From: a virus
Reading direction: 5' to 3' (one strand)
Length of the DNA stretch: 36,763 nucleotides
IMG/VR virus record: IMGVR_UViG_3300045988_134073
Span: 1 to 36,763 of that record
Shown: one piece after another, positions 1 through 36,763 of the stretch
Position numbering within the stretch: position 1 is the stretch's first letter
How the letters are laid out: each line of letters begins with the position of its first letter
Notes under the pieces: generated by a model
Database searches by the model: none
What the model saw: the letters and a program-made list of their open reading frames with translations, nothing else
Told to the model about the DNA's origin: nothing
Made by a program: the position numbers and the translations under genes

Positions 1-112
1 CAGATTTAGCAAGGGCGGGCTGAAAGCCCAATGGAGCACATAGCCCAGGGCAAGCGAAGCGACACCCTGGGTATCGCGTGTTGGAACAGTCGCGCCCTGT
101 AAGGGCAAAAGC
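1..112. repeat. GC-rich multi-hairpin REP/MITE-like element, copy A
   Basis: About 110-bp unit with internal hairpins gggc-tgaaa-gccc, cccaggg-N14-ccctggg and gccct-gta-agggc. It recurs inverted at 154-264 and 30013-30132. Bases 1-55 repeat exactly at 36709-36763. Confidence 0.8.
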
Positions 113-153
113 ATTAAGACATGTCACAATCATGTATGTGTTTAAGAATTAAG

Positions 154-264
154 GCTTTTGCCCTTACAGGGCGCGGAGACTCTACTATGCGGGAACCCAG
201 GGTGTCGCTTCGCTTGCCCTGGGCTATGTGCTACATTGGGCTTTCAGCCCGCCCTTGCTAAATC
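154..264. repeat. REP/MITE-like element, copy B (inverted relative to A)
   Basis: Reverse complement of copy A except for a ~22-nt internal block (174-197). With the 41-bp spacer, A and B form a 264-bp imperfect palindrome. Confidence 0.8.
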
Positions 265-313
265 CGATTAAAATAGCAAGCATTCAAAGAACGTTTTTAG
301 ACACATTTATTTT

Positions 314-341
314 GCCACGCGCGCTTGCCGCGTGGCTTTTT
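314..341 (+). terminator. Intrinsic terminator-like hairpin, plus strand
   Basis: gccacgcg / cgcgtggc stem followed by ttttt. Confidence 0.5.
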
Positions 342-346
342 ATTGC

Positions 347-354
347 TACCTTTG
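347..354 (+). promoter_or_regulatory. Candidate Bacteroides-type -7 box (tacctttg)
   Basis: Matches TAnnTTTG. A partial -33 (cttg) lies 19 nt upstream. Confidence 0.3.
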
Positions 355-392
355 TAAGGTAACTAATAATTAAACAACTCATAATAATCAAT

Positions 393-427
393 GATACCCC
401 TCGTTGCGAAACGCGGTGTATCTTTTT
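393..427 (+). terminator. Hairpin with GCGA tetraloop plus T-tract, plus strand
   Basis: gatacccctcgtt-gcga-aacgcggtgtatc followed by ttttt. Confidence 0.45.
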
Positions 428-466
428 ATCCCACTTTTTTCATTTTTCTATTTTTCGTATTAAGGT

Positions 467-500
467 AAAAGCGCCCCACCATTGTTACATGGTGGGGCGC
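467..500 (-). terminator. Intrinsic terminator of the hicB-like moron
   Basis: Perfect 12-bp stem gcgccccaccat / atggtggggcgc with a 6-nt loop. On the minus strand it is followed by cuuuua. It lies 80 nt after the stop codon at 581. Confidence 0.75.
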
Positions 501-580
501 TCGATTGTTTTGCGCCCTCAGGTGGCGGGCGCGGTGTGTCAAATAACTATATGAAATACAAAGTACCTGAGTGGGGGAGG

Positions 581-991
581 TTACGGACGTACGAAATGAA
601 CGCCCGACAGTGTTTGTGCAAAACTGCTTATGCCGTTTTCTATCTTTTCGATTGTGCGTGCTGAGGGGCGTGAAGTCCCATTAATATAATGTGATAATTG
701 CCCTTGATTGACGCCAGTGATGCGTGAAAGACCTGCTAACGTAAACGCATAGGCATAGTGCTGTAAGAAAGAGGCCATATCGTAACAGAAGTCAAACTCT
801 ACTTCTTCAAATGCTTCGTTATGGCTCTTGGAGTATTCTTTTACGCTCTCGTATGACTCTATAAAATCTTTTTTTGCTTCATCAAGCGTAGCACCCTCAG
901 CCGTTATAAGATAAGATAGCGTATCGTCGTCCATGTAAATACTATAGCGCCCCTCTGAGGAACGCTCTATAATCGCTTTTACTTTTTTCAT
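581..991 (-). CDS. HicB-like antitoxin-fold protein with C-terminal HTH (orphan, no adjacent hicA)
   Basis: Start trimmed to MKKVKAIIERS. The N-terminus resembles the HicB fold and the C-terminal HTH is LAGLSRITGVNQGQLSHYINGTSRP. Same architecture as the ORF at 12058-12471. Confidence 0.6.
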   Translation of the reverse strand: MKKVKAIIERSSEGRYSIYMDDDTLSYLITAEGATLDEAKKDFIESYESVKEYSKSHNEAFEEVEFDFCYDMASFLQHYAYAFTLAGLSRITGVNQGQLSHYINGTSRPSARTIEKIENGISSFAQTLSGVHFVRP

Positions 992-1024
992 TGTTTCTTC
1001 CTGTTTTTCGTTATTAGAACAATG

Positions 1025-1055
1025 CAAAGATACTAATATCCGTATTAACGGCAAA
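1025..1055 (-). promoter_or_regulatory. Bacteroides-type promoter of the hicB-like moron
   Basis: The minus strand reads TTTG-N19-TATCTTTG, a canonical TTTG / TAnnTTTG promoter, 33 nt upstream of the ATG at 991. Confidence 0.65.
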
Positions 1056-1078
1056 GGGTACAATTTGATATGCTTTTC

Positions 1079-2785
1079 TTACCGCTCATAATCTATAAAC
1101 AGTCTCAAGCACATGAGCATCGTTATGAGTCCGTCAATCTTTTGATAGCGAGCGCGCTTAATGGGCTTAGAGTTGCCGAGGTTGTCGGTGTCGAGTATGG
1201 CATTGCCAAAGCAGTAGGCGTTAATCGGGTTAGGATTGATGAAGATATGCCCCGTCTTGCAGCCATGCTCAAAGGATTGGACGGGGGCGGTAAAGTTGCC
1301 ATACGTCTGCTTCACTCCGCGCAACACGTCACGCGCGCCTGATGCGGCCAACATGTTGATAAGTTCTTGGCTCTTCCAAGGGTCGTAACCAATAGAGAGT
1401 ATGCGCACGGAGCGGTTGACGCGCAACACGTAGTCGACGATCGTGCGGTAATTGATGACAGGGCCTTGCGTCAGCGTGAGGTGTCCCTCGGCCGCCCACT
1501 TGCGGTAAAGGCGCTCGTTGGGGTGGCCCGCTAAAGCTTCGTCGGGGAAGAAGTAGGCCGTATGGAAGGTGAACGACTTCTCTTCGGGCGAGTAGAAACC
1601 TGTCGTCACGGCCGAGAAGTCGTCACTCTCGCTCAAGTCGATAGCCACCATTGCATCGGGACGGCCCTTGATCGCATCGAGCGTGAAGGGACGCATGATG
1701 TCGGTGGCGAGGGTGGCCGTTATCCATGAGCGCTGCTGCTGTTCGGCATAGACGTTGAGCAACTTCGTGCGAAAGGCCAACATCGCCTCAGCACCGTCGC
1801 GACGCGCTGCACGATATTCGGCTTCGTAAAATTCGAGGCTAACGGTCACGCCCATGTGGGGGTGGACCTTGCGCCACGTCGCGGGTTGATCCTCTGGGTC
1901 GTCAACGTCGGGTTCAAAGAGGTGAGCAAATACGCTATCATCGTCCACCTCGCCCAGTAGCAGACGTTTGTAGCCTTGCAACTTGGCGTAGAATGGGCCT
2001 TCAAAAACGTCGCTCGCGGTGGTGATGATCACCGTAAGGGGGTTCTGCCTAACGCCCATAGAGGTAGTAAGCACGGTGAGTAGCTCATTGGTGCGCGCTT
2101 GGGAGTATTCGTCGATTAGGACGGTCGAGGCGTTCAAGCCGTCCTTGGTGCGGCTATTGCCTGTCAGACACTGAGCAAAGGCCGTGCGGTCCTGACGTCG
2201 GCTCTTAATCACGTCTTCATTCACCGTATAGCGTAAGCCGCGCGGGTCGAGCCTACGCACGCAGCCGCGCAGGACGTTGAAGCCTTTCTTCGCTTGGTCG
2301 TAAGAGTTGGCGCCAAAGTAGCACTCAGCGTTGGCATCGCCAAAGAAGAGATCGTAGAGGGGGAAGGCAGCACCTGAGGTAGTCTTCGAGAACTTTCGGG
2401 GTACAAACAGACACACCTCACGCACGATGCGACGCCCCCGTTGCCAAAAGCCATATACGGCCGCAAACTGGAAGCACTGCACGGGCGTCAACTTGTAGTG
2501 CTGCATGCCTTCCTTGCCAGGGAAGTAGAGCGACTCGTAGAAGAGGTAGAAGCGGCGCACCTTGCGAGCGTCAAGCCCATAACGCTTCACCATACGCAGG
2601 AAACGCTCAACGGCCAACTGCTCCCAAAGGTTATGCTCAGTGGGGCTGTCGCGCACCATTGATACGTACACGTAGAGCCGAGGGTCGACCGCCTCAAGGT
2701 GGTACGACTCCAACGATTTAGCAGAGAGCGAACGCGATACGCGCTGCTTCTCCTCTCGATAGCGGTGGGCTTCTTCTTCGGTCAT
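1079..2785 (-). CDS. terL: Terminase large subunit
   Basis: 568 aa. Walker A-like motif PRKFSKTT and Walker B VLIDEYSQ, with a C-terminal nuclease-like region. Follows terS. Confidence 0.9.
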   Translation of the reverse strand: MTEEEAHRYREEKQRVSRSLSAKSLESYHLEAVDPRLYVYVSMVRDSPTEHNLWEQLAVERFLRMVKRYGLDARKVRRFYLFYESLYFPGKEGMQHYKLTPVQCFQFAAVYGFWQRGRRIVREVCLFVPRKFSKTTSGAAFPLYDLFFGDANAECYFGANSYDQAKKGFNVLRGCVRRLDPRGLRYTVNEDVIKSRRQDRTAFAQCLTGNSRTKDGLNASTVLIDEYSQARTNELLTVLTTSMGVRQNPLTVIITTASDVFEGPFYAKLQGYKRLLLGEVDDDSVFAHLFEPDVDDPEDQPATWRKVHPHMGVTVSLEFYEAEYRAARRDGAEAMLAFRTKLLNVYAEQQQRSWITATLATDIMRPFTLDAIKGRPDAMVAIDLSESDDFSAVTTGFYSPEEKSFTFHTAYFFPDEALAGHPNERLYRKWAAEGHLTLTQGPVINYRTIVDYVLRVNRSVRILSIGYDPWKSQELINMLAASGARDVLRGVKQTYGNFTAPVQSFEHGCKTGHIFINPNPINAYCFGNAILDTDNLGNSKPIKRARYQKIDGLITMLMCLRLFIDYER

Positions 2786-2900
2786 TCTGATAATGTGCTA
2801 ATGTGATAATGTGCTAATATGCTAATGTGCTAATATGCTAATGTGCTAATGAGTGGCGCAGCCATTAGCATATTGCCACATTAGCATATTAGCTCATTAT
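2786..2900. repeat. Zipper hairpin R1 (gctaat(g/a)t arrays, centre gagtggcgcagcc)
   Basis: Left arm 2790-2850, centre 2851-2863, right arm 2864-2899. It fills the whole terS-terL spacer. Confidence 0.9.
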
Positions 2901-3248
2901 CTACTGTTCATTAATGAGCTTTTGAGTTAGGTCTATCAGTGGGTCGGAACTTTGGTCGGTGGTCAGCTCTTCTGTAGTGAGTTGCAGCTGCTTCATCTGT
3001 CGCGTGACGGAGGCTTGTGCGTCGCGCTGAATTTTAAACACGGGGTGGGGCTGCATCTTGCGGCCGTAGCGTGTCTCTTCCCACACGACGGTGGTATCGA
3101 GTCGGTCAATCTCGTCAGTGGCGAGTTCGAGCGTTCGCATAGCTCCTGCTAACGATTGTATCTGCATTTCAAGGCTGGTATTGTACGTTCCCGACTTCTT
3201 CAGTGCTTTCGTGATGCGGGCATACCATTGTTTCGTAGTGCGTGCCAT
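2901..3248 (-). CDS. terS: Terminase small subunit (P27-like)
   Basis: 115 aa, directly upstream of terL and downstream of HNH. Sequence style resembles P27-family small terminases. Confidence 0.65.
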   Translation of the reverse strand: MARTTKQWYARITKALKKSGTYNTSLEMQIQSLAGAMRTLELATDEIDRLDTTVVWEETRYGRKMQPHPVFKIQRDAQASVTRQMKQLQLTTEELTTDQSSDPLIDLTQKLINEQ

Positions 3249-3365
3249 AGTGTTAATGTGCTAATATGCTAATGTGCTAATGTGGCCAATGTGCTGCTAA
3301 TAGGTTAATGAGTTAAGGATTGTGCCACTCATTAGCACATTAACACATTAGCATATTGGCACATT
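3249..3365. repeat. Zipper hairpin R2 (gctaatgt arrays, different centre)
   Basis: Left arm 3252-3313, loop taaggattgtgcc at 3314-3326, right arm 3327-3365. Confidence 0.85.
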
Positions 3366-3446
3366 CAACGTTGTGTGAAATATTGTTTAAGGGTGTTGAA
3401 TTGCCCAAAGTTCCGTAAATCGTAAAAAATGCTCGCGCAAAAAAAA

Positions 3447-3502
3447 GGGTTTGGGCGGGGTTTAACGCACCCCCACCCCCCTTAAAAAAAACCGCCCCCC
3501 CT
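3447..3502. promoter_or_regulatory. Candidate cos region (G/C-tract cluster)
   Basis: gggtttgggcggggtttaacgcacccccacccccc ttaaaaaaaa ccgcccccc, lying between HNH and terS. Confidence 0.35.
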
Positions 3503-3558
3503 GTTGGTGTGACGCTGATGAGCGATGAAGGTAGGGCAGAAGGCCACGTTTCTTACTC

Positions 3559-3621
3559 CGTTTTCGGTCGTTTTTTGTTCGTTTTCGGTCGTTTTTGGTA
3601 CGTTTTCGGTCGTTTTTGAGT
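3559..3621. repeat. Three 21-bp direct repeats (cgttttcggtcgttttt...)
   Basis: Copies at 3559-3579, 3580-3600 and 3601-3621. The 21-bp period equals two helical turns. Candidate terS or packaging-protein binding sites. Confidence 0.8.
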
Positions 3622-3624
3622 GCC

Positions 3625-3963
3625 TTACTCGTCACCAAAGAAGCGTTTGTTAACGCTCTCGGCTTGTCGCGCCTTGCGTTCGGCATTCGCTTTGCGGCCT
3701 GAGCGGCCCAACTCTGTGTGCGTCAGTACGTGGCAGTCGTGGCAGAGGGCGCGGAGGTTGTGTGCATCAAACATGAGCCGCTCCTTCTCCCTCGCTGTCG
3801 TACCCTCTTCGACGGGGCGCACGTGATGCACCTCAGTAGCAGCCGTCGTGCGGCCCTCAGCCTCACAACGTTGGCACAGAGGGTGAGCCGTGAGCACCAT
3901 GCGCCTTAGTTCCAACCAGTGGCGCGTGTGTATCATTCGCTTGTAGTCTTTGTCTTTAGCCAT
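3625..3963 (-). CDS. HNH endonuclease (packaging-associated)
   Basis: Motifs CQRCEAEG...EVHHV...NLRALCHDCHVLTH. Sits next to terS and terL. Confidence 0.9.
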   Translation of the reverse strand: MAKDKDYKRMIHTRHWLELRRMVLTAHPLCQRCEAEGRTTAATEVHHVRPVEEGTTAREKERLMFDAHNLRALCHDCHVLTHTELGRSGRKANAERKARQAESVNKRFFGDE

Positions 3964-3977
3964 AGTCTTACGAAATA

Positions 3978-4250
3978 TTATTCAATCCTCCTTCGGTGGT
4001 GGCGCACGGTAGGCGTTGTGTTAGAAGGAGTGCGCATAGAGGTAGCCATGCGCTCAAAGGTGGCCGCGATGTAGTCCTCATCATCGTCAGTGGTGGAAGT
4101 AGCCTCAGCCTCAGCCACCATACGCGCATATACGCGCAAAAGTACGACGCACATCTCGCACGTCGTACTAAAGCGATAAGTCTTGCGTATGCGCTCCAGC
4201 TCTCGATATAGCTCGGGCGGCACGCTGAGGTTAATTCGTCGTCGCGTCAC
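3978..4250 (-). CDS. Ribbon-helix-helix (CopG/Arc-like) protein
   Basis: RINLSVPPELYRELERI at the N-terminus. Uses a GTG start. Confidence 0.55.
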   Translation of the reverse strand: MTRRRINLSVPPELYRELERIRKTYRFSTTCEMCVVLLRVYARMVAEAEATSTTDDDEDYIAATFERMATSMRTPSNTTPTVRHHRRRIE

Positions 4251-4261
4251 TGTTATTTTTT

Positions 4262-4374
4262 TAATATGCTAATGTGCAAATGTGCAAATGTGCAAATGGT
4301 CGCCTTTGTACGCTGAGTAATTAAAACATTATTCAATCATTTGCACATTTGCACATTCGCACATTTGCACATTC
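4262..4374. repeat. Zipper hairpin R3 (gcaaatgt arrays, 40-nt core)
   Basis: Left arm 4262-4298, core gtcgcctttgtacgctgagtaattaaaacattattcaatc at 4299-4339, right arm 4340-4374. Confidence 0.9.
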
Positions 4375-4375
4375 A

Positions 4376-4504
4376 TCAAGCCCTCTCTTGTTTGGTCTTG
4401 CCTTCTGATCGTTCCCTCTCGCGATAGGCCTCAGCGCGGCCCTCAAAGTAGCCGCGCCACAGTCCTCGCTCGCGGCCTAACACGTAGGCCACATAATTAC
4501 TCAT
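4376..4504 (-). CDS. Small hypothetical protein (42 aa), paralogous to the C-terminus of the next ORF
   Basis: Translated by hand as MSNYVAYVLGRERGLWRGYFEGRAEAYRERERSEGKTKQERA. It shares the RERG..GY..GRAE.Y motif with 4552-4854. Confidence 0.35.
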   Translation of the reverse strand: MSNYVAYVLGRERGLWRGYFEGRAEAYRERERSEGKTKQERA

Positions 4505-4551
4505 CAAGACAGTACTAAGATACAAATAAATTGTGTCATTATCAAGTGTCG

Positions 4552-4854
4552 TTACAACTTCAATTGTCGTTTAATCTCCTCCTCGTTATGATGCGTGATA
4601 GCTTCATAGCGACGGCCGTCGTCATAACCCTCGGCACGGCCCTTCTCGTAACCGTCGCGATAGCCTTCCTTGTGGCCGCGCTCACGGCCTATCGTGTAGC
4701 CTTCTTTCCAACACGATTGACGAAGGCGCGCCACTTCGTCGGCCATTGCCTCCTCGGCTCGGTAGCGGCCGAGCTTATACGTGAGCCATAGCACGACATA
4801 TACGGACGTGGCGTAAAAAAGAATTGTCAGTACGTCTTTTAACATGGGTATCAT
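4552..4854 (-). CDS. Hypothetical membrane-anchored protein with G-Y / R-E repeats
   Basis: N-terminal TM helix VLTILFYATSVYVVLWLTY, followed by GRERGHKEGYRDGYEKGRAEGYDDGRR. Confidence 0.5.
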   Translation of the reverse strand: MIPMLKDVLTILFYATSVYVVLWLTYKLGRYRAEEAMADEVARLRQSCWKEGYTIGRERGHKEGYRDGYEKGRAEGYDDGRRYEAITHHNEEEIKRQLKL

Positions 4855-4857
4855 CGT

Positions 4858-5073
4858 TTATTGTTCTTCATTCAATTCGTCTAAAAGGCTTTGAGCGCAA
4901 GCCTTCGCCCACCATAAATCGTCCAGGTTGTTATTACTTGCAGCGAATTCTTTAATTGTCACCCAACCTAACCATTTTTGGCCCTGTACTGCATAGACCT
5001 TTGTGCCTACGCTTTCGTATTCTTTAATCCTGAATGCCTTCATTTTACTCATTGTTGGTTTGGTAGTAGTCAT
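4858..5073 (-). CDS. Hypothetical protein
   Basis: 71-aa ORF packed tightly in the minus-strand early operon. Confidence 0.45.
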   Translation of the reverse strand: MTTTKPTMSKMKAFRIKEYESVGTKVYAVQGQKWLGWVTIKEFAASNNNLDDLWWAKACAQSLLDELNEEQ

Positions 5074-5236
5074 TGCCGTATTTTAGTTGCTGTATCTCCT
5101 CACTGCTTAGCGCGTTGGGCGAGAAGAGGAGGGTCTCTTCTAAGTGAGCGCGCACGCATCGGGGGTAGCGCAGTCGCCCGTTAGGGCGGCGACTGAGCCA
5201 AATCTTGTGGCGTTGTCGTAGGTCGTTCATAGTCAT
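5045..5236 (-). CDS. Hypothetical protein
   Basis: 63-aa ORF with short overlaps to both neighbours. Confidence 0.4.
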   Translation of the reverse strand: MTMNDLRQRHKIWLSRRPNGRLRYPRCVRAHLEETLLFSPNALSSEEIQQLKYGNDYYQTNNE

Positions 5237-5556
5237 TCGGGGGTATTAGGTAGGAAGGACTCAGAGTAGGCCCAATACATTACGCAGAACGCTTCACAAA
5301 ACGTTTTCCAATTCATTACTTCTGGAATGAAGTAGTGAGTGGACACAAAAGGGTCTTCCGTAGAGCCATCCCATACCACTAATGGCCCGCTGGCATCGTT
5401 CGGATACTCATCGCGTGAGTGCCATAGCGCGTCAAGGCGACGGAACTCTACGGTGTGGGCGGCGTCGCGCTCGCGCAGTAAGTCAATGTGTAAGGGCGCG
5501 CCCGCCTCTACGTCCTCAGGGCGCGCAAAGAGTTGATTAACAAAAGTTTCATTCAT
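5233..5556 (-). CDS. Hypothetical protein
   Basis: 107-aa ORF with a 4-nt overlap to the downstream ORF. Confidence 0.5.
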   Translation of the reverse strand: MNETFVNQLFARPEDVEAGAPLHIDLLRERDAAHTVEFRRLDALWHSRDEYPNDASGPLVVWDGSTEDPFVSTHYFIPEVMNWKTFCEAFCVMYWAYSESFLPNTPE

Positions 5557-5818
5557 AGTTCAGCCATTTATCTTCATAGTATAACCATTTATCTTTAAAG
5601 TCAGCCATTACTCGGTCGTTGTAAGTCTTGTCCTTCTCCTGATATAGGGCGAAAGTGTTTTTACACCCGAAAAAGGGAATTAACTCAATGCGGATTACGT
5701 CACATCGGCCGCTAAAGCTAACCTCGACGAGGCTTGCACGCGTGTTGAATTGCATCGTCTGTGCCTCACGAAGGTAGACTAAGATGTCGGCCTTCGTCGT
5801 CTTCTTCGCTTGTGTCAT
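5549..5818 (-). CDS. Hypothetical protein
   Basis: 89-aa ORF, part of the overlapping operon chain. Confidence 0.5.
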   Translation of the reverse strand: MTQAKKTTKADILVYLREAQTMQFNTRASLVEVSFSGRCDVIRIELIPFFGCKNTFALYQEKDKTYNDRVMADFKDKWLYYEDKWLNYE

Positions 5819-6228
5819 TTTATCACGCTTTGAAGTTGTTCGTAGATGTGGCGGTCGCTCTTCATGCGCAGCAGCGCACGGCGCACCTTGTCGCGATACT
5901 CATCATTGTCGCCTGTGCGATCGGCTATGAGCAACACGATATCGGCATAGTAGTCGCTACACTCGCAAGCATCATCGGCACACTCAATGCCGTAAAGCTC
6001 CTGTGCAAAGCTATCCCATGCGCGACGCGCACGGTGGGTAGCTTCGAGGGCATACTTTAGGCGCTGCTTCAGTCCTTGCTTCATGCCGAAGCCTAATCGC
6101 TCAACACGCGTCTCAGCGTTGAGCATAAGCGTACTCGTCACGTCGCCCATGAGGTAAGCCACGTTGGTAAGAATGCGTGTGGCCTCGGGTATCTGTTCTC
6201 GGGGTACGAGTTCTTCTTTCTGTTTCAT
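5815..6228 (-). CDS. Hypothetical protein
   Basis: 137-aa ORF with a 4-nt overlap to the next gene. Confidence 0.5.
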   Translation of the reverse strand: MKQKEELVPREQIPEATRILTNVAYLMGDVTSTLMLNAETRVERLGFGMKQGLKQRLKYALEATHRARRAWDSFAQELYGIECADDACECSDYYADIVLLIADRTGDNDEYRDKVRRALLRMKSDRHIYEQLQSVIK

Positions 6229-6265
6229 AGTGTGTAAGAGTTATAGATTGTTGTGTGAAAGTGCT

Positions 6266-6817
6266 TCATCGGAAGCACGAGAATTTAAAGCCATACTCCT
6301 TTGCTCTGCGCTCAGTGGATAGACTGCGCTGCGTCTCTGGCGCGAAGTACCAGAGCATGGAGCAGCTCTGAGTGTAAGGAATGTAACCAAGTAGAGACAA
6401 CGTTTGGCGTATCTTCCGCGTCTTCTTGCTATGCGCGGGGGCGAAGTAGAAGTTGTGGCGCGGTTCTTGGCCACTCATGATGCGGAGTTCGTCCACGCGT
6501 CGTTGGCGGTGGAGGCGTCTCCCCCGCTCCTTGTAGCGATTCTTGTAGAGTTCGGGGTTTGCCTTCTTATCTATCACGTAGTAGGCGCGAGCGTGGAGCA
6601 TAGCGCGTCGCAACGTCTCGCGCTTGTAAGTAGGGTCCTTCTTCACTCCATAGGAGTTGGCCAACTTATACACCATATCAATTCCACACCCCAACTCGTG
6701 GGCCATGTCCTTAGCGGGCGTAATGGGGAAGCGACTCCTAAACATTTGTTCGCCTTCAGGGGTAAGGCGGTACGTTCGCCTTCTACCCTCTATGTAAATG
6801 TACTTCGGGTTGTACAT
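6266..6817 (-). CDS. Hypothetical basic protein
   Basis: 183-aa, K/R-rich ORF. The antisense ORF at 6404-6838 has an implausible composition. Confidence 0.5.
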   Translation of the reverse strand: MYNPKYIYIEGRRRTYRLTPEGEQMFRSRFPITPAKDMAHELGCGIDMVYKLANSYGVKKDPTYKRETLRRAMLHARAYYVIDKKANPELYKNRYKERGRRLHRQRRVDELRIMSGQEPRHNFYFAPAHSKKTRKIRQTLSLLGYIPYTQSCSMLWYFAPETQRSLSTERRAKEYGFKFSCFR

Positions 6818-6943
6818 GGTGTTTTGTTCGTGTCGTGATGTTCGTTATGATTGTTCGTTTTTGCTTGCACAATAAAGGACCCTTAATTATCTTTGCACCG
6901 TCCTTTAAGCGCATCTAATGGATTCCACGAAAGCATTTAGCGC

Positions 6944-7180
6944 TTAGTGCTCGGAAGCCTCCACGTCGTTGGAGGCTTTTTTTGTCTCCTTATCGCGCAA
7001 GCGGATAAAGCCTCTACGCTCACACTCACGCAACAATTCGTAATCGTCGGCCGAAATCATGCAGGGCGTTTCACCGTTGATGTTGACGTAACCGCTCGGT
7101 ATGCGAAACCGTTCACATATGCGGAGCCGCGTTTCACGACGGCAGCGCCAGTAGACAACGACGTAGATGAGTTGTGCCAT
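6944..7180 (-). CDS. Hypothetical protein
   Basis: Start trimmed to MAQLIYVVVYW. The 3' end contains a plus-strand terminator-like hairpin. Confidence 0.4.
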   Translation of the reverse strand: MAQLIYVVVYWRCRRETRLRICERFRIPSGYVNINGETPCMISADDYELLRECERRGFIRLRDKETKKASNDVEASEH

Positions 7181-7217
7181 AGTGGGTGCTTTATCTTTTT
7201 CGTTACTTTTTGGGGTT

Positions 7218-7895
7218 TTACCTAAAACTCTCGTTCCTGAATACAATGACGTGCATCATTTCGTTCATGCGGTCCACCAATCGCACGCCATACCGCTGGC
7301 GAAGCTCTTTCCCCGTTAGGTTGGTAGTGACGAGGGTGAAGAGGCCGCGAGCGTAGCGTGCCTCCAGTAGTTCGGTGATAGGCTCTATCACGTTGCCGTA
7401 GTCTACCACCTCGGCTGGCTCTGTGCCTACGTCGTCAATGGCTAACACACCGACGCTCATGAGGTGAACCTTCGCGGTCTTGTAAGTGGCAGCCACGGCA
7501 CGAGCCTCAACGAAGCGGACCGTATCGAGGCCGTACTGTGTGAACTCCGTTGGCAGCATACTTCGCGCCCTGAGCCATTCCACGGCATTCTGTATGGCCA
7601 ACGCCAAGGTGGTTTTACCATTGCCCGTTGTGCCACAGAATAGCAAACCATTCGGTTGCGCCCCTGTAAGGTGGCGGGCCACTTCGCCTACGATGCGTGT
7701 CGTGTCTTCGTCCATTTGCAGCGTGCGCCCTCTGCGCTCCACCTCCACTTCGTAGGCAGAGTAAAGCAGACAGTAAGCGTCTGCGACCGCCAGGGGAAGC
7801 CTAAAGGCGTGTGCTGTAGTCCGTTGCCGAAGTAGCTGCGACATCAACTCCTTTGCGTCGGGCAAGTGAACTTGCGTTGCTATTTTTCGTTCCAT
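7218..7895 (-). CDS. DnaC/IstB-like AAA+ helicase loader
   Basis: Walker A GTTGNGKTT, Walker B LAIDDVGTE and sensor motif LVTTNL. The start was chosen at MERKIATQ and overlaps the upstream ORF by about 95 nt. Confidence 0.8.
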   Translation of the reverse strand: MERKIATQVHLPDAKELMSQLLRQRTTAHAFRLPLAVADAYCLLYSAYEVEVERRGRTLQMDEDTTRIVGEVARHLTGAQPNGLLFCGTTGNGKTTLALAIQNAVEWLRARSMLPTEFTQYGLDTVRFVEARAVAATYKTAKVHLMSVGVLAIDDVGTEPAEVVDYGNVIEPITELLEARYARGLFTLVTTNLTGKELRQRYGVRLVDRMNEMMHVIVFRNESFR

Positions 7896-8706
7896 GAGTG
7901 TTGCGATTTTGTTGTTGCTGAATGCGAAGCCACGAAGTAAAGTGACGTTTGAGGTCGGTGAGGTCGTCGTGTTGTGCCTTGTCGTTGACGCGGCAGTCGA
8001 GCGCAAAGGCATCAAGCCATTCGCGTAGCTCGTCGCCGCTCAGGTGGTAGCGCATACGCACCAATTCACACCATGAAGCCTCAGCCATCAACGATGCCAA
8101 CAATCCCGTAAACGATGCTTCAACGTCTTCCGTCGTCGGTGATGACGGCAGCGCTTTTTCTACATCGTCTTTTTCTTTACTTTCCTTTACTTTACTTTGT
8201 GTACTTTCTTGCACACTTTTGTGCAGAAATGGTGCTTTCTTGCACAAGTTTGTACATTTATCGGCTTTTTTACCGAAGATTGGTGCATCTTTAGTCGAAC
8301 TTTCGACTATTCCAGTCGAATTTTCGTCTAAAAGGTTGTACGCTTCTATCGACGCTGCACGCCTACTATCTACACATATCTTTTTGTATCGTTCTTGAAT
8401 ACCTCTACTCGTCAGTACACCTTCCTCGTCAAGCATACGCCTATCTAACAACCCTAACGTAAGGCAGCTCTCTAAGACTTCTTGTATATACACCTCTCCA
8501 TACCCCGTTTGTTCCGAAATGATGAAGGGCAACTCTTTATCCCACGTCATGAAATACCCACTCTTGTAAATATAGCATAGCAGGAGAGCATATACTGCGA
8601 TCGCCTTACCACCGTTACGCCGAATTAACTTGCGTATCTTTATGTCCTGAAAAAAGTCTACTTCAAAGGGGAAGTAGTCTAAGCCCGACTTCTTCTGTCG
8701 GCTCAT
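7801..8706 (-). CDS. Replication initiation / replisome-organizer protein (DUF4373-like N-terminus)
   Basis: The N-terminus MSRQKKSGLDYFPFEVDFFQDIKIRKL is typical of Bacteroidota phage DnaD-like proteins. Lies upstream of the DnaC-like gene. Confidence 0.6.
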   Translation of the reverse strand: MSRQKKSGLDYFPFEVDFFQDIKIRKLIRRNGGKAIAVYALLLCYIYKSGYFMTWDKELPFIISEQTGYGEVYIQEVLESCLTLGLLDRRMLDEEGVLTSRGIQERYKKICVDSRRAASIEAYNLLDENSTGIVESSTKDAPIFGKKADKCTNLCKKAPFLHKSVQESTQSKVKESKEKDDVEKALPSSPTTEDVEASFTGLLASLMAEASWCELVRMRYHLSGDELREWLDAFALDCRVNDKAQHDDLTDLKRHFTSWLRIQQQQNRNTHGTKNSNASSLARRKGVDVAATSATDYSTRL

Positions 8707-8797
8707 AATTCGTGTGGTTTCGTATAAGGTCAATAAGTAGCACAACACTGCGGCCCTCTCTGTTGCATTCCTCTCACCACTTATTGGGGTGAGGCGG

Positions 8798-8901
8798 CCT
8801 CCTGTGTCATCGCCCGAGTTCGCATTGCAAGGATAGAAAGCTCATAGCGGCTTCCCCCCTCCTGTGTCATCCTCTTTCGTATTTGGACTGCGCATTGCAA
8901 G
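8798..8901. repeat. Iteron-like direct repeats (candidate ori or regulatory)
   Basis: cctcctgtgtcatc at 8798-8811 and 8858-8871. cgcattgcaag at 8821-8831 and 8891-8901. All within a 245-bp ORF-free gap upstream of the replication gene. Confidence 0.45.
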
Positions 8902-8993
8902 CTTCACACCTCACTCACTATATGTAAGCAATGGGGAAACAACTCACACCGCAGCGTCGTGCTTTAATGGTTGATAGTGTACAAACGGCTTAT

Positions 8994-9437
8994 TTACTCA
9001 TGGTCGCTCAGCACCTCAACGATAGGGGTAAGATTGATGCCTAACACCTCAAACTCGCTAAAGTCAGAGTCACTCATACACTTGACGAATGTCTCGTAAG
9101 CATCAAGCATGTTAGGAGACAGAACCAAGTAATCACGCTTAACGATGCGCTCTTTGCCTGTCTTCTCGTTGACGAGAAGGCCTTCACAACGTACCTTATA
9201 GATCTTATCGCCATTTAGAGAACCTACCCAAAAGGCTGCTATGTTGCGCTTCACACAAGCCTCCACACCTACGTCTTCGACACCATTATAAGCACATACT
9301 TTTTCAGTAGCACGCGACTCAGCCTCAGCGAAAGTGGCGGCACGCACCAACCACGTCTCCTTCATGTTGGTCTTCTCTCCTTTTTCGGTCACACCGTCAT
9401 AACTGACGCGTACCTCTACCCAAAATCTTCTGTTCAT
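8994..9437 (-). CDS. DUF4494-like protein
   Basis: The pattern W.E.+V.Y....K..E.WLV.A..F.EAE.R resembles Bacteroidota DUF4494 proteins, from memory. Confidence 0.45.
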   Translation of the reverse strand: MNRRFWVEVRVSYDGVTEKGEKTNMKETWLVRAATFAEAESRATEKVCAYNGVEDVGVEACVKRNIAAFWVGSLNGDKIYKVRCEGLLVNEKTGKERIVKRDYLVLSPNMLDAYETFVKCMSDSDFSEFEVLGINLTPIVEVLSDHE

Positions 9438-9470
9438 AATTTTCCGTTTTCGTTAATAAAATGGTTGAGT

Positions 9471-9647
9471 GAGGAGTGTGGGAGTCGAACCCACTAATGT
9501 GCGATTGTTTCGAAGCTTATCCACTGCACGCCCAATAACCCAAAACCAACTTCATGCAGCAGACGACGATACCTCTCTTTGCCGCCTATCCGATTAACGG
9601 CCTATACTCCTCGTCTTTTCCATTACTATTCTCACGAACCGTAATGG
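9471..9647 (-). ncRNA. tRNA-like RNA unit 1 (142-nt body plus 5' hairpin)
   Basis: 7-bp acceptor gaggagt/actcctc, D-loop GTTAATCGGATAG and T-arm gtggg-TTCGACT-cccac, with about 87 nt between the D and T arms. The 5' hairpin is at 9620-9647. Confidence 0.5.
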
Positions 9648-9690
9648 AAATACAATCTTAATAATCTAACTACCTTATTCACACGAATGC

Positions 9691-9815
9691 AACGCGGTCG
9701 GGAGTTGAACCCGACTAACGGCCTAAGCGCCTCAGCCTATTAGTGAGCGCGGTCTATCCGATTAACCACCTATCGCGTTATATTGACTATTCTATTCCTC
9801 ACGAACCGAATAGTC
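9691..9815 (-). ncRNA. tRNA-like RNA unit 2 (89-nt body plus 5' hairpin)
   Basis: Acceptor aacgcg/cgcgtt, the same D-loop as unit 1, and T-arm tcggg-TTCAACT-cccga. The anticodon loop is a non-canonical 9 nt (CTAATAGGC) and the variable region is long. The 5' hairpin is at 9785-9815. Confidence 0.5.
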
Positions 9816-9913
9816 CCACTCATTCTATGAATGAATTAGAAGCCCATGGTCAGCGCGTGACGGGGCATACAATTAGAACTTTATAAATCATGAGTAAAAC
9901 CATTTCACACCTT

Positions 9914-10291
9914 TCATTCACCCGCCTTGGCCATTATCCAGCGCGCTATCTTGATTTTGATAGAGTTCTCACCCTTAGCACGCTCCGTATCGGCATAGAG
10001 GTCGTCACTATAAGGCGAAGCGCACGCCCAGCGGCTGCAATACGTCATCAAGGAGATGAGCGCGTCAGTCTCGTCGCCACTCTCCTTGTAAGCCGCCAAA
10101 ATAGATGCAACACAATGGAGAGCATAGTCCATTCCTGCTTGCTCGTAGGTGTAGTCCCTTACCAGGTCAGGGAATTTGCAGCGCTTCTCAACACCGACGA
10201 TGTAAAGCCTAAAGTCGATTAGCAATAGGTGCAAATCCTTGTTGTGGCGCTTTATCCTTTCTACGTATTCATGTACGTCTCCTTTATCCAT
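9914..10291 (-). CDS. Hypothetical protein
   Basis: 125-aa ORF in the early operon. Confidence 0.45.
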   Translation of the reverse strand: MDKGDVHEYVERIKRHNKDLHLLLIDFRLYIVGVEKRCKFPDLVRDYTYEQAGMDYALHCVASILAAYKESGDETDALISLMTYCSRWACASPYSDDLYADTERAKGENSIKIKIARWIMAKAGE

Positions 10292-10320
10292 ATACTTACC
10301 AATCTTTAAAAGTTAACATA

Positions 10321-10647
10321 TTAACGACCGTCGTAACGCTTACGCATCGCGCGCGTTTCCTCCTCGCGCTGCATCTTCCGCTCGGTGTACTCCTTCACCA
10401 TTTCAGCTTCGTCCCAATCGGGGTGTTCCTGGCTCATGGCGTAGTAAGTACCATTGTTCTTCATTTCGTTCAACACCGCGTCCTCGTAATCCATACGGCT
10501 GGCGTAATAAAAACCCGTCAGCACAACGGCTGCACAGGCCGCACACTTCGCCACCTTCAGCGCTTTATCTAAAATGTTCATATCGTTTTCCGTTTTTAGT
10601 TTGTTTGTTGTTTTGTCGTTTTGTTGTTTTCTCGTTTCTTTCGCCAT
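10321..10647 (-). CDS. Hypothetical membrane protein
   Basis: 108 aa with one TM segment (AACAAVVLTGFYY). Confidence 0.45.
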   Translation of the reverse strand: MAKETRKQQNDKTTNKLKTENDMNILDKALKVAKCAACAAVVLTGFYYASRMDYEDAVLNEMKNNGTYYAMSQEHPDWDEAEMVKEYTERKMQREEETRAMRKRYDGR

Positions 10648-10829
10648 TCATCAACATCGCCATTCAGCACACCGCAACCGCTTGCAGCATTCAGCCCTCA
10701 GCCGTTCTACATGTGCCGCTGCACACACCCCAAGGGCCGCCTCCTGACGCTTCGCTCACAGCATTACCACTGTTCGCGCTTCTGCTTGGCTCTTTTGTCG
10801 TTTTGTTTCTTGCTCTTGCGCTTGCAGCG

Positions 10830-11027
10830 TCACAACTGCTCGCTCCAAATTCTTTTTAATTCCTTACCAGTTACAAACATTCGTCCGTTCAGATTTCTGA
10901 ACCCTACGTTCACGCGCCCGGCATATATCCAACGCCGCAAAGTGCAACGCGCAACGCCCAAAATCTTTGCCGCGTCGCTCATGCCATAGCGGCCCGAGTC
11001 GACAACCCTTGGTTCTTCTGTCGTCAT
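10830..11027 (-). CDS. Excisionase-family / MerR-like HTH protein (Cro or Xis candidate)
   Basis: YGMSDAAKILGVARCTLRRWIYAGRV... Confidence 0.6.
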   Translation of the reverse strand: MTTEEPRVVDSGRYGMSDAAKILGVARCTLRRWIYAGRVNVGFRNLNGRMFVTGKELKRIWSEQL

Positions 11028-11039
11028 AACTTTTTCGTA

Positions 11040-11276
11040 TTATTTTGTATCACCACTCACGACCTTGCGAGTCACTTCGTAAAACTTCCGCCCACGTTCG
11101 TCAGTCACTACCCTACTCTTCCACTCTTCTTTGCCAGTCTGAGCATTCAATCTCTTCTTCGCCTGATACAGCCCTTGCGGAGACACGCCCTGAAAATCCA
11201 ATCGGATACTATCACCCATCTCCATTTTGCGCAACGTTGCCGTAACACTCGGAAGCCTTATTAATCCTTTTTTCAT
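11040..11276 (-). CDS. Hypothetical protein, first gene of the leftward early operon
   Basis: 78-aa ORF divergent from the repressor gene. Confidence 0.45.
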   Translation of the reverse strand: MKKGLIRLPSVTATLRKMEMGDSIRLDFQGVSPQGLYQAKKRLNAQTGKEEWKSRVVTDERGRKFYEVTRKVVSGDTK

Positions 11277-11291
11277 ACCCTTTTGCTTGTA

Positions 11292-11314
11292 AACATAACA
11301 TCGATTCTTTACAT
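11292..11314. repeat. Left copy of the 23-bp perfect inverted repeat flanking the repressor cassette
   Basis: aacataacatcgattctttacat is the reverse complement of 11871-11893. Confidence 0.9.
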
Positions 11315-11344
11315 TTGCAGTTTAAACAACATTTATTGCGTTCG

Positions 11345-11359
11345 GTAAACATTGTTTAC
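11345..11359. promoter_or_regulatory. 15-bp palindrome gtaaaca-t-tgtttac (candidate operator)
   Basis: Perfect palindrome in the divergent promoter region. The half-site gtaaaca recurs at 11289. Confidence 0.5.
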
Positions 11360-11444
11360 GAGTGCGAAGATATAATAAATTGCAAACATAAACCAAACGT
11401 TTTTGCGTTTATTTAGGCATTTTGCGACATTTAGACCAATAAAA

Positions 11445-11861
11445 ATGAATAATAAAGAAAAATTAGAACAGTTAGTGCTGCAATATGCGCATGGTAATCA
11501 AACGCTATTTGCCAGACTTTTAAACGTGCGTCAGAGCACAGTATCCACATGGAAGGCACGAGAGACCTTAGATTTTGTACGTATCAAGCAACGTTTCCCA
11601 CAAGTTGATGGTAATTGGCTGCTTACAGGGGAGGGGGACATGCTTTTACCTGAGGACAATAGTACTTCGGTAAATGTTAGTGGAAACCATAACAACCTAC
11701 AGGGAATGCTTGTGAATAGCCAAAGTATCGATAAAAGCGAGTCTTTTTTGACGTCGGATGCTGCCTCCGACGTGGCTTTTTTGCAGAAAGAAAACGAGTA
11801 TCTAAAGAAACTTATAGAAGAAAAAGAAAGACTTATAAAGGTCCTTTTGGCGGGACATTAG
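11445..11861 (+). CDS. CI-like repressor (N-terminal HTH)
   Basis: Start trimmed to MNNKEKLEQL. HTH is NQTLFARLLNVRQSTVSTWK. One of only two credible plus-strand genes, and it is divergent from the early operon. Confidence 0.7.
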   Translation: MNNKEKLEQLVLQYAHGNQTLFARLLNVRQSTVSTWKARETLDFVRIKQRFPQVDGNWLLTGEGDMLLPEDNSTSVNVSGNHNNLQGMLVNSQSIDKSESFLTSDAASDVAFLQKENEYLKKLIEEKERLIKVLLAGH

Positions 11862-11870
11862 TCCCCCAAA

Positions 11871-11893
11871 ATGTAAAGAATCGATGTTATGTT
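11871..11893. repeat. Right copy of the 23-bp inverted repeat
   Basis: atgtaaagaatcgatgttatgtt, 10 nt after the repressor stop codon. Confidence 0.9.
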
Positions 11894-11919
11894 AAATAAC
11901 GCATGTAAATACACACAAA

Positions 11920-11952
11920 GCACCCCACTAACGGCTTGCGTTAGTGGGGTGC
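11920..11952 (+). terminator. Hairpin terminator after the repressor gene
   Basis: 14-bp stem gcaccccactaacg / cgttagtggggtgc followed by tttg. Confidence 0.6.
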
Positions 11953-11997
11953 TTTGCAATATGCGAACACCACCCCCCAAAATACGATGAAACCGAC

Positions 11998-12025
11998 AAA
12001 AAAAGCCCCCCACTCACGTGGGAGG
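11998..12025 (-). terminator. Intrinsic terminator of hicAB
   Basis: The minus strand reads cctcccac-gtga-gtgggggg followed by cttttttt. Confidence 0.65.
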
Positions 12026-12057
12026 CATGCAAAACAAAAAGCATAACGCTTTAATTT

Positions 12058-12471
12058 CTATTTTAAAGACAACAAAGCTTCACCTATACGGTGCAAACCT
12101 TCAACAATACGCGCTCGCTGCTTGTCACGAGGCACTTTTAGCCCCGTTACATAATGCGTCAGCAAAGCTTGATTAATGCCAGTAGCATGAGCAACGGCCG
12201 CAAATGTTGTGTACTGCAAACAACAACGCAACAAAGCGGCAGCACCTAAATCCACCTCAAACTCATACACACCACACTTCAACCATTCTGGCAAGTCATC
12301 ACCATCAGCCACAACGCCTTCAACATGTTCGACAATAGCATCACGCAAATCGCTCATTAACTTTTCATAAGTCGAAGCCGTTACTAACACCATGCCACAC
12401 AAACGAGCATCATCTGTCACCGCTGCAAAATTCTTATCACTCCAATCCACCTTTACCTTTATCTTTTCCAT
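12058..12471 (-). CDS. hicB: HicB-family antitoxin with C-terminal HTH
   Basis: Immediately downstream of hicA. HTH is FAAVAHATGINQALLTHYVTGLKVP. Confidence 0.7.
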   Translation of the reverse strand: MEKIKVKVDWSDKNFAAVTDDARLCGMVLVTASTYEKLMSDLRDAIVEHVEGVVADGDDLPEWLKCGVYEFEVDLGAAALLRCCLQYTTFAAVAHATGINQALLTHYVTGLKVPRDKQRARIVEGLHRIGEALLSLK

Positions 12472-12536
12472 ACTTTTAAAAGTCTTATATATTCTAAGGT
12501 TATGGAAAGGTTCAACCCCCTTCCATACCTTTTAAT

Positions 12537-12737
12537 TTACTTTCTCCAACCAGCTTGTCGCCAAATGCTTAGAAGGAGAAAATCGTTAAGCGTTTCACTC
12601 ATCTTACCTCTTACAGTTACTTTACCCTTCTTCGTGGGGTGCTTGAACTGTCGGTGATCGCCATGATTGGCCTTAATTTCTACCCAGCCTTCCTTTTTCA
12701 GCAGCTGAATAACTTCTCTTACTTTCAATTTATTCAT
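12537..12737 (-). CDS. hicA: HicA-family mRNA interferase toxin
   Basis: Start trimmed to MNKLKVREVIQLLKKEGW. Contains HGDHRQFKHP, matching the HicA pattern G(S/D)H....HP. Confidence 0.8.
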   Translation of the reverse strand: MNKLKVREVIQLLKKEGWVEIKANHGDHRQFKHPTKKGKVTVRGKMSETLNDFLLLSIWRQAGWRK

Positions 12738-12762
12738 GCGCGTTCCTTTCTGTTTTGCATTA

Positions 12763-12794
12763 CAAAGGTAATAAAATTTATACTTATAGCCAAA
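12763..12794 (-). promoter_or_regulatory. Bacteroides-type promoter of hicAB
   Basis: The minus strand reads TTTG-N20-TACCTTTG, 25 nt upstream of the hicA ATG. Confidence 0.6.
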
Positions 12795-12823
12795 CATTTT
12801 TGGCCATAAAGATATAAAAAACT

Positions 12824-14095
12824 TTACCCCCTTACATAATCAATCACGCGCCTCACGGCTTCATCTACCTTCTTAGCGTTTCGCCTTATATATATGTCGG
12901 CCATTGGATAGGGCGACTTGTGACCTAAAGCAGCATCTATCACTGCATCAGGCACGTCAAGTTCTGAGGCCAACGTTGCCCACGTGTGGCGCGCCCAATA
13001 GGAGGTAAGATCGGGAAACAAACCGCTATACACTTTCACCCGTTCTTTCGCCCGTTTGCCCTTATGCTTTACGTACACATAACACGACGGACCAACACGT
13101 TGCAGCCCGTCATTCACGTTACGAAGGAAACCCTTCCACGCCTCAACGCCACCGCTCAAACGCTCGCCAAAATAAAGCAAACGTTTCACCCCCTTATAAC
13201 GCTCAATAATCTCCAGCGCTTCAGGTGGAACCGTCAGCCGACACACAACCCCCGTTTTGCTCCGCCTGTATTCAATCACGCCACTCTCATTCAGCGGAGG
13301 CAACTCCATGAGGTCAATCATATTAATGCCCGCCAGATAAAACGAAAGCATAAAAAGGTCGACATACCTCTTTTGCCACTCTTCGCAAGGGTAACGCATC
13401 AACCGCCTCAAATCCTCCAACCTTAGCGAGCGTTTCATCGTTTCCTCCTTCTTTATCTTAAATCGCCTAAAAGGATACATTTCGGCCGGTATCACCTCTT
13501 CATCTATTGCAGCATTAAACACGGCACGAATATTGCGAAAGTGTATGCCCCGCGTGTTCGTGCTGCAGGTGTCAGCCATCCAAACCTCAAAATCCTTCAG
13601 CCACCCCACCGTCACATCTTTAAAGCACAACTCCTCCAACTTACAAAACTTCCTCAACTTCTGTAAAGTCATTTTATACACGCCCGCCGTTCTTTCCTTC
13701 TTACACCGACTCACAAACGTTTCAGCAAACGGCAAAAAACGCGCTTCCTCCTGTTTCTCCTCTCCAACGGCCTCACCCCCATTCCCATTCAACTCCAGCC
13801 GATCGAGCAAAGCCGCCTTAATCTCGCTTGCCCTCATTGCTTGAACATCATTAAAGCACGCCACCTCTTCAACAGTCAATTGCACCTTTGCCATTTTCAG
13901 TCGCAGCAACTGCGTCAGCTGTGCCGCCATGGGCGCGCCCACCACCCTACCGTTCACAAACTCTCCCTCGCGCAACATCACCCCCGTGCTCAGCATTGCC
14001 GACGTTCCACGATTGTAAATAACGATACAAAGCCGCCCTTTCCCTTGTTCGTCCTTACGCCTTAAATCTAAATACCACTTTAATTTATATGCCAT
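12824..14095 (-). CDS. int: Tyrosine integrase (Bacteroidota type with N-terminal arm-binding domain)
   Basis: 423 aa. Catalytic-region motifs ARHTWAT, LGH and DIYIRR. Adjacent to attP. Confidence 0.9.
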   Translation of the reverse strand: MAYKLKWYLDLRRKDEQGKGRLCIVIYNRGTSAMLSTGVMLREGEFVNGRVVGAPMAAQLTQLLRLKMAKVQLTVEEVACFNDVQAMRASEIKAALLDRLELNGNGGEAVGEEKQEEARFLPFAETFVSRCKKERTAGVYKMTLQKLRKFCKLEELCFKDVTVGWLKDFEVWMADTCSTNTRGIHFRNIRAVFNAAIDEEVIPAEMYPFRRFKIKKEETMKRSLRLEDLRRLMRYPCEEWQKRYVDLFMLSFYLAGINMIDLMELPPLNESGVIEYRRSKTGVVCRLTVPPEALEIIERYKGVKRLLYFGERLSGGVEAWKGFLRNVNDGLQRVGPSCYVYVKHKGKRAKERVKVYSGLFPDLTSYWARHTWATLASELDVPDAVIDAALGHKSPYPMADIYIRRNAKKVDEAVRRVIDYVRG

Positions 14096-14118
14096 TACCT
14101 ACATTTTTAACCCTTTTT

Positions 14119-14139
14119 GCTCACAAATAGCTCACAAAA
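14119..14139. repeat. attP arm-type repeat P (gctcacaaatagctcacaaaa)
   Basis: 21-bp perfect direct repeat of 14374-14394. Internally it is two tandem copies of gctcacaaa. Confidence 0.75.
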
Positions 14140-14212
14140 ACGATACAAAATAAGCCAAAAACGGCCAAAATGAGGCCAAAATGCGGTAAAAAAACGAGTA
14201 ACAACAAACAAT

Positions 14213-14259
14213 AAAACCGCTGATTACCAAGCCTTAACAACTTGATAATCAGCGGTTTT
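14213..14259 (-). terminator. Hairpin downstream of the tRNA fragment
   Basis: 14-bp stem aaaaccgctgatta / taatcagcggtttt. It would follow the reconstituted tRNA after integration. Confidence 0.55.
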
Positions 14260-14266
14260 CCTTATG

Positions 14267-14319
14267 TCGGGGCGACGGGATTCGAACCCACGACCCCCTG
14301 CTCCCAAAGCAGGTGCGCG
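14267..14319 (-). tRNA. Partial tRNA-Pro(UGG), 3' 53 nt only; attP core
   Basis: The minus strand reads cgcgca-cctgc-TTTGGGA-gcagg-gggtc-gtggg-TTCGAAT-cccgt-cgccccg-a. That covers the anticodon arm, T-arm and 3' acceptor strand. There is no 5' half. Confidence 0.85.
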
Positions 14320-14373
14320 ATTGTGTATAATGTATTGATTATCATATACTTTTAGAATTTGGCTTTGTTTGCT

Positions 14374-14394
14374 GCTCACAAATAGCTCACAAAA
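14374..14394. repeat. attP arm-type repeat P'
   Basis: Identical 21-mer on the other side of the core. Confidence 0.75.
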
Positions 14395-14557
14395 TGGGAG
14401 GAGGGGAATACAAAAAAGTCCTTACACGGAGAGGGGTAAGAGCGTATGTTATATGCGTGCTGGGTAGCAAAGAGCCTCACACTTAATAGCATGAGGCTCT
14501 AACTTGCACCTATCAGCCATAGGTGGCTTGTGTATTAAAAAAGTAATGAATGGCTGA

Positions 14558-14800
14558 TTATAATTTTTCGGCTGTTTTGCGTATTCGCTCGGAAAGATTG
14601 ATTAATGACTCTTTGAAAAGTTCTAATTCTTCAGGAGTGAAACCACCAATGCCACCGTTGCCGTCAATTCCGTCCATTTTGTGGTAAAACCATGAAGACG
14701 AACGTTGGAAGTATCGGTTGCTAAAGTCTAACCAAGAAACGCTCATTAATATATCGTTGCAGCGTTCTTTCATATTTGTTATTAAAGCATTCTTTTCCAT
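14558..14800 (-). CDS. Hypothetical protein (possibly DUF5053-like)
   Basis: Start trimmed to MEKNALITNMK. AT-rich gene with its own terminators on both sides. Confidence 0.45.
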   Translation of the reverse strand: MEKNALITNMKERCNDILMSVSWLDFSNRYFQRSSSWFYHKMDGIDGNGGIGGFTPEELELFKESLINLSERIRKTAEKL

Positions 14801-14816
14801 ATATTTATATGTGTAG

Positions 14817-14846
14817 AAAAACCCGCCCACTTCTTGAGCGGGTTTT
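14817..14846 (-). terminator. Intrinsic terminator
   Basis: The minus strand reads aaaacccgc-N11-gcgggttttt. Confidence 0.7.
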
Positions 14847-14854
14847 CTTGATTT

Positions 14855-15037
14855 TTAGAAGGGTTGGCGAAGCATATTATCAAGCAACTCTTGAGCAAAC
14901 CACCTTAGTTGTGGATAACCATTGGGGAAACTCTTGTTGTAATTTCTGATAGCTTCTAACAGTTCGTACTCATCTTCGGAAACTGTTACTTTGTAAGTCT
15001 TTGTTCTCATATTCATTACTTTCTTAATACAACACAA
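14855..15037 (-). CDS. Small hypothetical protein
   Basis: 60-aa ORF. The start is ambiguous (M1, M8 or M10). AT-rich. Confidence 0.4.
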   Translation of the reverse strand: MCCIKKVMNMRTKTYKVTVSEDEYELLEAIRNYNKSFPNGYPQLRWFAQELLDNMLRQPF

Positions 15038-15075
15038 AGATACTACATTATTTTGTACTATCCAAATAAAACGCC

Positions 15076-16092
15076 TTATAAATTAAGTTTTTCTTTAATC
15101 TTATTCAGTAGTTGTTTGTCTTCTTTACTCATGAGACCGTCATTGTTGGCAGTTGCGGTGGGTATGGGGTCTGTATATTTCTGATTGAACGACAAATCGA
15201 ATTGGCGTAATACATATTTATTCTCTCCGCTATCCCATTGTAATCTATCACCGAAAAGACAACTCCAATCTTCTGCATGACTGATTTCTTGGCGAGTGCC
15301 ATCAGTAAAATAAATAGCACGTTGAAAGACCTTTGATTTGTTGAAAATAATTTGTCTTGCATAATCATTTTCAACATTTTGCATCATTGTAATACTCATT
15401 GCTCCGTTTGCATACGTGCAATGCACGTGTACAATATTGGAGTTGCCTGATATTTCAATATCTTTAAGCGCATCAAGAGCTGCTTCCTCTGATTCAAAGT
15501 TTCCGAGGTCACGCGCATAAGCCGTTAAATTATCAAGATTAGTCTTATCCTCTGCTGTCATTACCCCTGCCTTTGCAGTGGTGGCCTTAGTGATTACAAG
15601 TTGTTTGTTGCCACTTCCCGCAAAGTTTGTGTAGTTGACAATCACCTTGTCTGTAGTACTCTGCCCTTCTGCAAGATTGTGATTTAAGATGCGAGCAAAC
15701 ACATACTTATCCATCAGTCCGTCTTGGTTACGGTTTACCAAATGGCATAACAATACTTGGCTATAATTGGTTTGTTCGGTGTCGTTGGCTGCGCCCCAGT
15801 GCTTAAATCGGAGGAACAAGTTACGGTCAGTGTGCGTGTACGTCCATATCTTGCCACTCAATGCCGTGTGCATTTCATCACTGCTTGCCGAATAAATGTA
15901 GTTCTTAGTTGTTCCATTCGCAGAAGTCTGCATAGTGGGTACATTTAATGCCGTGAGCAATTGTTGTAGCGTGATAGTTTGTGCATTGTCTGTTCTTGAT
16001 TTCCCAGCAACGATCAATCGCACGTCCAATCCGCTCACACTCGCTGCTGCTTGCAACTCGGCTAATGCTTCTGAAAGTTTTTTTGTTGCCAT
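15076..16092 (-). CDS. Tail-fibre-associated or receptor-binding accessory protein
   Basis: 338 aa. Contains repeated G(L/V)M(S/T).EDK..L(D/N) motifs (AGVMTAEDKTNLDNL, DGLMSKEDKQLLNKI), as seen in phage fibre proteins. AT-rich. Confidence 0.5.
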   Translation of the reverse strand: MATKKLSEALAELQAAASVSGLDVRLIVAGKSRTDNAQTITLQQLLTALNVPTMQTSANGTTKNYIYSASSDEMHTALSGKIWTYTHTDRNLFLRFKHWGAANDTEQTNYSQVLLCHLVNRNQDGLMDKYVFARILNHNLAEGQSTTDKVIVNYTNFAGSGNKQLVITKATTAKAGVMTAEDKTNLDNLTAYARDLGNFESEEAALDALKDIEISGNSNIVHVHCTYANGAMSITMMQNVENDYARQIIFNKSKVFQRAIYFTDGTRQEISHAEDWSCLFGDRLQWDSGENKYVLRQFDLSFNQKYTDPIPTATANNDGLMSKEDKQLLNKIKEKLNL

Positions 16093-16140
16093 GTTATTTG
16101 TTTTTTAGAGGTTTTTGCAATGGTTGTTAATTATTAGGTC

Positions 16141-19100
16141 TTATAAGGGAGGCCCGATTTCTGCCTTATATGTGAACCCAGTACCAGGGTTTAGCGTACC
16201 AGCAAATTTAAAATTGTCTACTTTTAATTCGTCTACTGCACCGTCATATTGCCAATAGAATTGTCCGTCAGTCCCGACACACATGGTCAATGCTACCAGA
16301 CCTTTTGCGAGCGTTAACTTTGCCTTGAAATCAGTTTCCCCAGTCTTAAAGAAACGGCCATAAAGGGCTATTTCGTAACTTCCGACATTATTGTAGATGA
16401 CTAATTTGCAACCGATGAGAGCGAGTGCTTGCTGAATGTCTTCGTCCTTACTGCCATAAGGTGGTAACTTCCAACATCGATAATTTTTTGTTACTTTAAT
16501 CTTCGTATCAGCGGTGCTTTCGTCGACCGTTACCGTTTCGGGTAATGAGTTAACATTGATAATGGTTGATAGATTAGGGATAATGGGGTATGCGTACTTT
16601 GTATAGGCTTTAGCTGTTGTCGTGCCTGTAACATCAAACGTTCTTAACTCGAGATAGTTTTCACAGTTAGTAGTATCTATAGTAGTTACCGAGTTAAGCT
16701 GCATACCCGTTGTAATGCCGTTAAATACACCTTGGTCAGCATATATTGTGCCTTTGAAGTAGTATTGTTGGTGTACTGGGTCGATTGCGACTTTCAGTAT
16801 GTTGTGGTCTAATGCGTACATACCAACGACTGTATTGCCCCCTATCTGCAATCCGTTAGACGACATCATGCACCCTGTGTAAGTGCCGTCAATCTCTTTT
16901 CGGCCGAAGAACGCGTTGCCACTTGCTATGTAATTGTCACCGCTCATGGTATAGCCGTTGAAGGCTTTCATCCAGTCGGGCAAAGAGACGGCTTTCTTGT
17001 CCATTTCGTTTAAGCACCAATCGGAAGCGTTTTTGCCTACTTCGAGTTTTACTTGATTGATAGCGATGAAGTCACCGCTTGTGCCTATTGTTGCTCTGAA
17101 TAGTAAGAGCGGACTGGAGTAAGAGCCGTCAGCGCGGACGCGGAATGTGTAGATATGGCGCACCCATTCTGCGGTTAGCTCCCATGTATGGCTTCCGTCA
17201 TTCTTAAATGCAGTTTCCTTCACTCCGTCAGCCATTGGCATATCTGCGCTTGCATCAGACAAGACGCGTCCTCCATAATCATATACGTATGTGTTGAGAC
17301 TACCCGAGCCGCGTGCGTAGAAAGAAAGCGTGTACCATTGCCCCGAATTGATTGTTGAGCCTAACGATTGCGAATAAAAGTCAAACTCGCGTTCGCTGCT
17401 TCGCCATGCGCACAAAGAGTTAATGCCGCAGAACGTATCCATGTTGGACGGTGTCGCCATGCGAATGAGCTGCGCATCATTCTGAATGTAGCCGTCAGCG
17501 GTTAATGCTGAGCCACCGCCGTATGGCCTACCCAAAGTGACCATTGAGATGTCTGCTTGCGCTCCACTTGACAATCGTACGAGTACATACTTTGTGCCGC
17601 TCAGGCTTGACTTTGTGGCGAATGCGATGTAATGTCGTTGCCATGTTGAGGTCAACGCAAATGCGGCACTTGCGTCGTCACTTGGAGAGCCTCCTGCCTT
17701 TCCGTCAACGTAGATAGTTTGCTCGTTCGTGTCGGGGTAACAATATACGGTAGCAGTACCAGAGCCACGCATTGTAATGCCTATAACGTACCACGTCTGA
17801 GGGCCAATCAACTTTGTTACATCGTATTGGAATATGTCCGTCTGTGTTGAGACAGAAGCTGAGAGCATATCCGTATCGCCCACCGCTGCACCTTCATTCA
17901 GAGTGCCGCTAATCGTGGCGAGCGAGGAGCGGAAATTGAGCCACGTGCCAGCATAGTTCTCCGCCTTTGGCGCGAAGTCGGTATGCACGAGTAAGTTGTT
18001 ATGCAGGCTTGTCCCGTCAGCTCCGTCTTTGCCGTTCGTACCGTCCTTACCATTCCAAACGACAGGAATACTTTTTTGTGCTACTTCGACTTCGTTAACG
18101 AATAACTTAAACTCAATACATGTCGCGTGTAGATAATCAATCGTTACCGTATCTCCTGTGCCTTCTTTTTGTATCGTAGTACCGTCTCTGCTATAAATGG
18201 CCCACTTCATTATCCCCCCTGGAAACTTCGTTGATTTTAATCCTTGCGTTCGGTAGGCTTCAACGGTAATCGTCTTTTGGCTATAAGAGGGCATGGTAGT
18301 GCCTTGTTGTGTTCGCGATATTGACCCAACGGGAGCGAGAATGTAATAGGCTGCACCGTCATCGCCTTTTGGACCGATAGGGCCTTGTAATCCTTGGTCG
18401 CCCTTCTCTCCCTTATCGCCTTTATCACCCTGGATTCCTTGGTCGCCCTTATCGCCCTTATCGCCTTTATCGCCTTGGTTCCCTTGGTCGCCCTTATCGC
18501 CCTTTTCGCCTTGGCTGCCTGGGTCGCCTTTATCGCCCTTAGCACCGTCCTTCCCGTCAACGCCATTAATACCGTCCTTCCCAACGAAGCCAATTAACTC
18601 TGTAGTCTCAGTGCCGTCGGGATAAAATGTGCGTTTCCAAATGTACTTACCTTGCGCCACGTCAGTAGGGAACGTACTACTCCAATCATGATTAGGCGCG
18701 CTCGTCCCATTATCACTAACGGCCCATTTGTAGGTCGTTTGGCTCTGTGGCCCCCATTTGATCGTGACATTGTTCCCTATTGTAACGTTACCTTTGCCGT
18801 CGTATTCGATAGCCCCTTGTCCGAGTTCGAACGAGCCGTCAGGGTTGAGGCTGTAGTGAGTGGTCTGGCCGTCGGGTGAGAGGGAAATGATTTGCCCATT
18901 CTTGGCGTAAAGGCCAAAGCCACCCGTGGGGAGGTAACCACCGAGGCGACAAGCGAGACAACCGACAAAGCTCTTGGTGGTGATACCCGTGAGTAAGTCG
19001 ATAGCAGGTTGGCCCGTTCCGTTGGCGTGAATGTAAATGGCGCTTTGACGTGTGGGGTCGGTAGCGTTGCCGTATTGTACCAACTCGTCGCCTACTTCGG

Positions 19101-20187
19101 GGAACACCATTAATCCTGCAGTGGTGGGGTTGCTATTGTCGGCAAGGAGCATGGACGTGCCGTCGTCGGCAGTAATGAGGGCGGTACGGTCGTCTGTTAC
19201 GAGTTGGGCTACTTGTGCGGTGACTTCTTGCACGTGGTCGTAAGCGTTGACCTCTCCTGCCTGAGGTTCGACAATGGCGGCGTCGAACTCCGACCTATTA
19301 ATGGCCAACACATTGTCGTGGCCGCCAGCTGTGCTGCCTATGAAGCTAACTCTGACCCAATAGCCGCGAGCGCCATTCGTTGTCCAACGTTGGCAGCGTA
19401 TGAAGTCGTTAGCTTGGAAGCCTCCGTAGCCGTGTGTGTCGTCCCCCTCTAATACTAAGTAATAGTTCGTAGCGTCCCCGTCCACACTCTTCACGCGGCC
19501 GCATGCTTGACTGATCCCCAGCGCGCCACAAATGGCACGTATCTTTTCGATGACGAGTTCAAAGGCCGTGAGCCTTCCGCGAATGCGGAGGTTGTCAGCC
19601 TCCACGTAAGTTTTACCGTCCGCGGCCGTTTGTGCAGCCCACCCACTGCCCGCGAAGCCATTGCTCGCGAAGTCGGGGCTTTGTGCTGAGGCTTCGAAGT
19701 TGGTAGCCTTGCGGAAGGTGACGCTCCCCTCGGCCGTGTCGTCGTGTTGGCGGCTTAGGTAACGCTCGTCAGCTGTACCCCATTGCGTAAGGTCGTCGGC
19801 CGTGGCGGCATGAGTGGCTTCGGCTGCATGATCGGCTTCTGTGGCATGGGCCGCGTTGTCAGCATTCGTGGCGCGGTCGGCCGTGGTGGCGTGGTTGGCT
19901 GAGGTAGCCTCATCGGCAAATCCCGCCTTCACCTTTGTGCGGACGATTCCGCCCGTGTCGGTGTCGGTACTATCAAGATAGAGGTAGCCGTCGGCAGGAG
20001 TGGCGTCCAACTGATTAAGCGTGTCGAGGTTGGCGTGTGTGTGCGCATCGGCCGACGAAGTACTGCCGCCGCTGATGTAAGCACCTCCACCGCCACTGCT
20101 GCTTGTGGCTGCGGCCTCAGCGTTATTGCCTTTGCGCGCTTTGCGTGGCGTGGCTGTAACGTATCGTGTTTTAACTTTATAGTCCAT
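16141..20187 (-). CDS. Tail fibre / host-specificity protein with collagen-like domain
   Basis: 1348 aa. About 75 residues of Gly-X-Y repeat (GKDGINGVDG...GDKGDKGDQG...) and an N-terminal HAT.AD low-complexity repeat. Confidence 0.8.
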   Translation of the reverse strand: MDYKVKTRYVTATPRKARKGNNAEAAATSSSGGGGAYISGGSTSSADAHTHANLDTLNQLDATPADGYLYLDSTDTDTGGIVRTKVKAGFADEATSANHATTADRATNADNAAHATEADHAAEATHAATADDLTQWGTADERYLSRQHDDTAEGSVTFRKATNFEASAQSPDFASNGFAGSGWAAQTAADGKTYVEADNLRIRGRLTAFELVIEKIRAICGALGISQACGRVKSVDGDATNYYLVLEGDDTHGYGGFQANDFIRCQRWTTNGARGYWVRVSFIGSTAGGHDNVLAINRSEFDAAIVEPQAGEVNAYDHVQEVTAQVAQLVTDDRTALITADDGTSMLLADNSNPTTAGLMVFPEVGDELVQYGNATDPTRQSAIYIHANGTGQPAIDLLTGITTKSFVGCLACRLGGYLPTGGFGLYAKNGQIISLSPDGQTTHYSLNPDGSFELGQGAIEYDGKGNVTIGNNVTIKWGPQSQTTYKWAVSDNGTSAPNHDWSSTFPTDVAQGKYIWKRTFYPDGTETTELIGFVGKDGINGVDGKDGAKGDKGDPGSQGEKGDKGDQGNQGDKGDKGDKGDQGIQGDKGDKGEKGDQGLQGPIGPKGDDGAAYYILAPVGSISRTQQGTTMPSYSQKTITVEAYRTQGLKSTKFPGGIMKWAIYSRDGTTIQKEGTGDTVTIDYLHATCIEFKLFVNEVEVAQKSIPVVWNGKDGTNGKDGADGTSLHNNLLVHTDFAPKAENYAGTWLNFRSSLATISGTLNEGAAVGDTDMLSASVSTQTDIFQYDVTKLIGPQTWYVIGITMRGSGTATVYCYPDTNEQTIYVDGKAGGSPSDDASAAFALTSTWQRHYIAFATKSSLSGTKYVLVRLSSGAQADISMVTLGRPYGGGSALTADGYIQNDAQLIRMATPSNMDTFCGINSLCAWRSSEREFDFYSQSLGSTINSGQWYTLSFYARGSGSLNTYVYDYGGRVLSDASADMPMADGVKETAFKNDGSHTWELTAEWVRHIYTFRVRADGSYSSPLLLFRATIGTSGDFIAINQVKLEVGKNASDWCLNEMDKKAVSLPDWMKAFNGYTMSGDNYIASGNAFFGRKEIDGTYTGCMMSSNGLQIGGNTVVGMYALDHNILKVAIDPVHQQYYFKGTIYADQGVFNGITTGMQLNSVTTIDTTNCENYLELRTFDVTGTTTAKAYTKYAYPIIPNLSTIINVNSLPETVTVDESTADTKIKVTKNYRCWKLPPYGSKDEDIQQALALIGCKLVIYNNVGSYEIALYGRFFKTGETDFKAKLTLAKGLVALTMCVGTDGQFYWQYDGAVDELKVDNFKFAGTLNPGTGFTYKAEIGPPL
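18355..18585 (-). repeat. Collagen-like Gly-X-Y coding repeat
   Basis: 9-nt periodic DNA (ggcgataag-type units) encoding GDKGDKGDQG. Confidence 0.9.
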
Positions 20188-20201
20188 AGCCTTAGTTGTA
20201 G

Positions 20202-22583
20202 TTATTTAATGATTTCTTTGTTCCACTCTTCGGGTTCGAGCCTTACAAATTTAATATTACTCGTGCCGTCGTAGGCGTTGAGCACCTCACTTTTTATCAT
20301 AAAGAGGTCAGCACTCGGCATCGCGCGGTCGGTGAAGAGCTGCAACGGTGATAGCGGGGTGATAGCTTCTCCTTCAAGTGTAGGTACGCGGTGGCCATAC
20401 TGACTGAAAAGGAGGCCTAACAAGTCGTACTCAATCAGCCAAGGCGCAGACGTGTTGGTGCGACGCAGGAAACATCGTTGGGGTATTTCCGTCTGACCAA
20501 AGACAGGAGAAGAAGAATACCAAGTCTTGTAAGCGCCTCGTGCCGTTACCCCCAAGTCGCTCCCAAAGGCCGTGCCGCAAATGGTGTCAATCTTTATTTC
20601 GTCCTTTGCGCTCGCGTTCACCCATGCGCTGTATTCGGCATCACTCTTCTCCACCGCCTCAGCGATGAGGCCTTGTACGATCTCCAACTTGGGGAACTTG
20701 TAAAGCCACCACCGTTGCGACCAGTTCATGCGTTGGCCCCCTTTAGAGGTTTGCGTGCTAATACACACGTCGCGCAGTCCGTTAGGGTCGGGCAACGACT
20801 TGTCGAGTTGGCACGTCTGAGGATTGGTAATGGGGTATTCCTTCCCCTTTCCGTCCTTATCGTCGAATATGATGCACCCCGTATAAATGGTTAACTCTAA
20901 GTACCCCGCAGTGTTCGGCAGAGGAATGATTTCGCCCTCCGTGGCGTATTGTTCTATAGATCGTTCGTGGCCAAGGGTGTGTGTATGGTTCTTTGACCAC
21001 CCTTGAATGCCGCTCTCCTCCTTTATGCTATCACTCTTAGAGTTGGCATAGTAGAGGAGGTAAGAGGGAGCATGGGTGAAGTATTTCGTATCGTCGTATT
21101 CAACCGCAACCCAATGCCCCTCGTTATTGGTGCCAGCTCCTTTGGCCTGATATTGCGCCACGGCCTTTCCATTGCCGTCAAACAAGACGAGCGAGAAGGG
21201 AATGTAGCAGTAAGCCTCGCGCACCTTACACCAATTAAAGTTGTCCTTTTCGTTCCCTTCGTCCTCAGCATCGGCAAAGGGGTTGAGGCGAGGGTCTATC
21301 ATCATCTCCATAGTGAGGTGAATGTAAGAGCGCATCACATCTTCCGACACTTGATTTTGGGCCGCAGGGCAGTACACACGAGGAAAGCGCATCAGCACTT
21401 CGTCCGACGTACCCGATAGGTCGTTGAAGGCACGCGTAATGACGTTTTCGCTTGTGTTAGCTTCGACATAGGCATAATGGGCGTATCTCCCCAAAGGCGA
21501 TTGTTGCCCATTAAGCGTGAGGTTATTGCGCGGCCAGCAATTCGTTAAAGCCAGCCACGCAAGGCCCTCACACGCTGCGCCCCCCGTACCCGTCTTCACC
21601 ATTTTGAAGTAATGCGCATCGGGGTGCTTTTGCGTAAGGCCAGTGGCAGCACTATCGGCAGCAGAATGGAAGAAACGACTTATCTCGTATGTTTTGAACC
21701 CAGGGCCAAACATGTTAAACACGCTGCCCACCTCTGTCAGTCGGTCTTGTTTTATGGTCACGCTGTTGCCGCTCAGCAGGTCGCCACCCGTGTAGGGCGA
21801 GAACTTAACGACGGCCGCTTGCGCCAACTTATCTACCGACAGCGTTTGCTCCGTAGCGTCCCACGTGATTCCTTCTACCTTGGGTGGATTATTGCGCAGC
21901 GCATTCAAGTCGTACACCATGATCTTGCCCGCACGCTGCACGATGCGCAAGGCAAGCGGTTGCAGCACACCGTTAAGTACTTCGTCAAGCGTTGAGGCTT
22001 CACCGTCCTCATCGTAGAAGTTGGCAGCATCAACGTATAGGCGTGTAAGGTCACAATGCTCCCATAGCACGCTGTCGTTCATCTCTAACGACGTAAACAC
22101 CTCTACTGGCACTGCGCTGAGGCCCACCTGTTCAAGGCAATAGTCGATGTAGTGGCGCACTGACTTAATGCCCCCCGCTTCGCCATACTTTAGGCGCTGC
22201 ATGTGGCCGAAGTCAGTAAAGGTGAGTGTGACGGTGTAGTCCTTCTCCGACTGGTAAGGCTCTTCGTACGTTTCGCAGTCGAGGCCACCCACCCAAAAGA
22301 GCGCATCGTCAAGGTAGACGTGCGCCATGACGTTGCCTGGGCTGATTTGGAAGAGGTCCGTAAACGTGCGGTCGGCTGGACTCACGATGTTGATCGTGAG
22401 CGTTGCGCCACAAGTGGTTTCGTACTTCTCGCGCTCCTCCCATTCCAATTCAAGAGGAGAGTCGGCATCAAACGTGAGGCTACCAACGGTAGAGAAAGGC
22501 ACATTGTTCGCTTCCCATATTTCGACCCTCCACGTTTGGGCCTTGCAGTTAACAAAACTGCCAGCGTATCTTTTATGCAACAT
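20202..22583 (-). CDS. Tail tip / distal tail protein
   Basis: About 793 aa directly after the tape measure gene. Start trimmed to MLHKRYAG because the upstream part of the ORF reads through a zipper repeat. Confidence 0.6.
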   Translation of the reverse strand: MLHKRYAGSFVNCKAQTWRVEIWEANNVPFSTVGSLTFDADSPLELEWEEREKYETTCGATLTINIVSPADRTFTDLFQISPGNVMAHVYLDDALFWVGGLDCETYEEPYQSEKDYTVTLTFTDFGHMQRLKYGEAGGIKSVRHYIDYCLEQVGLSAVPVEVFTSLEMNDSVLWEHCDLTRLYVDAANFYDEDGEASTLDEVLNGVLQPLALRIVQRAGKIMVYDLNALRNNPPKVEGITWDATEQTLSVDKLAQAAVVKFSPYTGGDLLSGNSVTIKQDRLTEVGSVFNMFGPGFKTYEISRFFHSAADSAATGLTQKHPDAHYFKMVKTGTGGAACEGLAWLALTNCWPRNNLTLNGQQSPLGRYAHYAYVEANTSENVITRAFNDLSGTSDEVLMRFPRVYCPAAQNQVSEDVMRSYIHLTMEMMIDPRLNPFADAEDEGNEKDNFNWCKVREAYCYIPFSLVLFDGNGKAVAQYQAKGAGTNNEGHWVAVEYDDTKYFTHAPSYLLYYANSKSDSIKEESGIQGWSKNHTHTLGHERSIEQYATEGEIIPLPNTAGYLELTIYTGCIIFDDKDGKGKEYPITNPQTCQLDKSLPDPNGLRDVCISTQTSKGGQRMNWSQRWWLYKFPKLEIVQGLIAEAVEKSDAEYSAWVNASAKDEIKIDTICGTAFGSDLGVTARGAYKTWYSSSPVFGQTEIPQRCFLRRTNTSAPWLIEYDLLGLLFSQYGHRVPTLEGEAITPLSPLQLFTDRAMPSADLFMIKSEVLNAYDGTSNIKFVRLEPEEWNKEIIK

Positions 22584-22596
22584 AGTATGTTTTTTT

Positions 22597-22734
22597 AATG
22601 TGCAAATGTGCGAATGTGCAAATGCGTGGTTAATGTGCAAATGTGCGAATGTGCAAATGATTGAATAATGTTTTAACTACTCAGCGTGCAAAGGCGACCA
22701 TTCGCACATTTGCACATTCTCACATTTGCACATT
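22597..22734. repeat. Zipper hairpin R4 (gc(a/g)aatgt arrays, core inverted)
   Basis: Left arm 22597-22659, core 22660-22699, right arm 22700-22734. The core is the reverse complement of the R3/R9 core with 2 mismatches. Confidence 0.9.
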
Positions 22735-22738
22735 AACT

Positions 22739-25700
22739 CTATGCTCTTGAAGTAATTTTGTTTCGTTTATCGCTAATGAGTTGCAAGTCGCGTCCGCTGA
22801 TGCGTCCACTCACATTCACGTCGACGCGCTGCGCACCAAAGCTGTTGCGTAAAGCCGCGAGGTTGAGGCTCGGCACCATGCTTGAAGGAGTAGTGTACTG
22901 CGGCGCTGAGGCCAAAGGCGCTTGCACCATGCGCCAAAGCTGCAACTGTTGGCGGCGGTTGATGATCATCTCGCCCGAATTGACATTTGCTGTCAATCGG
23001 TCGCCCGAATAGCTTCCCCCTGGAATGATACCACCATGCGCGTAGCTGCCGCTCGTGGCCGACTTGACAGAGGCTATCATCGTCAGCAACGTAGCCAATC
23101 CCGTAGCGGCAAAGGCTATCCACCCAAAGGGCGTAAGTTTACTTGCATCTTTCGAAGCCTCAGCGTATCCCAACACCATAGTGGCAATAGATTGCGCTAT
23201 CACCCCCGCAATGTTGAGCGCAGGCGCTTGCACCTGAGAGCCTAATTGCGCGATGCTGCTGCCCAACTGCTGAATGCTCTGTGCGCCCTCACGCATCTTG
23301 CCCGTACCCTTTTCGACGCTCTTCGTGTCAAAGTCCACGGTGATAGGCTTCAACTTCAGCGACGACAACACCTTGTTGATGTCGTCCACCTGCTTTTGCG
23401 CCTCTTCCTTACTGATGAGGCCAATGTCGTAGTCATTCTTGATACGTGACGTTTTCGCCTGTGCGTTGGCATACGACTTGCGCTTATCGCCTACAGAGCC
23501 GCGCTGCGTGTACTGCGGTTCTACTTCCGCCTCAATGGTGAGTCGTCCGTTCGTCGCCTCATTGATTTGCGCTTGCAGCGCGTCCACCTTCGTCATGGCT
23601 GCTACTTTCGCCTCCACGGTCACGGCATTGTCGAAGTCCGTTTGAGCCGCGCGTAGTTGGTCCTGCAAAGCCTCAAGCGCAGTTTTTACCTCTGGCGCGT
23701 CAGGCTTCTCAATTCCCACCTTCACGGCCAACTCCTTGCGCTCTCCCTCCAACCGTGTAGCCTCAGCCATAGCCTTCTTCGCAGCATCGAGGTTGTTAGT
23801 GCTTTGTGCCAGTTCCTTCTGCTTGCTTATCTCCTTGTCGTACCATTCAAGGCTCTTCTCGTCGTAGGTGGGAGTGGTAGGGGTAGGGGTGGAGGCGTGA
23901 GGATGCCCTGTTCCGCCACTTGTGTTAGGTTTAGCCAAAGTAGGTTGTCCCTTCCCATAGCCGCCATTTGCCGCGATATGATTATAATTGCGTTTTTGCG
24001 AAGTGGTGAGCGAGCCGAATATAGCACTAACCAAGTCCTCTTGTTCTTTAATCTCTTCACCCTTTTTAGCTGCAAGTCCTGTAGCCATATTGTAGGCCGT
24101 CACTTTGTTAAGCGTGTTAGCCGTCTCTGCGTTAGCCGCTTGTTGGTTCTTCTGCGTGTCGCGTACATAGTTAAAGTTAAGCGACCCATTTTGTTTTACC
24201 GCATCAGCGGCTGCGGCAGGGCGTTCCACGTTTTGACGTGCCAACGTTACGGGGTTGCGCAATTCGTTAGCTCCTTGCCCATTGTGCGTCCGTCTTAGTT
24301 CGGTGTCAACATCGTTAGCCTGCTTTTCATACTTTTGCTTTTCAATTCTAAGCTTTATGATGTTGGTGTAAACCTTCTTTACCTCGTCAAAGGCCGCCTC
24401 AGCCATAGCGAGGTCTTGCAACTTTTGTATGTACTTTTCAACTGCAGCCGCATTGCGTTCAAAGATTGTGCCGTCCTTTTGTATCTGTGCTTGATAGCCA
24501 GGCACGATGCTCTGTAGTTTCTTAATAGCTGCCATACGGTCGGCATATATGGCATTACTATCGTGAATAACTGCTGTCAGCGTACGTACTTTGCTAATTT
24601 CGTCGGCATAGTGTGTAGCAGCCTCTTCTTGTACGTTTTGAACCGCACTTTTAATTTTATCGGCTTGGGTTGTAGCCTCAGCATTATCATTTAGAGCCTC
24701 AGTATTATCTTTCACTGACTTTGTTGAGCTATCAAAGTAGTTAACAAGTTTCTCTATGGCGAAGCCCAAGGCCGCAATGGCGACACCGATAACCGTAGAG
24801 GCCATGAAGCCGCGCACGGCCATTTTGGCTGTAGTAGAAGCAACGGCAACAGTGCGGAAAGATGCTGCCAACGAAATGTTTTGCGCTCGGCTCACTCTAA
24901 CCGCTGCAGTGCATAAGTTCATGGTCGCACGCAACCCAATATAGGCGATGCGCATTTGCTTTATGGATAAGGTCAAAGCCTTTGTAACCCCAACAGCTTT
25001 GCCAAAAGCAACTATAGCCAAAAGTGCTTTGTGAGCCGATGAAGCCAGCACTACAAACGATGAGGCCATACTCAAGTAAGGCTGCACTTGGTTAGCCACT
25101 TCGCCCATTTTGACCTTTATGCCGGCCAACTTGTTTTGGAATTGCTTCATCGCCCCCGCAGCCGTGTCGCCTAAAGCCGCGTTCATGTGGCCAACGTTGT
25201 TTGTTACCACTTCGGCCAACATTGCAGCGCGCTCTTGCTCCGTACCCATTTTAAGCACACGCTCTTGTGCTTCTGTGAAGGTTATGCCCACGCGCTTTAA
25301 GGCCGAGGTCTGTCCTTGCATCACCTTTCCAAACAAATTGCCAATGTTTTGTGCATCTTGTTCCGTGGCAGCCAGTCCTTTTTGTTGTGCAACGAGGTCG
25401 TTAATGGCAGGTATAAGTGTAACGAGCGCGTCTCTTTGTGTCAAGAACGTTGCCACCTGTTGCGCTCCCGCCTTTTGTACACTGCCGCCCAGAATGCCCA
25501 ATTGCGTTTGTGCCTTAATGGTAGCTTGCACGGCCGCAATGTCGGCCGAGGAGGCTTTCATGCGTTCTTCCATTACCGTCTTCAACCTTTGGTTGGCTAC
25601 CTCAACGTTTTGGAAACTGCCAGCTAACGAAGATAAGGCTGCGTTTAATCCGTTAGAAGCTTCTTTAATGTTATTCCAAACGCTGAAAGCTTGATTAAGT

Positions 25701-25849
25701 TTGAACACTTCTTGGTGCATTTTGTCTGCTTCATCTTTTGCCCCAGATAATACACCCTTAAGTTGTCGCGTTGTTGTCACCGCGCTCACCAATTGCTCTT
25801 TCCCGTCAATGGCGAGCCTTAGGTTGAACTTTATTTCCTTTGAAGCCAT
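22739..25849 (-). CDS. Tape measure protein
   Basis: 1036 aa, Ala/Gln-rich and helical, with central TM-like segments. Sits after the G/GT chaperones. Confidence 0.9.
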   Translation of the reverse strand: MASKEIKFNLRLAIDGKEQLVSAVTTTRQLKGVLSGAKDEADKMHQEVFKLNQAFSVWNNIKEASNGLNAALSSLAGSFQNVEVANQRLKTVMEERMKASSADIAAVQATIKAQTQLGILGGSVQKAGAQQVATFLTQRDALVTLIPAINDLVAQQKGLAATEQDAQNIGNLFGKVMQGQTSALKRVGITFTEAQERVLKMGTEQERAAMLAEVVTNNVGHMNAALGDTAAGAMKQFQNKLAGIKVKMGEVANQVQPYLSMASSFVVLASSAHKALLAIVAFGKAVGVTKALTLSIKQMRIAYIGLRATMNLCTAAVRVSRAQNISLAASFRTVAVASTTAKMAVRGFMASTVIGVAIAALGFAIEKLVNYFDSSTKSVKDNTEALNDNAEATTQADKIKSAVQNVQEEAATHYADEISKVRTLTAVIHDSNAIYADRMAAIKKLQSIVPGYQAQIQKDGTIFERNAAAVEKYIQKLQDLAMAEAAFDEVKKVYTNIIKLRIEKQKYEKQANDVDTELRRTHNGQGANELRNPVTLARQNVERPAAAADAVKQNGSLNFNYVRDTQKNQQAANAETANTLNKVTAYNMATGLAAKKGEEIKEQEDLVSAIFGSLTTSQKRNYNHIAANGGYGKGQPTLAKPNTSGGTGHPHASTPTPTTPTYDEKSLEWYDKEISKQKELAQSTNNLDAAKKAMAEATRLEGERKELAVKVGIEKPDAPEVKTALEALQDQLRAAQTDFDNAVTVEAKVAAMTKVDALQAQINEATNGRLTIEAEVEPQYTQRGSVGDKRKSYANAQAKTSRIKNDYDIGLISKEEAQKQVDDINKVLSSLKLKPITVDFDTKSVEKGTGKMREGAQSIQQLGSSIAQLGSQVQAPALNIAGVIAQSIATMVLGYAEASKDASKLTPFGWIAFAATGLATLLTMIASVKSATSGSYAHGGIIPGGSYSGDRLTANVNSGEMIINRRQQLQLWRMVQAPLASAPQYTTPSSMVPSLNLAALRNSFGAQRVDVNVSGRISGRDLQLISDKRNKITSRA

Positions 25850-25922
25850 ATATTTATAGATTTTTATTTGGTTGGTAATTTATAAAGTCACACCTTTGCA
25901 AAGGACTAATACCTTTTGCGAT

Positions 25923-26261
25923 ATGAAAAGCGAACAAATCCCGAAAGAGATTAAAGCAGAGTTTAGCAGCGAAGTAAAAGAAACAATACCCTCAGAAAAG
26001 AAGAAAAAGCGAAACAAAAGAGCTTTATGGGTAAGCACCTATTTGGGTTATGCTTCATTCTTTTTCTTTTGCGATAGCATATACTTTTACGCTACAACAG
26101 AAACGTGGACAGACGCTCGTGTCTTTTTTGTAGCAGCATTCATGGCCCTGTCGATCCTCTTATTCTTTGCCTCAGCAGTGGCCGACTCGTATTACGATTT
26201 CCCTGATTATAAGGATATTAAACGTAGTAATGGTGGTGAGAACGACTACGATTATTTGTAA
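25923..26261 (+). CDS. Small two-TM membrane protein (plus-strand moron)
   Basis: Start trimmed to MKSEQIPKE. Two hydrophobic helices, AT-rich, and on the opposite strand inside the tail module. Confidence 0.5.
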   Translation: MKSEQIPKEIKAEFSSEVKETIPSEKKKKRNKRALWVSTYLGYASFFFFCDSIYFYATTETWTDARVFFVAAFMALSILLFFASAVADSYYDFPDYKDIKRSNGGENDYDYL

Positions 26262-26290
26262 AGCACATAGTGGCCTCCAAAGCCGCCTTA

Positions 26291-26964
26291 TTATTGATCC
26301 TTCAACCCCTTCATCAAGCTAACAAGCCGCTCACGCGCCTCGTCTTTACCGACTGGTGGCACGTGGGCGGCTTGCGTTGTTTGAGTCTGGTCGTTGTCCC
26401 AAGGCAAGGGCAATAGCGTGTCGGGGGTGAGGCGGTTCTTTACGTGTGGTTGAATGGTAATGGTGGCGAGCATACGCATACGTTCCCACCCGTCGTGCAT
26501 GACCATTTCGTGGCTTGTAGCGTAGCTATCGGCCACGGCCGTCCACTCCTCAGGCGTAAGCCCTTGCCAGTCGCGCAGCGTAAGCCCCACCGCCCCCAGT
26601 GCAAAGCCTAATTGCTCGGTGATGCAGAAGGGCTTTTTTTTTCGCCTTCGGTCGTGGCCTCAGCCTCAGCCGCCTCCGCTTGCATAGCGGCCGTCCATTG
26701 GTTTAGCTCGTCGGGACTGATGAGGTCGGCAAACTCCTCCAGCGTGAAGTTAAACTCAATGCCGTCAGCCGCTGACGCTGATGCTGTGCAGCAGTAGAGG
26801 AACGTAAGCAAGTCGGTGAGGTCGTTCGTCATCTCAGTAGCCTCACGTCCTGTTTCGCGCTTAAAGCGCAAGAATGCCCCCATTGTCTGGCGACAAGGGA
26901 AACCCATAATCTTCATTTCGCGTCGTGCGGTGGCTATTGTGCTGCCTTTCTTTTGTGGTGTCAT
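26291..26964 (-). CDS. Tail assembly chaperone GT fusion (programmed -1 frameshift)
   Basis: The ORF at 26291-26590 is in the -1 frame relative to 26608-26964. That frame stays open from the A9 slippery run onward. Confidence 0.7.
26608..26964 (-). CDS. Tail assembly chaperone G
   Basis: 118 aa immediately upstream of the tape measure region, with an acidic C-terminus. Confidence 0.75.
   Translation of the reverse strand: MTPQKKGSTIATARREMKIMGFPCRQTMGAFLRFKRETGREATEMTNDLTDLLTFLYCCTASASAADGIEFNFTLEEFADLISPDELNQWTAAMQAEAAEAEATTEGEKKSPSASPSN
26634..26642 (-). other. Slippery site A AAA AAA (A9 run)
   Basis: The minus strand reads GGC GAA AAA AAA AGC, 8 codons before the G stop codon. Confidence 0.7.
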
Positions 26965-26983
26965 AGTGGTGAAGTATTTCTTT

Positions 26984-27796
26984 CTATTCTAAATTGTTAA
27001 TTATTTGTCGCTCTCGCTCTGATAAGCAGAACACGATTGTTTCCTTTTTGGCCTTTAGCTCTGCGGCCTTATCGTCCGATATTAATAGTCCACCACCGAA
27101 AATGCACTTTTTAAGTGGCTGTTGCGCGTCAAGGCGACAAGTAAAGGCCGCTTCTTTTTTTAGCAATAGGAAGGGGACATGGTGGCCTATCTTGTGTAGC
27201 CGCGCCGCCGTGACGACGTTGTCGGGATAGGAGTAGACGGGGTATGTTACCTTCTCTCGCTCCTCCTTTCGATGCTCTTTTTGTGCGTTATCGAGCATTT
27301 GATATAAGTCGGGGGCGGTCATCGCTTTGATCCCGTCAAGGAAAGGAGAGTTGGTAATGAATGCGGTGCTGACCGCCGCCCCATTCTCATAAATAACTGT
27401 TAGGTTGAGTATGATTGCCGTGAGGTCGGACTCGTCGCGCAGATAGTTGAATACAATCAGAGAGGGAGCGAACAAAAAGAAAGTAATATTGTGCTGCTCA
27501 TAAAAGCGGATAATGTGTGACAATATCGAAAAGGGCGGGTTATCAACCACCACCGCCCCTGGTGGGTATTGCCCTAAATCGGTAAAATCAGCGCCAGGCC
27601 AAAAGGGGCGTACTATGGGCGTGTCGGGGGTGATGTACGCTTTCGCTTGTAACCATTTAATTAAAGTGTCGTAAATGTACGAGGGCGTGTAGCAATCGTC
27701 TGTTGTCTTCTTAGGCTTAAAATTACCGATAAAGCCTTCGTAGTCAATATGCAGCTCTTTAATGCTCTTCCCTCTAAGTTTGCTTGGGTGTGCCAT
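26984..27796 (-). CDS. Putative N6-adenine DNA methyltransferase
   Basis: VVVDNPPFS matches motif IV, (D/N)PP(F/Y). DDCYTP lies near the N-terminus. Confidence 0.5.
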   Translation of the reverse strand: MAHPSKLRGKSIKELHIDYEGFIGNFKPKKTTDDCYTPSYIYDTLIKWLQAKAYITPDTPIVRPFWPGADFTDLGQYPPGAVVVDNPPFSILSHIIRFYEQHNITFFLFAPSLIVFNYLRDESDLTAIILNLTVIYENGAAVSTAFITNSPFLDGIKAMTAPDLYQMLDNAQKEHRKEEREKVTYPVYSYPDNVVTAARLHKIGHHVPFLLLKKEAAFTCRLDAQQPLKKCIFGGGLLISDDKAAELKAKKETIVFCLSERERQIINNLE

Positions 27797-27820
27797 AGTG
27801 GTGGTGTGTTTCTTTTATTG

Positions 27821-28396
27821 TTATTCCTTAAATTGTCGGTTGGCTATGATCAAGATAAGAGTCACGGCCAGTAGTGCCAGTGCGGCCCACACGTTCCACG
27901 TGCGGCCACACGTTCCACGTGCGGCCGCGCGTTGTAGGTCGGTGCTAAGCGTCTTGACGGTTGATTGTAGTTGCGTGTTGGCCGTCTGGAGTCGTTCGGC
28001 CTCAGCCTGATAGTACATGCAGAGCCGCTGCAGGCTATCGCAGCCGCCCTCGATGATGATAGAAGCGGGCCGTCCCTTCTCATCGCGCTTTAGGCTCGCC
28101 TTCAAGTGGGCGCGTCCACTCGCGGCCGTAAAGCTCGCCCCCTCTGGTAAGGAGAGGAGGGTGGAGTCGAGCCTCAGCTCAAGGCGTGTAGTGTCAGCCC
28201 TTATCGGTTGCGTCCAAAGAGCGGTTGTCGTCCGCTCGTGCTGAGTCACGCTGTCTGTAGTCAGTACGTTTTGACTTTGCGCGGCTTGTAGCGTTGCCGT
28301 CGTCGTCGAGCGACAACTCATCACTAACAGGACAGTTGTTACTATGAGGACAACGCTGAATAGCTTGAATGGCACGTGTAAGGCGGTTGAGCGCAT
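27821..28396 (-). CDS. Lipoprotein with C-terminal TM helix (u-spanin-like)
   Basis: Start trimmed to MRSTALHVPFKLFSVVLIVTTVLLVMSC, a signal peptide with lipobox Cys. The C-terminal TM helix is VWAALALLAVTLILIIA. Lies in the lysis cassette. Confidence 0.5.
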   Translation of the reverse strand: MRSTALHVPFKLFSVVLIVTTVLLVMSCRSTTTATLQAAQSQNVLTTDSVTQHERTTTALWTQPIRADTTRLELRLDSTLLSLPEGASFTAASGRAHLKASLKRDEKGRPASIIIEGGCDSLQRLCMYYQAEAERLQTANTQLQSTVKTLSTDLQRAAARGTCGRTWNVWAALALLAVTLILIIANRQFKE

Positions 28397-28634
28397 AGCG
28401 TATGCGCTTATTCTCTTCGCCCAGTGCGTCCATTTTCTTTGTACTTCCATCTACTTTCTTTTGCGTTTCTAATAGTTCGCGGCTCACGTCTTCATACATG
28501 AGCTTATACGTATCGTGTACGCTCTTGGCCGTATCGGCCTTGCGCGCACTGCGGTTGGCAAACCATGCTATGGCGGCACCAATGCCCCCCGAAGGTATTG
28601 CCCACTGGATTATTTGTAAGATAGTGTCCGCCAT
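28194..28634 (-). CDS. N-terminal TM plus coiled-coil protein (holin or i-spanin-like)
   Basis: Start trimmed to MADTILQIIQWAIPSGGIGAAIAWFA. Overlaps the next ORF by about 200 nt in another frame. Confidence 0.45.
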   Translation of the reverse strand: MADTILQIIQWAIPSGGIGAAIAWFANRSARKADTAKSVHDTYKLMYEDVSRELLETQKKVDGSTKKMDALGEENKRIRYALNRLTRAIQAIQRCPHSNNCPVSDELSLDDDGNATSRAKSKRTDYRQRDSARADDNRSLDATDKG

Positions 28635-28650
28635 TCTTCCTTTCTTTCTT

Positions 28651-28797
28651 GTTGACGAGTTCACAGGTAAGTTTGTTGACGAGTTCACGAGTTGACGAGT
28701 TAACAGGTAAGTTTGTCTTGTGAGCTAACTTACTCGTCAACTTGTTAACTCGTCAACTTGTTAACTTGTTAACTCGTCAACTTGTCAACTTGTCAAC
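28651..28797. repeat. Zipper hairpin R5 (gttgacgagtt(a/c)ac units)
   Basis: The left arrays pair with gttaactcgtcaac arrays. The centre is near 28714-28725. Confidence 0.85.
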
Positions 28798-29259
28798 TTA
28801 TAAGTTTACTCCAATCTCGTTGAGCCACTTCTTTACGTCGAACGAAGGGCAAGCCTTACTGGGGTTCAACTGATTGTGGCCAACGATTTTGACCGTAGGG
28901 AAGCGGCGGTGGAAGTCCTTGACGTAGGCCTCAAGGGCGGTGCGTTGAGCAGCGGTGCGTGTGTCCTTCGGCCTCATCTGCCTATCGCAACCGCCTGCGT
29001 AGACGATGTGGCGCGATGTGGAGTTGTAGCCGCTTGCGCCATTGGTCACCTCCCAAGGGTCGACTATCAAGTCTTCATTATTCTTGACGAGCCTCTCTAT
29101 GCGGCCGTCGAGGTGGACGAGGTCGGTATATCCTACTTGCTTCCAACCATGACCTCCTTTGCTTACGGGGTCGCAGTGCCAGTGGCGTATGTCGGCCGCT
29201 GTCACCTCACGGCCTTCAGGAGTGGCGGTGCAGTGGATTACGAGACGTTTTAGTTGCAT
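28798..29259 (-). CDS. N-acetylmuramoyl-L-alanine amidase (endolysin, PGRP/T7-lysozyme type)
   Basis: Motifs LVIHCTATPEG, GW..VGY and GHNQL..KACPSFDV. Confidence 0.85.
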   Translation of the reverse strand: MQLKRLVIHCTATPEGREVTAADIRHWHCDPVSKGGHGWKQVGYTDLVHLDGRIERLVKNNEDLIVDPWEVTNGASGYNSTSRHIVYAGGCDRQMRPKDTRTAAQRTALEAYVKDFHRRFPTVKIVGHNQLNPSKACPSFDVKKWLNEIGVNL

Positions 29260-29261
29260 AG

Positions 29262-29427
29262 GGTTAATGTGCTAATGCGTTAATGTGCTAATGCGTTAAT
29301 GTGCTAATGTGCTAATGTGGTAATGTGCTAATGTGGTAATGTGCTAATGTGCCAATGTGTTAATGTGCTAATGTGTTAATGAGTGGCGCAGCCATTAGCA
29401 TATTAACACATTAGCATATTAGCACAT
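29262..29427. repeat. Zipper hairpin R6 (gctaatg(t/c) arrays, centre gagtggcgcagcc)
   Basis: Left arm 29262-29380 (119 nt), centre 29381-29393, right arm 29394-29427 (34 nt). Confidence 0.9.
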
Positions 29428-29904
29428 TTATTTAGTCTGCGCTGCAGCGGCGGCATCCATACCAGGGAACTTAGTAGGCATGCCCGCGTTCTCGAGGTTA
29501 ACGCTATATGTGGCGTCGTCCTGCGCTGGAGCATCCTCCTCGATAGAGGTGATCACAAACTTTCCTTCGAGGTAAGGGGTTTGAGTACCTGCCTTGCCGT
29601 CGCCACGTGGGAAGCACTTCACGTCAACGGCCTTACCTACGCCCCAAGAAGCAGAAATCTCGGTGAAGCCGCTCTCCGTCTCATCGTAGAAGCGGAGGCC
29701 GTCGGCACTAATTGTGATAGAAAGTCCTGTAACGCTCTTGTCCTTCCAAAGTCCTGCACCCGCGCCTTGCGTTGCTACAGGCTTCACGGCTCTCTCCTTT
29801 GTCTCAGAGTTGTACGTTACTTTGTGGCTTGAACAGTGACCTACGGCCTTGCCGTCTATTGAGAGCAAGAGGTCACTACCATTGATATAACCAGTGTTTG
29901 CCAT
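29428..29904 (-). CDS. Major tail protein
   Basis: 158 aa in the expected position. The N-terminus MANTGYINGSDLLLSIDGKAVGH resembles phi13/TP901-type major tail proteins. Confidence 0.7.
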   Translation of the reverse strand: MANTGYINGSDLLLSIDGKAVGHCSSHKVTYNSETKERAVKPVATQGAGAGLWKDKSVTGLSITISADGLRFYDETESGFTEISASWGVGKAVDVKCFPRGDGKAGTQTPYLEGKFVITSIEEDAPAQDDATYSVNLENAGMPTKFPGMDAAAAAQTK

Positions 29905-30184
29905 AATGTGTTATGAGTTTAATGAGTTGATGAGTTTAATTAGTTTAATGAGTTGATGAGTTTAATTAGTTTAATGAGTTTAATGGGTTTAATGAGTTAA
30001 TACTTGCACAATGTCTTAAGGCTTTTGCCCTTACAGGGCGCGACTGCTCCAACGCGTGATACCCAGGGTGTCGCTTCGCTTGCCCTGGGCTATGTGCTCC
30101 ATTGGGCTTTCAGCCCGCCCTTGCTAAATCTGAAACTTGAATAAACTTATTAAACTCACTAAACTTATTAAACTAATTAAACTC
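29905..30184. repeat. Zipper hairpin R7 (gagtt(t/g)aat arrays) with REP copy C in its loop
   Basis: Left arm 29905-30003, REP element 30013-30132, right arm 30133-30184. Confidence 0.85.
30013..30132. repeat. REP/MITE-like element, copy C (inverted relative to A)
   Basis: Reverse complement of 1-120 with about 4 mismatches. Confidence 0.85.
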
Positions 30185-30740
30185 CCTTCTTCGCCGCCTT
30201 ATCGACGTTGCGCTCGAAGTCAGTCCAAAGGCGCTGCTCGATGCCAGCCGCTTCGGTCTGCTCGGTCATGGCGAGAAACTTATACGGAGACATACGCCCC
30301 GTGCTATGGCCTGAGCGGCTATAGTCGCGCCACTTCTTCTGAGCGAAGCGGCCTTGGCGATATTGCGCGTTGCCCTTGCGACGGCCCACGTTGCGCTGTT
30401 TCGTACCTTCCTCAGCAAATAGGAGTACAGGCTTCTGCTTGCCCTGTCGGTTGGTATGTATGCCCTTCTTCGCTCCGTGGGGCTTAACGCTCACCATAAA
30501 GCCCGTGCCGTAGCGCTTGGGGTAGAGGCGAGCGTAAACGCCCTTGTCCACCCCCGTCTTGGTCGAAAGGCCCGAAGTGCGCACCTTCGTCTGTGCTGCC
30601 TTCTTTAGGCGATTGGCCTCACGCCTCATCGAGGCGGCAATGGCCTTGCGCTGCTCCTTAGGCGAGAGGCTGGCGTAAAGCTTTGCCAATTCGCGTTGGA
30701 AGGTCTGCAGCGCTTTCTCGTTGTCGTTATCCATTAGCAA
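30177..30740 (-). CDS. HK97 gp10-like tail/head-tail component
   Basis: 187 aa. Called from position and basic composition. Confidence 0.5.
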   Translation of the reverse strand: MLMDNDNEKALQTFQRELAKLYASLSPKEQRKAIAASMRREANRLKKAAQTKVRTSGLSTKTGVDKGVYARLYPKRYGTGFMVSVKPHGAKKGIHTNRQGKQKPVLLFAEEGTKQRNVGRRKGNAQYRQGRFAQKKWRDYSRSGHSTGRMSPYKFLAMTEQTEAAGIEQRLWTDFERNVDKAAKKGV

Positions 30741-31111
30741 CGGAGTTTAAAGGAGAGTGACTGCAAGTAAGCATCGTCCGTCCACGACTCAGCGGCATCG
30801 ACTAAGTAAGACGAACGGACGGTCAACCCTGCCGAGGTGGTAATGCTCACGTTGTCAAGCGCTTCGCGTACGGCCTCAGCCAAAGCCACAGAGCCATTGT
30901 AAGTAGCGGCATAACAATCCACTACGATCGTGGCCGTATCGGCACTTTGAGCATGTTTGGCAACGGCCGTTTCGAGGGCCTCGCGATGATAGCAGACGTA
31001 AGGAAGCACGGCCTCATCTGTCACGACGGGAAATACTTTCGTTACTTTATCAGCTAACCTTTCGCTCAGCACCTCGTAGACGGCAGTGCCTGCGCTTAAT
31101 ACTGTTTTCAT
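30734..31111 (-). CDS. Tail completion protein (DUF3168-like)
   Basis: 125 aa between the head-closure gene and the gp10-like gene. Confidence 0.45.
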   Translation of the reverse strand: MKTVLSAGTAVYEVLSERLADKVTKVFPVVTDEAVLPYVCYHREALETAVAKHAQSADTATIVVDCYAATYNGSVALAEAVREALDNVSITTSAGLTVRSSYLVDAAESWTDDAYLQSLSFKLRC

Positions 31112-31552
31112 TACTTTAGGTGTTAGGGATTAGTGATTAGTGATTAGGTGTTAGGGATTAGTGATTAGTGATTAGGTGTTAGGGATTAGGGATTAGTGAT
31201 TAGGTGTTAGGGATTAGGGATTAGGGATTAGGGATTAGTGATTAGGTGTTAGGGATTAGGGATTAGGGATTAGGGATTAGTGATTAGGTGTTAGGGATTA
31301 GGGATTAGGGATTAGGGATTAGTGATTAGGTGTTAGGGATTAGGGATTAGGTGTTAGGGGTTGGGGGTAGGTTGGGGGTAGGTTGGGGGTAGGTTGGGGT
31401 CAGGGGGCTAAAAAGTTTGTTTTTGTGGGGAGCGAGGCATAAGGAGACCTTTTAACCCCCTAATCACTAATCACTAACACCTAACACCTAATCACTAATC
31501 ACTAACACCTAACACCTAATCACTAATCCCTAACACCTAACACCTAATCTCA
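31112..31552. repeat. Zipper hairpin R8 (gattag(g/t) and gtgttagg units plus G-tract repeats), 441 bp
   Basis: Left arm about 31118-31350. taggttggggg repeats at 31357-31408. Right complementary arm at 31456-31550. Confidence 0.9.
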
Positions 31553-31858
31553 TCACACGTTGACGCGCTGACAGAGGAGCGACAGCATTCCCTTACTGCG
31601 GTTAGGCTCAATGGCCATAACGGTGTAGAGGTGTTCGCCCATGAGCTGCACGCGCCACCCCTCACCAATGGGGTGTACATCGCGTATGCGGAAGGTCACG
31701 GTGTAAGCGGCAAAGTGTTCGCCCACCTCTTCACTCCGATTGCCCGCCCACTTGACGCGCTCGGCCCAAATCGTTCGGGTCGGGGCGAAAGTGGTTTGCT
31801 CTTCGCCATATTCGTTCGTCGTCTGAACGGGGCGAAAGAGTTGTAAGTGATATCTCAT
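31553..31858 (-). CDS. Head closure / head-tail adaptor protein
   Basis: Start at MRYHLQLFRPVQTTNEYGEE, with an ATGA overlap to the upstream stop codon. Typical head-tail joining pattern. Confidence 0.65.
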   Translation of the reverse strand: MRYHLQLFRPVQTTNEYGEEQTTFAPTRTIWAERVKWAGNRSEEVGEHFAAYTVTFRIRDVHPIGEGWRVQLMGEHLYTVMAIEPNRSKGMLSLLCQRVNV

Positions 31859-32169
31859 TCCTCCCGCACGCATAGTCTTCTGTATTGTTTGATGATAGAT
31901 GAAGCGCCCCACGGGATTTCACTGTACTGCTGCGGAGCATCGTTTTCGCGGTGGTCGTAGGCCGAGCCTCCTACCAACAGAATAGCTTGCACCAAGGGGG
32001 CGGGCAGTGACCCACCGCCCATTAGCTTTAGCTCATCGAGTGTGCGGTTTGTAGCGCGCACCACTGAAGCCTCAGCGGCATCAAGGCATTGCTGTAGGTA
32101 GTCGTCGTCGTCGCTAAAATCATCGGCGCGAACGTGTTTTTTAAATAGGGATAGGGCTACTTCTGACAT
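31855..32169 (-). CDS. gp6-like head-tail connector
   Basis: 104 aa with the motif ADDFSDDDDYLQQCLDAAEASV. Confidence 0.65.
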   Translation of the reverse strand: MSEVALSLFKKHVRADDFSDDDDYLQQCLDAAEASVVRATNRTLDELKLMGGGSLPAPLVQAILLVGGSAYDHRENDAPQQYSEIPWGASSIIKQYRRLCVREE

Positions 32170-32251
32170 AATATGAATGTGTGCTTAGTCTCTAAAGATT
32201 ACTATTTCCATGACTTATCATTACAAATGTGGCTCTTCGTGCGCTCCGTTA

Positions 32252-32317
32252 CCCATCACCGAGAAGTTGAAAACCCCTCACCGAGAAGTCTGAAACCCAT
32301 CACCGAGAGGTAGAGAG
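32252..32317. repeat. Three 22-bp direct repeats (ccc(a/c)tcaccgaga(a/g)gt...)
   Basis: Copies at 32252-32273, 32274-32295 and 32296-32317. There is no inverted partner. Confidence 0.8.
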
Positions 32318-32336
32318 CGCATCGCTGAGCGCGTCG

Positions 32337-32714
32337 CTACGACATTGCGTACTGTGCTTGCTCTTGCAACTGCTTGTTGAGCGTGCTTGAGGGGAGGAAC
32401 GCGACGTGGAGCGAGCGAATGTGCTTCGCGCTTACATCGTCTTTGTTCATCTCGCCCCCATTTGAGCGCAATGTAGTGCGGAATGAGCCAAGTGAGCCAA
32501 GCTTTACCATACCGCCACTTTGTAACTTTTCGGCAATGGCCTCCTCAAAGGCGCAAAGGGCCGTGAGTACGTCGGCATGGGTGAAGGTGGTTGACTCGCT
32601 TATGCGCTCGCAAAGTTTGTCGCGCGTGATAGTACCGCTATAGCTGATAGCGGGGTAGTAGCGCCACTTTTGGTCGCGTGAGTTCTTGATACTACGTGTT
32701 ACTAATTTAATCAT
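32337..32714 (-). CDS. HU-like DNA-binding-fold protein (Bacteroidota HU-HIG type)
   Basis: 125 aa containing ...ALCAFEEAIAEKLQSGGMVKLGSLGSFRTTLRS... Confidence 0.6.
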   Translation of the reverse strand: MIKLVTRSIKNSRDQKWRYYPAISYSGTITRDKLCERISESTTFTHADVLTALCAFEEAIAEKLQSGGMVKLGSLGSFRTTLRSNGGEMNKDDVSAKHIRSLHVAFLPSSTLNKQLQEQAQYAMS

Positions 32715-32726
32715 GATTGTAGAGCT

Positions 32727-33134
32727 TTATTGGTTTTTCTTCTTATTGGCTTTATATACATTCTTAAACTCGACGTTCTTGAGTAATAGCTTATTATTAA
32801 TCCACGTCGAAGGCACGTAGCGCACGCGGGCTTTCTGAACGAGTGCTGAACTTACATCGTCTTTGATTTCGACGCCTACTGACTTCGCAGTAAGGCGAAA
32901 CGCCCCCAATGAGCCAAGGCGAACGGTATAACCAGAGAGCAGCGCGTGAAGTACTTGTCGTTCAAGTTCTTTGAGTACACCCATAGCGTCGGCACGCGTG
33001 AGGGTACACTTCGCGCTGATTTCAGCTGCCAACTGTTCGAAGTTGGTAACGGCCGCAGGTAGGGGCGCGGGGTAGAACATGTTCTCGCCAGTCTTAAAGT
33101 TTTTGCGAGCGAGGGGTTTGTATAGATAGGTCAT
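32727..33134 (-). CDS. HU-like DNA-binding-fold protein, paralogue
   Basis: Start trimmed to MTYLYKPLARKNF. Contains ...VLKELERQVLHALLSGYTVRLGSLGAFRLTAKS... Confidence 0.6.
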   Translation of the reverse strand: MTYLYKPLARKNFKTGENMFYPAPLPAAVTNFEQLAAEISAKCTLTRADAMGVLKELERQVLHALLSGYTVRLGSLGAFRLTAKSVGVEIKDDVSSALVQKARVRYVPSTWINNKLLLKNVEFKNVYKANKKKNQ

Positions 33135-33310
33135 AGGAAATGTGCAAATGTGTAAATGTGCAAATGTGCAAATGGTTGAATGATGTTTTATAATCAATGT
33201 GCTTAATGTGCAAATGCTGAGTTAATGTGCGAATGTGCGAATGGTCGCCTTTGTACACTGAGTAATTAAAACATTATTCAATCATTCGCACATTTGCACA
33301 TTTGCACATT
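33135..33310. repeat. Zipper hairpin R9 (gc(a/g)aatgt arrays, core plus extra half-core)
   Basis: Arrays at 33138-33174 and 33196-33243, half-core at 33175-33195, core at 33244-33283, right arm at 33284-33310. Confidence 0.9.
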
Positions 33311-33319
33311 AGTAAGCGC

Positions 33320-34432
33320 TTACTCGCTTACGGTCACCTTGCCCAGTGCAAAGGCGTCGGGGCGGAGCGTGGTCGTGCCGTAGTTGACGTTGAGTACGAA
33401 GTCAACGGCATCCTTGCGAGCCTGGCTATAGGGGTCGATGATGAACGAGATGTCGCCAAACATGCCCATAGGTTGGTAGCGCCAGTCGCCAAGACCAACG
33501 AAGCCTTCACCAATGTAGTGCGTGCAGAAGACGGGGAGGCCCGCGATGTGGTCGTTCTCACACACCATGATGCCAGAGCCCGCGTCCTTAGGAGTGGCTT
33601 CGGCAATGGCCTTCTGCGCTTGTGTCATAACCCAGCACAAGTTGCTACCGTCAACGCCAGAGGCCAACACCTTTGCCTTCATATTGTTGAAGTCGGCAAA
33701 GGTAGGAGTAGCGCTCAGCGCGATCGGTTTAGCAGCCTTCGCCACGAATGGGCCTACCAAAGTAGTAGCCGCGGTAGCCTTGGTGGTAGAGAACAAGATC
33801 TTGTTCAGCAACATGGCTACAGACTGAGGCATTACCTTCTTCACGATCGTTTCGATGATGCCCTCCGTCTGGATAATCGTCTGACGCGTTACAGGAATGG
33901 CCACGCCAATACGCTGAGGTGAAGCGGTGAGCTTAGATAGTTTAATATTCGTGTCGGTGAGCGCAACGCCCTCGCCTTGGATTTGTGCCTCAACGGCCTC
34001 GTAGGTGGGCCATACGTAGTCACCAGCCAAGCCTGTAGGCATGGGGAGGCCTACCTTGTTGAGGATTAGGCCCTCTACTAAGGGGTCGAGAATGTCTTGT
34101 ATCTTGAGCGGAATGATACCGCCCGTAGTGGCGTTGCTCACCACCATGAGGTCGCGCATGAAGACGATTTGCGTCTGTCGGCCCGCCTCCATGTTTTCGC
34201 GGACCATTTTATTGGCGTCACGAAGAAGGTCGGGGTTTTGCTGTGCCTGAGTGGCTGCAGCTTGCATGCGCATGCGGAGCAATTCGTTGTCGCGCACTAA
34301 GGCGTCGTACTCTGCGTTCTCTGCATCAGTGCGTTCGCGCTTCTCCTTCTCGCAGAGGTCGGCTATTTCCGAAATGCGGGCGCAGTTCTTTTGGTATTTG
34401 TCAACAATCTGACGTACCGTGAGTTTGTTCAT
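33320..34432 (-). CDS. Major capsid protein, HK97 family
   Basis: 370 aa with an N-terminal coiled-coil delta-like domain. Follows the prohead protease. Confidence 0.85.
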   Translation of the reverse strand: MNKLTVRQIVDKYQKNCARISEIADLCEKEKRERTDAENAEYDALVRDNELLRMRMQAAATQAQQNPDLLRDANKMVRENMEAGRQTQIVFMRDLMVVSNATTGGIIPLKIQDILDPLVEGLILNKVGLPMPTGLAGDYVWPTYEAVEAQIQGEGVALTDTNIKLSKLTASPQRIGVAIPVTRQTIIQTEGIIETIVKKVMPQSVAMLLNKILFSTTKATAATTLVGPFVAKAAKPIALSATPTFADFNNMKAKVLASGVDGSNLCWVMTQAQKAIAEATPKDAGSGIMVCENDHIAGLPVFCTHYIGEGFVGLGDWRYQPMGMFGDISFIIDPYSQARKDAVDFVLNVNYGTTTLRPDAFALGKVTVSE

Positions 34433-34470
34433 AATCGTAATGAATTAATTGTTATTAAATGGTTAATGCT

Positions 34471-35133
34471 TTAAAGTGATTGCTTTGCCGCGCTGCGCAT
34501 GGCCTTTACTTGTTCCTCGACGCGGAGGGCGGCAGCGTTGTCTGTTGAGGGGGCGGGAGTCAATCCGCGTAGGTCGCGTGCGCTTACTTCCGTGTCGGGG
34601 TAGGCGGGCATGGGCGTGAGCGTAAAGTCGTAGATGCCACGAATAGCATGAATGGTGTAAAGCGTTTCAGCCTTTCCCGTCTCCTTGTTTTTGGTCGTCT
34701 CGCTCGTCACGTCGGGTTGGCGGTACGAACAAGAGAACATGAAGGAGCAGCCATCGATGTCGCCACGTCGTACGAGTTCGAGCGCGCGGTCGCCGTCGTC
34801 GGTGTTGGGCGCATCGAAGGAGAAGTGGACGCCCCGCTCGTCGATGTCGTACTGTAGCGTACCCTCTCCGCGCTTGCTGCGTGCGAGCAATGTGGCAAAG
34901 TCGTGGTTCATGGTCATCTTGATGTCGCAGCCGTCGAGTAGGTCCTTCGTTATGGCTTCGGGGGCAATCTGTTCGCGCACGACTTCGTCCTCGTCCTCCC
35001 ACAGTGGGGCAGAGGGCGTGTTGAACAGAATGGCATATCCCTCAATGGTGCGGCTTTCGCCCTCGCCCTCGCTGCCTTGGCGGCTGCGCACGTGGACGGT
35101 GCCTGAGGAGTGGAATTGTAATTGCTTATTCAT
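34471..35133 (-). CDS. Prohead protease (HK97 family)
   Basis: 220 aa between the portal and capsid genes. Confidence 0.8.
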   Translation of the reverse strand: MNKQLQFHSSGTVHVRSRQGSEGEGESRTIEGYAILFNTPSAPLWEDEDEVVREQIAPEAITKDLLDGCDIKMTMNHDFATLLARSKRGEGTLQYDIDERGVHFSFDAPNTDDGDRALELVRRGDIDGCSFMFSCSYRQPDVTSETTKNKETGKAETLYTIHAIRGIYDFTLTPMPAYPDTEVSARDLRGLTPAPSTDNAAALRVEEQVKAMRSAAKQSL

Positions 35134-35136
35134 AAG

Positions 35137-35300
35137 GTGTAAATGTGCTAATGTGGGAATGTGCTAATGTGGGAATGTGCTAATGTGGGAATGTGCTAAT
35201 GTGGGGATGTGCTAATGTGTTAATGAGTGGCGCAGCCATTAGCATATTAACACATTAGCATATTAACACATTAGCATATTAACACATTAGCATATTAATA
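35137..35300. repeat. Zipper hairpin R10 (gctaatgtgggaat arrays, centre gagtggcgcagcc)
   Basis: Left arm 35137-35224, centre 35225-35237, right arm 35238-35300. Confidence 0.9.
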
Positions 35301-35307
35301 ATGTGTG

Positions 35308-36522
35308 TTAGTTGTTGGTGGTTGAGTTAGCCTCCATTCCCTTCAGTCCCTTCAAGTTGGCGCTGACCAATGGGAGGTCGCCTCCCTCGACGGGTGGCAT
35401 GTTCTCAGCACGTCGCCAGTCGTTGACGGTGTAGATACCTGCAGCTATCGTCTGCGTCTGGTACTGCACGCGGCTTGCGAGGTCGCACGCATAGAGGCTG
35501 CGACGGTCGAACTCAAAGCGACGCTCACAACAGAGCGAAGGCTCGATGAGCTTGCGGTGGAGTTCGCTCTCTATCTTACGGAGCAGGGGGTTGAGCGTGT
35601 TGGAGAGGAAAGCCACGTTGGCCATTTCGGCACTCTTGTAATTGTTGCTCGTGTCGTCAAAGACGAATGAGGGGTGTACACCGAAGAAGCGGCAAAGCTC
35701 ACGCACCGTAAACTTGCGGCTTTCGAGAAATTGCATGTCGGTGCTGGAGAGCGAGAGTTGGTTAAACTTTACTTGCCCTGGTAGGCTGACTATCTTGCGG
35801 CCTTCTGAAAATGATTGGTCGAGGTCGGTAGCCGTCTTGGCCAATTCGTCGTCTTGATAGTCGCCAAATCCGCGCACGCTCGTGTCGTTGCCTACGATGC
35901 CGCGCACGTTGCCCCCATTGGCAAATCGGTTGAGCGTCTCATTATCGCCTGTAGCGGCTATCTGCGTAGTAAGGCGCGCAAAGGCTAAGGTGCTGATGCC
36001 TTGTTGTCCGTCGATGGTGAGGTTTTTGAGGTGTACGACTTCGTCCTCCGCGAAGGTGCCGCTAAGGCGGTTGGTCATGTCCATTACCGTGTAGGTGCGA
36101 TTAATGGTGTCGTGACTCACTGTGCCAGGTTGGCAAAGCACAAGGCGATCCACCTCAAGCGAGGGCGAGTACTGCGGCACGATATAAGCATTACCCGTCA
36201 GCAACATCTGTTGCACGGCTTGCGCCCAGAAGTCGAACGCGGAGTAAAGCTCGTTGGGTTGCACGCTCAATAGGTAGTGGAGGCGCGACTGGCGGTCGTC
36301 GACGAATATGCCGCCCTTTAGTTTCATATAGCGGAGAGGCAAGTTGGCCACACTCTCTGAAAGCAAACGCACGCAGCGATAGACGGTGCTAACGGCCAAG
36401 GGGTCAGCCGCTGCGGAGGTGAAAAGCGGCAAAGCCCCCGCGCGTACAGTCCTACCCTCTGGCGATGAGTTAACACCCTCGCTGCTGCGTTTTATCTTGA
36501 ATAGTCTGCGTAATACGTTCAT
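35308..36522 (-). CDS. Portal protein (HK97 family)
   Basis: 404 aa. It follows terL across the circular junction. Confidence 0.85.
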   Translation of the reverse strand: MNVLRRLFKIKRSSEGVNSSPEGRTVRAGALPLFTSAAADPLAVSTVYRCVRLLSESVANLPLRYMKLKGGIFVDDRQSRLHYLLSVQPNELYSAFDFWAQAVQQMLLTGNAYIVPQYSPSLEVDRLVLCQPGTVSHDTINRTYTVMDMTNRLSGTFAEDEVVHLKNLTIDGQQGISTLAFARLTTQIAATGDNETLNRFANGGNVRGIVGNDTSVRGFGDYQDDELAKTATDLDQSFSEGRKIVSLPGQVKFNQLSLSSTDMQFLESRKFTVRELCRFFGVHPSFVFDDTSNNYKSAEMANVAFLSNTLNPLLRKIESELHRKLIEPSLCCERRFEFDRRSLYACDLASRVQYQTQTIAAGIYTVNDWRRAENMPPVEGGDLPLVSANLKGLKGMEANSTTNN

Positions 36523-36615
36523 ACCCTACGTGCAAAAGGTGTGTAGGTGGTACCACCTTGGGGCGTTTTTTTCAGAAAAAAGTGAGAGTTGGGGAATATA
36601 ATGTAACATTGTTGC

Positions 36616-36623
36616 TATATTTG
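36616..36623 (+). promoter_or_regulatory. Candidate -7 box tatatttg (plus strand)
   Basis: Matches TAnnTTTG, but there is no good -33 element. Confidence 0.25.
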
Positions 36624-36708
36624 CAGTGTTTAAAGCAATGTTCACCGAAAGATTTCTCAAGGTATCAGTTGGTTTAGACAAAGCGGTAAAACATTAATAC
36701 TCAAGTTC

Positions 36709-36763
36709 CAGATTTAGCAAGGGCGGGCTGAAAGCCCAATGGAGCACATAGCCCAGGGCAAGC
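36709..36763. repeat. 55-bp terminal overlap identical to 1-55
   Basis: Exact identity, checked base by base. Confidence 0.95.

Follow-up and report, generated by a model that had tools for sequence, protein, structure and literature searches.

Results

The window examined here, a 36,763-nucleotide stretch of viral DNA taken at its full length, belongs to a temperate gut prophage (integrase at 12824–14095) and carries, at ten junctions between minus-strand genes, a spacer element that we refer to as a zipper. All ten spacers share one layout: a G/T-rich tandem array of 7–9-nt units, a central core and an inverse C/A-rich array. TRF called tandem arrays in 10/10 spacers, an inverse partner array was found for each, and a TRF-pair detector retrieved the whole set while finding none between 4400 and 22596. 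This agrees with the original prediction of inverted tandem-array hairpins at ten junctions, with none in the early and lysogeny half; folding of each spacer, the check proposed with it, gave z = −6.4 to −16.3 on the minus (coding) strand (RNAfold against dinucleotide shuffles) and comparable values on the opposite strand. Together the zippers amount to 1,857 bp, or 5.1% of the window.

The zipper at the TerS/TerL junction (2786–2900, z = −10.6; called by both TRF and the detector) reads, in mRNA sense, (GCTAATRT)×~4.5, loop GGCTGCGCCACTC and (AYATTAGC)×~7.5, the 3′ arm stopping 5 nt before the TerL ATG; 20 genomes yield 18 distinct alleles, and in 18/18 the longer arm is the 3′ one. Directly upstream of TerS lies a second zipper (3249–3365, z = −8.1; alleles of 90–237 nt), with family A units around a variant loop, and upstream of a 90-aa gene and the HNH–TerS block a third (4262–4374, z = −10.2), built of the family B unit GCRAATGT, whose arms are equal (36/36 nt) and whose core of 41 nt is conserved. 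Family B units also form the zippers at the tape-measure/812-aa tail gene junction (22597–22734, z = −7.7) and between the major capsid gene and HU-HIG gene 1 (33135–33310, z = −8.6; 20 alleles), where the 41-nt core is accompanied by a second, partial and inversely oriented one. The portal/prohead protease zipper (35137–35300, z = −10.6) comprises (GCTAATGTGTTAATAT)n, loop GGCTGCGCCACTC and (CCCACATTAGCACATT)m and has, like several others, a 16-nt higher-order period; its 23 distinct alleles from 27 genomes span 94–222 nt in 8- or 16-nt steps, with the 3′ arm longer in 22/22.

Among the tail genes, the major tail protein/amidase zipper (29262–29427, z = −6.4) is again of family A, with arms of ~36 nt (5′) and ~117 nt (3′); the latter is the longer in 21 of its 22 alleles. 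The amidase/164-aa zipper (28651–28797, z = −8.3), originally assigned a 14-nt unit, has an actual period of 8 (GTTGACRA/GTTAACAA) with a 24-nt higher order. Its longer arm is the 5′ arm, and its alleles form a series of 22–213 nt, some direct-repeat-only and some loop-flipped. Period-9 units (GAGTTTAAT) make up the 187-aa/major tail protein zipper (29905–30184, z = −7.0), whose centre contains a 115-nt host-type repeat (29996–30138) and whose alleles range from 61 to 291 nt. The 61-nt allele is a C/A-rich array alone (MFE 0), a single such allele retained upstream of the major-tail ATG, in line with the transcript-sense logic set out below. The head-closure/tail-terminator zipper (31112–31552, z = −16.3; period 7, GATTAGG/GTGTTAGG) has arms of ~91 nt (5′) and ~237 nt (3′) around a centre made of a GGTTGGGGGTA array and a small hairpin. 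It is polymorphic for presence, a 23-nt empty spacer alternating with spacers of 210–499 nt between near-identical flanks, and comparison of empty and filled alleles found no target-site duplication there. The original description of essentially the whole spacer as paired arrays needs correction at these last two loci, each with ~100–120 nt of other sequence at its centre.

Two relationships overlooked in the original prediction link the loci: loop GGCTGCGCCACTC is common to the zippers at 2786, 29262 and 35137, and the 41-nt core is shared by those at 4262, 33135 and, in the opposite orientation, 22597. With cores recurring in several copies per genome, the zippers form a dispersed repeat family. 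Across 132 alleles the median distances from arm to stop and from arm to ATG are 0–9 and 0–12 nt, within the expected 0–15 nt, although at 3249–3365 this is so for the start side only: the closest upstream stop that can be called with confidence (HNH, 3625) is ~260 nt off.

Zippers fill these same junctions in ~28 near-identical genomes (IMG/VR and ENA; independent assemblies, different assemblers), nearly every one with its own allele. Length differences come in steps of 8 or 16 nt, the copy-number variation at orthologous junctions that had been anticipated; some alleles are whole-hairpin duplications, loop orientation is flipped between alleles, and 3′-arm substitutions such as TAA to CCC weaken pairing. 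Others are hairpin-free, being either a C/A-rich array only or empty (22–23 nt). The zippers are heritable, lineage-restricted and dispensable at any single junction, and they change very rapidly by unit slippage, whole-hairpin duplication and core-flipping inter-arm recombination. Selection on structure rather than sequence, as first suggested, is too simple a description, given the hairpin-free alleles, the pairing-weakening substitutions and the phylum-wide recurrence of GCDAATRT. The suggested role as recombination linkers is not supported, identity jumps being no more frequent at zipper junctions (16/163) than at ordinary ones (35/185).

In transcript sense, 132/132 phage alleles begin with the G-rich arm, after the stop, and end with the C-rich, G-poor arm, before the start; G-first pair calls outnumber C-first calls by 603 to 36 (40 unit families, 36 of them majority G-first). 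The start-proximal arm is the longer at 8/10 window loci and in 109/132 alleles (83%; 100% at six junctions), as expected for an unpaired periodic tail, with the 5′ arm often longer at the MCP/HU1 and amid/164 junctions; since the alleles are related by descent, these counts are not independent observations. The predicted unpaired probability from −20 to +10 around the start is 0.58, against 0.58 ± 0.14 at 28 non-zipper genes, and falls to 0.23 for the 30 nt past the stop and 0.29 for the antisense mirror region. Antisense RNA is the more stable in 128/142 alleles (by a mean of 15.7 kcal/mol), so that the excess arm is predicted to be structure-free in the sense direction only. No terminator-like site, U-tract terminators included, coincides with any zipper, which leaves a canonical attenuator or terminator role unsupported.

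Zippers are absent from ~60 relatives, including the cultured Bacteroides uniformis phage F1, which is syntenic and whose array-free junctions measure about −14 to +40 nt. Chance is excluded by the contrast between relatives of ~65% portal identity (0 zippers in 986 kb) and the present phage (10 in 36.7 kb); array densities are 0.13 and 7.7 per 10 kb, respectively. Bare equivalent junctions in related phages had been held to count against the feature; the ~65% relatives do have them, yet the feature is real, and its absence there indicates lineage restriction and dispensability. A second phage lineage (L027) bears ~14 zippers with unrelated units, mostly near small non-structural genes upstream of TerS, and L027-like phages have a different core common among them.

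A search with three copies of GCDAATRT matched >120 stretches, nearly all from Bacteroidota, the family recurring from Prevotella to Chitinophaga and Flavobacterium and in isolate genomes (e.g. Danxiaibacter flavus, Chitinophaga agrisoli); both the detector and inspection by eye verified the chromosomal zippers. These arrays and zippers adjoin housekeeping genes, with C-rich arrays directly before the essential ftsY, mraY, ftsW and tyrS, and no functional theme was found among the array-adjoining genes. Of the arrays that precede an ORF start, 45 read C-rich and 15 G-rich (p = 1.3e-4); after ORF stops, G-rich readings prevail by 58 to 22 (p = 7e-5). Many chromosomal zippers lie between convergent genes and serve no start codon, and arm-length asymmetry relative to genes is mixed among the few cases available, with crude ORF calls. 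With L027 zippers mostly around non-structural genes and chromosomal ones beside housekeeping genes, the element is not specific to late operons, contrary to what had been supposed.

Discussion

The zippers are genuine. That they arose in short-read metagenome assembly is scarcely credible: the arrays are repetitive, some exceed read length, and another assembly of the same phage (L134, 100% identical in all genes) has N-gaps inside arrays, but ~28 genomes, drawn from different samples and built with different assemblers, have the same architecture at the same junctions, isolate genomes also contain arrays, and the array flanks are unique sequence. Doubt is limited to the copy numbers of long arrays, which the L134 gaps make uncertain where they derive from short reads. 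A DNA-level element, whose inverted arrays would form extruded hairpins or cruciforms, or provide arrays of binding sites, for phage HU-HIG (HU/IHF-superfamily) proteins in genome compaction, packaging or cassette/module exchange, appears very unlikely. HU-HIG proteins are Bacteroidota-specific and rapidly diversifying (PMC5499826); the two genes here (32337–33197, minus strand) belong to a set found in 18/18 close relatives, absent from 61 zipper-free relatives and present in five more zipper-rich contigs (their compared stretches lack anything detectably homologous to the portal, terminase or capsid of the window), a co-occurrence that makes HU-HIG a possible, unproven partner. In L027 three HU-HIG copies are each bracketed by zippers; HU-HIG, amidase and TerS are bracketed like cassettes, at positions that differ between the two lineages, and loop flipping shows inter-arm recombination. 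However, chromosomal zippers lack HU-HIG linkage (1 match in 845 kb), L167 and L168 have HU homologues and no zippers, recombination breakpoints are not enriched, and the co-occurrence may reflect a common host clade with few independent lineages; arm asymmetry and ORF-relative orientation bias, moreover, are strand-specific, and a pure duplex-DNA role predicts neither.

Rho-type attenuation, also unlikely, would make the long C-rich, G-poor 3′ array a candidate Rho-loading (rut-like) site and the hairpin a pause or mask, the junctions serving as conditional terminators that silence prophage late genes until read-through is permitted by tight coupling to translation or by an antiterminator of the phage. 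It suits a temperate phage whose 3′ arrays contain little G, are moderately to strongly rich in C (e.g. CCCACATTAGCACATT, CCCTAAT), run to 40–240 nt, are predicted single-stranded in the sense direction only and could be titrated by the 5′ arm; against it stand the lack of coincident U-tract terminators, the C-rich arrays before essential chromosomal genes, the weak C-richness of several units (CATTAGCA is 25% C and 12.5% G) and the proteins scanned in the window, among which no antiterminator was found. Doubtful, yet with an appreciable chance of being right, is the proposal that zippers are selfish or neutral repeats, spread by slippage, quasi-palindrome template switching or other copying and tolerated without function; selection would remove expression-harming insertions, leaving survivors that sit in spacers, fold on themselves and turn their G-poor side to the next start. 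Presence/absence polymorphism with a unique allele in nearly every genome, zipper-free relatives and F1, cores shared like those of dispersed repeats, start accessibility equal to controls, neighbours of no functional theme and an array density that is all-or-none per genome, as for a lineage-invading element, are what it would lead one to expect. It fits less well with the scanned proteins, which include no transposase or RAYT, with the missing target-site duplication, with one octamer family spanning Prevotella to Flavobacterium (hard for neutral slippage alone) and with the cost of 5% of a size-limited phage genome, and a pure filter must also explain the longer start-proximal arm.

We tentatively favour, as quite possibly correct, a reading of the zippers as a phage example, at very high density, of a class of intergenic short tandem repeats found across Bacteroidota, combining a post-stop hairpin with an unstructured landing platform for Shine–Dalgarno-independent initiation, which in Bacteroidota probably requires an unstructured, G-depleted leader. 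At the RNA level, we infer, the G/U-rich array starting 0–9 nt past the upstream stop would pair with the loop-proximal C/A-rich stretch. The long, imperfect hairpin so formed would cap the upstream cistron, a plausible exonuclease barrier and RNase III substrate. The C/A/U-rich, G-poor array, usually the longer and unable to self-pair, would leave its unpaired excess as a single-stranded periodic platform ending 0–12 nt before the AUG and resembling such a leader. The arm copy ratio would set free platform length, making slippage a cheap means of expression tuning. Of the roles first listed, an SD-independent standby site fits best, with the G-poor arm always facing the start, a start region predicted to be as accessible as at control genes (0.58, against 0.29 for the antisense mirror) and chromosomal arrays that share the orientation bias.

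Several observations count against the landing platform: the elements are dispensable, as the empty alleles and the short junctions of F1 and ~60 relatives with the same gene order attest; zippers between convergent chromosomal genes serve no start; and MCP/HU1 and amid/164 are often 5′-longer. Start accessibility that equals, and does not exceed, that of ordinary genes is also expected from a purifying filter on neutral or selfish insertions.

The original prediction could name no described family, and we found no published description of such a design in the literature. The nearest precedent for the zippers is a set of heptamer direct repeats located just before start codons, differing between strains in presence and by 7-nt indels, for which translational control was proposed (MacGregor 2015, PMC4679880); a Nostoc preprint reports that heptamer repeats affect translation or transcription (10.1101/2022.06.06.494920).

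Inverted arrays at gene junctions of the window

The original prediction placed ten hairpins built from inverted tandem-repeat arrays at gene junctions of the window, and TRF located arrays in every one of these intervals, each opposite its own reverse complement across the centre (periods of 7, 8 and 9; 3–34 copies). A separate inverted-repeat search agreed with the facing arrays, and the spacers fold with z-scores of −6.4 to −16.3 relative to dinucleotide shuffles. These elements, hereafter zippers, consist of a G/T-rich array of 7–9-nt units (the 5′ arm, following the upstream stop), a core, and an inverse, C/A-rich array (the start-proximal 3′ arm, in the sense of the mRNA). A detector defined as TRF array pairs with reverse-complementary consensus units, no more than 400 nt apart, recovered 10/10 window loci, and 986 kb from relatives at ~65% portal identity yielded no pair; by the same detector nearly all phage arrays have an inverse-array partner. 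The two zipper-bearing groups have array densities of 7.7 and 6.0 per 10 kb, as against 0.13 per 10 kb in other relatives, a ~50-fold excess by which these count as longer-than-chance arrays of 5–11-nt units. The main correction to the original prediction concerns the central “loops”, which are conserved between loci (one is inverted, at 22597–22734), such that zippers are best described as paralogous copies of a few families and not as independent inventions. On the plus strand at 31123–31399, (TTAGGGA) ×34 followed by (GGTTGGGGGTA) ×3.7 makes up a telomere-like run on the late-operon template strand, which could form a G-quadruplex.

By PHROG and Pfam scans the genome is temperate and siphovirus-like, and its genes lie almost entirely on the minus strand. 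The scans place the portal at 35308–36522, the prohead protease at 34471–35133, the major capsid at 33320–34432, head closure at 31553–31912, the tail terminator at 30734–31111, the major tail protein at 29428–29904, an N-acetylmuramoyl-L-alanine amidase at 28798–29259 (between the major tail protein and tail-assembly genes, with a zipper on each side) and the tape measure at 22739–25849, with tail and fibre genes extending down to 16141. An integrase of the Phage_int_SAM_5 type (12824–14095), replication and early genes, HNH (3625–3963), TerS (2901–3248) and TerL (1079–2785) are also present. Relatives show TerL then portal in their gene order, from which the window is a circular permutation, and all ten zippers therefore lie in one contiguous packaging-head-tail arc.

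The amidase homologue of L027, a phage of a second lineage, lies upstream of TerS instead, and the gene has the look of a mobile, moron-like cassette. A tandem repeat with a 21-nt unit (CGTTTTCGGTCGTTTTTGGTA, 2.9 copies, 94% match) occupies 3559–3618 in the interval from the HNH endonuclease gene to TerS, a position that suggests packaging-site (cos/pac) repeats. Collagen-like (Gly-X-Y) 9/45-nt repeats occupy 18391–18597 within a 1348-aa tail-fibre gene (Pfam Collagen), and the close relative L136 carries an IS110-family transposase and SLT/LysM genes (2286–3326) upstream of portal, at the expected terminase region.

A structured repeat of ~115 nt (GGGCGGGCTGAAAGCCCAATG...GCCCTGTAAGGGCAAAAGCC) occurs three times in the window, as an inverted pair (3–123 and 149–267) and in the centre of the zipper at 29905–30184 (29996–30138), and several relatives carry it too. 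The repeat has no Rfam match, folds with a z-score of only −2.1, and is 96% identical to a chromosome of an uncultured Prevotella sp. (UMGS287; contig L231, 6311–6622). The integrase region (11997–14106) matches a contig of an Alloprevotella MAG (L214) at 80% identity across 2.1 kb, which is also a hint to the integration module; these two matches point to a host that is probably of Prevotella type.

Allelic variation and heredity

Searching IMG/VR with the portal yielded 18 genomes at 96–99% portal identity, and exact matches to the major tail protein added 10 further genomes among ENA human-gut assemblies produced with other assemblers. All 28 near-identical genomes carry zippers at the same junctions as the window. 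Alleles (versions of one junction in one genome) were anchored on the flanking coding sequence; almost every genome has its own, as at portal|protease, where 27 genomes hold 23 distinct alleles, and the genes themselves are 92–100% identical among genomes with differing zipper alleles. The copy-number variation expected at orthologous junctions is seen directly as lengths that step by 8 or 16 nt. Zipper arms change length independently of each other, whole hairpins are duplicated in some alleles, and the core is reverse-complemented between alleles of one junction, a change that marks arm-to-arm recombination. “Empty” alleles of 22–23 nt occur at two junctions, with near-identical flanks and no target-site duplication, and there are a few one-armed alleles (e.g., one with a length of 61 nt, located upstream of the major tail gene, a purely C/A-rich array with no predicted structure). 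Zippers are heritable, evolve by slippage and inter-arm recombination, and are dispensable at any one junction.

An artefact of assembly, which would have undone the original prediction, can be rejected: independent IMG/VR and ENA assemblies, from other assemblers, have the same junctions filled in 28 genomes, and arrays also occur beyond this phage. Exact copy numbers of long arrays are unreliable without long reads, since L134 (ENA ERZ28573476 scaffold_828, the same phage recovered from another assembly, with 100% nucleotide identity to the window in every gene compared) has runs of N inside arrays.

Distribution beyond the window phage

Zippers had been viewed as a speciality of the late operon, a view that fails in L027 (portal 71% identical), whose ~14 zippers of unrelated units (AGTTGAAA, AGTTTAAG, AGGTTATA) mostly bracket small non-structural genes upstream of TerS. 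Such zippers, with a core common to the five, also occur in five further contigs, and the stretch examined of these partial contigs has no detectable homology to the window portal, terminase or capsid. Zipper-free relatives match the cultured Bacteroides uniformis phages F1, F2 and F4; F1 has the late-gene order of the window, with junctions of ~−14 to +40 nt and no arrays. The expectation that related phages should bear such structures at equivalent junctions thus holds for the 28 window-like genomes but breaks down at the syntenic F1. GC content does not separate zipper-bearing from zipper-free relatives, and megablast of the structural half of the window against INPHARED phages gave no match.

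Within IMG/VR, the octamer GCDAATRT is essentially private to the window phage species. A scan of 185,579 species genomes returned, among the matches listed, more than 120 GCDAATRT stretches, almost all in Bacteroidota, an enrichment judged from an estimated chance count (~1 hit) and the taxonomic skew of the matches. The taxa listed include Prevotellamassilia, Prevotella, Alloprevotella, Bacteroides and many Bacteroidales MAGs, as well as Chitinophaga, Danxiaibacter, Flavobacterium, Mucilaginibacter, Saprospiraceae and Prolixibacteraceae; many of the listed matches are solo direct arrays and about a quarter are full zippers according to the detector (several confirmed by eye). Genes directly downstream of chromosomal arrays are ordinary housekeeping genes (ftsY, mraY, ftsW/rodA, gpsA, tyrS, Fe-S assembly). 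Given that arrays and zippers recur across Bacteroidota chromosomes, the window phage represents an element class found throughout the phylum and carries it at very high density.

Polarity, position and predicted folding

Every phage allele (132/132) and every strict chromosomal pair (11/0) has its G-rich array ahead of the C-rich one; over 40 unit families, G-first exceeds C-first by 603 to 36 pair calls, the exceptions being mostly neighbouring zippers that flank a short gene. This order is identical on both strands of a hairpin, and the transcribed RNA is therefore G/U-rich after a stop and C/A-rich before a start. Chromosomal arrays lying before an ORF start have the C-rich reading in 45 cases versus 15 for the G-rich, and those after an ORF stop the G-rich reading in 58 versus 22. 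The close apposition of arms and codons that had been predicted extends to all 132 alleles (arms begin 0–9 nt past the stop and end 0–12 nt before the ATG), as does the tendency of the start-proximal arm to be longer (109/132, including every allele at six junctions); this difference in arm length is strand-specific, which polarity is not.

Partition-function folds of 142 alleles with their flanks, using 28 ordinary genes of the window phage as controls, predict an unpaired probability of 0.58 for the start region (−20 to +10), the same as in the controls, and a mostly paired state for the 30 nt after the stop (0.23). In the antisense RNA the mirror region is predicted to be occluded (0.29), and this RNA to be more stable than the sense in 128/142 alleles. 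An excess arm that is G/U-rich can self-fold; a C/A/U-rich excess arm cannot. Some substitutions in the 3′ arm (at portal|protease, TAA to CCC) lessen pairing and remove G-pairing partners, which argues that composition matters beyond stem stability alone. The class combines transcript-sense polarity with a predicted accessible start region.

An association with HU-HIG genes

Directly after the major capsid gene lie two paralogous HU-HIG (HU/IHF-superfamily) genes, at 32337–32714 and 32727–33197. Homologues are found in 18/18 close relatives, in L027 (three copies at different genome positions, each bracketed by zippers) and in the five other zipper-rich contigs, and thus in every zipper-bearing phage genome examined with enough coverage; there is none in the 61 zipper-free relatives or in phage F1. 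HU-HIG proteins are a functionally uncharacterised clade that is specific to Bacteroidota and diversifies rapidly (PMC5499826). Two HU-encoding contigs (L167 and L168) are without zippers, and a general partnership with chromosomal arrays was rejected after a profile search of six-frame ORFs gave one match in the 845 kb surrounding such arrays. HU-HIG as a zipper partner is an unproven lead that draws on few independent lineages, the new zipper contigs being partial. A 22-nt tandem repeat, of different sequence in the two phage lineages, sits just downstream of an HU-HIG gene (window 32251–32308; L027 6082–6131 and 20529–20578).

Possible roles and alternative explanations

Zippers bear on how ribosomes in Bacteroidota locate internal starts in the absence of a Shine–Dalgarno interaction. 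On the mRNA, a zipper would form a post-stop hairpin followed by a G-poor, single-stranded platform ahead of the next start; such a platform would suit Shine–Dalgarno-independent initiation in Bacteroidota, and the arm copy-number ratio would be a tunable parameter. We offer this combination of post-stop hairpin and landing platform tentatively, with rather less than even confidence. Among published ideas the nearest is the proposal by MacGregor (PMC4679880) of translational control at heptamer direct repeats that precede start codons, and a Nostoc preprint (10.1101/2022.06.06.494920) describes an effect of heptamer repeats on expression. A selfish or neutral repeat filtered by purifying selection could yield every rule seen, and start accessibility that equals the controls without bettering them is what such a filter would produce; we consider this explanation somewhat unlikely. 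The C-rich, G-poor tail might instead act as a Rho-loading or attenuation site, but U-tract terminators are absent at zippers and such arrays precede essential genes. The attenuators originally suggested accordingly lose their canonical form (0/9 terminator-like sites within 22000–36763 fall in zippers, whose A/T-rich arms are followed by a start codon and lack the GC-rich stem and U-tract of an intrinsic terminator), leaving a Rho-loading variant that we regard as unlikely.

A role as recombination linkers, also part of the original prediction, is not supported by a comparison of 28 relatives in which identity jumps of at least 4% occur in 16/163 comparisons at zipper junctions and 35/185 at ordinary ones, in a crude test that measures per-gene identity against the window, itself the carrier of divergent capsid and 209-aa alleles. 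A sigma-70 promoter and terminator scan returned nothing informative at zippers. Bacteroides-type promoter motifs (TTTG / TAnnTTTG) in the CATTTGCA unit were considered by eye and dropped, since TTTG is missing from the GCTAATGT family and an 8-nt period misfits the −33/−7 spacing. Known RNA families were likewise rejected, Rfam 15 giving no match over the whole window at gathering thresholds and none at E ≤ 1 for 29880–30220.

A bolder version of the landing-platform reading, quite unlikely when taken whole, would have evolvable G-poor arrays of 7–9-nt units serve Bacteroidota and their phages as modular ribosome platforms that replace the Shine–Dalgarno interaction; the copy number of the G-rich “anti-platform” would set exposure and cap the upstream cistron, slippage would act as a heritable, reversible stoichiometry dial, and HU-HIG might read the structures. 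Zippers are a robust, rule-governed and unexplained pattern that bears on the question of Bacteroidota translation, with a function that is putative only. As natural, sequence-simple stop-to-start modules of strict polarity, they come with dozens of natural alleles (differing in copy number, empty or filled, one-armed) that amount to a ready-made allelic series for reporters. Should they prove functional, operon engineering in gut Bacteroidota and their phages would gain a compact, tunable part; if merely tolerated, zippers would still be the fastest-evolving loci of these phages, useful as strain markers, and a clean example of translation constraints shaping where and in which orientation repeats persist. 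In practice, the arrays break or confuse short-read assembly and scaffolding.

Comparison with known systems

The original prediction could name no described family of this design, and neither Rfam nor the literature searched (subscription journals largely outside) supplied one. Tandem repeats of short units between genes are a known kind, as are extragenic palindromic repeats; the combination of inverted arrays with a shared core, fixed polarity, stop-to-start fill, hypervariability, density in phages and phylum-wide occurrence was not found in the literature searched, and a density of 10 per 37 kb in a phage has not previously been described.

REP/BIME/REPIN elements, Neisseria Correia/NEMIS and Yersinia ERIC are dispersed extragenic imperfect palindromes at gene ends and inside operons, and such hairpins are co-transcribed, affect mRNA stability or processing, and vary between strains. 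Background on REP is given in PMC3733652. Zipper arms are tandem arrays of 7–9-nt units (30–240 nt), unequal and of fixed polarity, whereas REP and MITE elements are each a unique palindrome. REP/BIME/REPIN identity was rejected on the grounds that GTAG/CGTC tags are absent at 7/10 loci and elsewhere part of the repeat unit, and that array arms stand in place of the 20–40-bp imperfect palindrome of that class. No RAYT (Y1 transposase) or other transposase was found with Pfam or PHROGs among the 40 window proteins scanned (~6 small ORFs lie outside the scan). MITE insertion was rejected too, since at head-closure|tail-terminator the empty and filled alleles differ by replacement of a 22-nt spacer with no target-site duplication. 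BrickBuilt of Porphyromonas gingivalis, an intergenic minisatellite MITE with many copies per genome and proposed regulatory effects, is like zippers a Bacteroidales intergenic element containing tandem repeats, but consists of a direct 23-nt minisatellite plus small terminal inverted repeats, and shows neither inverted arrays nor a tight stop-to-start placement (PMC4596501).

Integron attC sites resemble zippers in that imperfect inverted repeats fill co-oriented cassette junctions (attC acting as a folded single strand); this identity was rejected as there is no IntI, the Phage_int_SAM_5 integrase lies far from the zippers, the arms are periodic, and the core-like motif order, read from sequence, is the reverse of R″...R′. 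T7 RNase III sites are unique, conserved sequences of ~50–60 nt with a defined internal loop. Zippers share with them the long imperfect hairpin between co-directional phage cistrons, and cleavage would leave a 3′ stem upstream and a free 5′ leader downstream; the predicted stems of 25–90 pairs would provide the intercistronic dsRNA of at least ~20 bp that RNase III uses. Zippers are, unlike the T7 sites, periodic, hypervariable and dispensable.

Intergenic short repeats are exemplified by the cyanobacterial STRR heptamers. Related classes are the TAACTGA repeats of Beggiatoaceae, Cyanobacteria and some Bacteroidetes (MacGregor 2015, PMC4679880) and the long simple-sequence repeats (LSSRs) of 5–11-nt units (Mrazek 2007, to the extent summarised in PMC4679880). 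Zippers have in common with these repeats the short, non-triplet tandem units within the 5–11-nt range, an intergenic placement in one fixed “forward” orientation, often reaching to within a few nt of a start, unit-step indels and presence or absence between close relatives, downstream genes without a functional theme, and a proposal of translational control. Their units (GCDAATRT and others) differ from the LSSR/heptamer unit family, and that class consists of direct repeats only (BOGUAY has 169 direct sets versus one indirect set). Because nearly all phage arrays pair with an inverse array, zippers are best placed as a variant of the LSSR class, one in which the inverse array across a conserved core gives a register-slipping hairpin that fills the operon junction.

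Follow-up and report, generated by a model that had tools for sequence, protein, structure and literature searches.

Introduction

Transcripts can be cut at an embedded tRNA or tRNA-like fold that recruits RNase P and RNase Z, as happens in mitochondrial tRNA punctuation, in MALAT1 with its mascRNA and in the TMERs of MHV68; mascRNA and the TMERs are tRNA-like units that do not decode. A minihelix of acceptor and T stem with a single-stranded 3' end is enough for cleavage by RNase P. All of these systems are eukaryotic or organellar, and in the literature searched no family of anticodon-less elements dedicated to punctuation is described from bacteria or phages. Phages do make small non-tRNA RNAs. 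CI of P4 and C4 of P1/P7 are regulators processed by RNase P, that is, small structured RNAs within the early operon of a temperate phage that are freed by a tRNA-processing enzyme; they have no canonical T arm and act through loops complementary to nearby targets. The tRNA-like domain of tmRNA and the bacterial tRNA mimic YrlA (Y-RNA-like) keep the acceptor stem, the T arm and the elbow with its D loop but carry other structure in place of the anticodon arm; the ends of YrlA lie in its Ro-binding stem and not in the acceptor stem. RNAC and RNAD of phage T4 mature with the tRNAs. These two RNAs (species 1 and 2) are small, stable, of unknown role, and encoded beside the phage tRNA genes (PMC3014915). 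In gut phages, tRNAs are flanked by theta (HDV-like) ribozymes that have been proposed to process them, in a report that says nothing of a hairpin or of tRNA-like elements (PMC10879173).

Here we analyse a window of 36,763 nt (IMG/VR record IMGVR_UViG_3300045988_134073), assigned to a Prevotella phage, in which an ORF-free gap encodes two tandem members of a tRNA-derived, non-decoding RNA family on the same strand as the flanking genes. Like RNAC and RNAD, they are small non-tRNA RNAs of a phage that occur beside tRNA genes, but there is no detectable sequence relationship, the host phylum is different, and the T4 RNAs sit inside a tRNA cluster whereas the units sit in the 5' UTR of recombination genes. 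Unlike tmRNA, they have neither a tag ORF nor pseudoknots. A search of the full-text literature for the motif string, for an anticodon-less phage tRNA-like family and for the hairpin that precedes the units returned no description, and these RNAs apparently form a widespread, undescribed family of gut phages.

Results

Two tRNA-like units, each preceded by a hairpin, lie between an ORF of no assigned family and the gene for a DUF4494 protein, beyond which come genes for a replication initiator and a DnaC-like loader (Table 1). The DUF4494 protein has no sequence relative in the PDB and no NCBIfam match, and its homologues, among the matches listed, are all at least 91% identical. A preliminary description of this DNA had proposed two tRNA-like RNAs with abnormal middles in a gap that it put at 450 nt instead of 476; the acceptors, the T arms, the middles, the preceding hairpins and the minus-strand orientation are all present in the sequence as it had them. 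Its D arm, given as a 3-bp stem with a 13-nt loop, exists as a 6-bp stem with a 9-nt loop.

Table 1. Features of the RNA gap and its surroundings, with positions in the window.
Feature	Position	Strand	Description
Upstream co-oriented ORF	9914..10291	(-)	125 aa; no family match (Pfam, PHROGs)
ORF-free gap	9438-9913		476 nt, from the window ORF list
Hairpin 2	9785..9815	(-)	8-bp stem GACUAUUC/GAAUAGUC, apex GGUUCGUGAGGAAUAG; ends 4 nt before unit 2
Unit 2, tRNA-like RNA	9689..9780	(-)	91 nt + discriminator C9689
Unit 2 acceptor	9780-9774 and 9696-9690	(-)	UAACGCG pairs with CGCGUUG
Unit 2 linker	9773-9770	(-)	AUAG
Unit 2 D arm	9769-9749	(-)	6 bp, GUGGUU/GACCGC; 9-nt loop AAUCGGAUA
Unit 2 middle	9748-9729	(-)	non-canonical stem-loop GCUCA-CUAAUAGGC-UGAG(G)C; 9-nt loop CUAAUAGGC
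Unit 2 T arm	9714-9698	(-)	UCGGG-UUCAACU-CCCGA; loop UUCAACU
Mini-hairpin	9677..9688	(-)	AUUC-GUGU-GAAU; directly 3' of unit 2
Hairpin 1	9618..9649	(-)	9-bp stem UUCCAUUAC/GUAAUGGAA, apex GGUUCGUGAGAAUAG; ends 5 nt before unit 1
Unit 1, tRNA-like RNA	9470..9612	(-)	142 nt + discriminator A9470
Unit 1 acceptor	9612-9606 and 9477-9471	(-)	GAGGAGU pairs with ACUCCUC
Unit 1 linker	9605-9602	(-)	AUAG
Unit 1 D arm	9601-9581	(-)	6 bp, GCCGUU/GGCGGC; 9-nt loop AAUCGGAUA
Unit 1 middle	9563-9520	(-)	lineage-specific long hairpin, including CUGCAUG/CGUGCAG
Unit 1 conserved motif	9500-9494	(-)	ACAUUAG; its final G starts the T stem
Unit 1 T arm	9494-9478	(-)	GUGGG-UUCGACU-CCCAC; loop UUCGACU
DUF4494 gene	8994..9437	(-)	first gene past the RNA cluster; ATG 32 nt from unit 1; Pfam, PHROGs
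Replication initiator gene	7801-8748		downstream of the DUF4494 gene; Pfam, PHROGs
DnaC-like loader gene	7218-8015		downstream of the DUF4494 gene; Pfam, PHROGs
tRNA-Pro 3' fragment	14266-14318		53 nt, beside the integrase; attP fragment

The units share with tRNA (RF00005) the 7-bp acceptor, the 5-bp T stem and a T loop of the form UUCRANY, here UUCRACU, together with a D loop (A-A-U-C-G-G-A-U-A) that carries A14, G18, G19 and A21. The discriminator is mostly A (17 of 24 units, with C as the next nucleotide in 16), and CCA, as in the phage tRNAs of the same clusters, is mostly not encoded, ACCA being present in three units only, in L182 (1899-2040), L185 and L192. The D stem of a canonical tRNA has 3-4 bp after U8-N9, whereas that of the units has 6 bp after the 4-nt AUAG linker. 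The 5-bp anticodon stem with its 7-nt loop (Y32, U33, anticodon, R37) is missing: the anticodon arm has given way to a lineage-specific hairpin or has no substitute. Some members have no arm here, and others have long helices or loops of 4, 9, 16 and 20 nt, in a middle that varies from 17 to 100 nt.

Neither unit was resolved as an ordinary tRNA or as a member of a known family. ARAGORN called no gene in the window, neither tRNA nor tmRNA, and Rfam 15 gave no match there at gathering score, ribozyme models and the C4 and CI models included. Relaxing the search to E values up to 10 brought only noise (tRNA-Sec at 15.4 bits, where the gathering score is 47, and mascRNA at 14.7 bits, where it is 42.5), with no match to RF00005, tmRNA or YrlA. 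A blastn search of 50,697 deposited phage genomes with the 701-nt region and a 76-nt family member returned generic T-arm words only, and no annotated relative. Homologues in L005, L016, L057 and L182 were likewise rejected by RF00005 and ARAGORN. ARAGORN labelled the L057 homologue tRNA-Leu(UAG) and the L008 copy tRNA-???.

Bacteroidales phages and prophages of about 15 further lineages (Prevotella, Alloprevotella, Bacteroidaceae) carry homologues of the units. In 10 other distinct variants of the region, located on 11 viral contigs and one Prevotella MAG, the two units and the two hairpins come in the same order and show compensatory substitutions. A covariance model (R1) built from 10 unit-1-type sequences, unit 1 among them and unit 2 left out, scored unit 1 at 141.5 bits and found unit 2 in a search of the window at 44.7 bits (E=1.4e-10), the best match besides the units reaching 13.9 bits. 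In 10 diverse homologues, 98.3% of the cells were paired, versus 74% after shuffling and 35-55% when the partners were slid, and double changes affected all 7 pairs of the acceptor and 3 of the 5 pairs of the T stem. The unit 1 homologues bring seven other acceptor sequences, every one of them compensated. The preliminary description had made the strength of its case depend on whether homologues keep the acceptor, D and T pairings, and they do: for 24 distinct homologues, in model-based alignment (A4 is fitted to the model and is biased toward its structure), 97.6% of the cells were paired (98.2% in the acceptor, 99.1% in the T stem), with double, compensatory changes at 17 of 18 core pairs, among them all six pairs of the D stem. 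RNAalifold, which was not fitted to the model, returned the same three helices (acceptor, 6-bp D stem, T arm) from seven unit-2-type sequences and predicted no conserved middle. A MAFFT alignment (A1) in which unit-1 and unit-2 types are mixed shifts the 3' acceptor strand by one column.

The strand is set by the wobble pairs. At one position of the D stem, 22 of 24 sequences have a U:G pair, and a G.U pair occurs in all 81 hairpin apexes collected (see below), of which 39 also have a U:G closing pair; on the opposite strand such pairs would be A.C mismatches, so that the RNA is that of the minus strand. Together, the 17 compensated pairs out of 18 and the G:U pairs valid on one strand only reflect selection on RNA, not on DNA, and not decay, in line with the functional, strand-specific tRNA-like RNAs first proposed. 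The units could otherwise have been taken for non-functional tRNA remnants or for a DNA-level element such as an att duplicate, a mosaic recombination boundary or an origin, since they lie exactly at a module boundary, the type of recombinase downstream being swapped between phages, and since the phage itself integrates into a tRNA gene and has a tRNA-Pro 3' fragment next to its integrase. However, that true attP fragment is 4.5 kb away from the gap, and the units, unlike att fragments, are complete with a 5' acceptor strand and a D arm. This reading is highly improbable and is largely refuted by the covariation.

The acceptor sequences are not conserved among homologues and the helices covary freely, in contrast to the near-invariant D arm, ACAUUAG segment and T loop; for the D loop, on which our search patterns were anchored, this invariance is partly a product of the search. 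The middle is of another kind. Unit-1-type RNAs include one with a 4-nt loop (L023) and some with no arm (L196, L197, L190). Over the homologues the middle goes from 17-23 unstructured nucleotides (the latter three) through a 5-bp stem with a 4-nt loop (L023, L056, L057) to unrelated hairpins of 45 to about 100 nt. In unit-2-type RNAs the middle loop has 9, 9, 16 or 20 nt, with no conserved U33-anticodon layout. The outermost pair of the unit 2 stem (9748:9729) changes from G:C to A:U in compensated fashion among relatives. RNAs whose middle ranges from 17 unstructured nucleotides to unrelated hairpins of about 100 nt cannot decode. Suppressor, frameshift or recoding tRNAs with an expanded or intron-containing anticodon arm, of which the preliminary description had entertained the expanded-loop suppressor and frameshift kinds, would fit the presence of a real tRNA-Sup(CUA) in the same cluster of L023, L056 and L057, the CUA and UAG contained in the 9-nt loop of unit 2 and the two ARAGORN calls mentioned above. 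Against them stand the middle, conserved neither in length nor in sequence nor in structure, the silence of RF00005, the lack of space for a group I intron, and the long ORFs of the window (568, 1348, 1036, 812 and 404 aa), all uninterrupted in code 11 and in the standard code. Genuine decoding by these RNAs is scarcely credible and largely refuted.

Both hairpins of the window are far more stable than expected, with z=-5.29 for hairpin 1 and z=-5.05 for hairpin 2 and none of 200 shuffles as stable in either case. Their stems covary, as had been noted: that of hairpin 1 shows compensatory changes from C:G to U:A in relatives. Their loops are conserved in the sense that the apex is, but the apex is itself internally paired, a structure supported by its compensatory variants, from U:A to C:G for hairpin 1 in L052 and L059. 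A relative of hairpin 1 in L017 has a GCGA loop. Hairpin 2, whose apex is a GNRA-type loop with one extra G, is unchanged in relatives except for a loop variant, GUGAU, in L044. We considered the two as intrinsic (Rho-independent) terminators and rejected this, because their 3' flanks (AAAAGAC and AAUA) contain no U tract and a scan of the minus strand from ORF 9914..10291 to the DUF4494 gene found no terminator-like site in the gap.

The hairpin is a separate and widespread motif, of which we collected 81 distinct copies by an exact 15-mer, so that the invariance of the apex is by selection of the copies. Its design combines a variable stem with the conserved apex and its GNRA tetraloop, the apex consisting of a Y:G closing pair, a G.A mismatch, a GUUC/GAAU helix and a GUGA tetraloop. 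The apex helix has compensatory variants, GUCC/GGAU (L052, L059) and GUCU/AGAU (L060, L104), and pentaloops (GUGAG, GUGAU) also occur. On the unrelated stems of the 81 copies, 91.7% of the cells are paired. Hairpins are intergenic in 121 of 134 cases and co-oriented with the neighbouring ORFs (97:17 downstream, 94:19 upstream). In 44 of 117 unique contexts an acceptor plus T arm closes 2-13 nt past the stem (mode 4-5), versus 30 of 3000 random positions and none of the 117 antisense contexts; 13 of these 44 are canonical tRNAs, so that real tRNAs of other phages are preceded by the same leader hairpin as the tRNA-like units. Hatchet ribozymes also begin downstream of the hairpin, at a distance of 0-2 nt in L067 and L078 and of 36 nt in L139. 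Ordinary ORFs may follow as well. In tRNA arrays the hairpin also stands between tRNAs, where protection of a 3' end has no obvious use.

These properties raise the question of whether the hairpin is the main functional element, the tRNA-like RNAs being one class of its cargo. It could be a nascent-RNA signal for antitermination in the style of boxB/nut or put, or a folding insulator, allowing read-through and correct folding of untranslated structured RNAs. A common apex on unrelated stems (bearing in mind how the copies were gathered), the intergenic and co-oriented positions and the diversity of what follows would agree with such a role, and the GNRA loops and pentaloops recall boxB-type loops. 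However, the 89 non-redundant copies examined for a promoter-proximal position have no Bacteroides-type TAnnTTTG/TTTG at a fixed distance upstream, a U-run directly follows the stem in 30 of 117 contexts, which makes these copies look like terminators and not antiterminators, and the strong structural selection on the tRNA-like units is left unexplained. We regard this reading as unlikely.

Discussion

The reading we favour, at a little under an even chance, is that the units are tRNA-derived processing modules for RNase P and RNase Z and serve as punctuation within the early operon. Of the options in the preliminary description, processing substrates fit anatomy and context best, and our results support the interpretation given there in part. 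Cleavage is predicted here from the shape of the RNAs. The half of a tRNA that is read by the maturation machinery is retained, with the acceptor stacked on the T stem, a UUCRACU loop and an unpaired discriminator; both units and the 24 homologues have the shape of a substrate for RNase P and RNase Z, in which acceptor and T helices add up to a coaxial stack of about 12 bp, with a T loop and, past the discriminator, a single-stranded 3' tail. With A14, G18, G19 and A21 present in the D loop, the elbow could form, and a tRNA-like three-dimensional fold is an assumption in view of the 6-bp D stem and the 4-nt AUAG linker.

Genomic context is consistent with a role in defining mRNA ends. In 13 cases a co-oriented ATG follows at 17-46 nt from the end of a unit or, in clusters, of the last unit, and in five lineages the stop codon of a co-oriented ORF lies 7-17 nt upstream of the unit. 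The downstream genes that could be identified encode ERF, RecT or RecT-like proteins, NinB/Orf, a Mu-like transposase or DUF4494; several others have no family match. We propose that the units would be transcribed within the early operon, that host RNase P would cut on the 5' side of G9612 and U9780, and that the 3' ends would be finished by RNase Z or exonucleases and by the CCA-adding enzyme. The polycistronic RNA would thereby be split into an upstream mRNA fragment ending in a stable GNRA-capped hairpin and a downstream recombination/replication mRNA whose 5' end, a short A-rich leader, would begin some 30 nt ahead of the AUG, with possible consequences for expression. The tRNA-like units would then be equivalent in function to the real tRNAs and hatchet ribozymes found behind this hairpin in other gut phages. 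Theta and hatchet ribozymes belong to the same ecological group of phages, but they cleave themselves, whereas the tRNA-like units would depend on host RNase P and RNase Z. Two or three units in tandem, as in the window and in L182, exceed the need of a single cut, which counts against punctuation.

Once freed, the tRNA-like RNAs may in addition persist as stable molecules with a function in trans. In an alternative that we find rather doubtful, this would be their main purpose: the excised units would be tRNA mimics that bind or titrate a host or defence factor sensing tRNA shape, for example a tRNA-end-modifying toxin, an elbow-binding nuclease or a modification enzyme, or else the variable hairpin would be a regulatory or antisense arm on a tRNA scaffold. 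The conservation of the D arm and of ACAUUAG goes far beyond the needs of RNase P and RNase Z and suggests a sequence-specific partner, which would lie outside the reach of the punctuation model. The contrast between these near-invariant elements (and the T loop) and the freely covarying helices speaks for mimicry, as do the presence of 1-3 tandem copies, the location in the early region, the usual home of counter-defence genes, and the precedent of CI and C4. Arrays of different tRNA-like RNAs with abnormal anticodon arms, seen in other gut phages, can be read in the same way. On the other hand, the acceptor sequences vary, no partner protein is consistently adjacent, the tight spacing to the start codon is unneeded for an RNA acting in trans, and a search of the sense strand of the window for antisense targets of both variable arms gave only 10-11-mers, at about the rate of chance. 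A decoy for anticodon nucleases, as once suggested, is unlikely: the units offer no anticodon loop for cleavage and would be neither substrate nor decoy for such enzymes. Within the mimic reading they may be decoys for factors that recognise the acceptor, the T arm or the elbow.

If the processing reading is true, phages of the dominant Bacteroidales of the human gut have made the tRNA fold into an operon element that is dedicated and non-decoding and stands just ahead of their recombination/replication genes. Bacterial viruses would then have their own version of mitochondrial tRNA punctuation and mascRNA-type processing, and a functional context would be at hand for unexplained self-cleaving ribozymes of the same phages (hatchet and the RAGATH-associated RNAs). 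A broader proposal, possible but somewhat doubtful, is a modular system for defining RNA ends in these phages, made of a conserved, GNRA-capped leader hairpin and an interchangeable cleavage module (tRNA, tRNA-like RNA or hatchet), in which the tRNA-like RNAs would form a new class going beyond passive processing, either as stable mimics of tRNA that bind a particular host or defence factor through their invariant D arm and elbow, or as gates for expression of the recombination/replication module. The analysis yields two motifs supported by covariation, the core common to the tRNA-like RNAs and the GGUUCGUGAGAAUAG hairpin, both absent from Rfam 15 and from annotated phage records, and members of the family risk being annotated as odd tRNAs, as the tRNA-??? 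and tRNA-Leu calls of ARAGORN illustrate. The mini-hairpin directly 3' of unit 2 looks like the apex of the large hairpins, and possible counterparts of the form CNC-GUGA-GNG come after the 3' ends of tRNA-like RNAs in L105, L060 and L077.

The tRNA-like units and their homologues

Our analysis showed that the two tandem tRNA-like RNAs on the minus strand of the window (units 1 and 2) belong to a tRNA-derived, structured, strand-specific RNA family that is unable to decode and lies just 5' of recombination and replication genes, and that a conserved GNRA-capped hairpin stands ahead of tRNAs, tRNA-like RNAs, ribozymes and U-runs. All elements listed in the preliminary description were found in the minus-strand sequence. 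Single-sequence folding recovered the acceptor stem and T arm of both units, and hairpins 1 and 2, the leader hairpins just upstream of the respective units, each fold at a z-score of about -5; the D stem, described earlier as 3 bp, is instead a 6-bp stem with a 9-nt loop, AAUCGGAUA. ARAGORN predicted no tRNA or tmRNA in the whole window, Rfam 15 gave no match at the gathering score, and a permissive Rfam search of a 701-nt region (E up to 10) returned only noise, with RF00005 absent and tRNA-Sec as the best tRNA-clan match (15.4 bits vs a gathering score of 47). Since neither of these checks, both suggested earlier, gave a tRNA match, the predictors do not resolve either unit as an ordinary tRNA.

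Features of the window (window coordinates)
Feature	Position	Strand	Remark
Unit 1	9612-9471	-	discriminator A9470
Unit 2	9780-9690	-	discriminator C9689
Hairpin 1	9649-9618	-	5 nt before unit 1
Hairpin 2	9815-9785	-	4 nt before unit 2
Mini-hairpin	9677-9688	-	directly 3' of unit 2
Gap holding both units	9438-9913		476 nt
Inverted repeat	9866-9975		arms about 59 nt apart
Large terminase	1079-2785	-	
DnaC-like loader	7218-8015	-	
Replication initiator	7801-8748	-	Lin1244-type
DUF4494 gene	8994-9437	-	
Integrase	12824-14095	-	with SAM-like domain
tRNA-Pro(UGG), 3' part	14266-14318	-	53-nt identical copy, adjoining integrase
Portal	35308-36522	-	

Three exact-pattern scans, every one anchored on the D loop, found the two-unit locus in a Prevotella MAG as well as 11 viral contigs; about 15 other lineages carry between one and three related units each. 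Acceptors differ wholly among lineages (GAGGAGU, AAGGAGU, GCAGGUG, AAGUGCU, CCUGAG, CGCAGGG, GCCGCAG, GGAGAGG, GCGCGG and UAACGCG), each 5' strand being complemented by its own 3' strand. Among 10 diverse sequences, pairing is intact in 98.3% of cells, vs 74% in column shuffles and 35-55% with slid partners, and double changes occur at 7/7 acceptor pairs and 3/5 T-stem pairs. The covariance model R1, built from 10 diverse unit-1-type sequences, scored unit 2, absent from its training set, at 44.7 bits (E=1.4e-10) and the rest of the window at 13.9 bits at most; units 1 and 2 are therefore homologous. Across 24 distinct hits, in a model-fitted alignment, the paired fraction of cells is 97.6% and double changes occur at 17 of 18 pairs, so that homologues retain the acceptor, D and T pairings whose loss the preliminary description had named as evidence against it. 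All six D-stem pairs are double-changed (GCCGUU/GGCGGC, GUGGUU/GACCGC, GAGGCU/GGCCUU, GUUGCU/GGCAAC, GCUUCU/GGGAGC), and one D-stem position is U:G in 22 of the 24 sequences; because of such conserved G:U pairs, the RNA is taken to be transcribed from the minus strand. Seven unit-2-type sequences, aligned independently with MAFFT, gave the same three helices in RNAalifold and a middle without conserved structure. The few substitutions in close relatives of the window keep pairing or base class: G:C to A:U at pair 9748:9729 of unit 2, C:G to U:G at one T-stem pair, a purine retained at T-loop position 57, and C:G to U:A in the stem of hairpin 1, in line with the hairpin-stem covariation reported earlier.

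Loss of the decoding arm

The region between the D and T arms varies freely. It is a 17-23-nt insert without a helix in the loci L196, L197 and L190 (total RNA 74-80 nt), a 5-bp stem with a 4-nt loop in L023, L056 and L057 (76 nt), and unrelated long hairpins of 45-100 nt in unit 1, L182 and the GCAGGUG group; middle-stem loops measure 9 nt in unit 2 and in L023/L057, and 16 and 20 nt in two L182 units. Only a purine-rich start and a YUAGG...ACAUUAG segment ahead of the T arm recur. The large ORFs of the window are intact in the standard code. The expanded-loop suppressor or frameshift tRNAs proposed earlier are therefore ruled out for both units, since across the family the middle does not form an anticodon arm and the ORFs need no recoding. 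What is kept is the acceptor/T minihelix, the T loop UUCRACU and a D loop with A14, G18, G19 and A21, the invariance of the D loop, like that of the hairpin apex, being inflated by exact patterns anchored on these parts. The discriminator is A in 17/24 units, followed by C in 16/24, and ACCA is encoded in three (L182 1899-2040, L185 and L192). This conserved set comprises the features read by tRNA maturation enzymes; for the core, with its 6-bp D stem, we assumed a tRNA-like 3D fold. Variable middles, covariation and one-strand G:U pairs effectively exclude decoding tRNAs, att remnants and DNA-level elements.

In three distant relatives, the same RNA cluster holds a suppressor tRNA(CUA) of 95-98 nt (L057:1618-1713, L023:841-936, L056:4104-4201), followed by a hairpin and an odd tRNA-like RNA with T arm GAUAG-UUCGAUU-CUAUC. 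Amber recoding, which the window phage does not use, may occur in these phages.

The leader hairpin

A scan with the apex 15-mer hit more than 120 viral contigs, with complementary stems of unrelated sequence around the apex in 147 of 162 occurrences. In 81 distinct hairpins, collected by exact pattern so that apex invariance is by selection, 91.7% of cells are paired vs 65.9% after shuffling, stem positions 3-7 each show four to six pair types, and 39 hairpins are closed by U:G and 38 by C:G. The apex consists of a G.A mismatch, a GUUC/GAAU helix and a GUGA tetraloop, and natural variants agree with this structure (GUCC/GGAU, GUCU/AGAU, GCGA loops, GUGAG or GUGAU pentaloops). A mini-hairpin, AUUC-GUGU-GAAU, adjoins unit 2, and CNC-GUGA-GNG mini-hairpins likewise lie 3' of tRNA-like ends in L105, L060 and L077; the former may be one more small, apex-related motif.

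The hairpins are mostly intergenic (121/134) and co-oriented with their downstream (97:17) and upstream (94:19) neighbours; no promoter motif was found at a fixed distance upstream. An acceptor-plus-T-arm closure follows 2-13 nt past the stem (mode 4-5 nt) in 44 of 117 unique contexts, many of them drawn from a single large gut virome dataset, with some interrelated, against a detector background of 30/3000 random positions and 0/117 antisense. Thirteen of the structures that follow the stem are canonical tRNAs, and a U-run immediately follows the stem in 30 of the 117 contexts. A hatchet ribozyme, whose self-cleavage site is its own 5' end, starts 0-2 nt after the GGUUCGUGAGAAUAG hairpin in L067:1994-2138 and L078:211-355 and 36 nt past it in L139:6264-6466; RAGATH-7, RAGATH-9 and a RAGATH-1 hammerhead (in L148) lie close to hairpin/hatchet loci. 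This co-occurrence ties the hairpin to unexplained ribozyme-rich regions of gut phages. That the hairpin is an antitermination or folding signal and the tRNA-likes its cargo appears improbable to us.

Hairpins also occur in arrays with assorted tRNA-likes (L105/L100/L118, L060, L068/L124, L064, L102, L144), whose anticodon arms have 4-nt or 19-nt loops (possible pseudoknot) or long (12-bp) helices; some consist of little beyond an acceptor stem and T arm joined by a short linker. Arrays such as L105:1300-2560 (also L100, L118, L060 and L068/L124) hold three to six different tRNA-like genes, most with a hairpin upstream and some passing RF00005 at only 36-40 bits. In L069, L081, L128 and about 15 further contigs of 85-178 kb, a recurrent copy with stem GAUUGUGGU/CCACAAUC precedes some 70 conserved nt, AUAUCUCUAAACGUGAACAUAAGGAGGUACGUAAGUCAUUCGAUUGACGUUAGGGAUCU, which match no Rfam family at the gathering score and may form another structured RNA.

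Genomic position and possible role

A co-oriented start codon lies 17-46 nt beyond the end of the unit, or of the final unit where several are clustered, in 13 cases (32 nt for unit 1); the stop of a co-oriented ORF lies 7-17 nt upstream of the unit in five lineages. Given this spacing, the co-oriented neighbours and the absence of any terminator-like site on the minus strand of the gap, we regard the element as an RNA of the early operon, located between cistrons or in a 5' UTR. All identifiable downstream genes belong to the recombination/replication module: ERF, then a PD-(D/E)XK nuclease (L016), ERF (L057), RecT, then YqaJ (L026), RecT-like (L197, L186), NinB/Orf (L183), a Mu-like transposase (L190), and DUF4494, then a replication initiator (window and L182:2242-2694); the downstream ORFs of L184, L001, L188, L192 and L185 had no family match. 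The element thus sits at the boundary where phages swap recombinase type.

As the family retains what RNase P and RNase Z need and drops what decoding needs, and as the slot behind the hairpin is shared with real tRNAs and a self-cleaving ribozyme, we tentatively propose that its members are substrates of these enzymes that punctuate the early transcript. Their cuts would release the units, leaving an upstream fragment ending in a hairpin that could protect it and a downstream mRNA that opens with a short A-rich leader. The D arm and ACAUUAG, which hardly vary, and the tandem copies hint at a specific partner that punctuation by itself leaves unexplained. A trans-acting role as tRNA mimics, which we think rather unlikely, would fit these features. 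Punctuation, mimicry and a signalling hairpin can hold together.

The family fails membership of tRNA on its anticodon arm and detector scores, and we rate it among tRNA-like RNAs. Among the closest known systems are the T4 small RNAs RNAC and RNAD, of unknown role (PMC3014915), the RNase P-processed P4 CI and P1/P7 C4 RNAs, the eukaryotic and organellar processing signals of mitochondrial punctuation, mascRNA and MHV68 TMERs, and the theta and hatchet ribozymes of gut phages (PMC10879173). The family does not match the Rfam models of the CI and C4 RNAs, and no antisense target of their kind was found within the window for the units' variable arms. Neither the family nor the hairpin is described in Rfam 15, 50,697 deposited phage genomes or the full-text literature searched.

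The phage and its hosts

The window is the genome of a temperate siphovirus-type phage of about 36.8 kb with all genes on the minus strand. The tRNA-Pro fragment is the attP core of a phage integrating into tRNA-Pro; only this 3' part is present, and an intact tRNA-Pro flanks the integrated relatives L008 and L010 (L010:251-326), so the window represents the excised or circular form. In the exact-pattern scans, near-identical copies of the locus came from a Prevotella MAG and more distant relatives from Alloprevotella, Bacteroidaceae and other Bacteroidales assemblies.

The gap lies between a 125-aa ORF without family match and the DUF4494 gene. The inverted repeat, AGAACUCUAUCAAAAUCA ... UGAUUUAUAAAGUUCU, straddles the stop codon of ORF 9914-10291 and was the source of spurious plastid 3'-UTR matches in the permissive Rfam search. 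DUF4494 occupies, directly before the replication initiator, the slot of ERF, RecT or NinB in other element-bearing phages, and for this reason may function in recombination or in ssDNA binding. Of its 449 homologues, the 120 listed share at least 91% identity and come from many gut metagenome contigs, which points to an abundant lineage of Prevotella phages.

Follow-up and report, generated by a model that had tools for sequence, protein, structure and literature searches.

The DNA analyzed here (36,763 nt; hereafter the window) comprises a complete temperate siphophage of Prevotella/Alloprevotella of ~36.7 kb. The contig ends overlap (positions 1-57 = 36707-36763), and the genome is circular or of the cos type, with HNH-TerS-TerL. 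A 441-bp, repeat-built spacer (31112-31552) fills the whole stop-to-start interval between two minus-strand late genes. The upstream gene (31553..31873, minus strand) encodes a head-closure protein of the Hc1 type (phrog_25, E 9e-11; PF05521 Phage_HCP in relatives), and its TGA stop codon at 31555-31553 is followed by a second in-frame TGA. The downstream gene (30734..31111, minus strand), with its ATG at 31111, encodes a tail-terminator/tail-completion homologue (phrog_347, E 1e-8; phrog_123). A preliminary description of this DNA had placed the spacer between head-closure and tail-completion genes and had named its G-rich strand as the template for the late genes; the profile matches on either side and the minus-strand location of the late genes agree with both statements.

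On the plus strand, the left array (31123-31359) has a period of 7 nt with the consensus TTAGGGA (33.9 copies, 83% matches by TRF), organized in a higher-order unit of 42 nt that consists of four TTAGGGA, one TTAGTGA and one TTAGGTG (5.6 copies, 92% matches). It is followed at 31359-31399 by 3.7 perfect copies (100% matches) of GGTTGGGGGTA, which give six G4-5 tracts. The C-rich right arm (31459-31549) is made of a 28-nt unit (3.2 copies, 98% matches). The arms form an inverted repeat in which 31116-31204 is 91% complementary to 31459-31547 and 31142-31233 is 89% complementary to 31458-31549, and they differ in length by a factor of ~2.5 (left, 233 nt; right, 95 nt). TRF and the inverted-repeat search thus recovered all of the parts that had been described from the letters alone, namely the heptamer arrays, the block of six G4-5 tracts in three to four repeats, the complementary C-rich arm and the 2.5-fold difference between the arms.

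Read in the mRNA sense, with transcription of the spacer assumed from its location within a co-directional operon, the element begins 5 nt past the stop codon with a 5′ arm (31458..31549, minus strand) of TTAGGTG/TTAGTGA heptamers in the 28-nt unit (x3.2; TRF, inverted repeat, composition and fold). This arm consists of G, U and A only, with 0 C in 97 nt. Then follows a unique 48-nt center (31408..31455, minus strand; sense TTAAAAGGTCTCCTTATGCCTCGCTCCCCACAAAAACAAACTTTTTAG) with a GGGGG/CCCCC clamp. Next comes the C-tract block (CCCCAACCTAC)n (31357..31407, minus strand), the complement of the GGTTGGGGGTA repeats on the template strand as delimited by TRF, G4Hunter, fold and composition; the 5′ arm offers it little counterpart, and predicted folds leave most of it single-stranded. 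The 3′ arm (31116..31356, minus strand) is built of TCCCTAA/TCACTAA/CACCTAA heptamers. The entire 296-nt 3′ arm contains 2 G, i.e., is essentially G-free, and terminates 4 nt ahead of the ATG. The 5′ arm pairs with its outermost ~90 nt (31116-31204). The ~195 nt further in (C 46%, G 0.5%), an allele-specific expansion of the 42-nt unit (x5.6), find no partner in the predicted fold. The sense RNA has a predicted folding energy of -142 kcal/mol, compared to -62 +/- 4 in shuffled sequences (z -18), and the plus strand as ssDNA one of -78 compared to -28 (z -14). The predicted stem comprises ~98 pairs and stops 4 nt short of the ATG, and the repeats lie in the leader.

Short reads cannot resolve an array of 237 nt, and L006, an independent assembly of this strain, is gapped by Ns inside it; the precise number of copies, and with it the length of 441 bp, is therefore uncertain. 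We rejected an assembly artefact as the source of the element, since the same architecture was found in MEGAHIT, SPAdes and JGI assemblies from many samples; this covers the existence of the element, and the exact copy number remains exposed to assembly error. In 108 of the 155 collection blocks with the gene, no contig >2 kb carried it, and some scaffolds were N-gapped in the array. Since such arrays break short-read assemblies, copy numbers in metagenomic phages are not trustworthy without long reads.

The window contains 10 such elements, each of which fills the stop-to-start gap between co-directional late genes, and the spacer is the largest of them, as the preliminary description had stated. 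We refer to these, as that description did, as zippers, defined as a G/T-rich tandem-repeat arm, a unique center and a complementary C/A-rich arm. All nine others also lie on the minus strand. The portal>protease zipper (35134..35307; 14-406 nt in relatives) belongs to family A, with TAATGTGC-type 8-mers and the loop GGCTGCGCCACTC, which in IMG/VR is found only in this phage lineage. Family B is represented between capsid and an HU-HIG gene (33135..33319) by AATGTGCA 8-mers around the center GGTCGCCTTTGTAC...; this zipper directly adjoins two paralogous genes for HU-HIG (PF18291) DNA-binding proteins (32337..33134, minus strand), which lie within the late operon. The p183>tail tube zipper (29905..30176), with 9-mers of TAAACTCAT, has a loop that carries a half copy of the 1-264 palindrome, and in many relatives only a one-armed, G-free array is present there, ahead of the start codon. 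At tail tube>amidase (29260..29427, family A), relatives carry family A, family B or two tandem hairpins, with the loop in both orientations. The amidase>p146 zipper (28635..28797) consists of 8-mers of GTTGACGA/AACTCGTC, and relatives form a graded series of 10, 38 (a one-armed array), 70, 102 and up to 229 nt, with hairpins from 70 to 229 nt. Between the tape-measure gene and the next tail gene (22584..22738), a family B zipper has its center inverted relative to those at 4298 and 33243. The remaining zippers lie between TerS and TerL (2786..2900, family A), directly upstream of TerS (3249..3370, a family A variant) and upstream of p90 (4255..4380, family B), the last being the first zipper of the late region.

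Zippers occupy 10 of the 13 late-operon gaps >90 nt and none of the nine early/lysogeny gaps (Fisher p 4.6e-4), although the non-coding gaps of the early region are as large as the late ones. Eight overlapping ~9-kb early-region copies of related prophages (~74 kb) together with ~30 kb of host flank likewise contained no zipper, where ~30 would be expected at late-region density. We then considered 50 zippers from six genomes representing at least three phage types. None lay within an ORF, 42 of 47 were located between co-directional genes, and the distance to the stop and start codons was typically ~0-25 nt. In every one of the 50, the arm with G>C was 5′ and the arm with C>G was 3′. The arm on the start-codon side, C/A-rich in the mRNA, was longer in 26 and shorter in nine (p 0.006), and it was the longer one in all 15 distinct alleles at the 31112-31552 junction. 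Many centers contain a small palindrome, GGTYNCC, and centers occur in both orientations.

Among 31 near-identical relatives, the spacer at this junction either measures 23 nt and lacks a zipper (11 contigs) or ranges from 164 to at least 441 nt; the lengths seen were 23, 164, 210, 213, 216, 223, 225, 232, 234, 236, 253, 258, 297, 314, 441 and 499 (with Ns) nt. The resolved zipper alleles comprise 15 distinct forms of 164-441 nt, to which are added that of the Alloprevotella contig L013, the N-gapped L006 and the 23-nt form. Since the flanking genes are ~97% identical and the flanking proteins 90-100% identical across contigs with variable spacers, the suggestion that the spacer is a hot spot for slippage is well founded. 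The arms vary (48/68 to 125/141 nt in other alleles), but the 48-nt center is kept in 19 of 19 zipper-bearing relatives and is recognizable in L013, which is 87% identical. In L015, the arms co-vary, with gtAttag in the 5′ arm answered by ctaaTac in the 3′ arm, twice each. Other zipper junctions are similarly variable (14-406, 49-289, 89-264 and 10-229 nt), whereas the non-zipper spacer HU2>Ad1 is confined to 145-191 nt, with 166-170 nt in 26 of the 31 relatives. The zipper is absent from 11 of 31 relatives here, and certain relatives lack zippers at other junctions, so each copy is individually dispensable. We conclude that the spacer is the most expanded allele at this junction of a dispensable, hypervariable inverted tandem-repeat element, one of ~10; that arm copy number shifts by slippage of 7-9-nt units and of the higher-order 28/42-nt units; and that whole zippers are gained, lost and swapped between junctions, with centers inverted.

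Of 61 more distant capsid relatives, 60 lack zippers. Certain lineages nevertheless have them at a density of 3-5 per 10 kb; some of these phages are structurally unrelated and likewise possess HU-HIG genes. Every zipper-rich contig with a checkable region had HU-HIG genes, namely the lineage of the window (19 contigs), L013, contig 175129 and five structurally unrelated contigs with 6-10 zippers each, and none was found within +/-8 kb in the 60 zipper-less capsid relatives. Exceptions were L172 and L173, which are HU-HIG+ without zippers, and two zipper+ contigs without HU in the region fetched. The presence of HU-HIG thus co-occurs with zippers across phages, and the membership of both in one system is putative. 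The spacer center scored above shuffled sequences in pairwise comparisons with the centers of zippers from unrelated phages (z ~5), and a profile of those centers missed it (nhmmer E > 0.1). Deposited phage genomes gave no match to zipper DNA, and only Bacuni_F1-type phages share the capsid, without zippers. We found no earlier description of such elements in Bacteroidales phages in the literature, which is not proof of absence.

Our best reading of the spacer, drawn entirely from position and composition and in our judgment plausible if somewhat short of probable, is that of an intercistronic mRNA hairpin made of slippage-prone repeats, which would tune the processing and translation of the downstream gene by repeat number. 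The site of action would be the late polycistronic mRNA and not G4 or telomere-like DNA. The G/U-rich 5′ arm would be transcribed first and would pair with the C/A-rich 3′ arm as the latter emerges, giving a stem of 30-100 bp whose base would juxtapose the upstream stop codon (5 nt off) and the downstream start codon (4 nt off). Duplexes of about two helical turns or more are substrates of RNase III. Translation initiation in Bacteroidetes does without SD pairing and is adjusted through the structure of the mRNA (PMC3155529, PMC6847099, PMC7797042). Because ribosomes without SD pairing need an unstructured initiation region, such a stem could gate translation of the downstream cistron in an SD-blind host. 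The gate might be opened by a ribosome terminating at the upstream stop codon, which would unwind the stem (translational coupling), or by RNase III, whose cleavage of the long duplex would yield a C/A-rich leader poor in G and free of structure. A heptamer SSR paired with a G-rich 5′-UTR arm is an RNase III target whose repeat number sets expression (PMC12721329). In zippers, repeat number would set the balance between paired and free leader, making downstream expression heritable yet rapidly mutable, as in hmw1A. The window allele, with ~195 nt of partnerless C-rich, G-free RNA, would represent an extreme "free leader" state in which Rho loading is possible.

We favor the mRNA hairpin because of the non-random anatomy, the hypervariability, the restriction to the late operon, the geometry, the polarity, the co-variation of arms and the lack of a canonical terminator. 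Its absence from 11 of 31 close relatives at this junction counts against it, as does the pattern of mismatches. Noncanonical pairs in the main helices can indicate which strand is functional, and G.U/G.T pairs were more numerous in the template (antisense) strand than in the sense strand, both in the window (45 vs. 19) and in the other phages (131 vs. 36). The sense strand carries conserved A.C mismatches, and mismatches between the arms are biased away from a maximally stable sense RNA. This test therefore favors the antisense/template strand. The occurrence of centers in both orientations fits a structure-only, a DNA-level or an RNA role equally, and because all late genes point one way, the polarities of transcription and replication cannot be separated.

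Zippers might instead be neutral or selfish minisatellites, arising from slippage during replication and from intra-strand template switching, by which an array would be copied as its inverted complement, and tolerated in late spacers without any function, an explanation that we consider unlikely but far from negligible. The dispensability of any one copy and the freely variable length are as expected from such an origin, as are the graded amidase>p146 series, which passes from 10 nt through a one-armed 38-nt form, the one-armed arrays at p183>tube, the A.C mismatches in the sense RNA and the homogenization of the two arms by separate higher-order duplications (28 nt in the 5′ arm, 42 nt in the 3′ arm); the phage also encodes no mobilizing enzyme (HUH, RAYT, RT or transposase). 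Neutral arrays should not, however, be confined to the late operon (10/13 vs. 0/9 gaps) when early non-coding gaps are equally large, nor leave host flanks zipper-free, nor be missing from 60 of 61 distant capsid relatives and yet reach 3-5 per 10 kb in certain lineages, and they do not account for a constant arm polarity (50/50), a systematically longer arm on the start-codon side or a conserved 48-nt center. Alternatively, the element may act as DNA, with cruciforms or slipped hairpins whose extrusion would be helped by negative supercoiling behind RNA polymerase in the heavily transcribed late operon and which would be bound by the phage HU-HIG proteins, which would organize, condense or regulate late DNA. 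HU-family proteins favor distorted or cruciform DNA, HU genes adjoin zippers, and HU-HIG genes were found in all checkable zipper-rich contigs and within +/-8 kb in none of the 60 zipper-less capsid relatives. The greater stability of the template-strand hairpin through G.T pairs, and centers usable in either orientation, many with the GGTYNCC palindrome, point the same way. We nonetheless regard this as rather improbable, since the association is confounded by a shared host and gene pool and by locus sampling, has exceptions on both sides (L172 and L173; the two zipper+ contigs without HU in the part fetched), and since a packaging or condensation role predicts no restriction to late gaps abutting stop and start codons. 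A role of HU-HIG proteins in biological conflicts has been proposed (PMC5499826).

Two further explanations concern transcription through the spacer. In one, the unpaired C-rich, G-free excess of the 3′ arm serves as a rut site for Rho, such that the tail genes need antitermination or tight coupling and leaky late transcription is silenced in the lysogen. In other bacteria, prophage genes and genes acquired by horizontal transfer are silenced by Rho, and a rut site is expected to have at least ~70-80 nt of unstructured RNA with C far in excess of G, which the unpaired interior of the window allele provides. In addition, the expanding arm is the C/A-rich one, and the G-rich arm always comes first and would mask the C-rich arm as it emerges, so that its exposure would require surplus repeats. 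The shorter, more symmetric alleles (48/68 to 125/141 nt) do not have this composition and leave little C-rich RNA unpaired, and strong polarity ahead of essential tail genes would be costly; we therefore consider a Rho-dependent attenuator very unlikely. Judged by sequence, the unpaired C-rich, G-free RNA of the expanded arm resembles a Rho entry site more than it does a G4 block. In the other explanation, a G-quadruplex on the G-rich template strand pauses or blocks polymerases and attenuates expression between the head and tail genes. The G4 potential claimed in the preliminary description does exist on the plus strand by the usual definition (at least four tracts of at least three G with loops of 1-7 nt; G4Hunter at least 1.5): all four canonical G3+N1-7 motifs of the 36.7-kb window lie at 31210-31407, and G4Hunter scores are 2.35 for 31357-31408, the strongest in the window, and 1.67 for 31334-31421. 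The C-tract block beside the center recurs in many alleles, including the divergent L013, and most of the G block stays unpaired when the strand is folded as ssDNA. However, only 11 of 17 distinct zipper alleles at the junction carry a canonical template-strand motif, 11 of 31 relatives lack the element altogether, and the other nine zippers of the window share its position, polarity and variability without any G4 motif. The (TTAGGGA)n runs reflect the amplification, specific to the allele, of one heptamer variant among several, and the G-rich arm is mostly paired, both in duplex DNA and in the hairpin. Free variation in length and absence from close relatives were both seen, making a specific G4-dependent function unlikely, and we give polymerase blockage by a quadruplex hardly any chance. 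We also rejected a telomere repeat: the array is internal and intergenic in a circular or cos-type genome, its 7-mer TTAGGGA is mixed with TTAGTGA and TTAGGTG, and no RT or protelomerase gene was found in the phage. The telomere-like and G4 features are allele-specific and probably incidental.

Zippers are a family of fast-changing, dispensable fold-back spacers between late genes of some gut Bacteroidales phages. A broader proposition, which we think unlikely, is that they form an undescribed class of late-operon-wide "rheostat" hairpins shared by unrelated Bacteroidales phages and bound by HU-HIG as RNA or extruded DNA; an obligatory G/U-first, C/A-second polarity and rapid mutation of arm length would then give each clone its own ratios of late proteins. 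Should zippers work at the level of late mRNA, they would reveal how virion-protein stoichiometry is set by phages whose Bacteroidetes hosts are Shine-Dalgarno-blind. Short-repeat slippage would, if this is true, be a means of population-level tuning in a virus, beyond bacterial contingency genes, and zippers would be a first candidate nucleic-acid partner of the enigmatic HU-HIG proteins. If they are neutral, they would constitute a striking lineage-specific proliferation of minisatellites and would mark strains at a fine scale in a Prevotella prophage that is very common in the human gut.

Several known kinds of element were considered and set aside. The spacer is not an intrinsic terminator, as the 3′ arm runs into AAAGTA-ATG and no U-tract follows any zipper; a scan of the minus strand at 28000-36763 found no terminator-like site. 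It is not a CRISPR array (repeats of 23-55 nt with unique spacers), since its units of 7-11 nt are joined head to tail without spacers. Insertion of a MITE or transposon was rejected: the 23-nt spacer of the empty allele, tgcttaaagacgatactccgctt, is unrelated, the two alleles have no flank in common, the entire interval is replaced in the filled allele, and no target duplication is present. Rfam 15 yielded no family at the gathering score (sub-threshold matches to eukaryotic miRNA precursors reached 27-50 bits vs. 67-110 for gathering), no tRNA was found, and the Bacteroidetes promoter TTTG ... TAnnTTTG was not seen by eye on either strand of the center.

Repeated intergenic motifs or stem-loops before many start codons are also a feature of the SAS/ESAS of cluster K mycobacteriophages and of the PeSL cassettes of T4-type phages. 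The ribosome-binding site is part of the fixed 13-bp SAS motif, and PeSLs come with a promoter; unlike zippers, neither is built of tandem repeats or hypervariable in length. A role as a recombination "linker," as proposed for PeSLs, was rejected, since jumps in identity are no bigger at zipper junctions than at control junctions. The intercistronic RNase III sites of T7 split polycistronic mRNA and affect the stability and translation of neighboring genes. They resemble zippers as hairpins that separate the cistrons of long phage transcripts, lack a U-tract and do not act as terminators, but they are ~20-30 bp long, fixed in sequence and conserved, with an internal bubble and with neither tandem repeats nor polymorphism of length or presence. 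The STRR heptamers of cyanobacteria (e.g., CCCCAGT and CCCCAAT) are intergenic, often form inverted stem-loop sets and vary in copy number between closely related strains, as do the "variable but structured" nif intergenic regions of Anabaena. They share with zippers the operon-intergenic tandem heptamers in inverted sets but are chromosomal and found genome-wide in heterocystous cyanobacteria; no late-operon restriction or arm polarity rule is known for STRRs. In BOX elements of S. pneumoniae, partly complementary ends enclose boxB repeats that differ in number, and the REP/BIME elements of enterobacteria, REPINs and BOX elements have been implicated in mRNA stability. All of these, including the REPINs of Pseudomonas (PMC3116915), resemble zippers as intergenic imperfect palindromes that are often located within operons and vary in presence and copy number between strains. 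REPs, however, are single short palindromes with a conserved GTAG-type head, mobilized by RAYT and scattered on host chromosomes, whereas zippers are made of 7-9-nt tandem repeats. We rejected a REP/BIME/REPIN assignment, as the phage has no HUH/RAYT gene, ~30 kb of host flank contains no zippers and the family A loop is lineage-restricted.

The closest parallel is hmw1A of H. influenzae (PMC12721329), in which, as in the spacer, tandem heptamers in the leader just upstream of the gene pair with a complementary G-rich segment to form a long imperfect hairpin, and the natural repeat number is hypervariable between strains. The potential of the G-rich arm of hmw1A to form a G4 was noted in that study, and it was the hairpin, not the G4, that mattered. 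There, the hairpin is a target of RNase III and expression scales with repeat number. The hmw1A repeats occupy one locus, in the promoter-proximal 5′-UTR of a bacterial virulence gene, whereas zippers occur at ~10 loci between phage late cistrons. Unlike in hmw1A, both arms of a zipper are tandem arrays, and their order is reversed, with the G-rich arm 5′ and the pyrimidine-rich repeat arm 3′.

The window spans the complete genome of a temperate siphophage, with genes for an integrase, a CI-like repressor, HNH-TerS-TerL, portal, protease, capsid and tail genes. The contig is circular, as positions 1-57 recur at 36707-36763. The head genes share ~70% nucleotide identity with Bacteroides phage Bacuni_F1; near-identical copies of the window were found in an uncultured Prevotella genome, and an 87% copy in an Alloprevotella MAG. 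Human-gut metagenomes very commonly contain this phage, whose integrase occurs in 784 collection blocks, Hadza samples included.

Gene calls placed the 441-bp spacer at 31112-31552, where the preliminary description had located it between head-closure and tail-completion genes. It has no coding content and occupies the whole interval from the stop codon of the upstream head-closure gene (Hc1; 31553-31873, minus strand) to the ATG, at 31111, of the downstream tail-terminator gene (30734-31111, minus strand). Analysis with TRF recovered the heptamer and G-tract repeats already described for the left arm, as a (TTAGGGA)n array at 31123-31359 (33.9 copies, 42-nt higher-order unit x5.6) and a GGTTGGGGGTA array at 31359-31399 (x3.7), as well as the complementary C-rich right arm at 31459-31549 (28-nt unit x3.2), whose complementarity to the left arm's outermost ~90 nt is 89-91%. 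Read in mRNA order (minus strand), 5 nt separate the TGA stop from a 92-nt arm that contains only G, U and A. A unique 48-nt centre comes next, with GGGGG before it and CCCCC after it, and then a C-tract block, ~240 nt of essentially G-free TCCCTAA/TCACTAA/CACCTAA heptamers, AAAGTA and the ATG. The sense RNA has a predicted fold of -142 kcal/mol, compared to -62 +/- 4 for shuffles (z -18); the base of the predicted stem lies 5 nt past the upstream stop and 4 nt ahead of the downstream start, and a C-rich stretch of ~195 nt (C 46%, G 0.5%) stays unpaired. The proposed G4 potential was also evident in silico, since the window has just four canonical G4 motifs, all of them on the plus strand of the spacer.

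The spacer had been described as one of a series of zippers, in which a G/T-rich repeat arm and a complementary C/A-rich arm flank a unique centre. A simple detector requiring a tandem repeat of period 6-12 and, no more than 200 nt beyond it, a second array of the reverse-complement unit found 10 in the window: at 2786-2900, 3249-3370, 4255-4380, 22584-22738, 28635-28797, 29260-29427, 29905-30176, 31112-31552, 33135-33319 and 35134-35307. Their units differ (TAATGTGC, AATGTGCA, GTTGACGA, ATGAGTTTA and TTAGGGA), and the common trait is therefore architecture rather than sequence. No zippers were found in Bacuni_F1, whose genes abut tightly at the equivalent junctions.

Zippers are restricted to the late operon, occupying 10 of 13 late-operon gaps >90 nt and none of nine early/lysogeny gaps in the window (Fisher p 4.6e-4). 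One zipper-free late gap (25850-26290) is also 441 nt long; a 129-aa ORF on its opposite strand (25872-26261) looks membrane-associated and so may be a moron. In eight integrated or circular relatives, the first zippers lie upstream of the HNH-TerS genes and none was found in the ~9-kb early region, nor were any found in ~30 kb of host flank. Among IMG/VR capsid relatives, zippers were present in 19/19 loci of the 93-95% class (4.1 per 10 kb), 1/38 of the 71-79% class (contig 175129) and 0/23 of the 48-55% class. A survey of 50 zippers from six genomes placed them between stop and start codons, never inside an ORF (0/50), and 42 of 47 separated co-directional genes. The arms are polar: in all 50 the G>C arm precedes the C>G arm, an order that by symmetry reads identically from both strands, and the opposite class is wholly missing. 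It is the start-codon-adjacent arm that is expanded, being longer in 26 zippers and shorter in 9 (p 0.006).

We compared 31 contigs that show 90-100% identity to the window in their Hc1 and tail-terminator proteins. At this junction, 19 have zippers of 164-314 nt and 11 have an unrelated 23-nt spacer without a zipper; this absence and the varying length speak against the G4-specific role suggested in the preliminary description. The slippage hot spot that it also predicted is borne out: all 19 zipper alleles share the 48-nt centre and heptamer vocabulary and differ in copy number. Contig L006, with the window's flanks and N-gaps within the array, is evidently the same strain. The C/A-rich 3' arm exceeds the 5' arm in 15/15 distinct fully resolved alleles (5'/3' lengths 48/68 to 125/141 nt), the window allele being the extreme (97/296), and in L015 matching variants occur across the arms (gtAttag paired with ctaaTac).

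Zippers are thus hypervariable and individually dispensable, and the remaining junctions vary likewise (14-406, 49-289, 89-264 and 10-229 nt). Between amidase and p146 the relatives form a graded series, from 10 nt through a one-armed 38-nt array and a 70-nt hairpin onward to 229 nt; between tube and amidase they carry family A, family B (the two zipper types by unit and centre) or two hairpins, with the loop both ways round. Many genomes have only a G-free one-armed array ahead of the start codon between p183 and tube. In the window, the loop at that junction (30020-30130) duplicates half of a near-perfect 264-nt palindrome at 1-264 (outer arms 3-72 / 195-264, 99% complementary; predicted RNA fold ~ -210 to -218 kcal/mol), which is flanked by an HTH/HicA-type moron and the portal gene; the half-copy is variably present in relatives, at times without the zipper's 5' arm. 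Unlike zipper spacers, the zipper-free HU2-Ad1 spacer (window 32170-32336; 22-nt direct repeats ACCCATCACCGAGAAGTCTGAA x2.6) is near-constant: 26/31 relatives have 166-170 nt, three have 191 nt and L013 has 145 nt. Coding DNA beside zippers is 93-98% identical, and identity jumps at zippers were no larger than at control junctions. Contigs with the tail-terminator gene are mostly <2 kb (108/155 collection blocks), consistent with assemblies breaking at zippers.

Several other repeats were noted. Between HNH and TerS, 3366-3624 contains opposed G-/C-tract runs (gggtttgggcgggg ... cacccccacccccc ... ccgccccccc) and a (CGTTTTCGGT)n array (21-nt unit x2.9); by analogy with the HK97-like HNH-TerS-TerL order, it is plausibly a cos or terminase-binding region. 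ARAGORN found no complete tRNA in the window, and tRNA-like 3' fragments (e.g., gggattcgaacccacgacc) lie at 14270-14310, 9480-9530 and 9700-9760; the fragment beside the integrase gene (12824-14095) is likely the attP core, with a host tRNA gene as the integration target. The 1348-aa tail-fibre ORF (16141-20187) has 9-nt periodic, collagen-like Gly-X-Y repeats in 45-nt higher-order units at 18391-18597, and the product from one relative matches Collagen (PF01391) faintly. Direct 21-nt repeats in an early-region gap (5552-5609; TTCATAGTTCAGCCATTTATC x2.8) could represent operators or iterons.

Two paralogous genes for HU-HIG (PF18291) DNA-binding proteins (32337-32714 and 32727-33134, minus strand) lie between the capsid and connector genes in the structural operon. 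Among IMG/VR capsid relatives, only the window lineage and contig 175129, which has three paralogues, have late-region genes for both HU-HIG and amidase; no HU-HIG gene was found within +/-8 kb in 60 zipper-less capsid relatives. An HU-HIG alignment search yielded five further contigs with 6-10 zippers each, of AAGTTGAA/AACTCATC type, with terminase and protease families other than the window's and no detected similarity to its capsid, portal, terminase or tail genes. Two HU-HIG+ contigs lack zippers. A centre-motif search added two zipper contigs, of which the portions obtained were too small to score HU. The AAGTTGAA/AACTCATC zippers form a second family, seen in IMG/VR contigs 171945, 175129, 172432, 177933 and 178118. 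Its conserved centre, GTTAAGAGGTYACCTCTGC...AAAAGCGACCTCTTAAC, includes a small palindrome, GAGGTNACCTC, in competition with the long-range stem, and its 3' arm is often present in two or three copies. Family-B centres of the window likewise carry the motif GGTYNCCTYTG, which is missing from zipper-less phages. That zippers and HU-HIG proteins form one distinct system seems unlikely.

Our preferred, though tentative, reading is that a zipper acts in the late polycistronic mRNA as a long hairpin tuning the downstream gene. The G/U-rich arm, transcribed first, would capture the C/A-rich arm, and the long duplex would clamp the downstream initiation region against the upstream ORF end, blocking independent initiation until the stem is opened by a ribosome terminating upstream or cut by RNase III. 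The G-poor 3' arm would then be an ideal unstructured leader, and slippage, by setting arm imbalance, could tune expression.

Several observations count against this mRNA hairpin. Arm mismatches are skewed, giving G.U or G.T pairs to the template strand rather than the mRNA and conserved A.C mismatches to the mRNA. Centres are found either way round, individual copies are dispensable, and transcription and replication polarity are inseparable here. These same points keep three alternatives alive: that zippers are neutral minisatellites, which we consider doubtful; that they are DNA-level elements bound by HU-HIG, which is less probable still; and that the expanded allele is a Rho-entry site, which appears improbable. 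Least supported is a G4 pause at the spacer, a very improbable reading, as the motif occurs in only 11/17 alleles at the junction and in 0/9 other window zippers.

Known element classes were also considered. The U-tract of an intrinsic terminator is missing, the spacer has no Rfam match, and comparison of empty and filled alleles rejected a MITE with target duplication. A REP/RAYT system was rejected, with no RAYT/HUH gene found in the phage and no zippers in the sampled host flank, and the spacer array is neither a telomere nor a CRISPR array. A literature search found no earlier description of such elements. In kind, zippers stand between SSR-hairpin leaders, phage RNase III sites and REP/BOX/STRR intergenic repeats. 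Of the cases dissected by experiment, the nearest to the proposed mechanism is the 5'-UTR of H. influenzae hmw1A, in which a heptamer SSR and a G-rich arm pair, RNase III cuts the hairpin, and expression tracks repeat number, the hairpin rather than G4 potential being decisive (PMC12721329).
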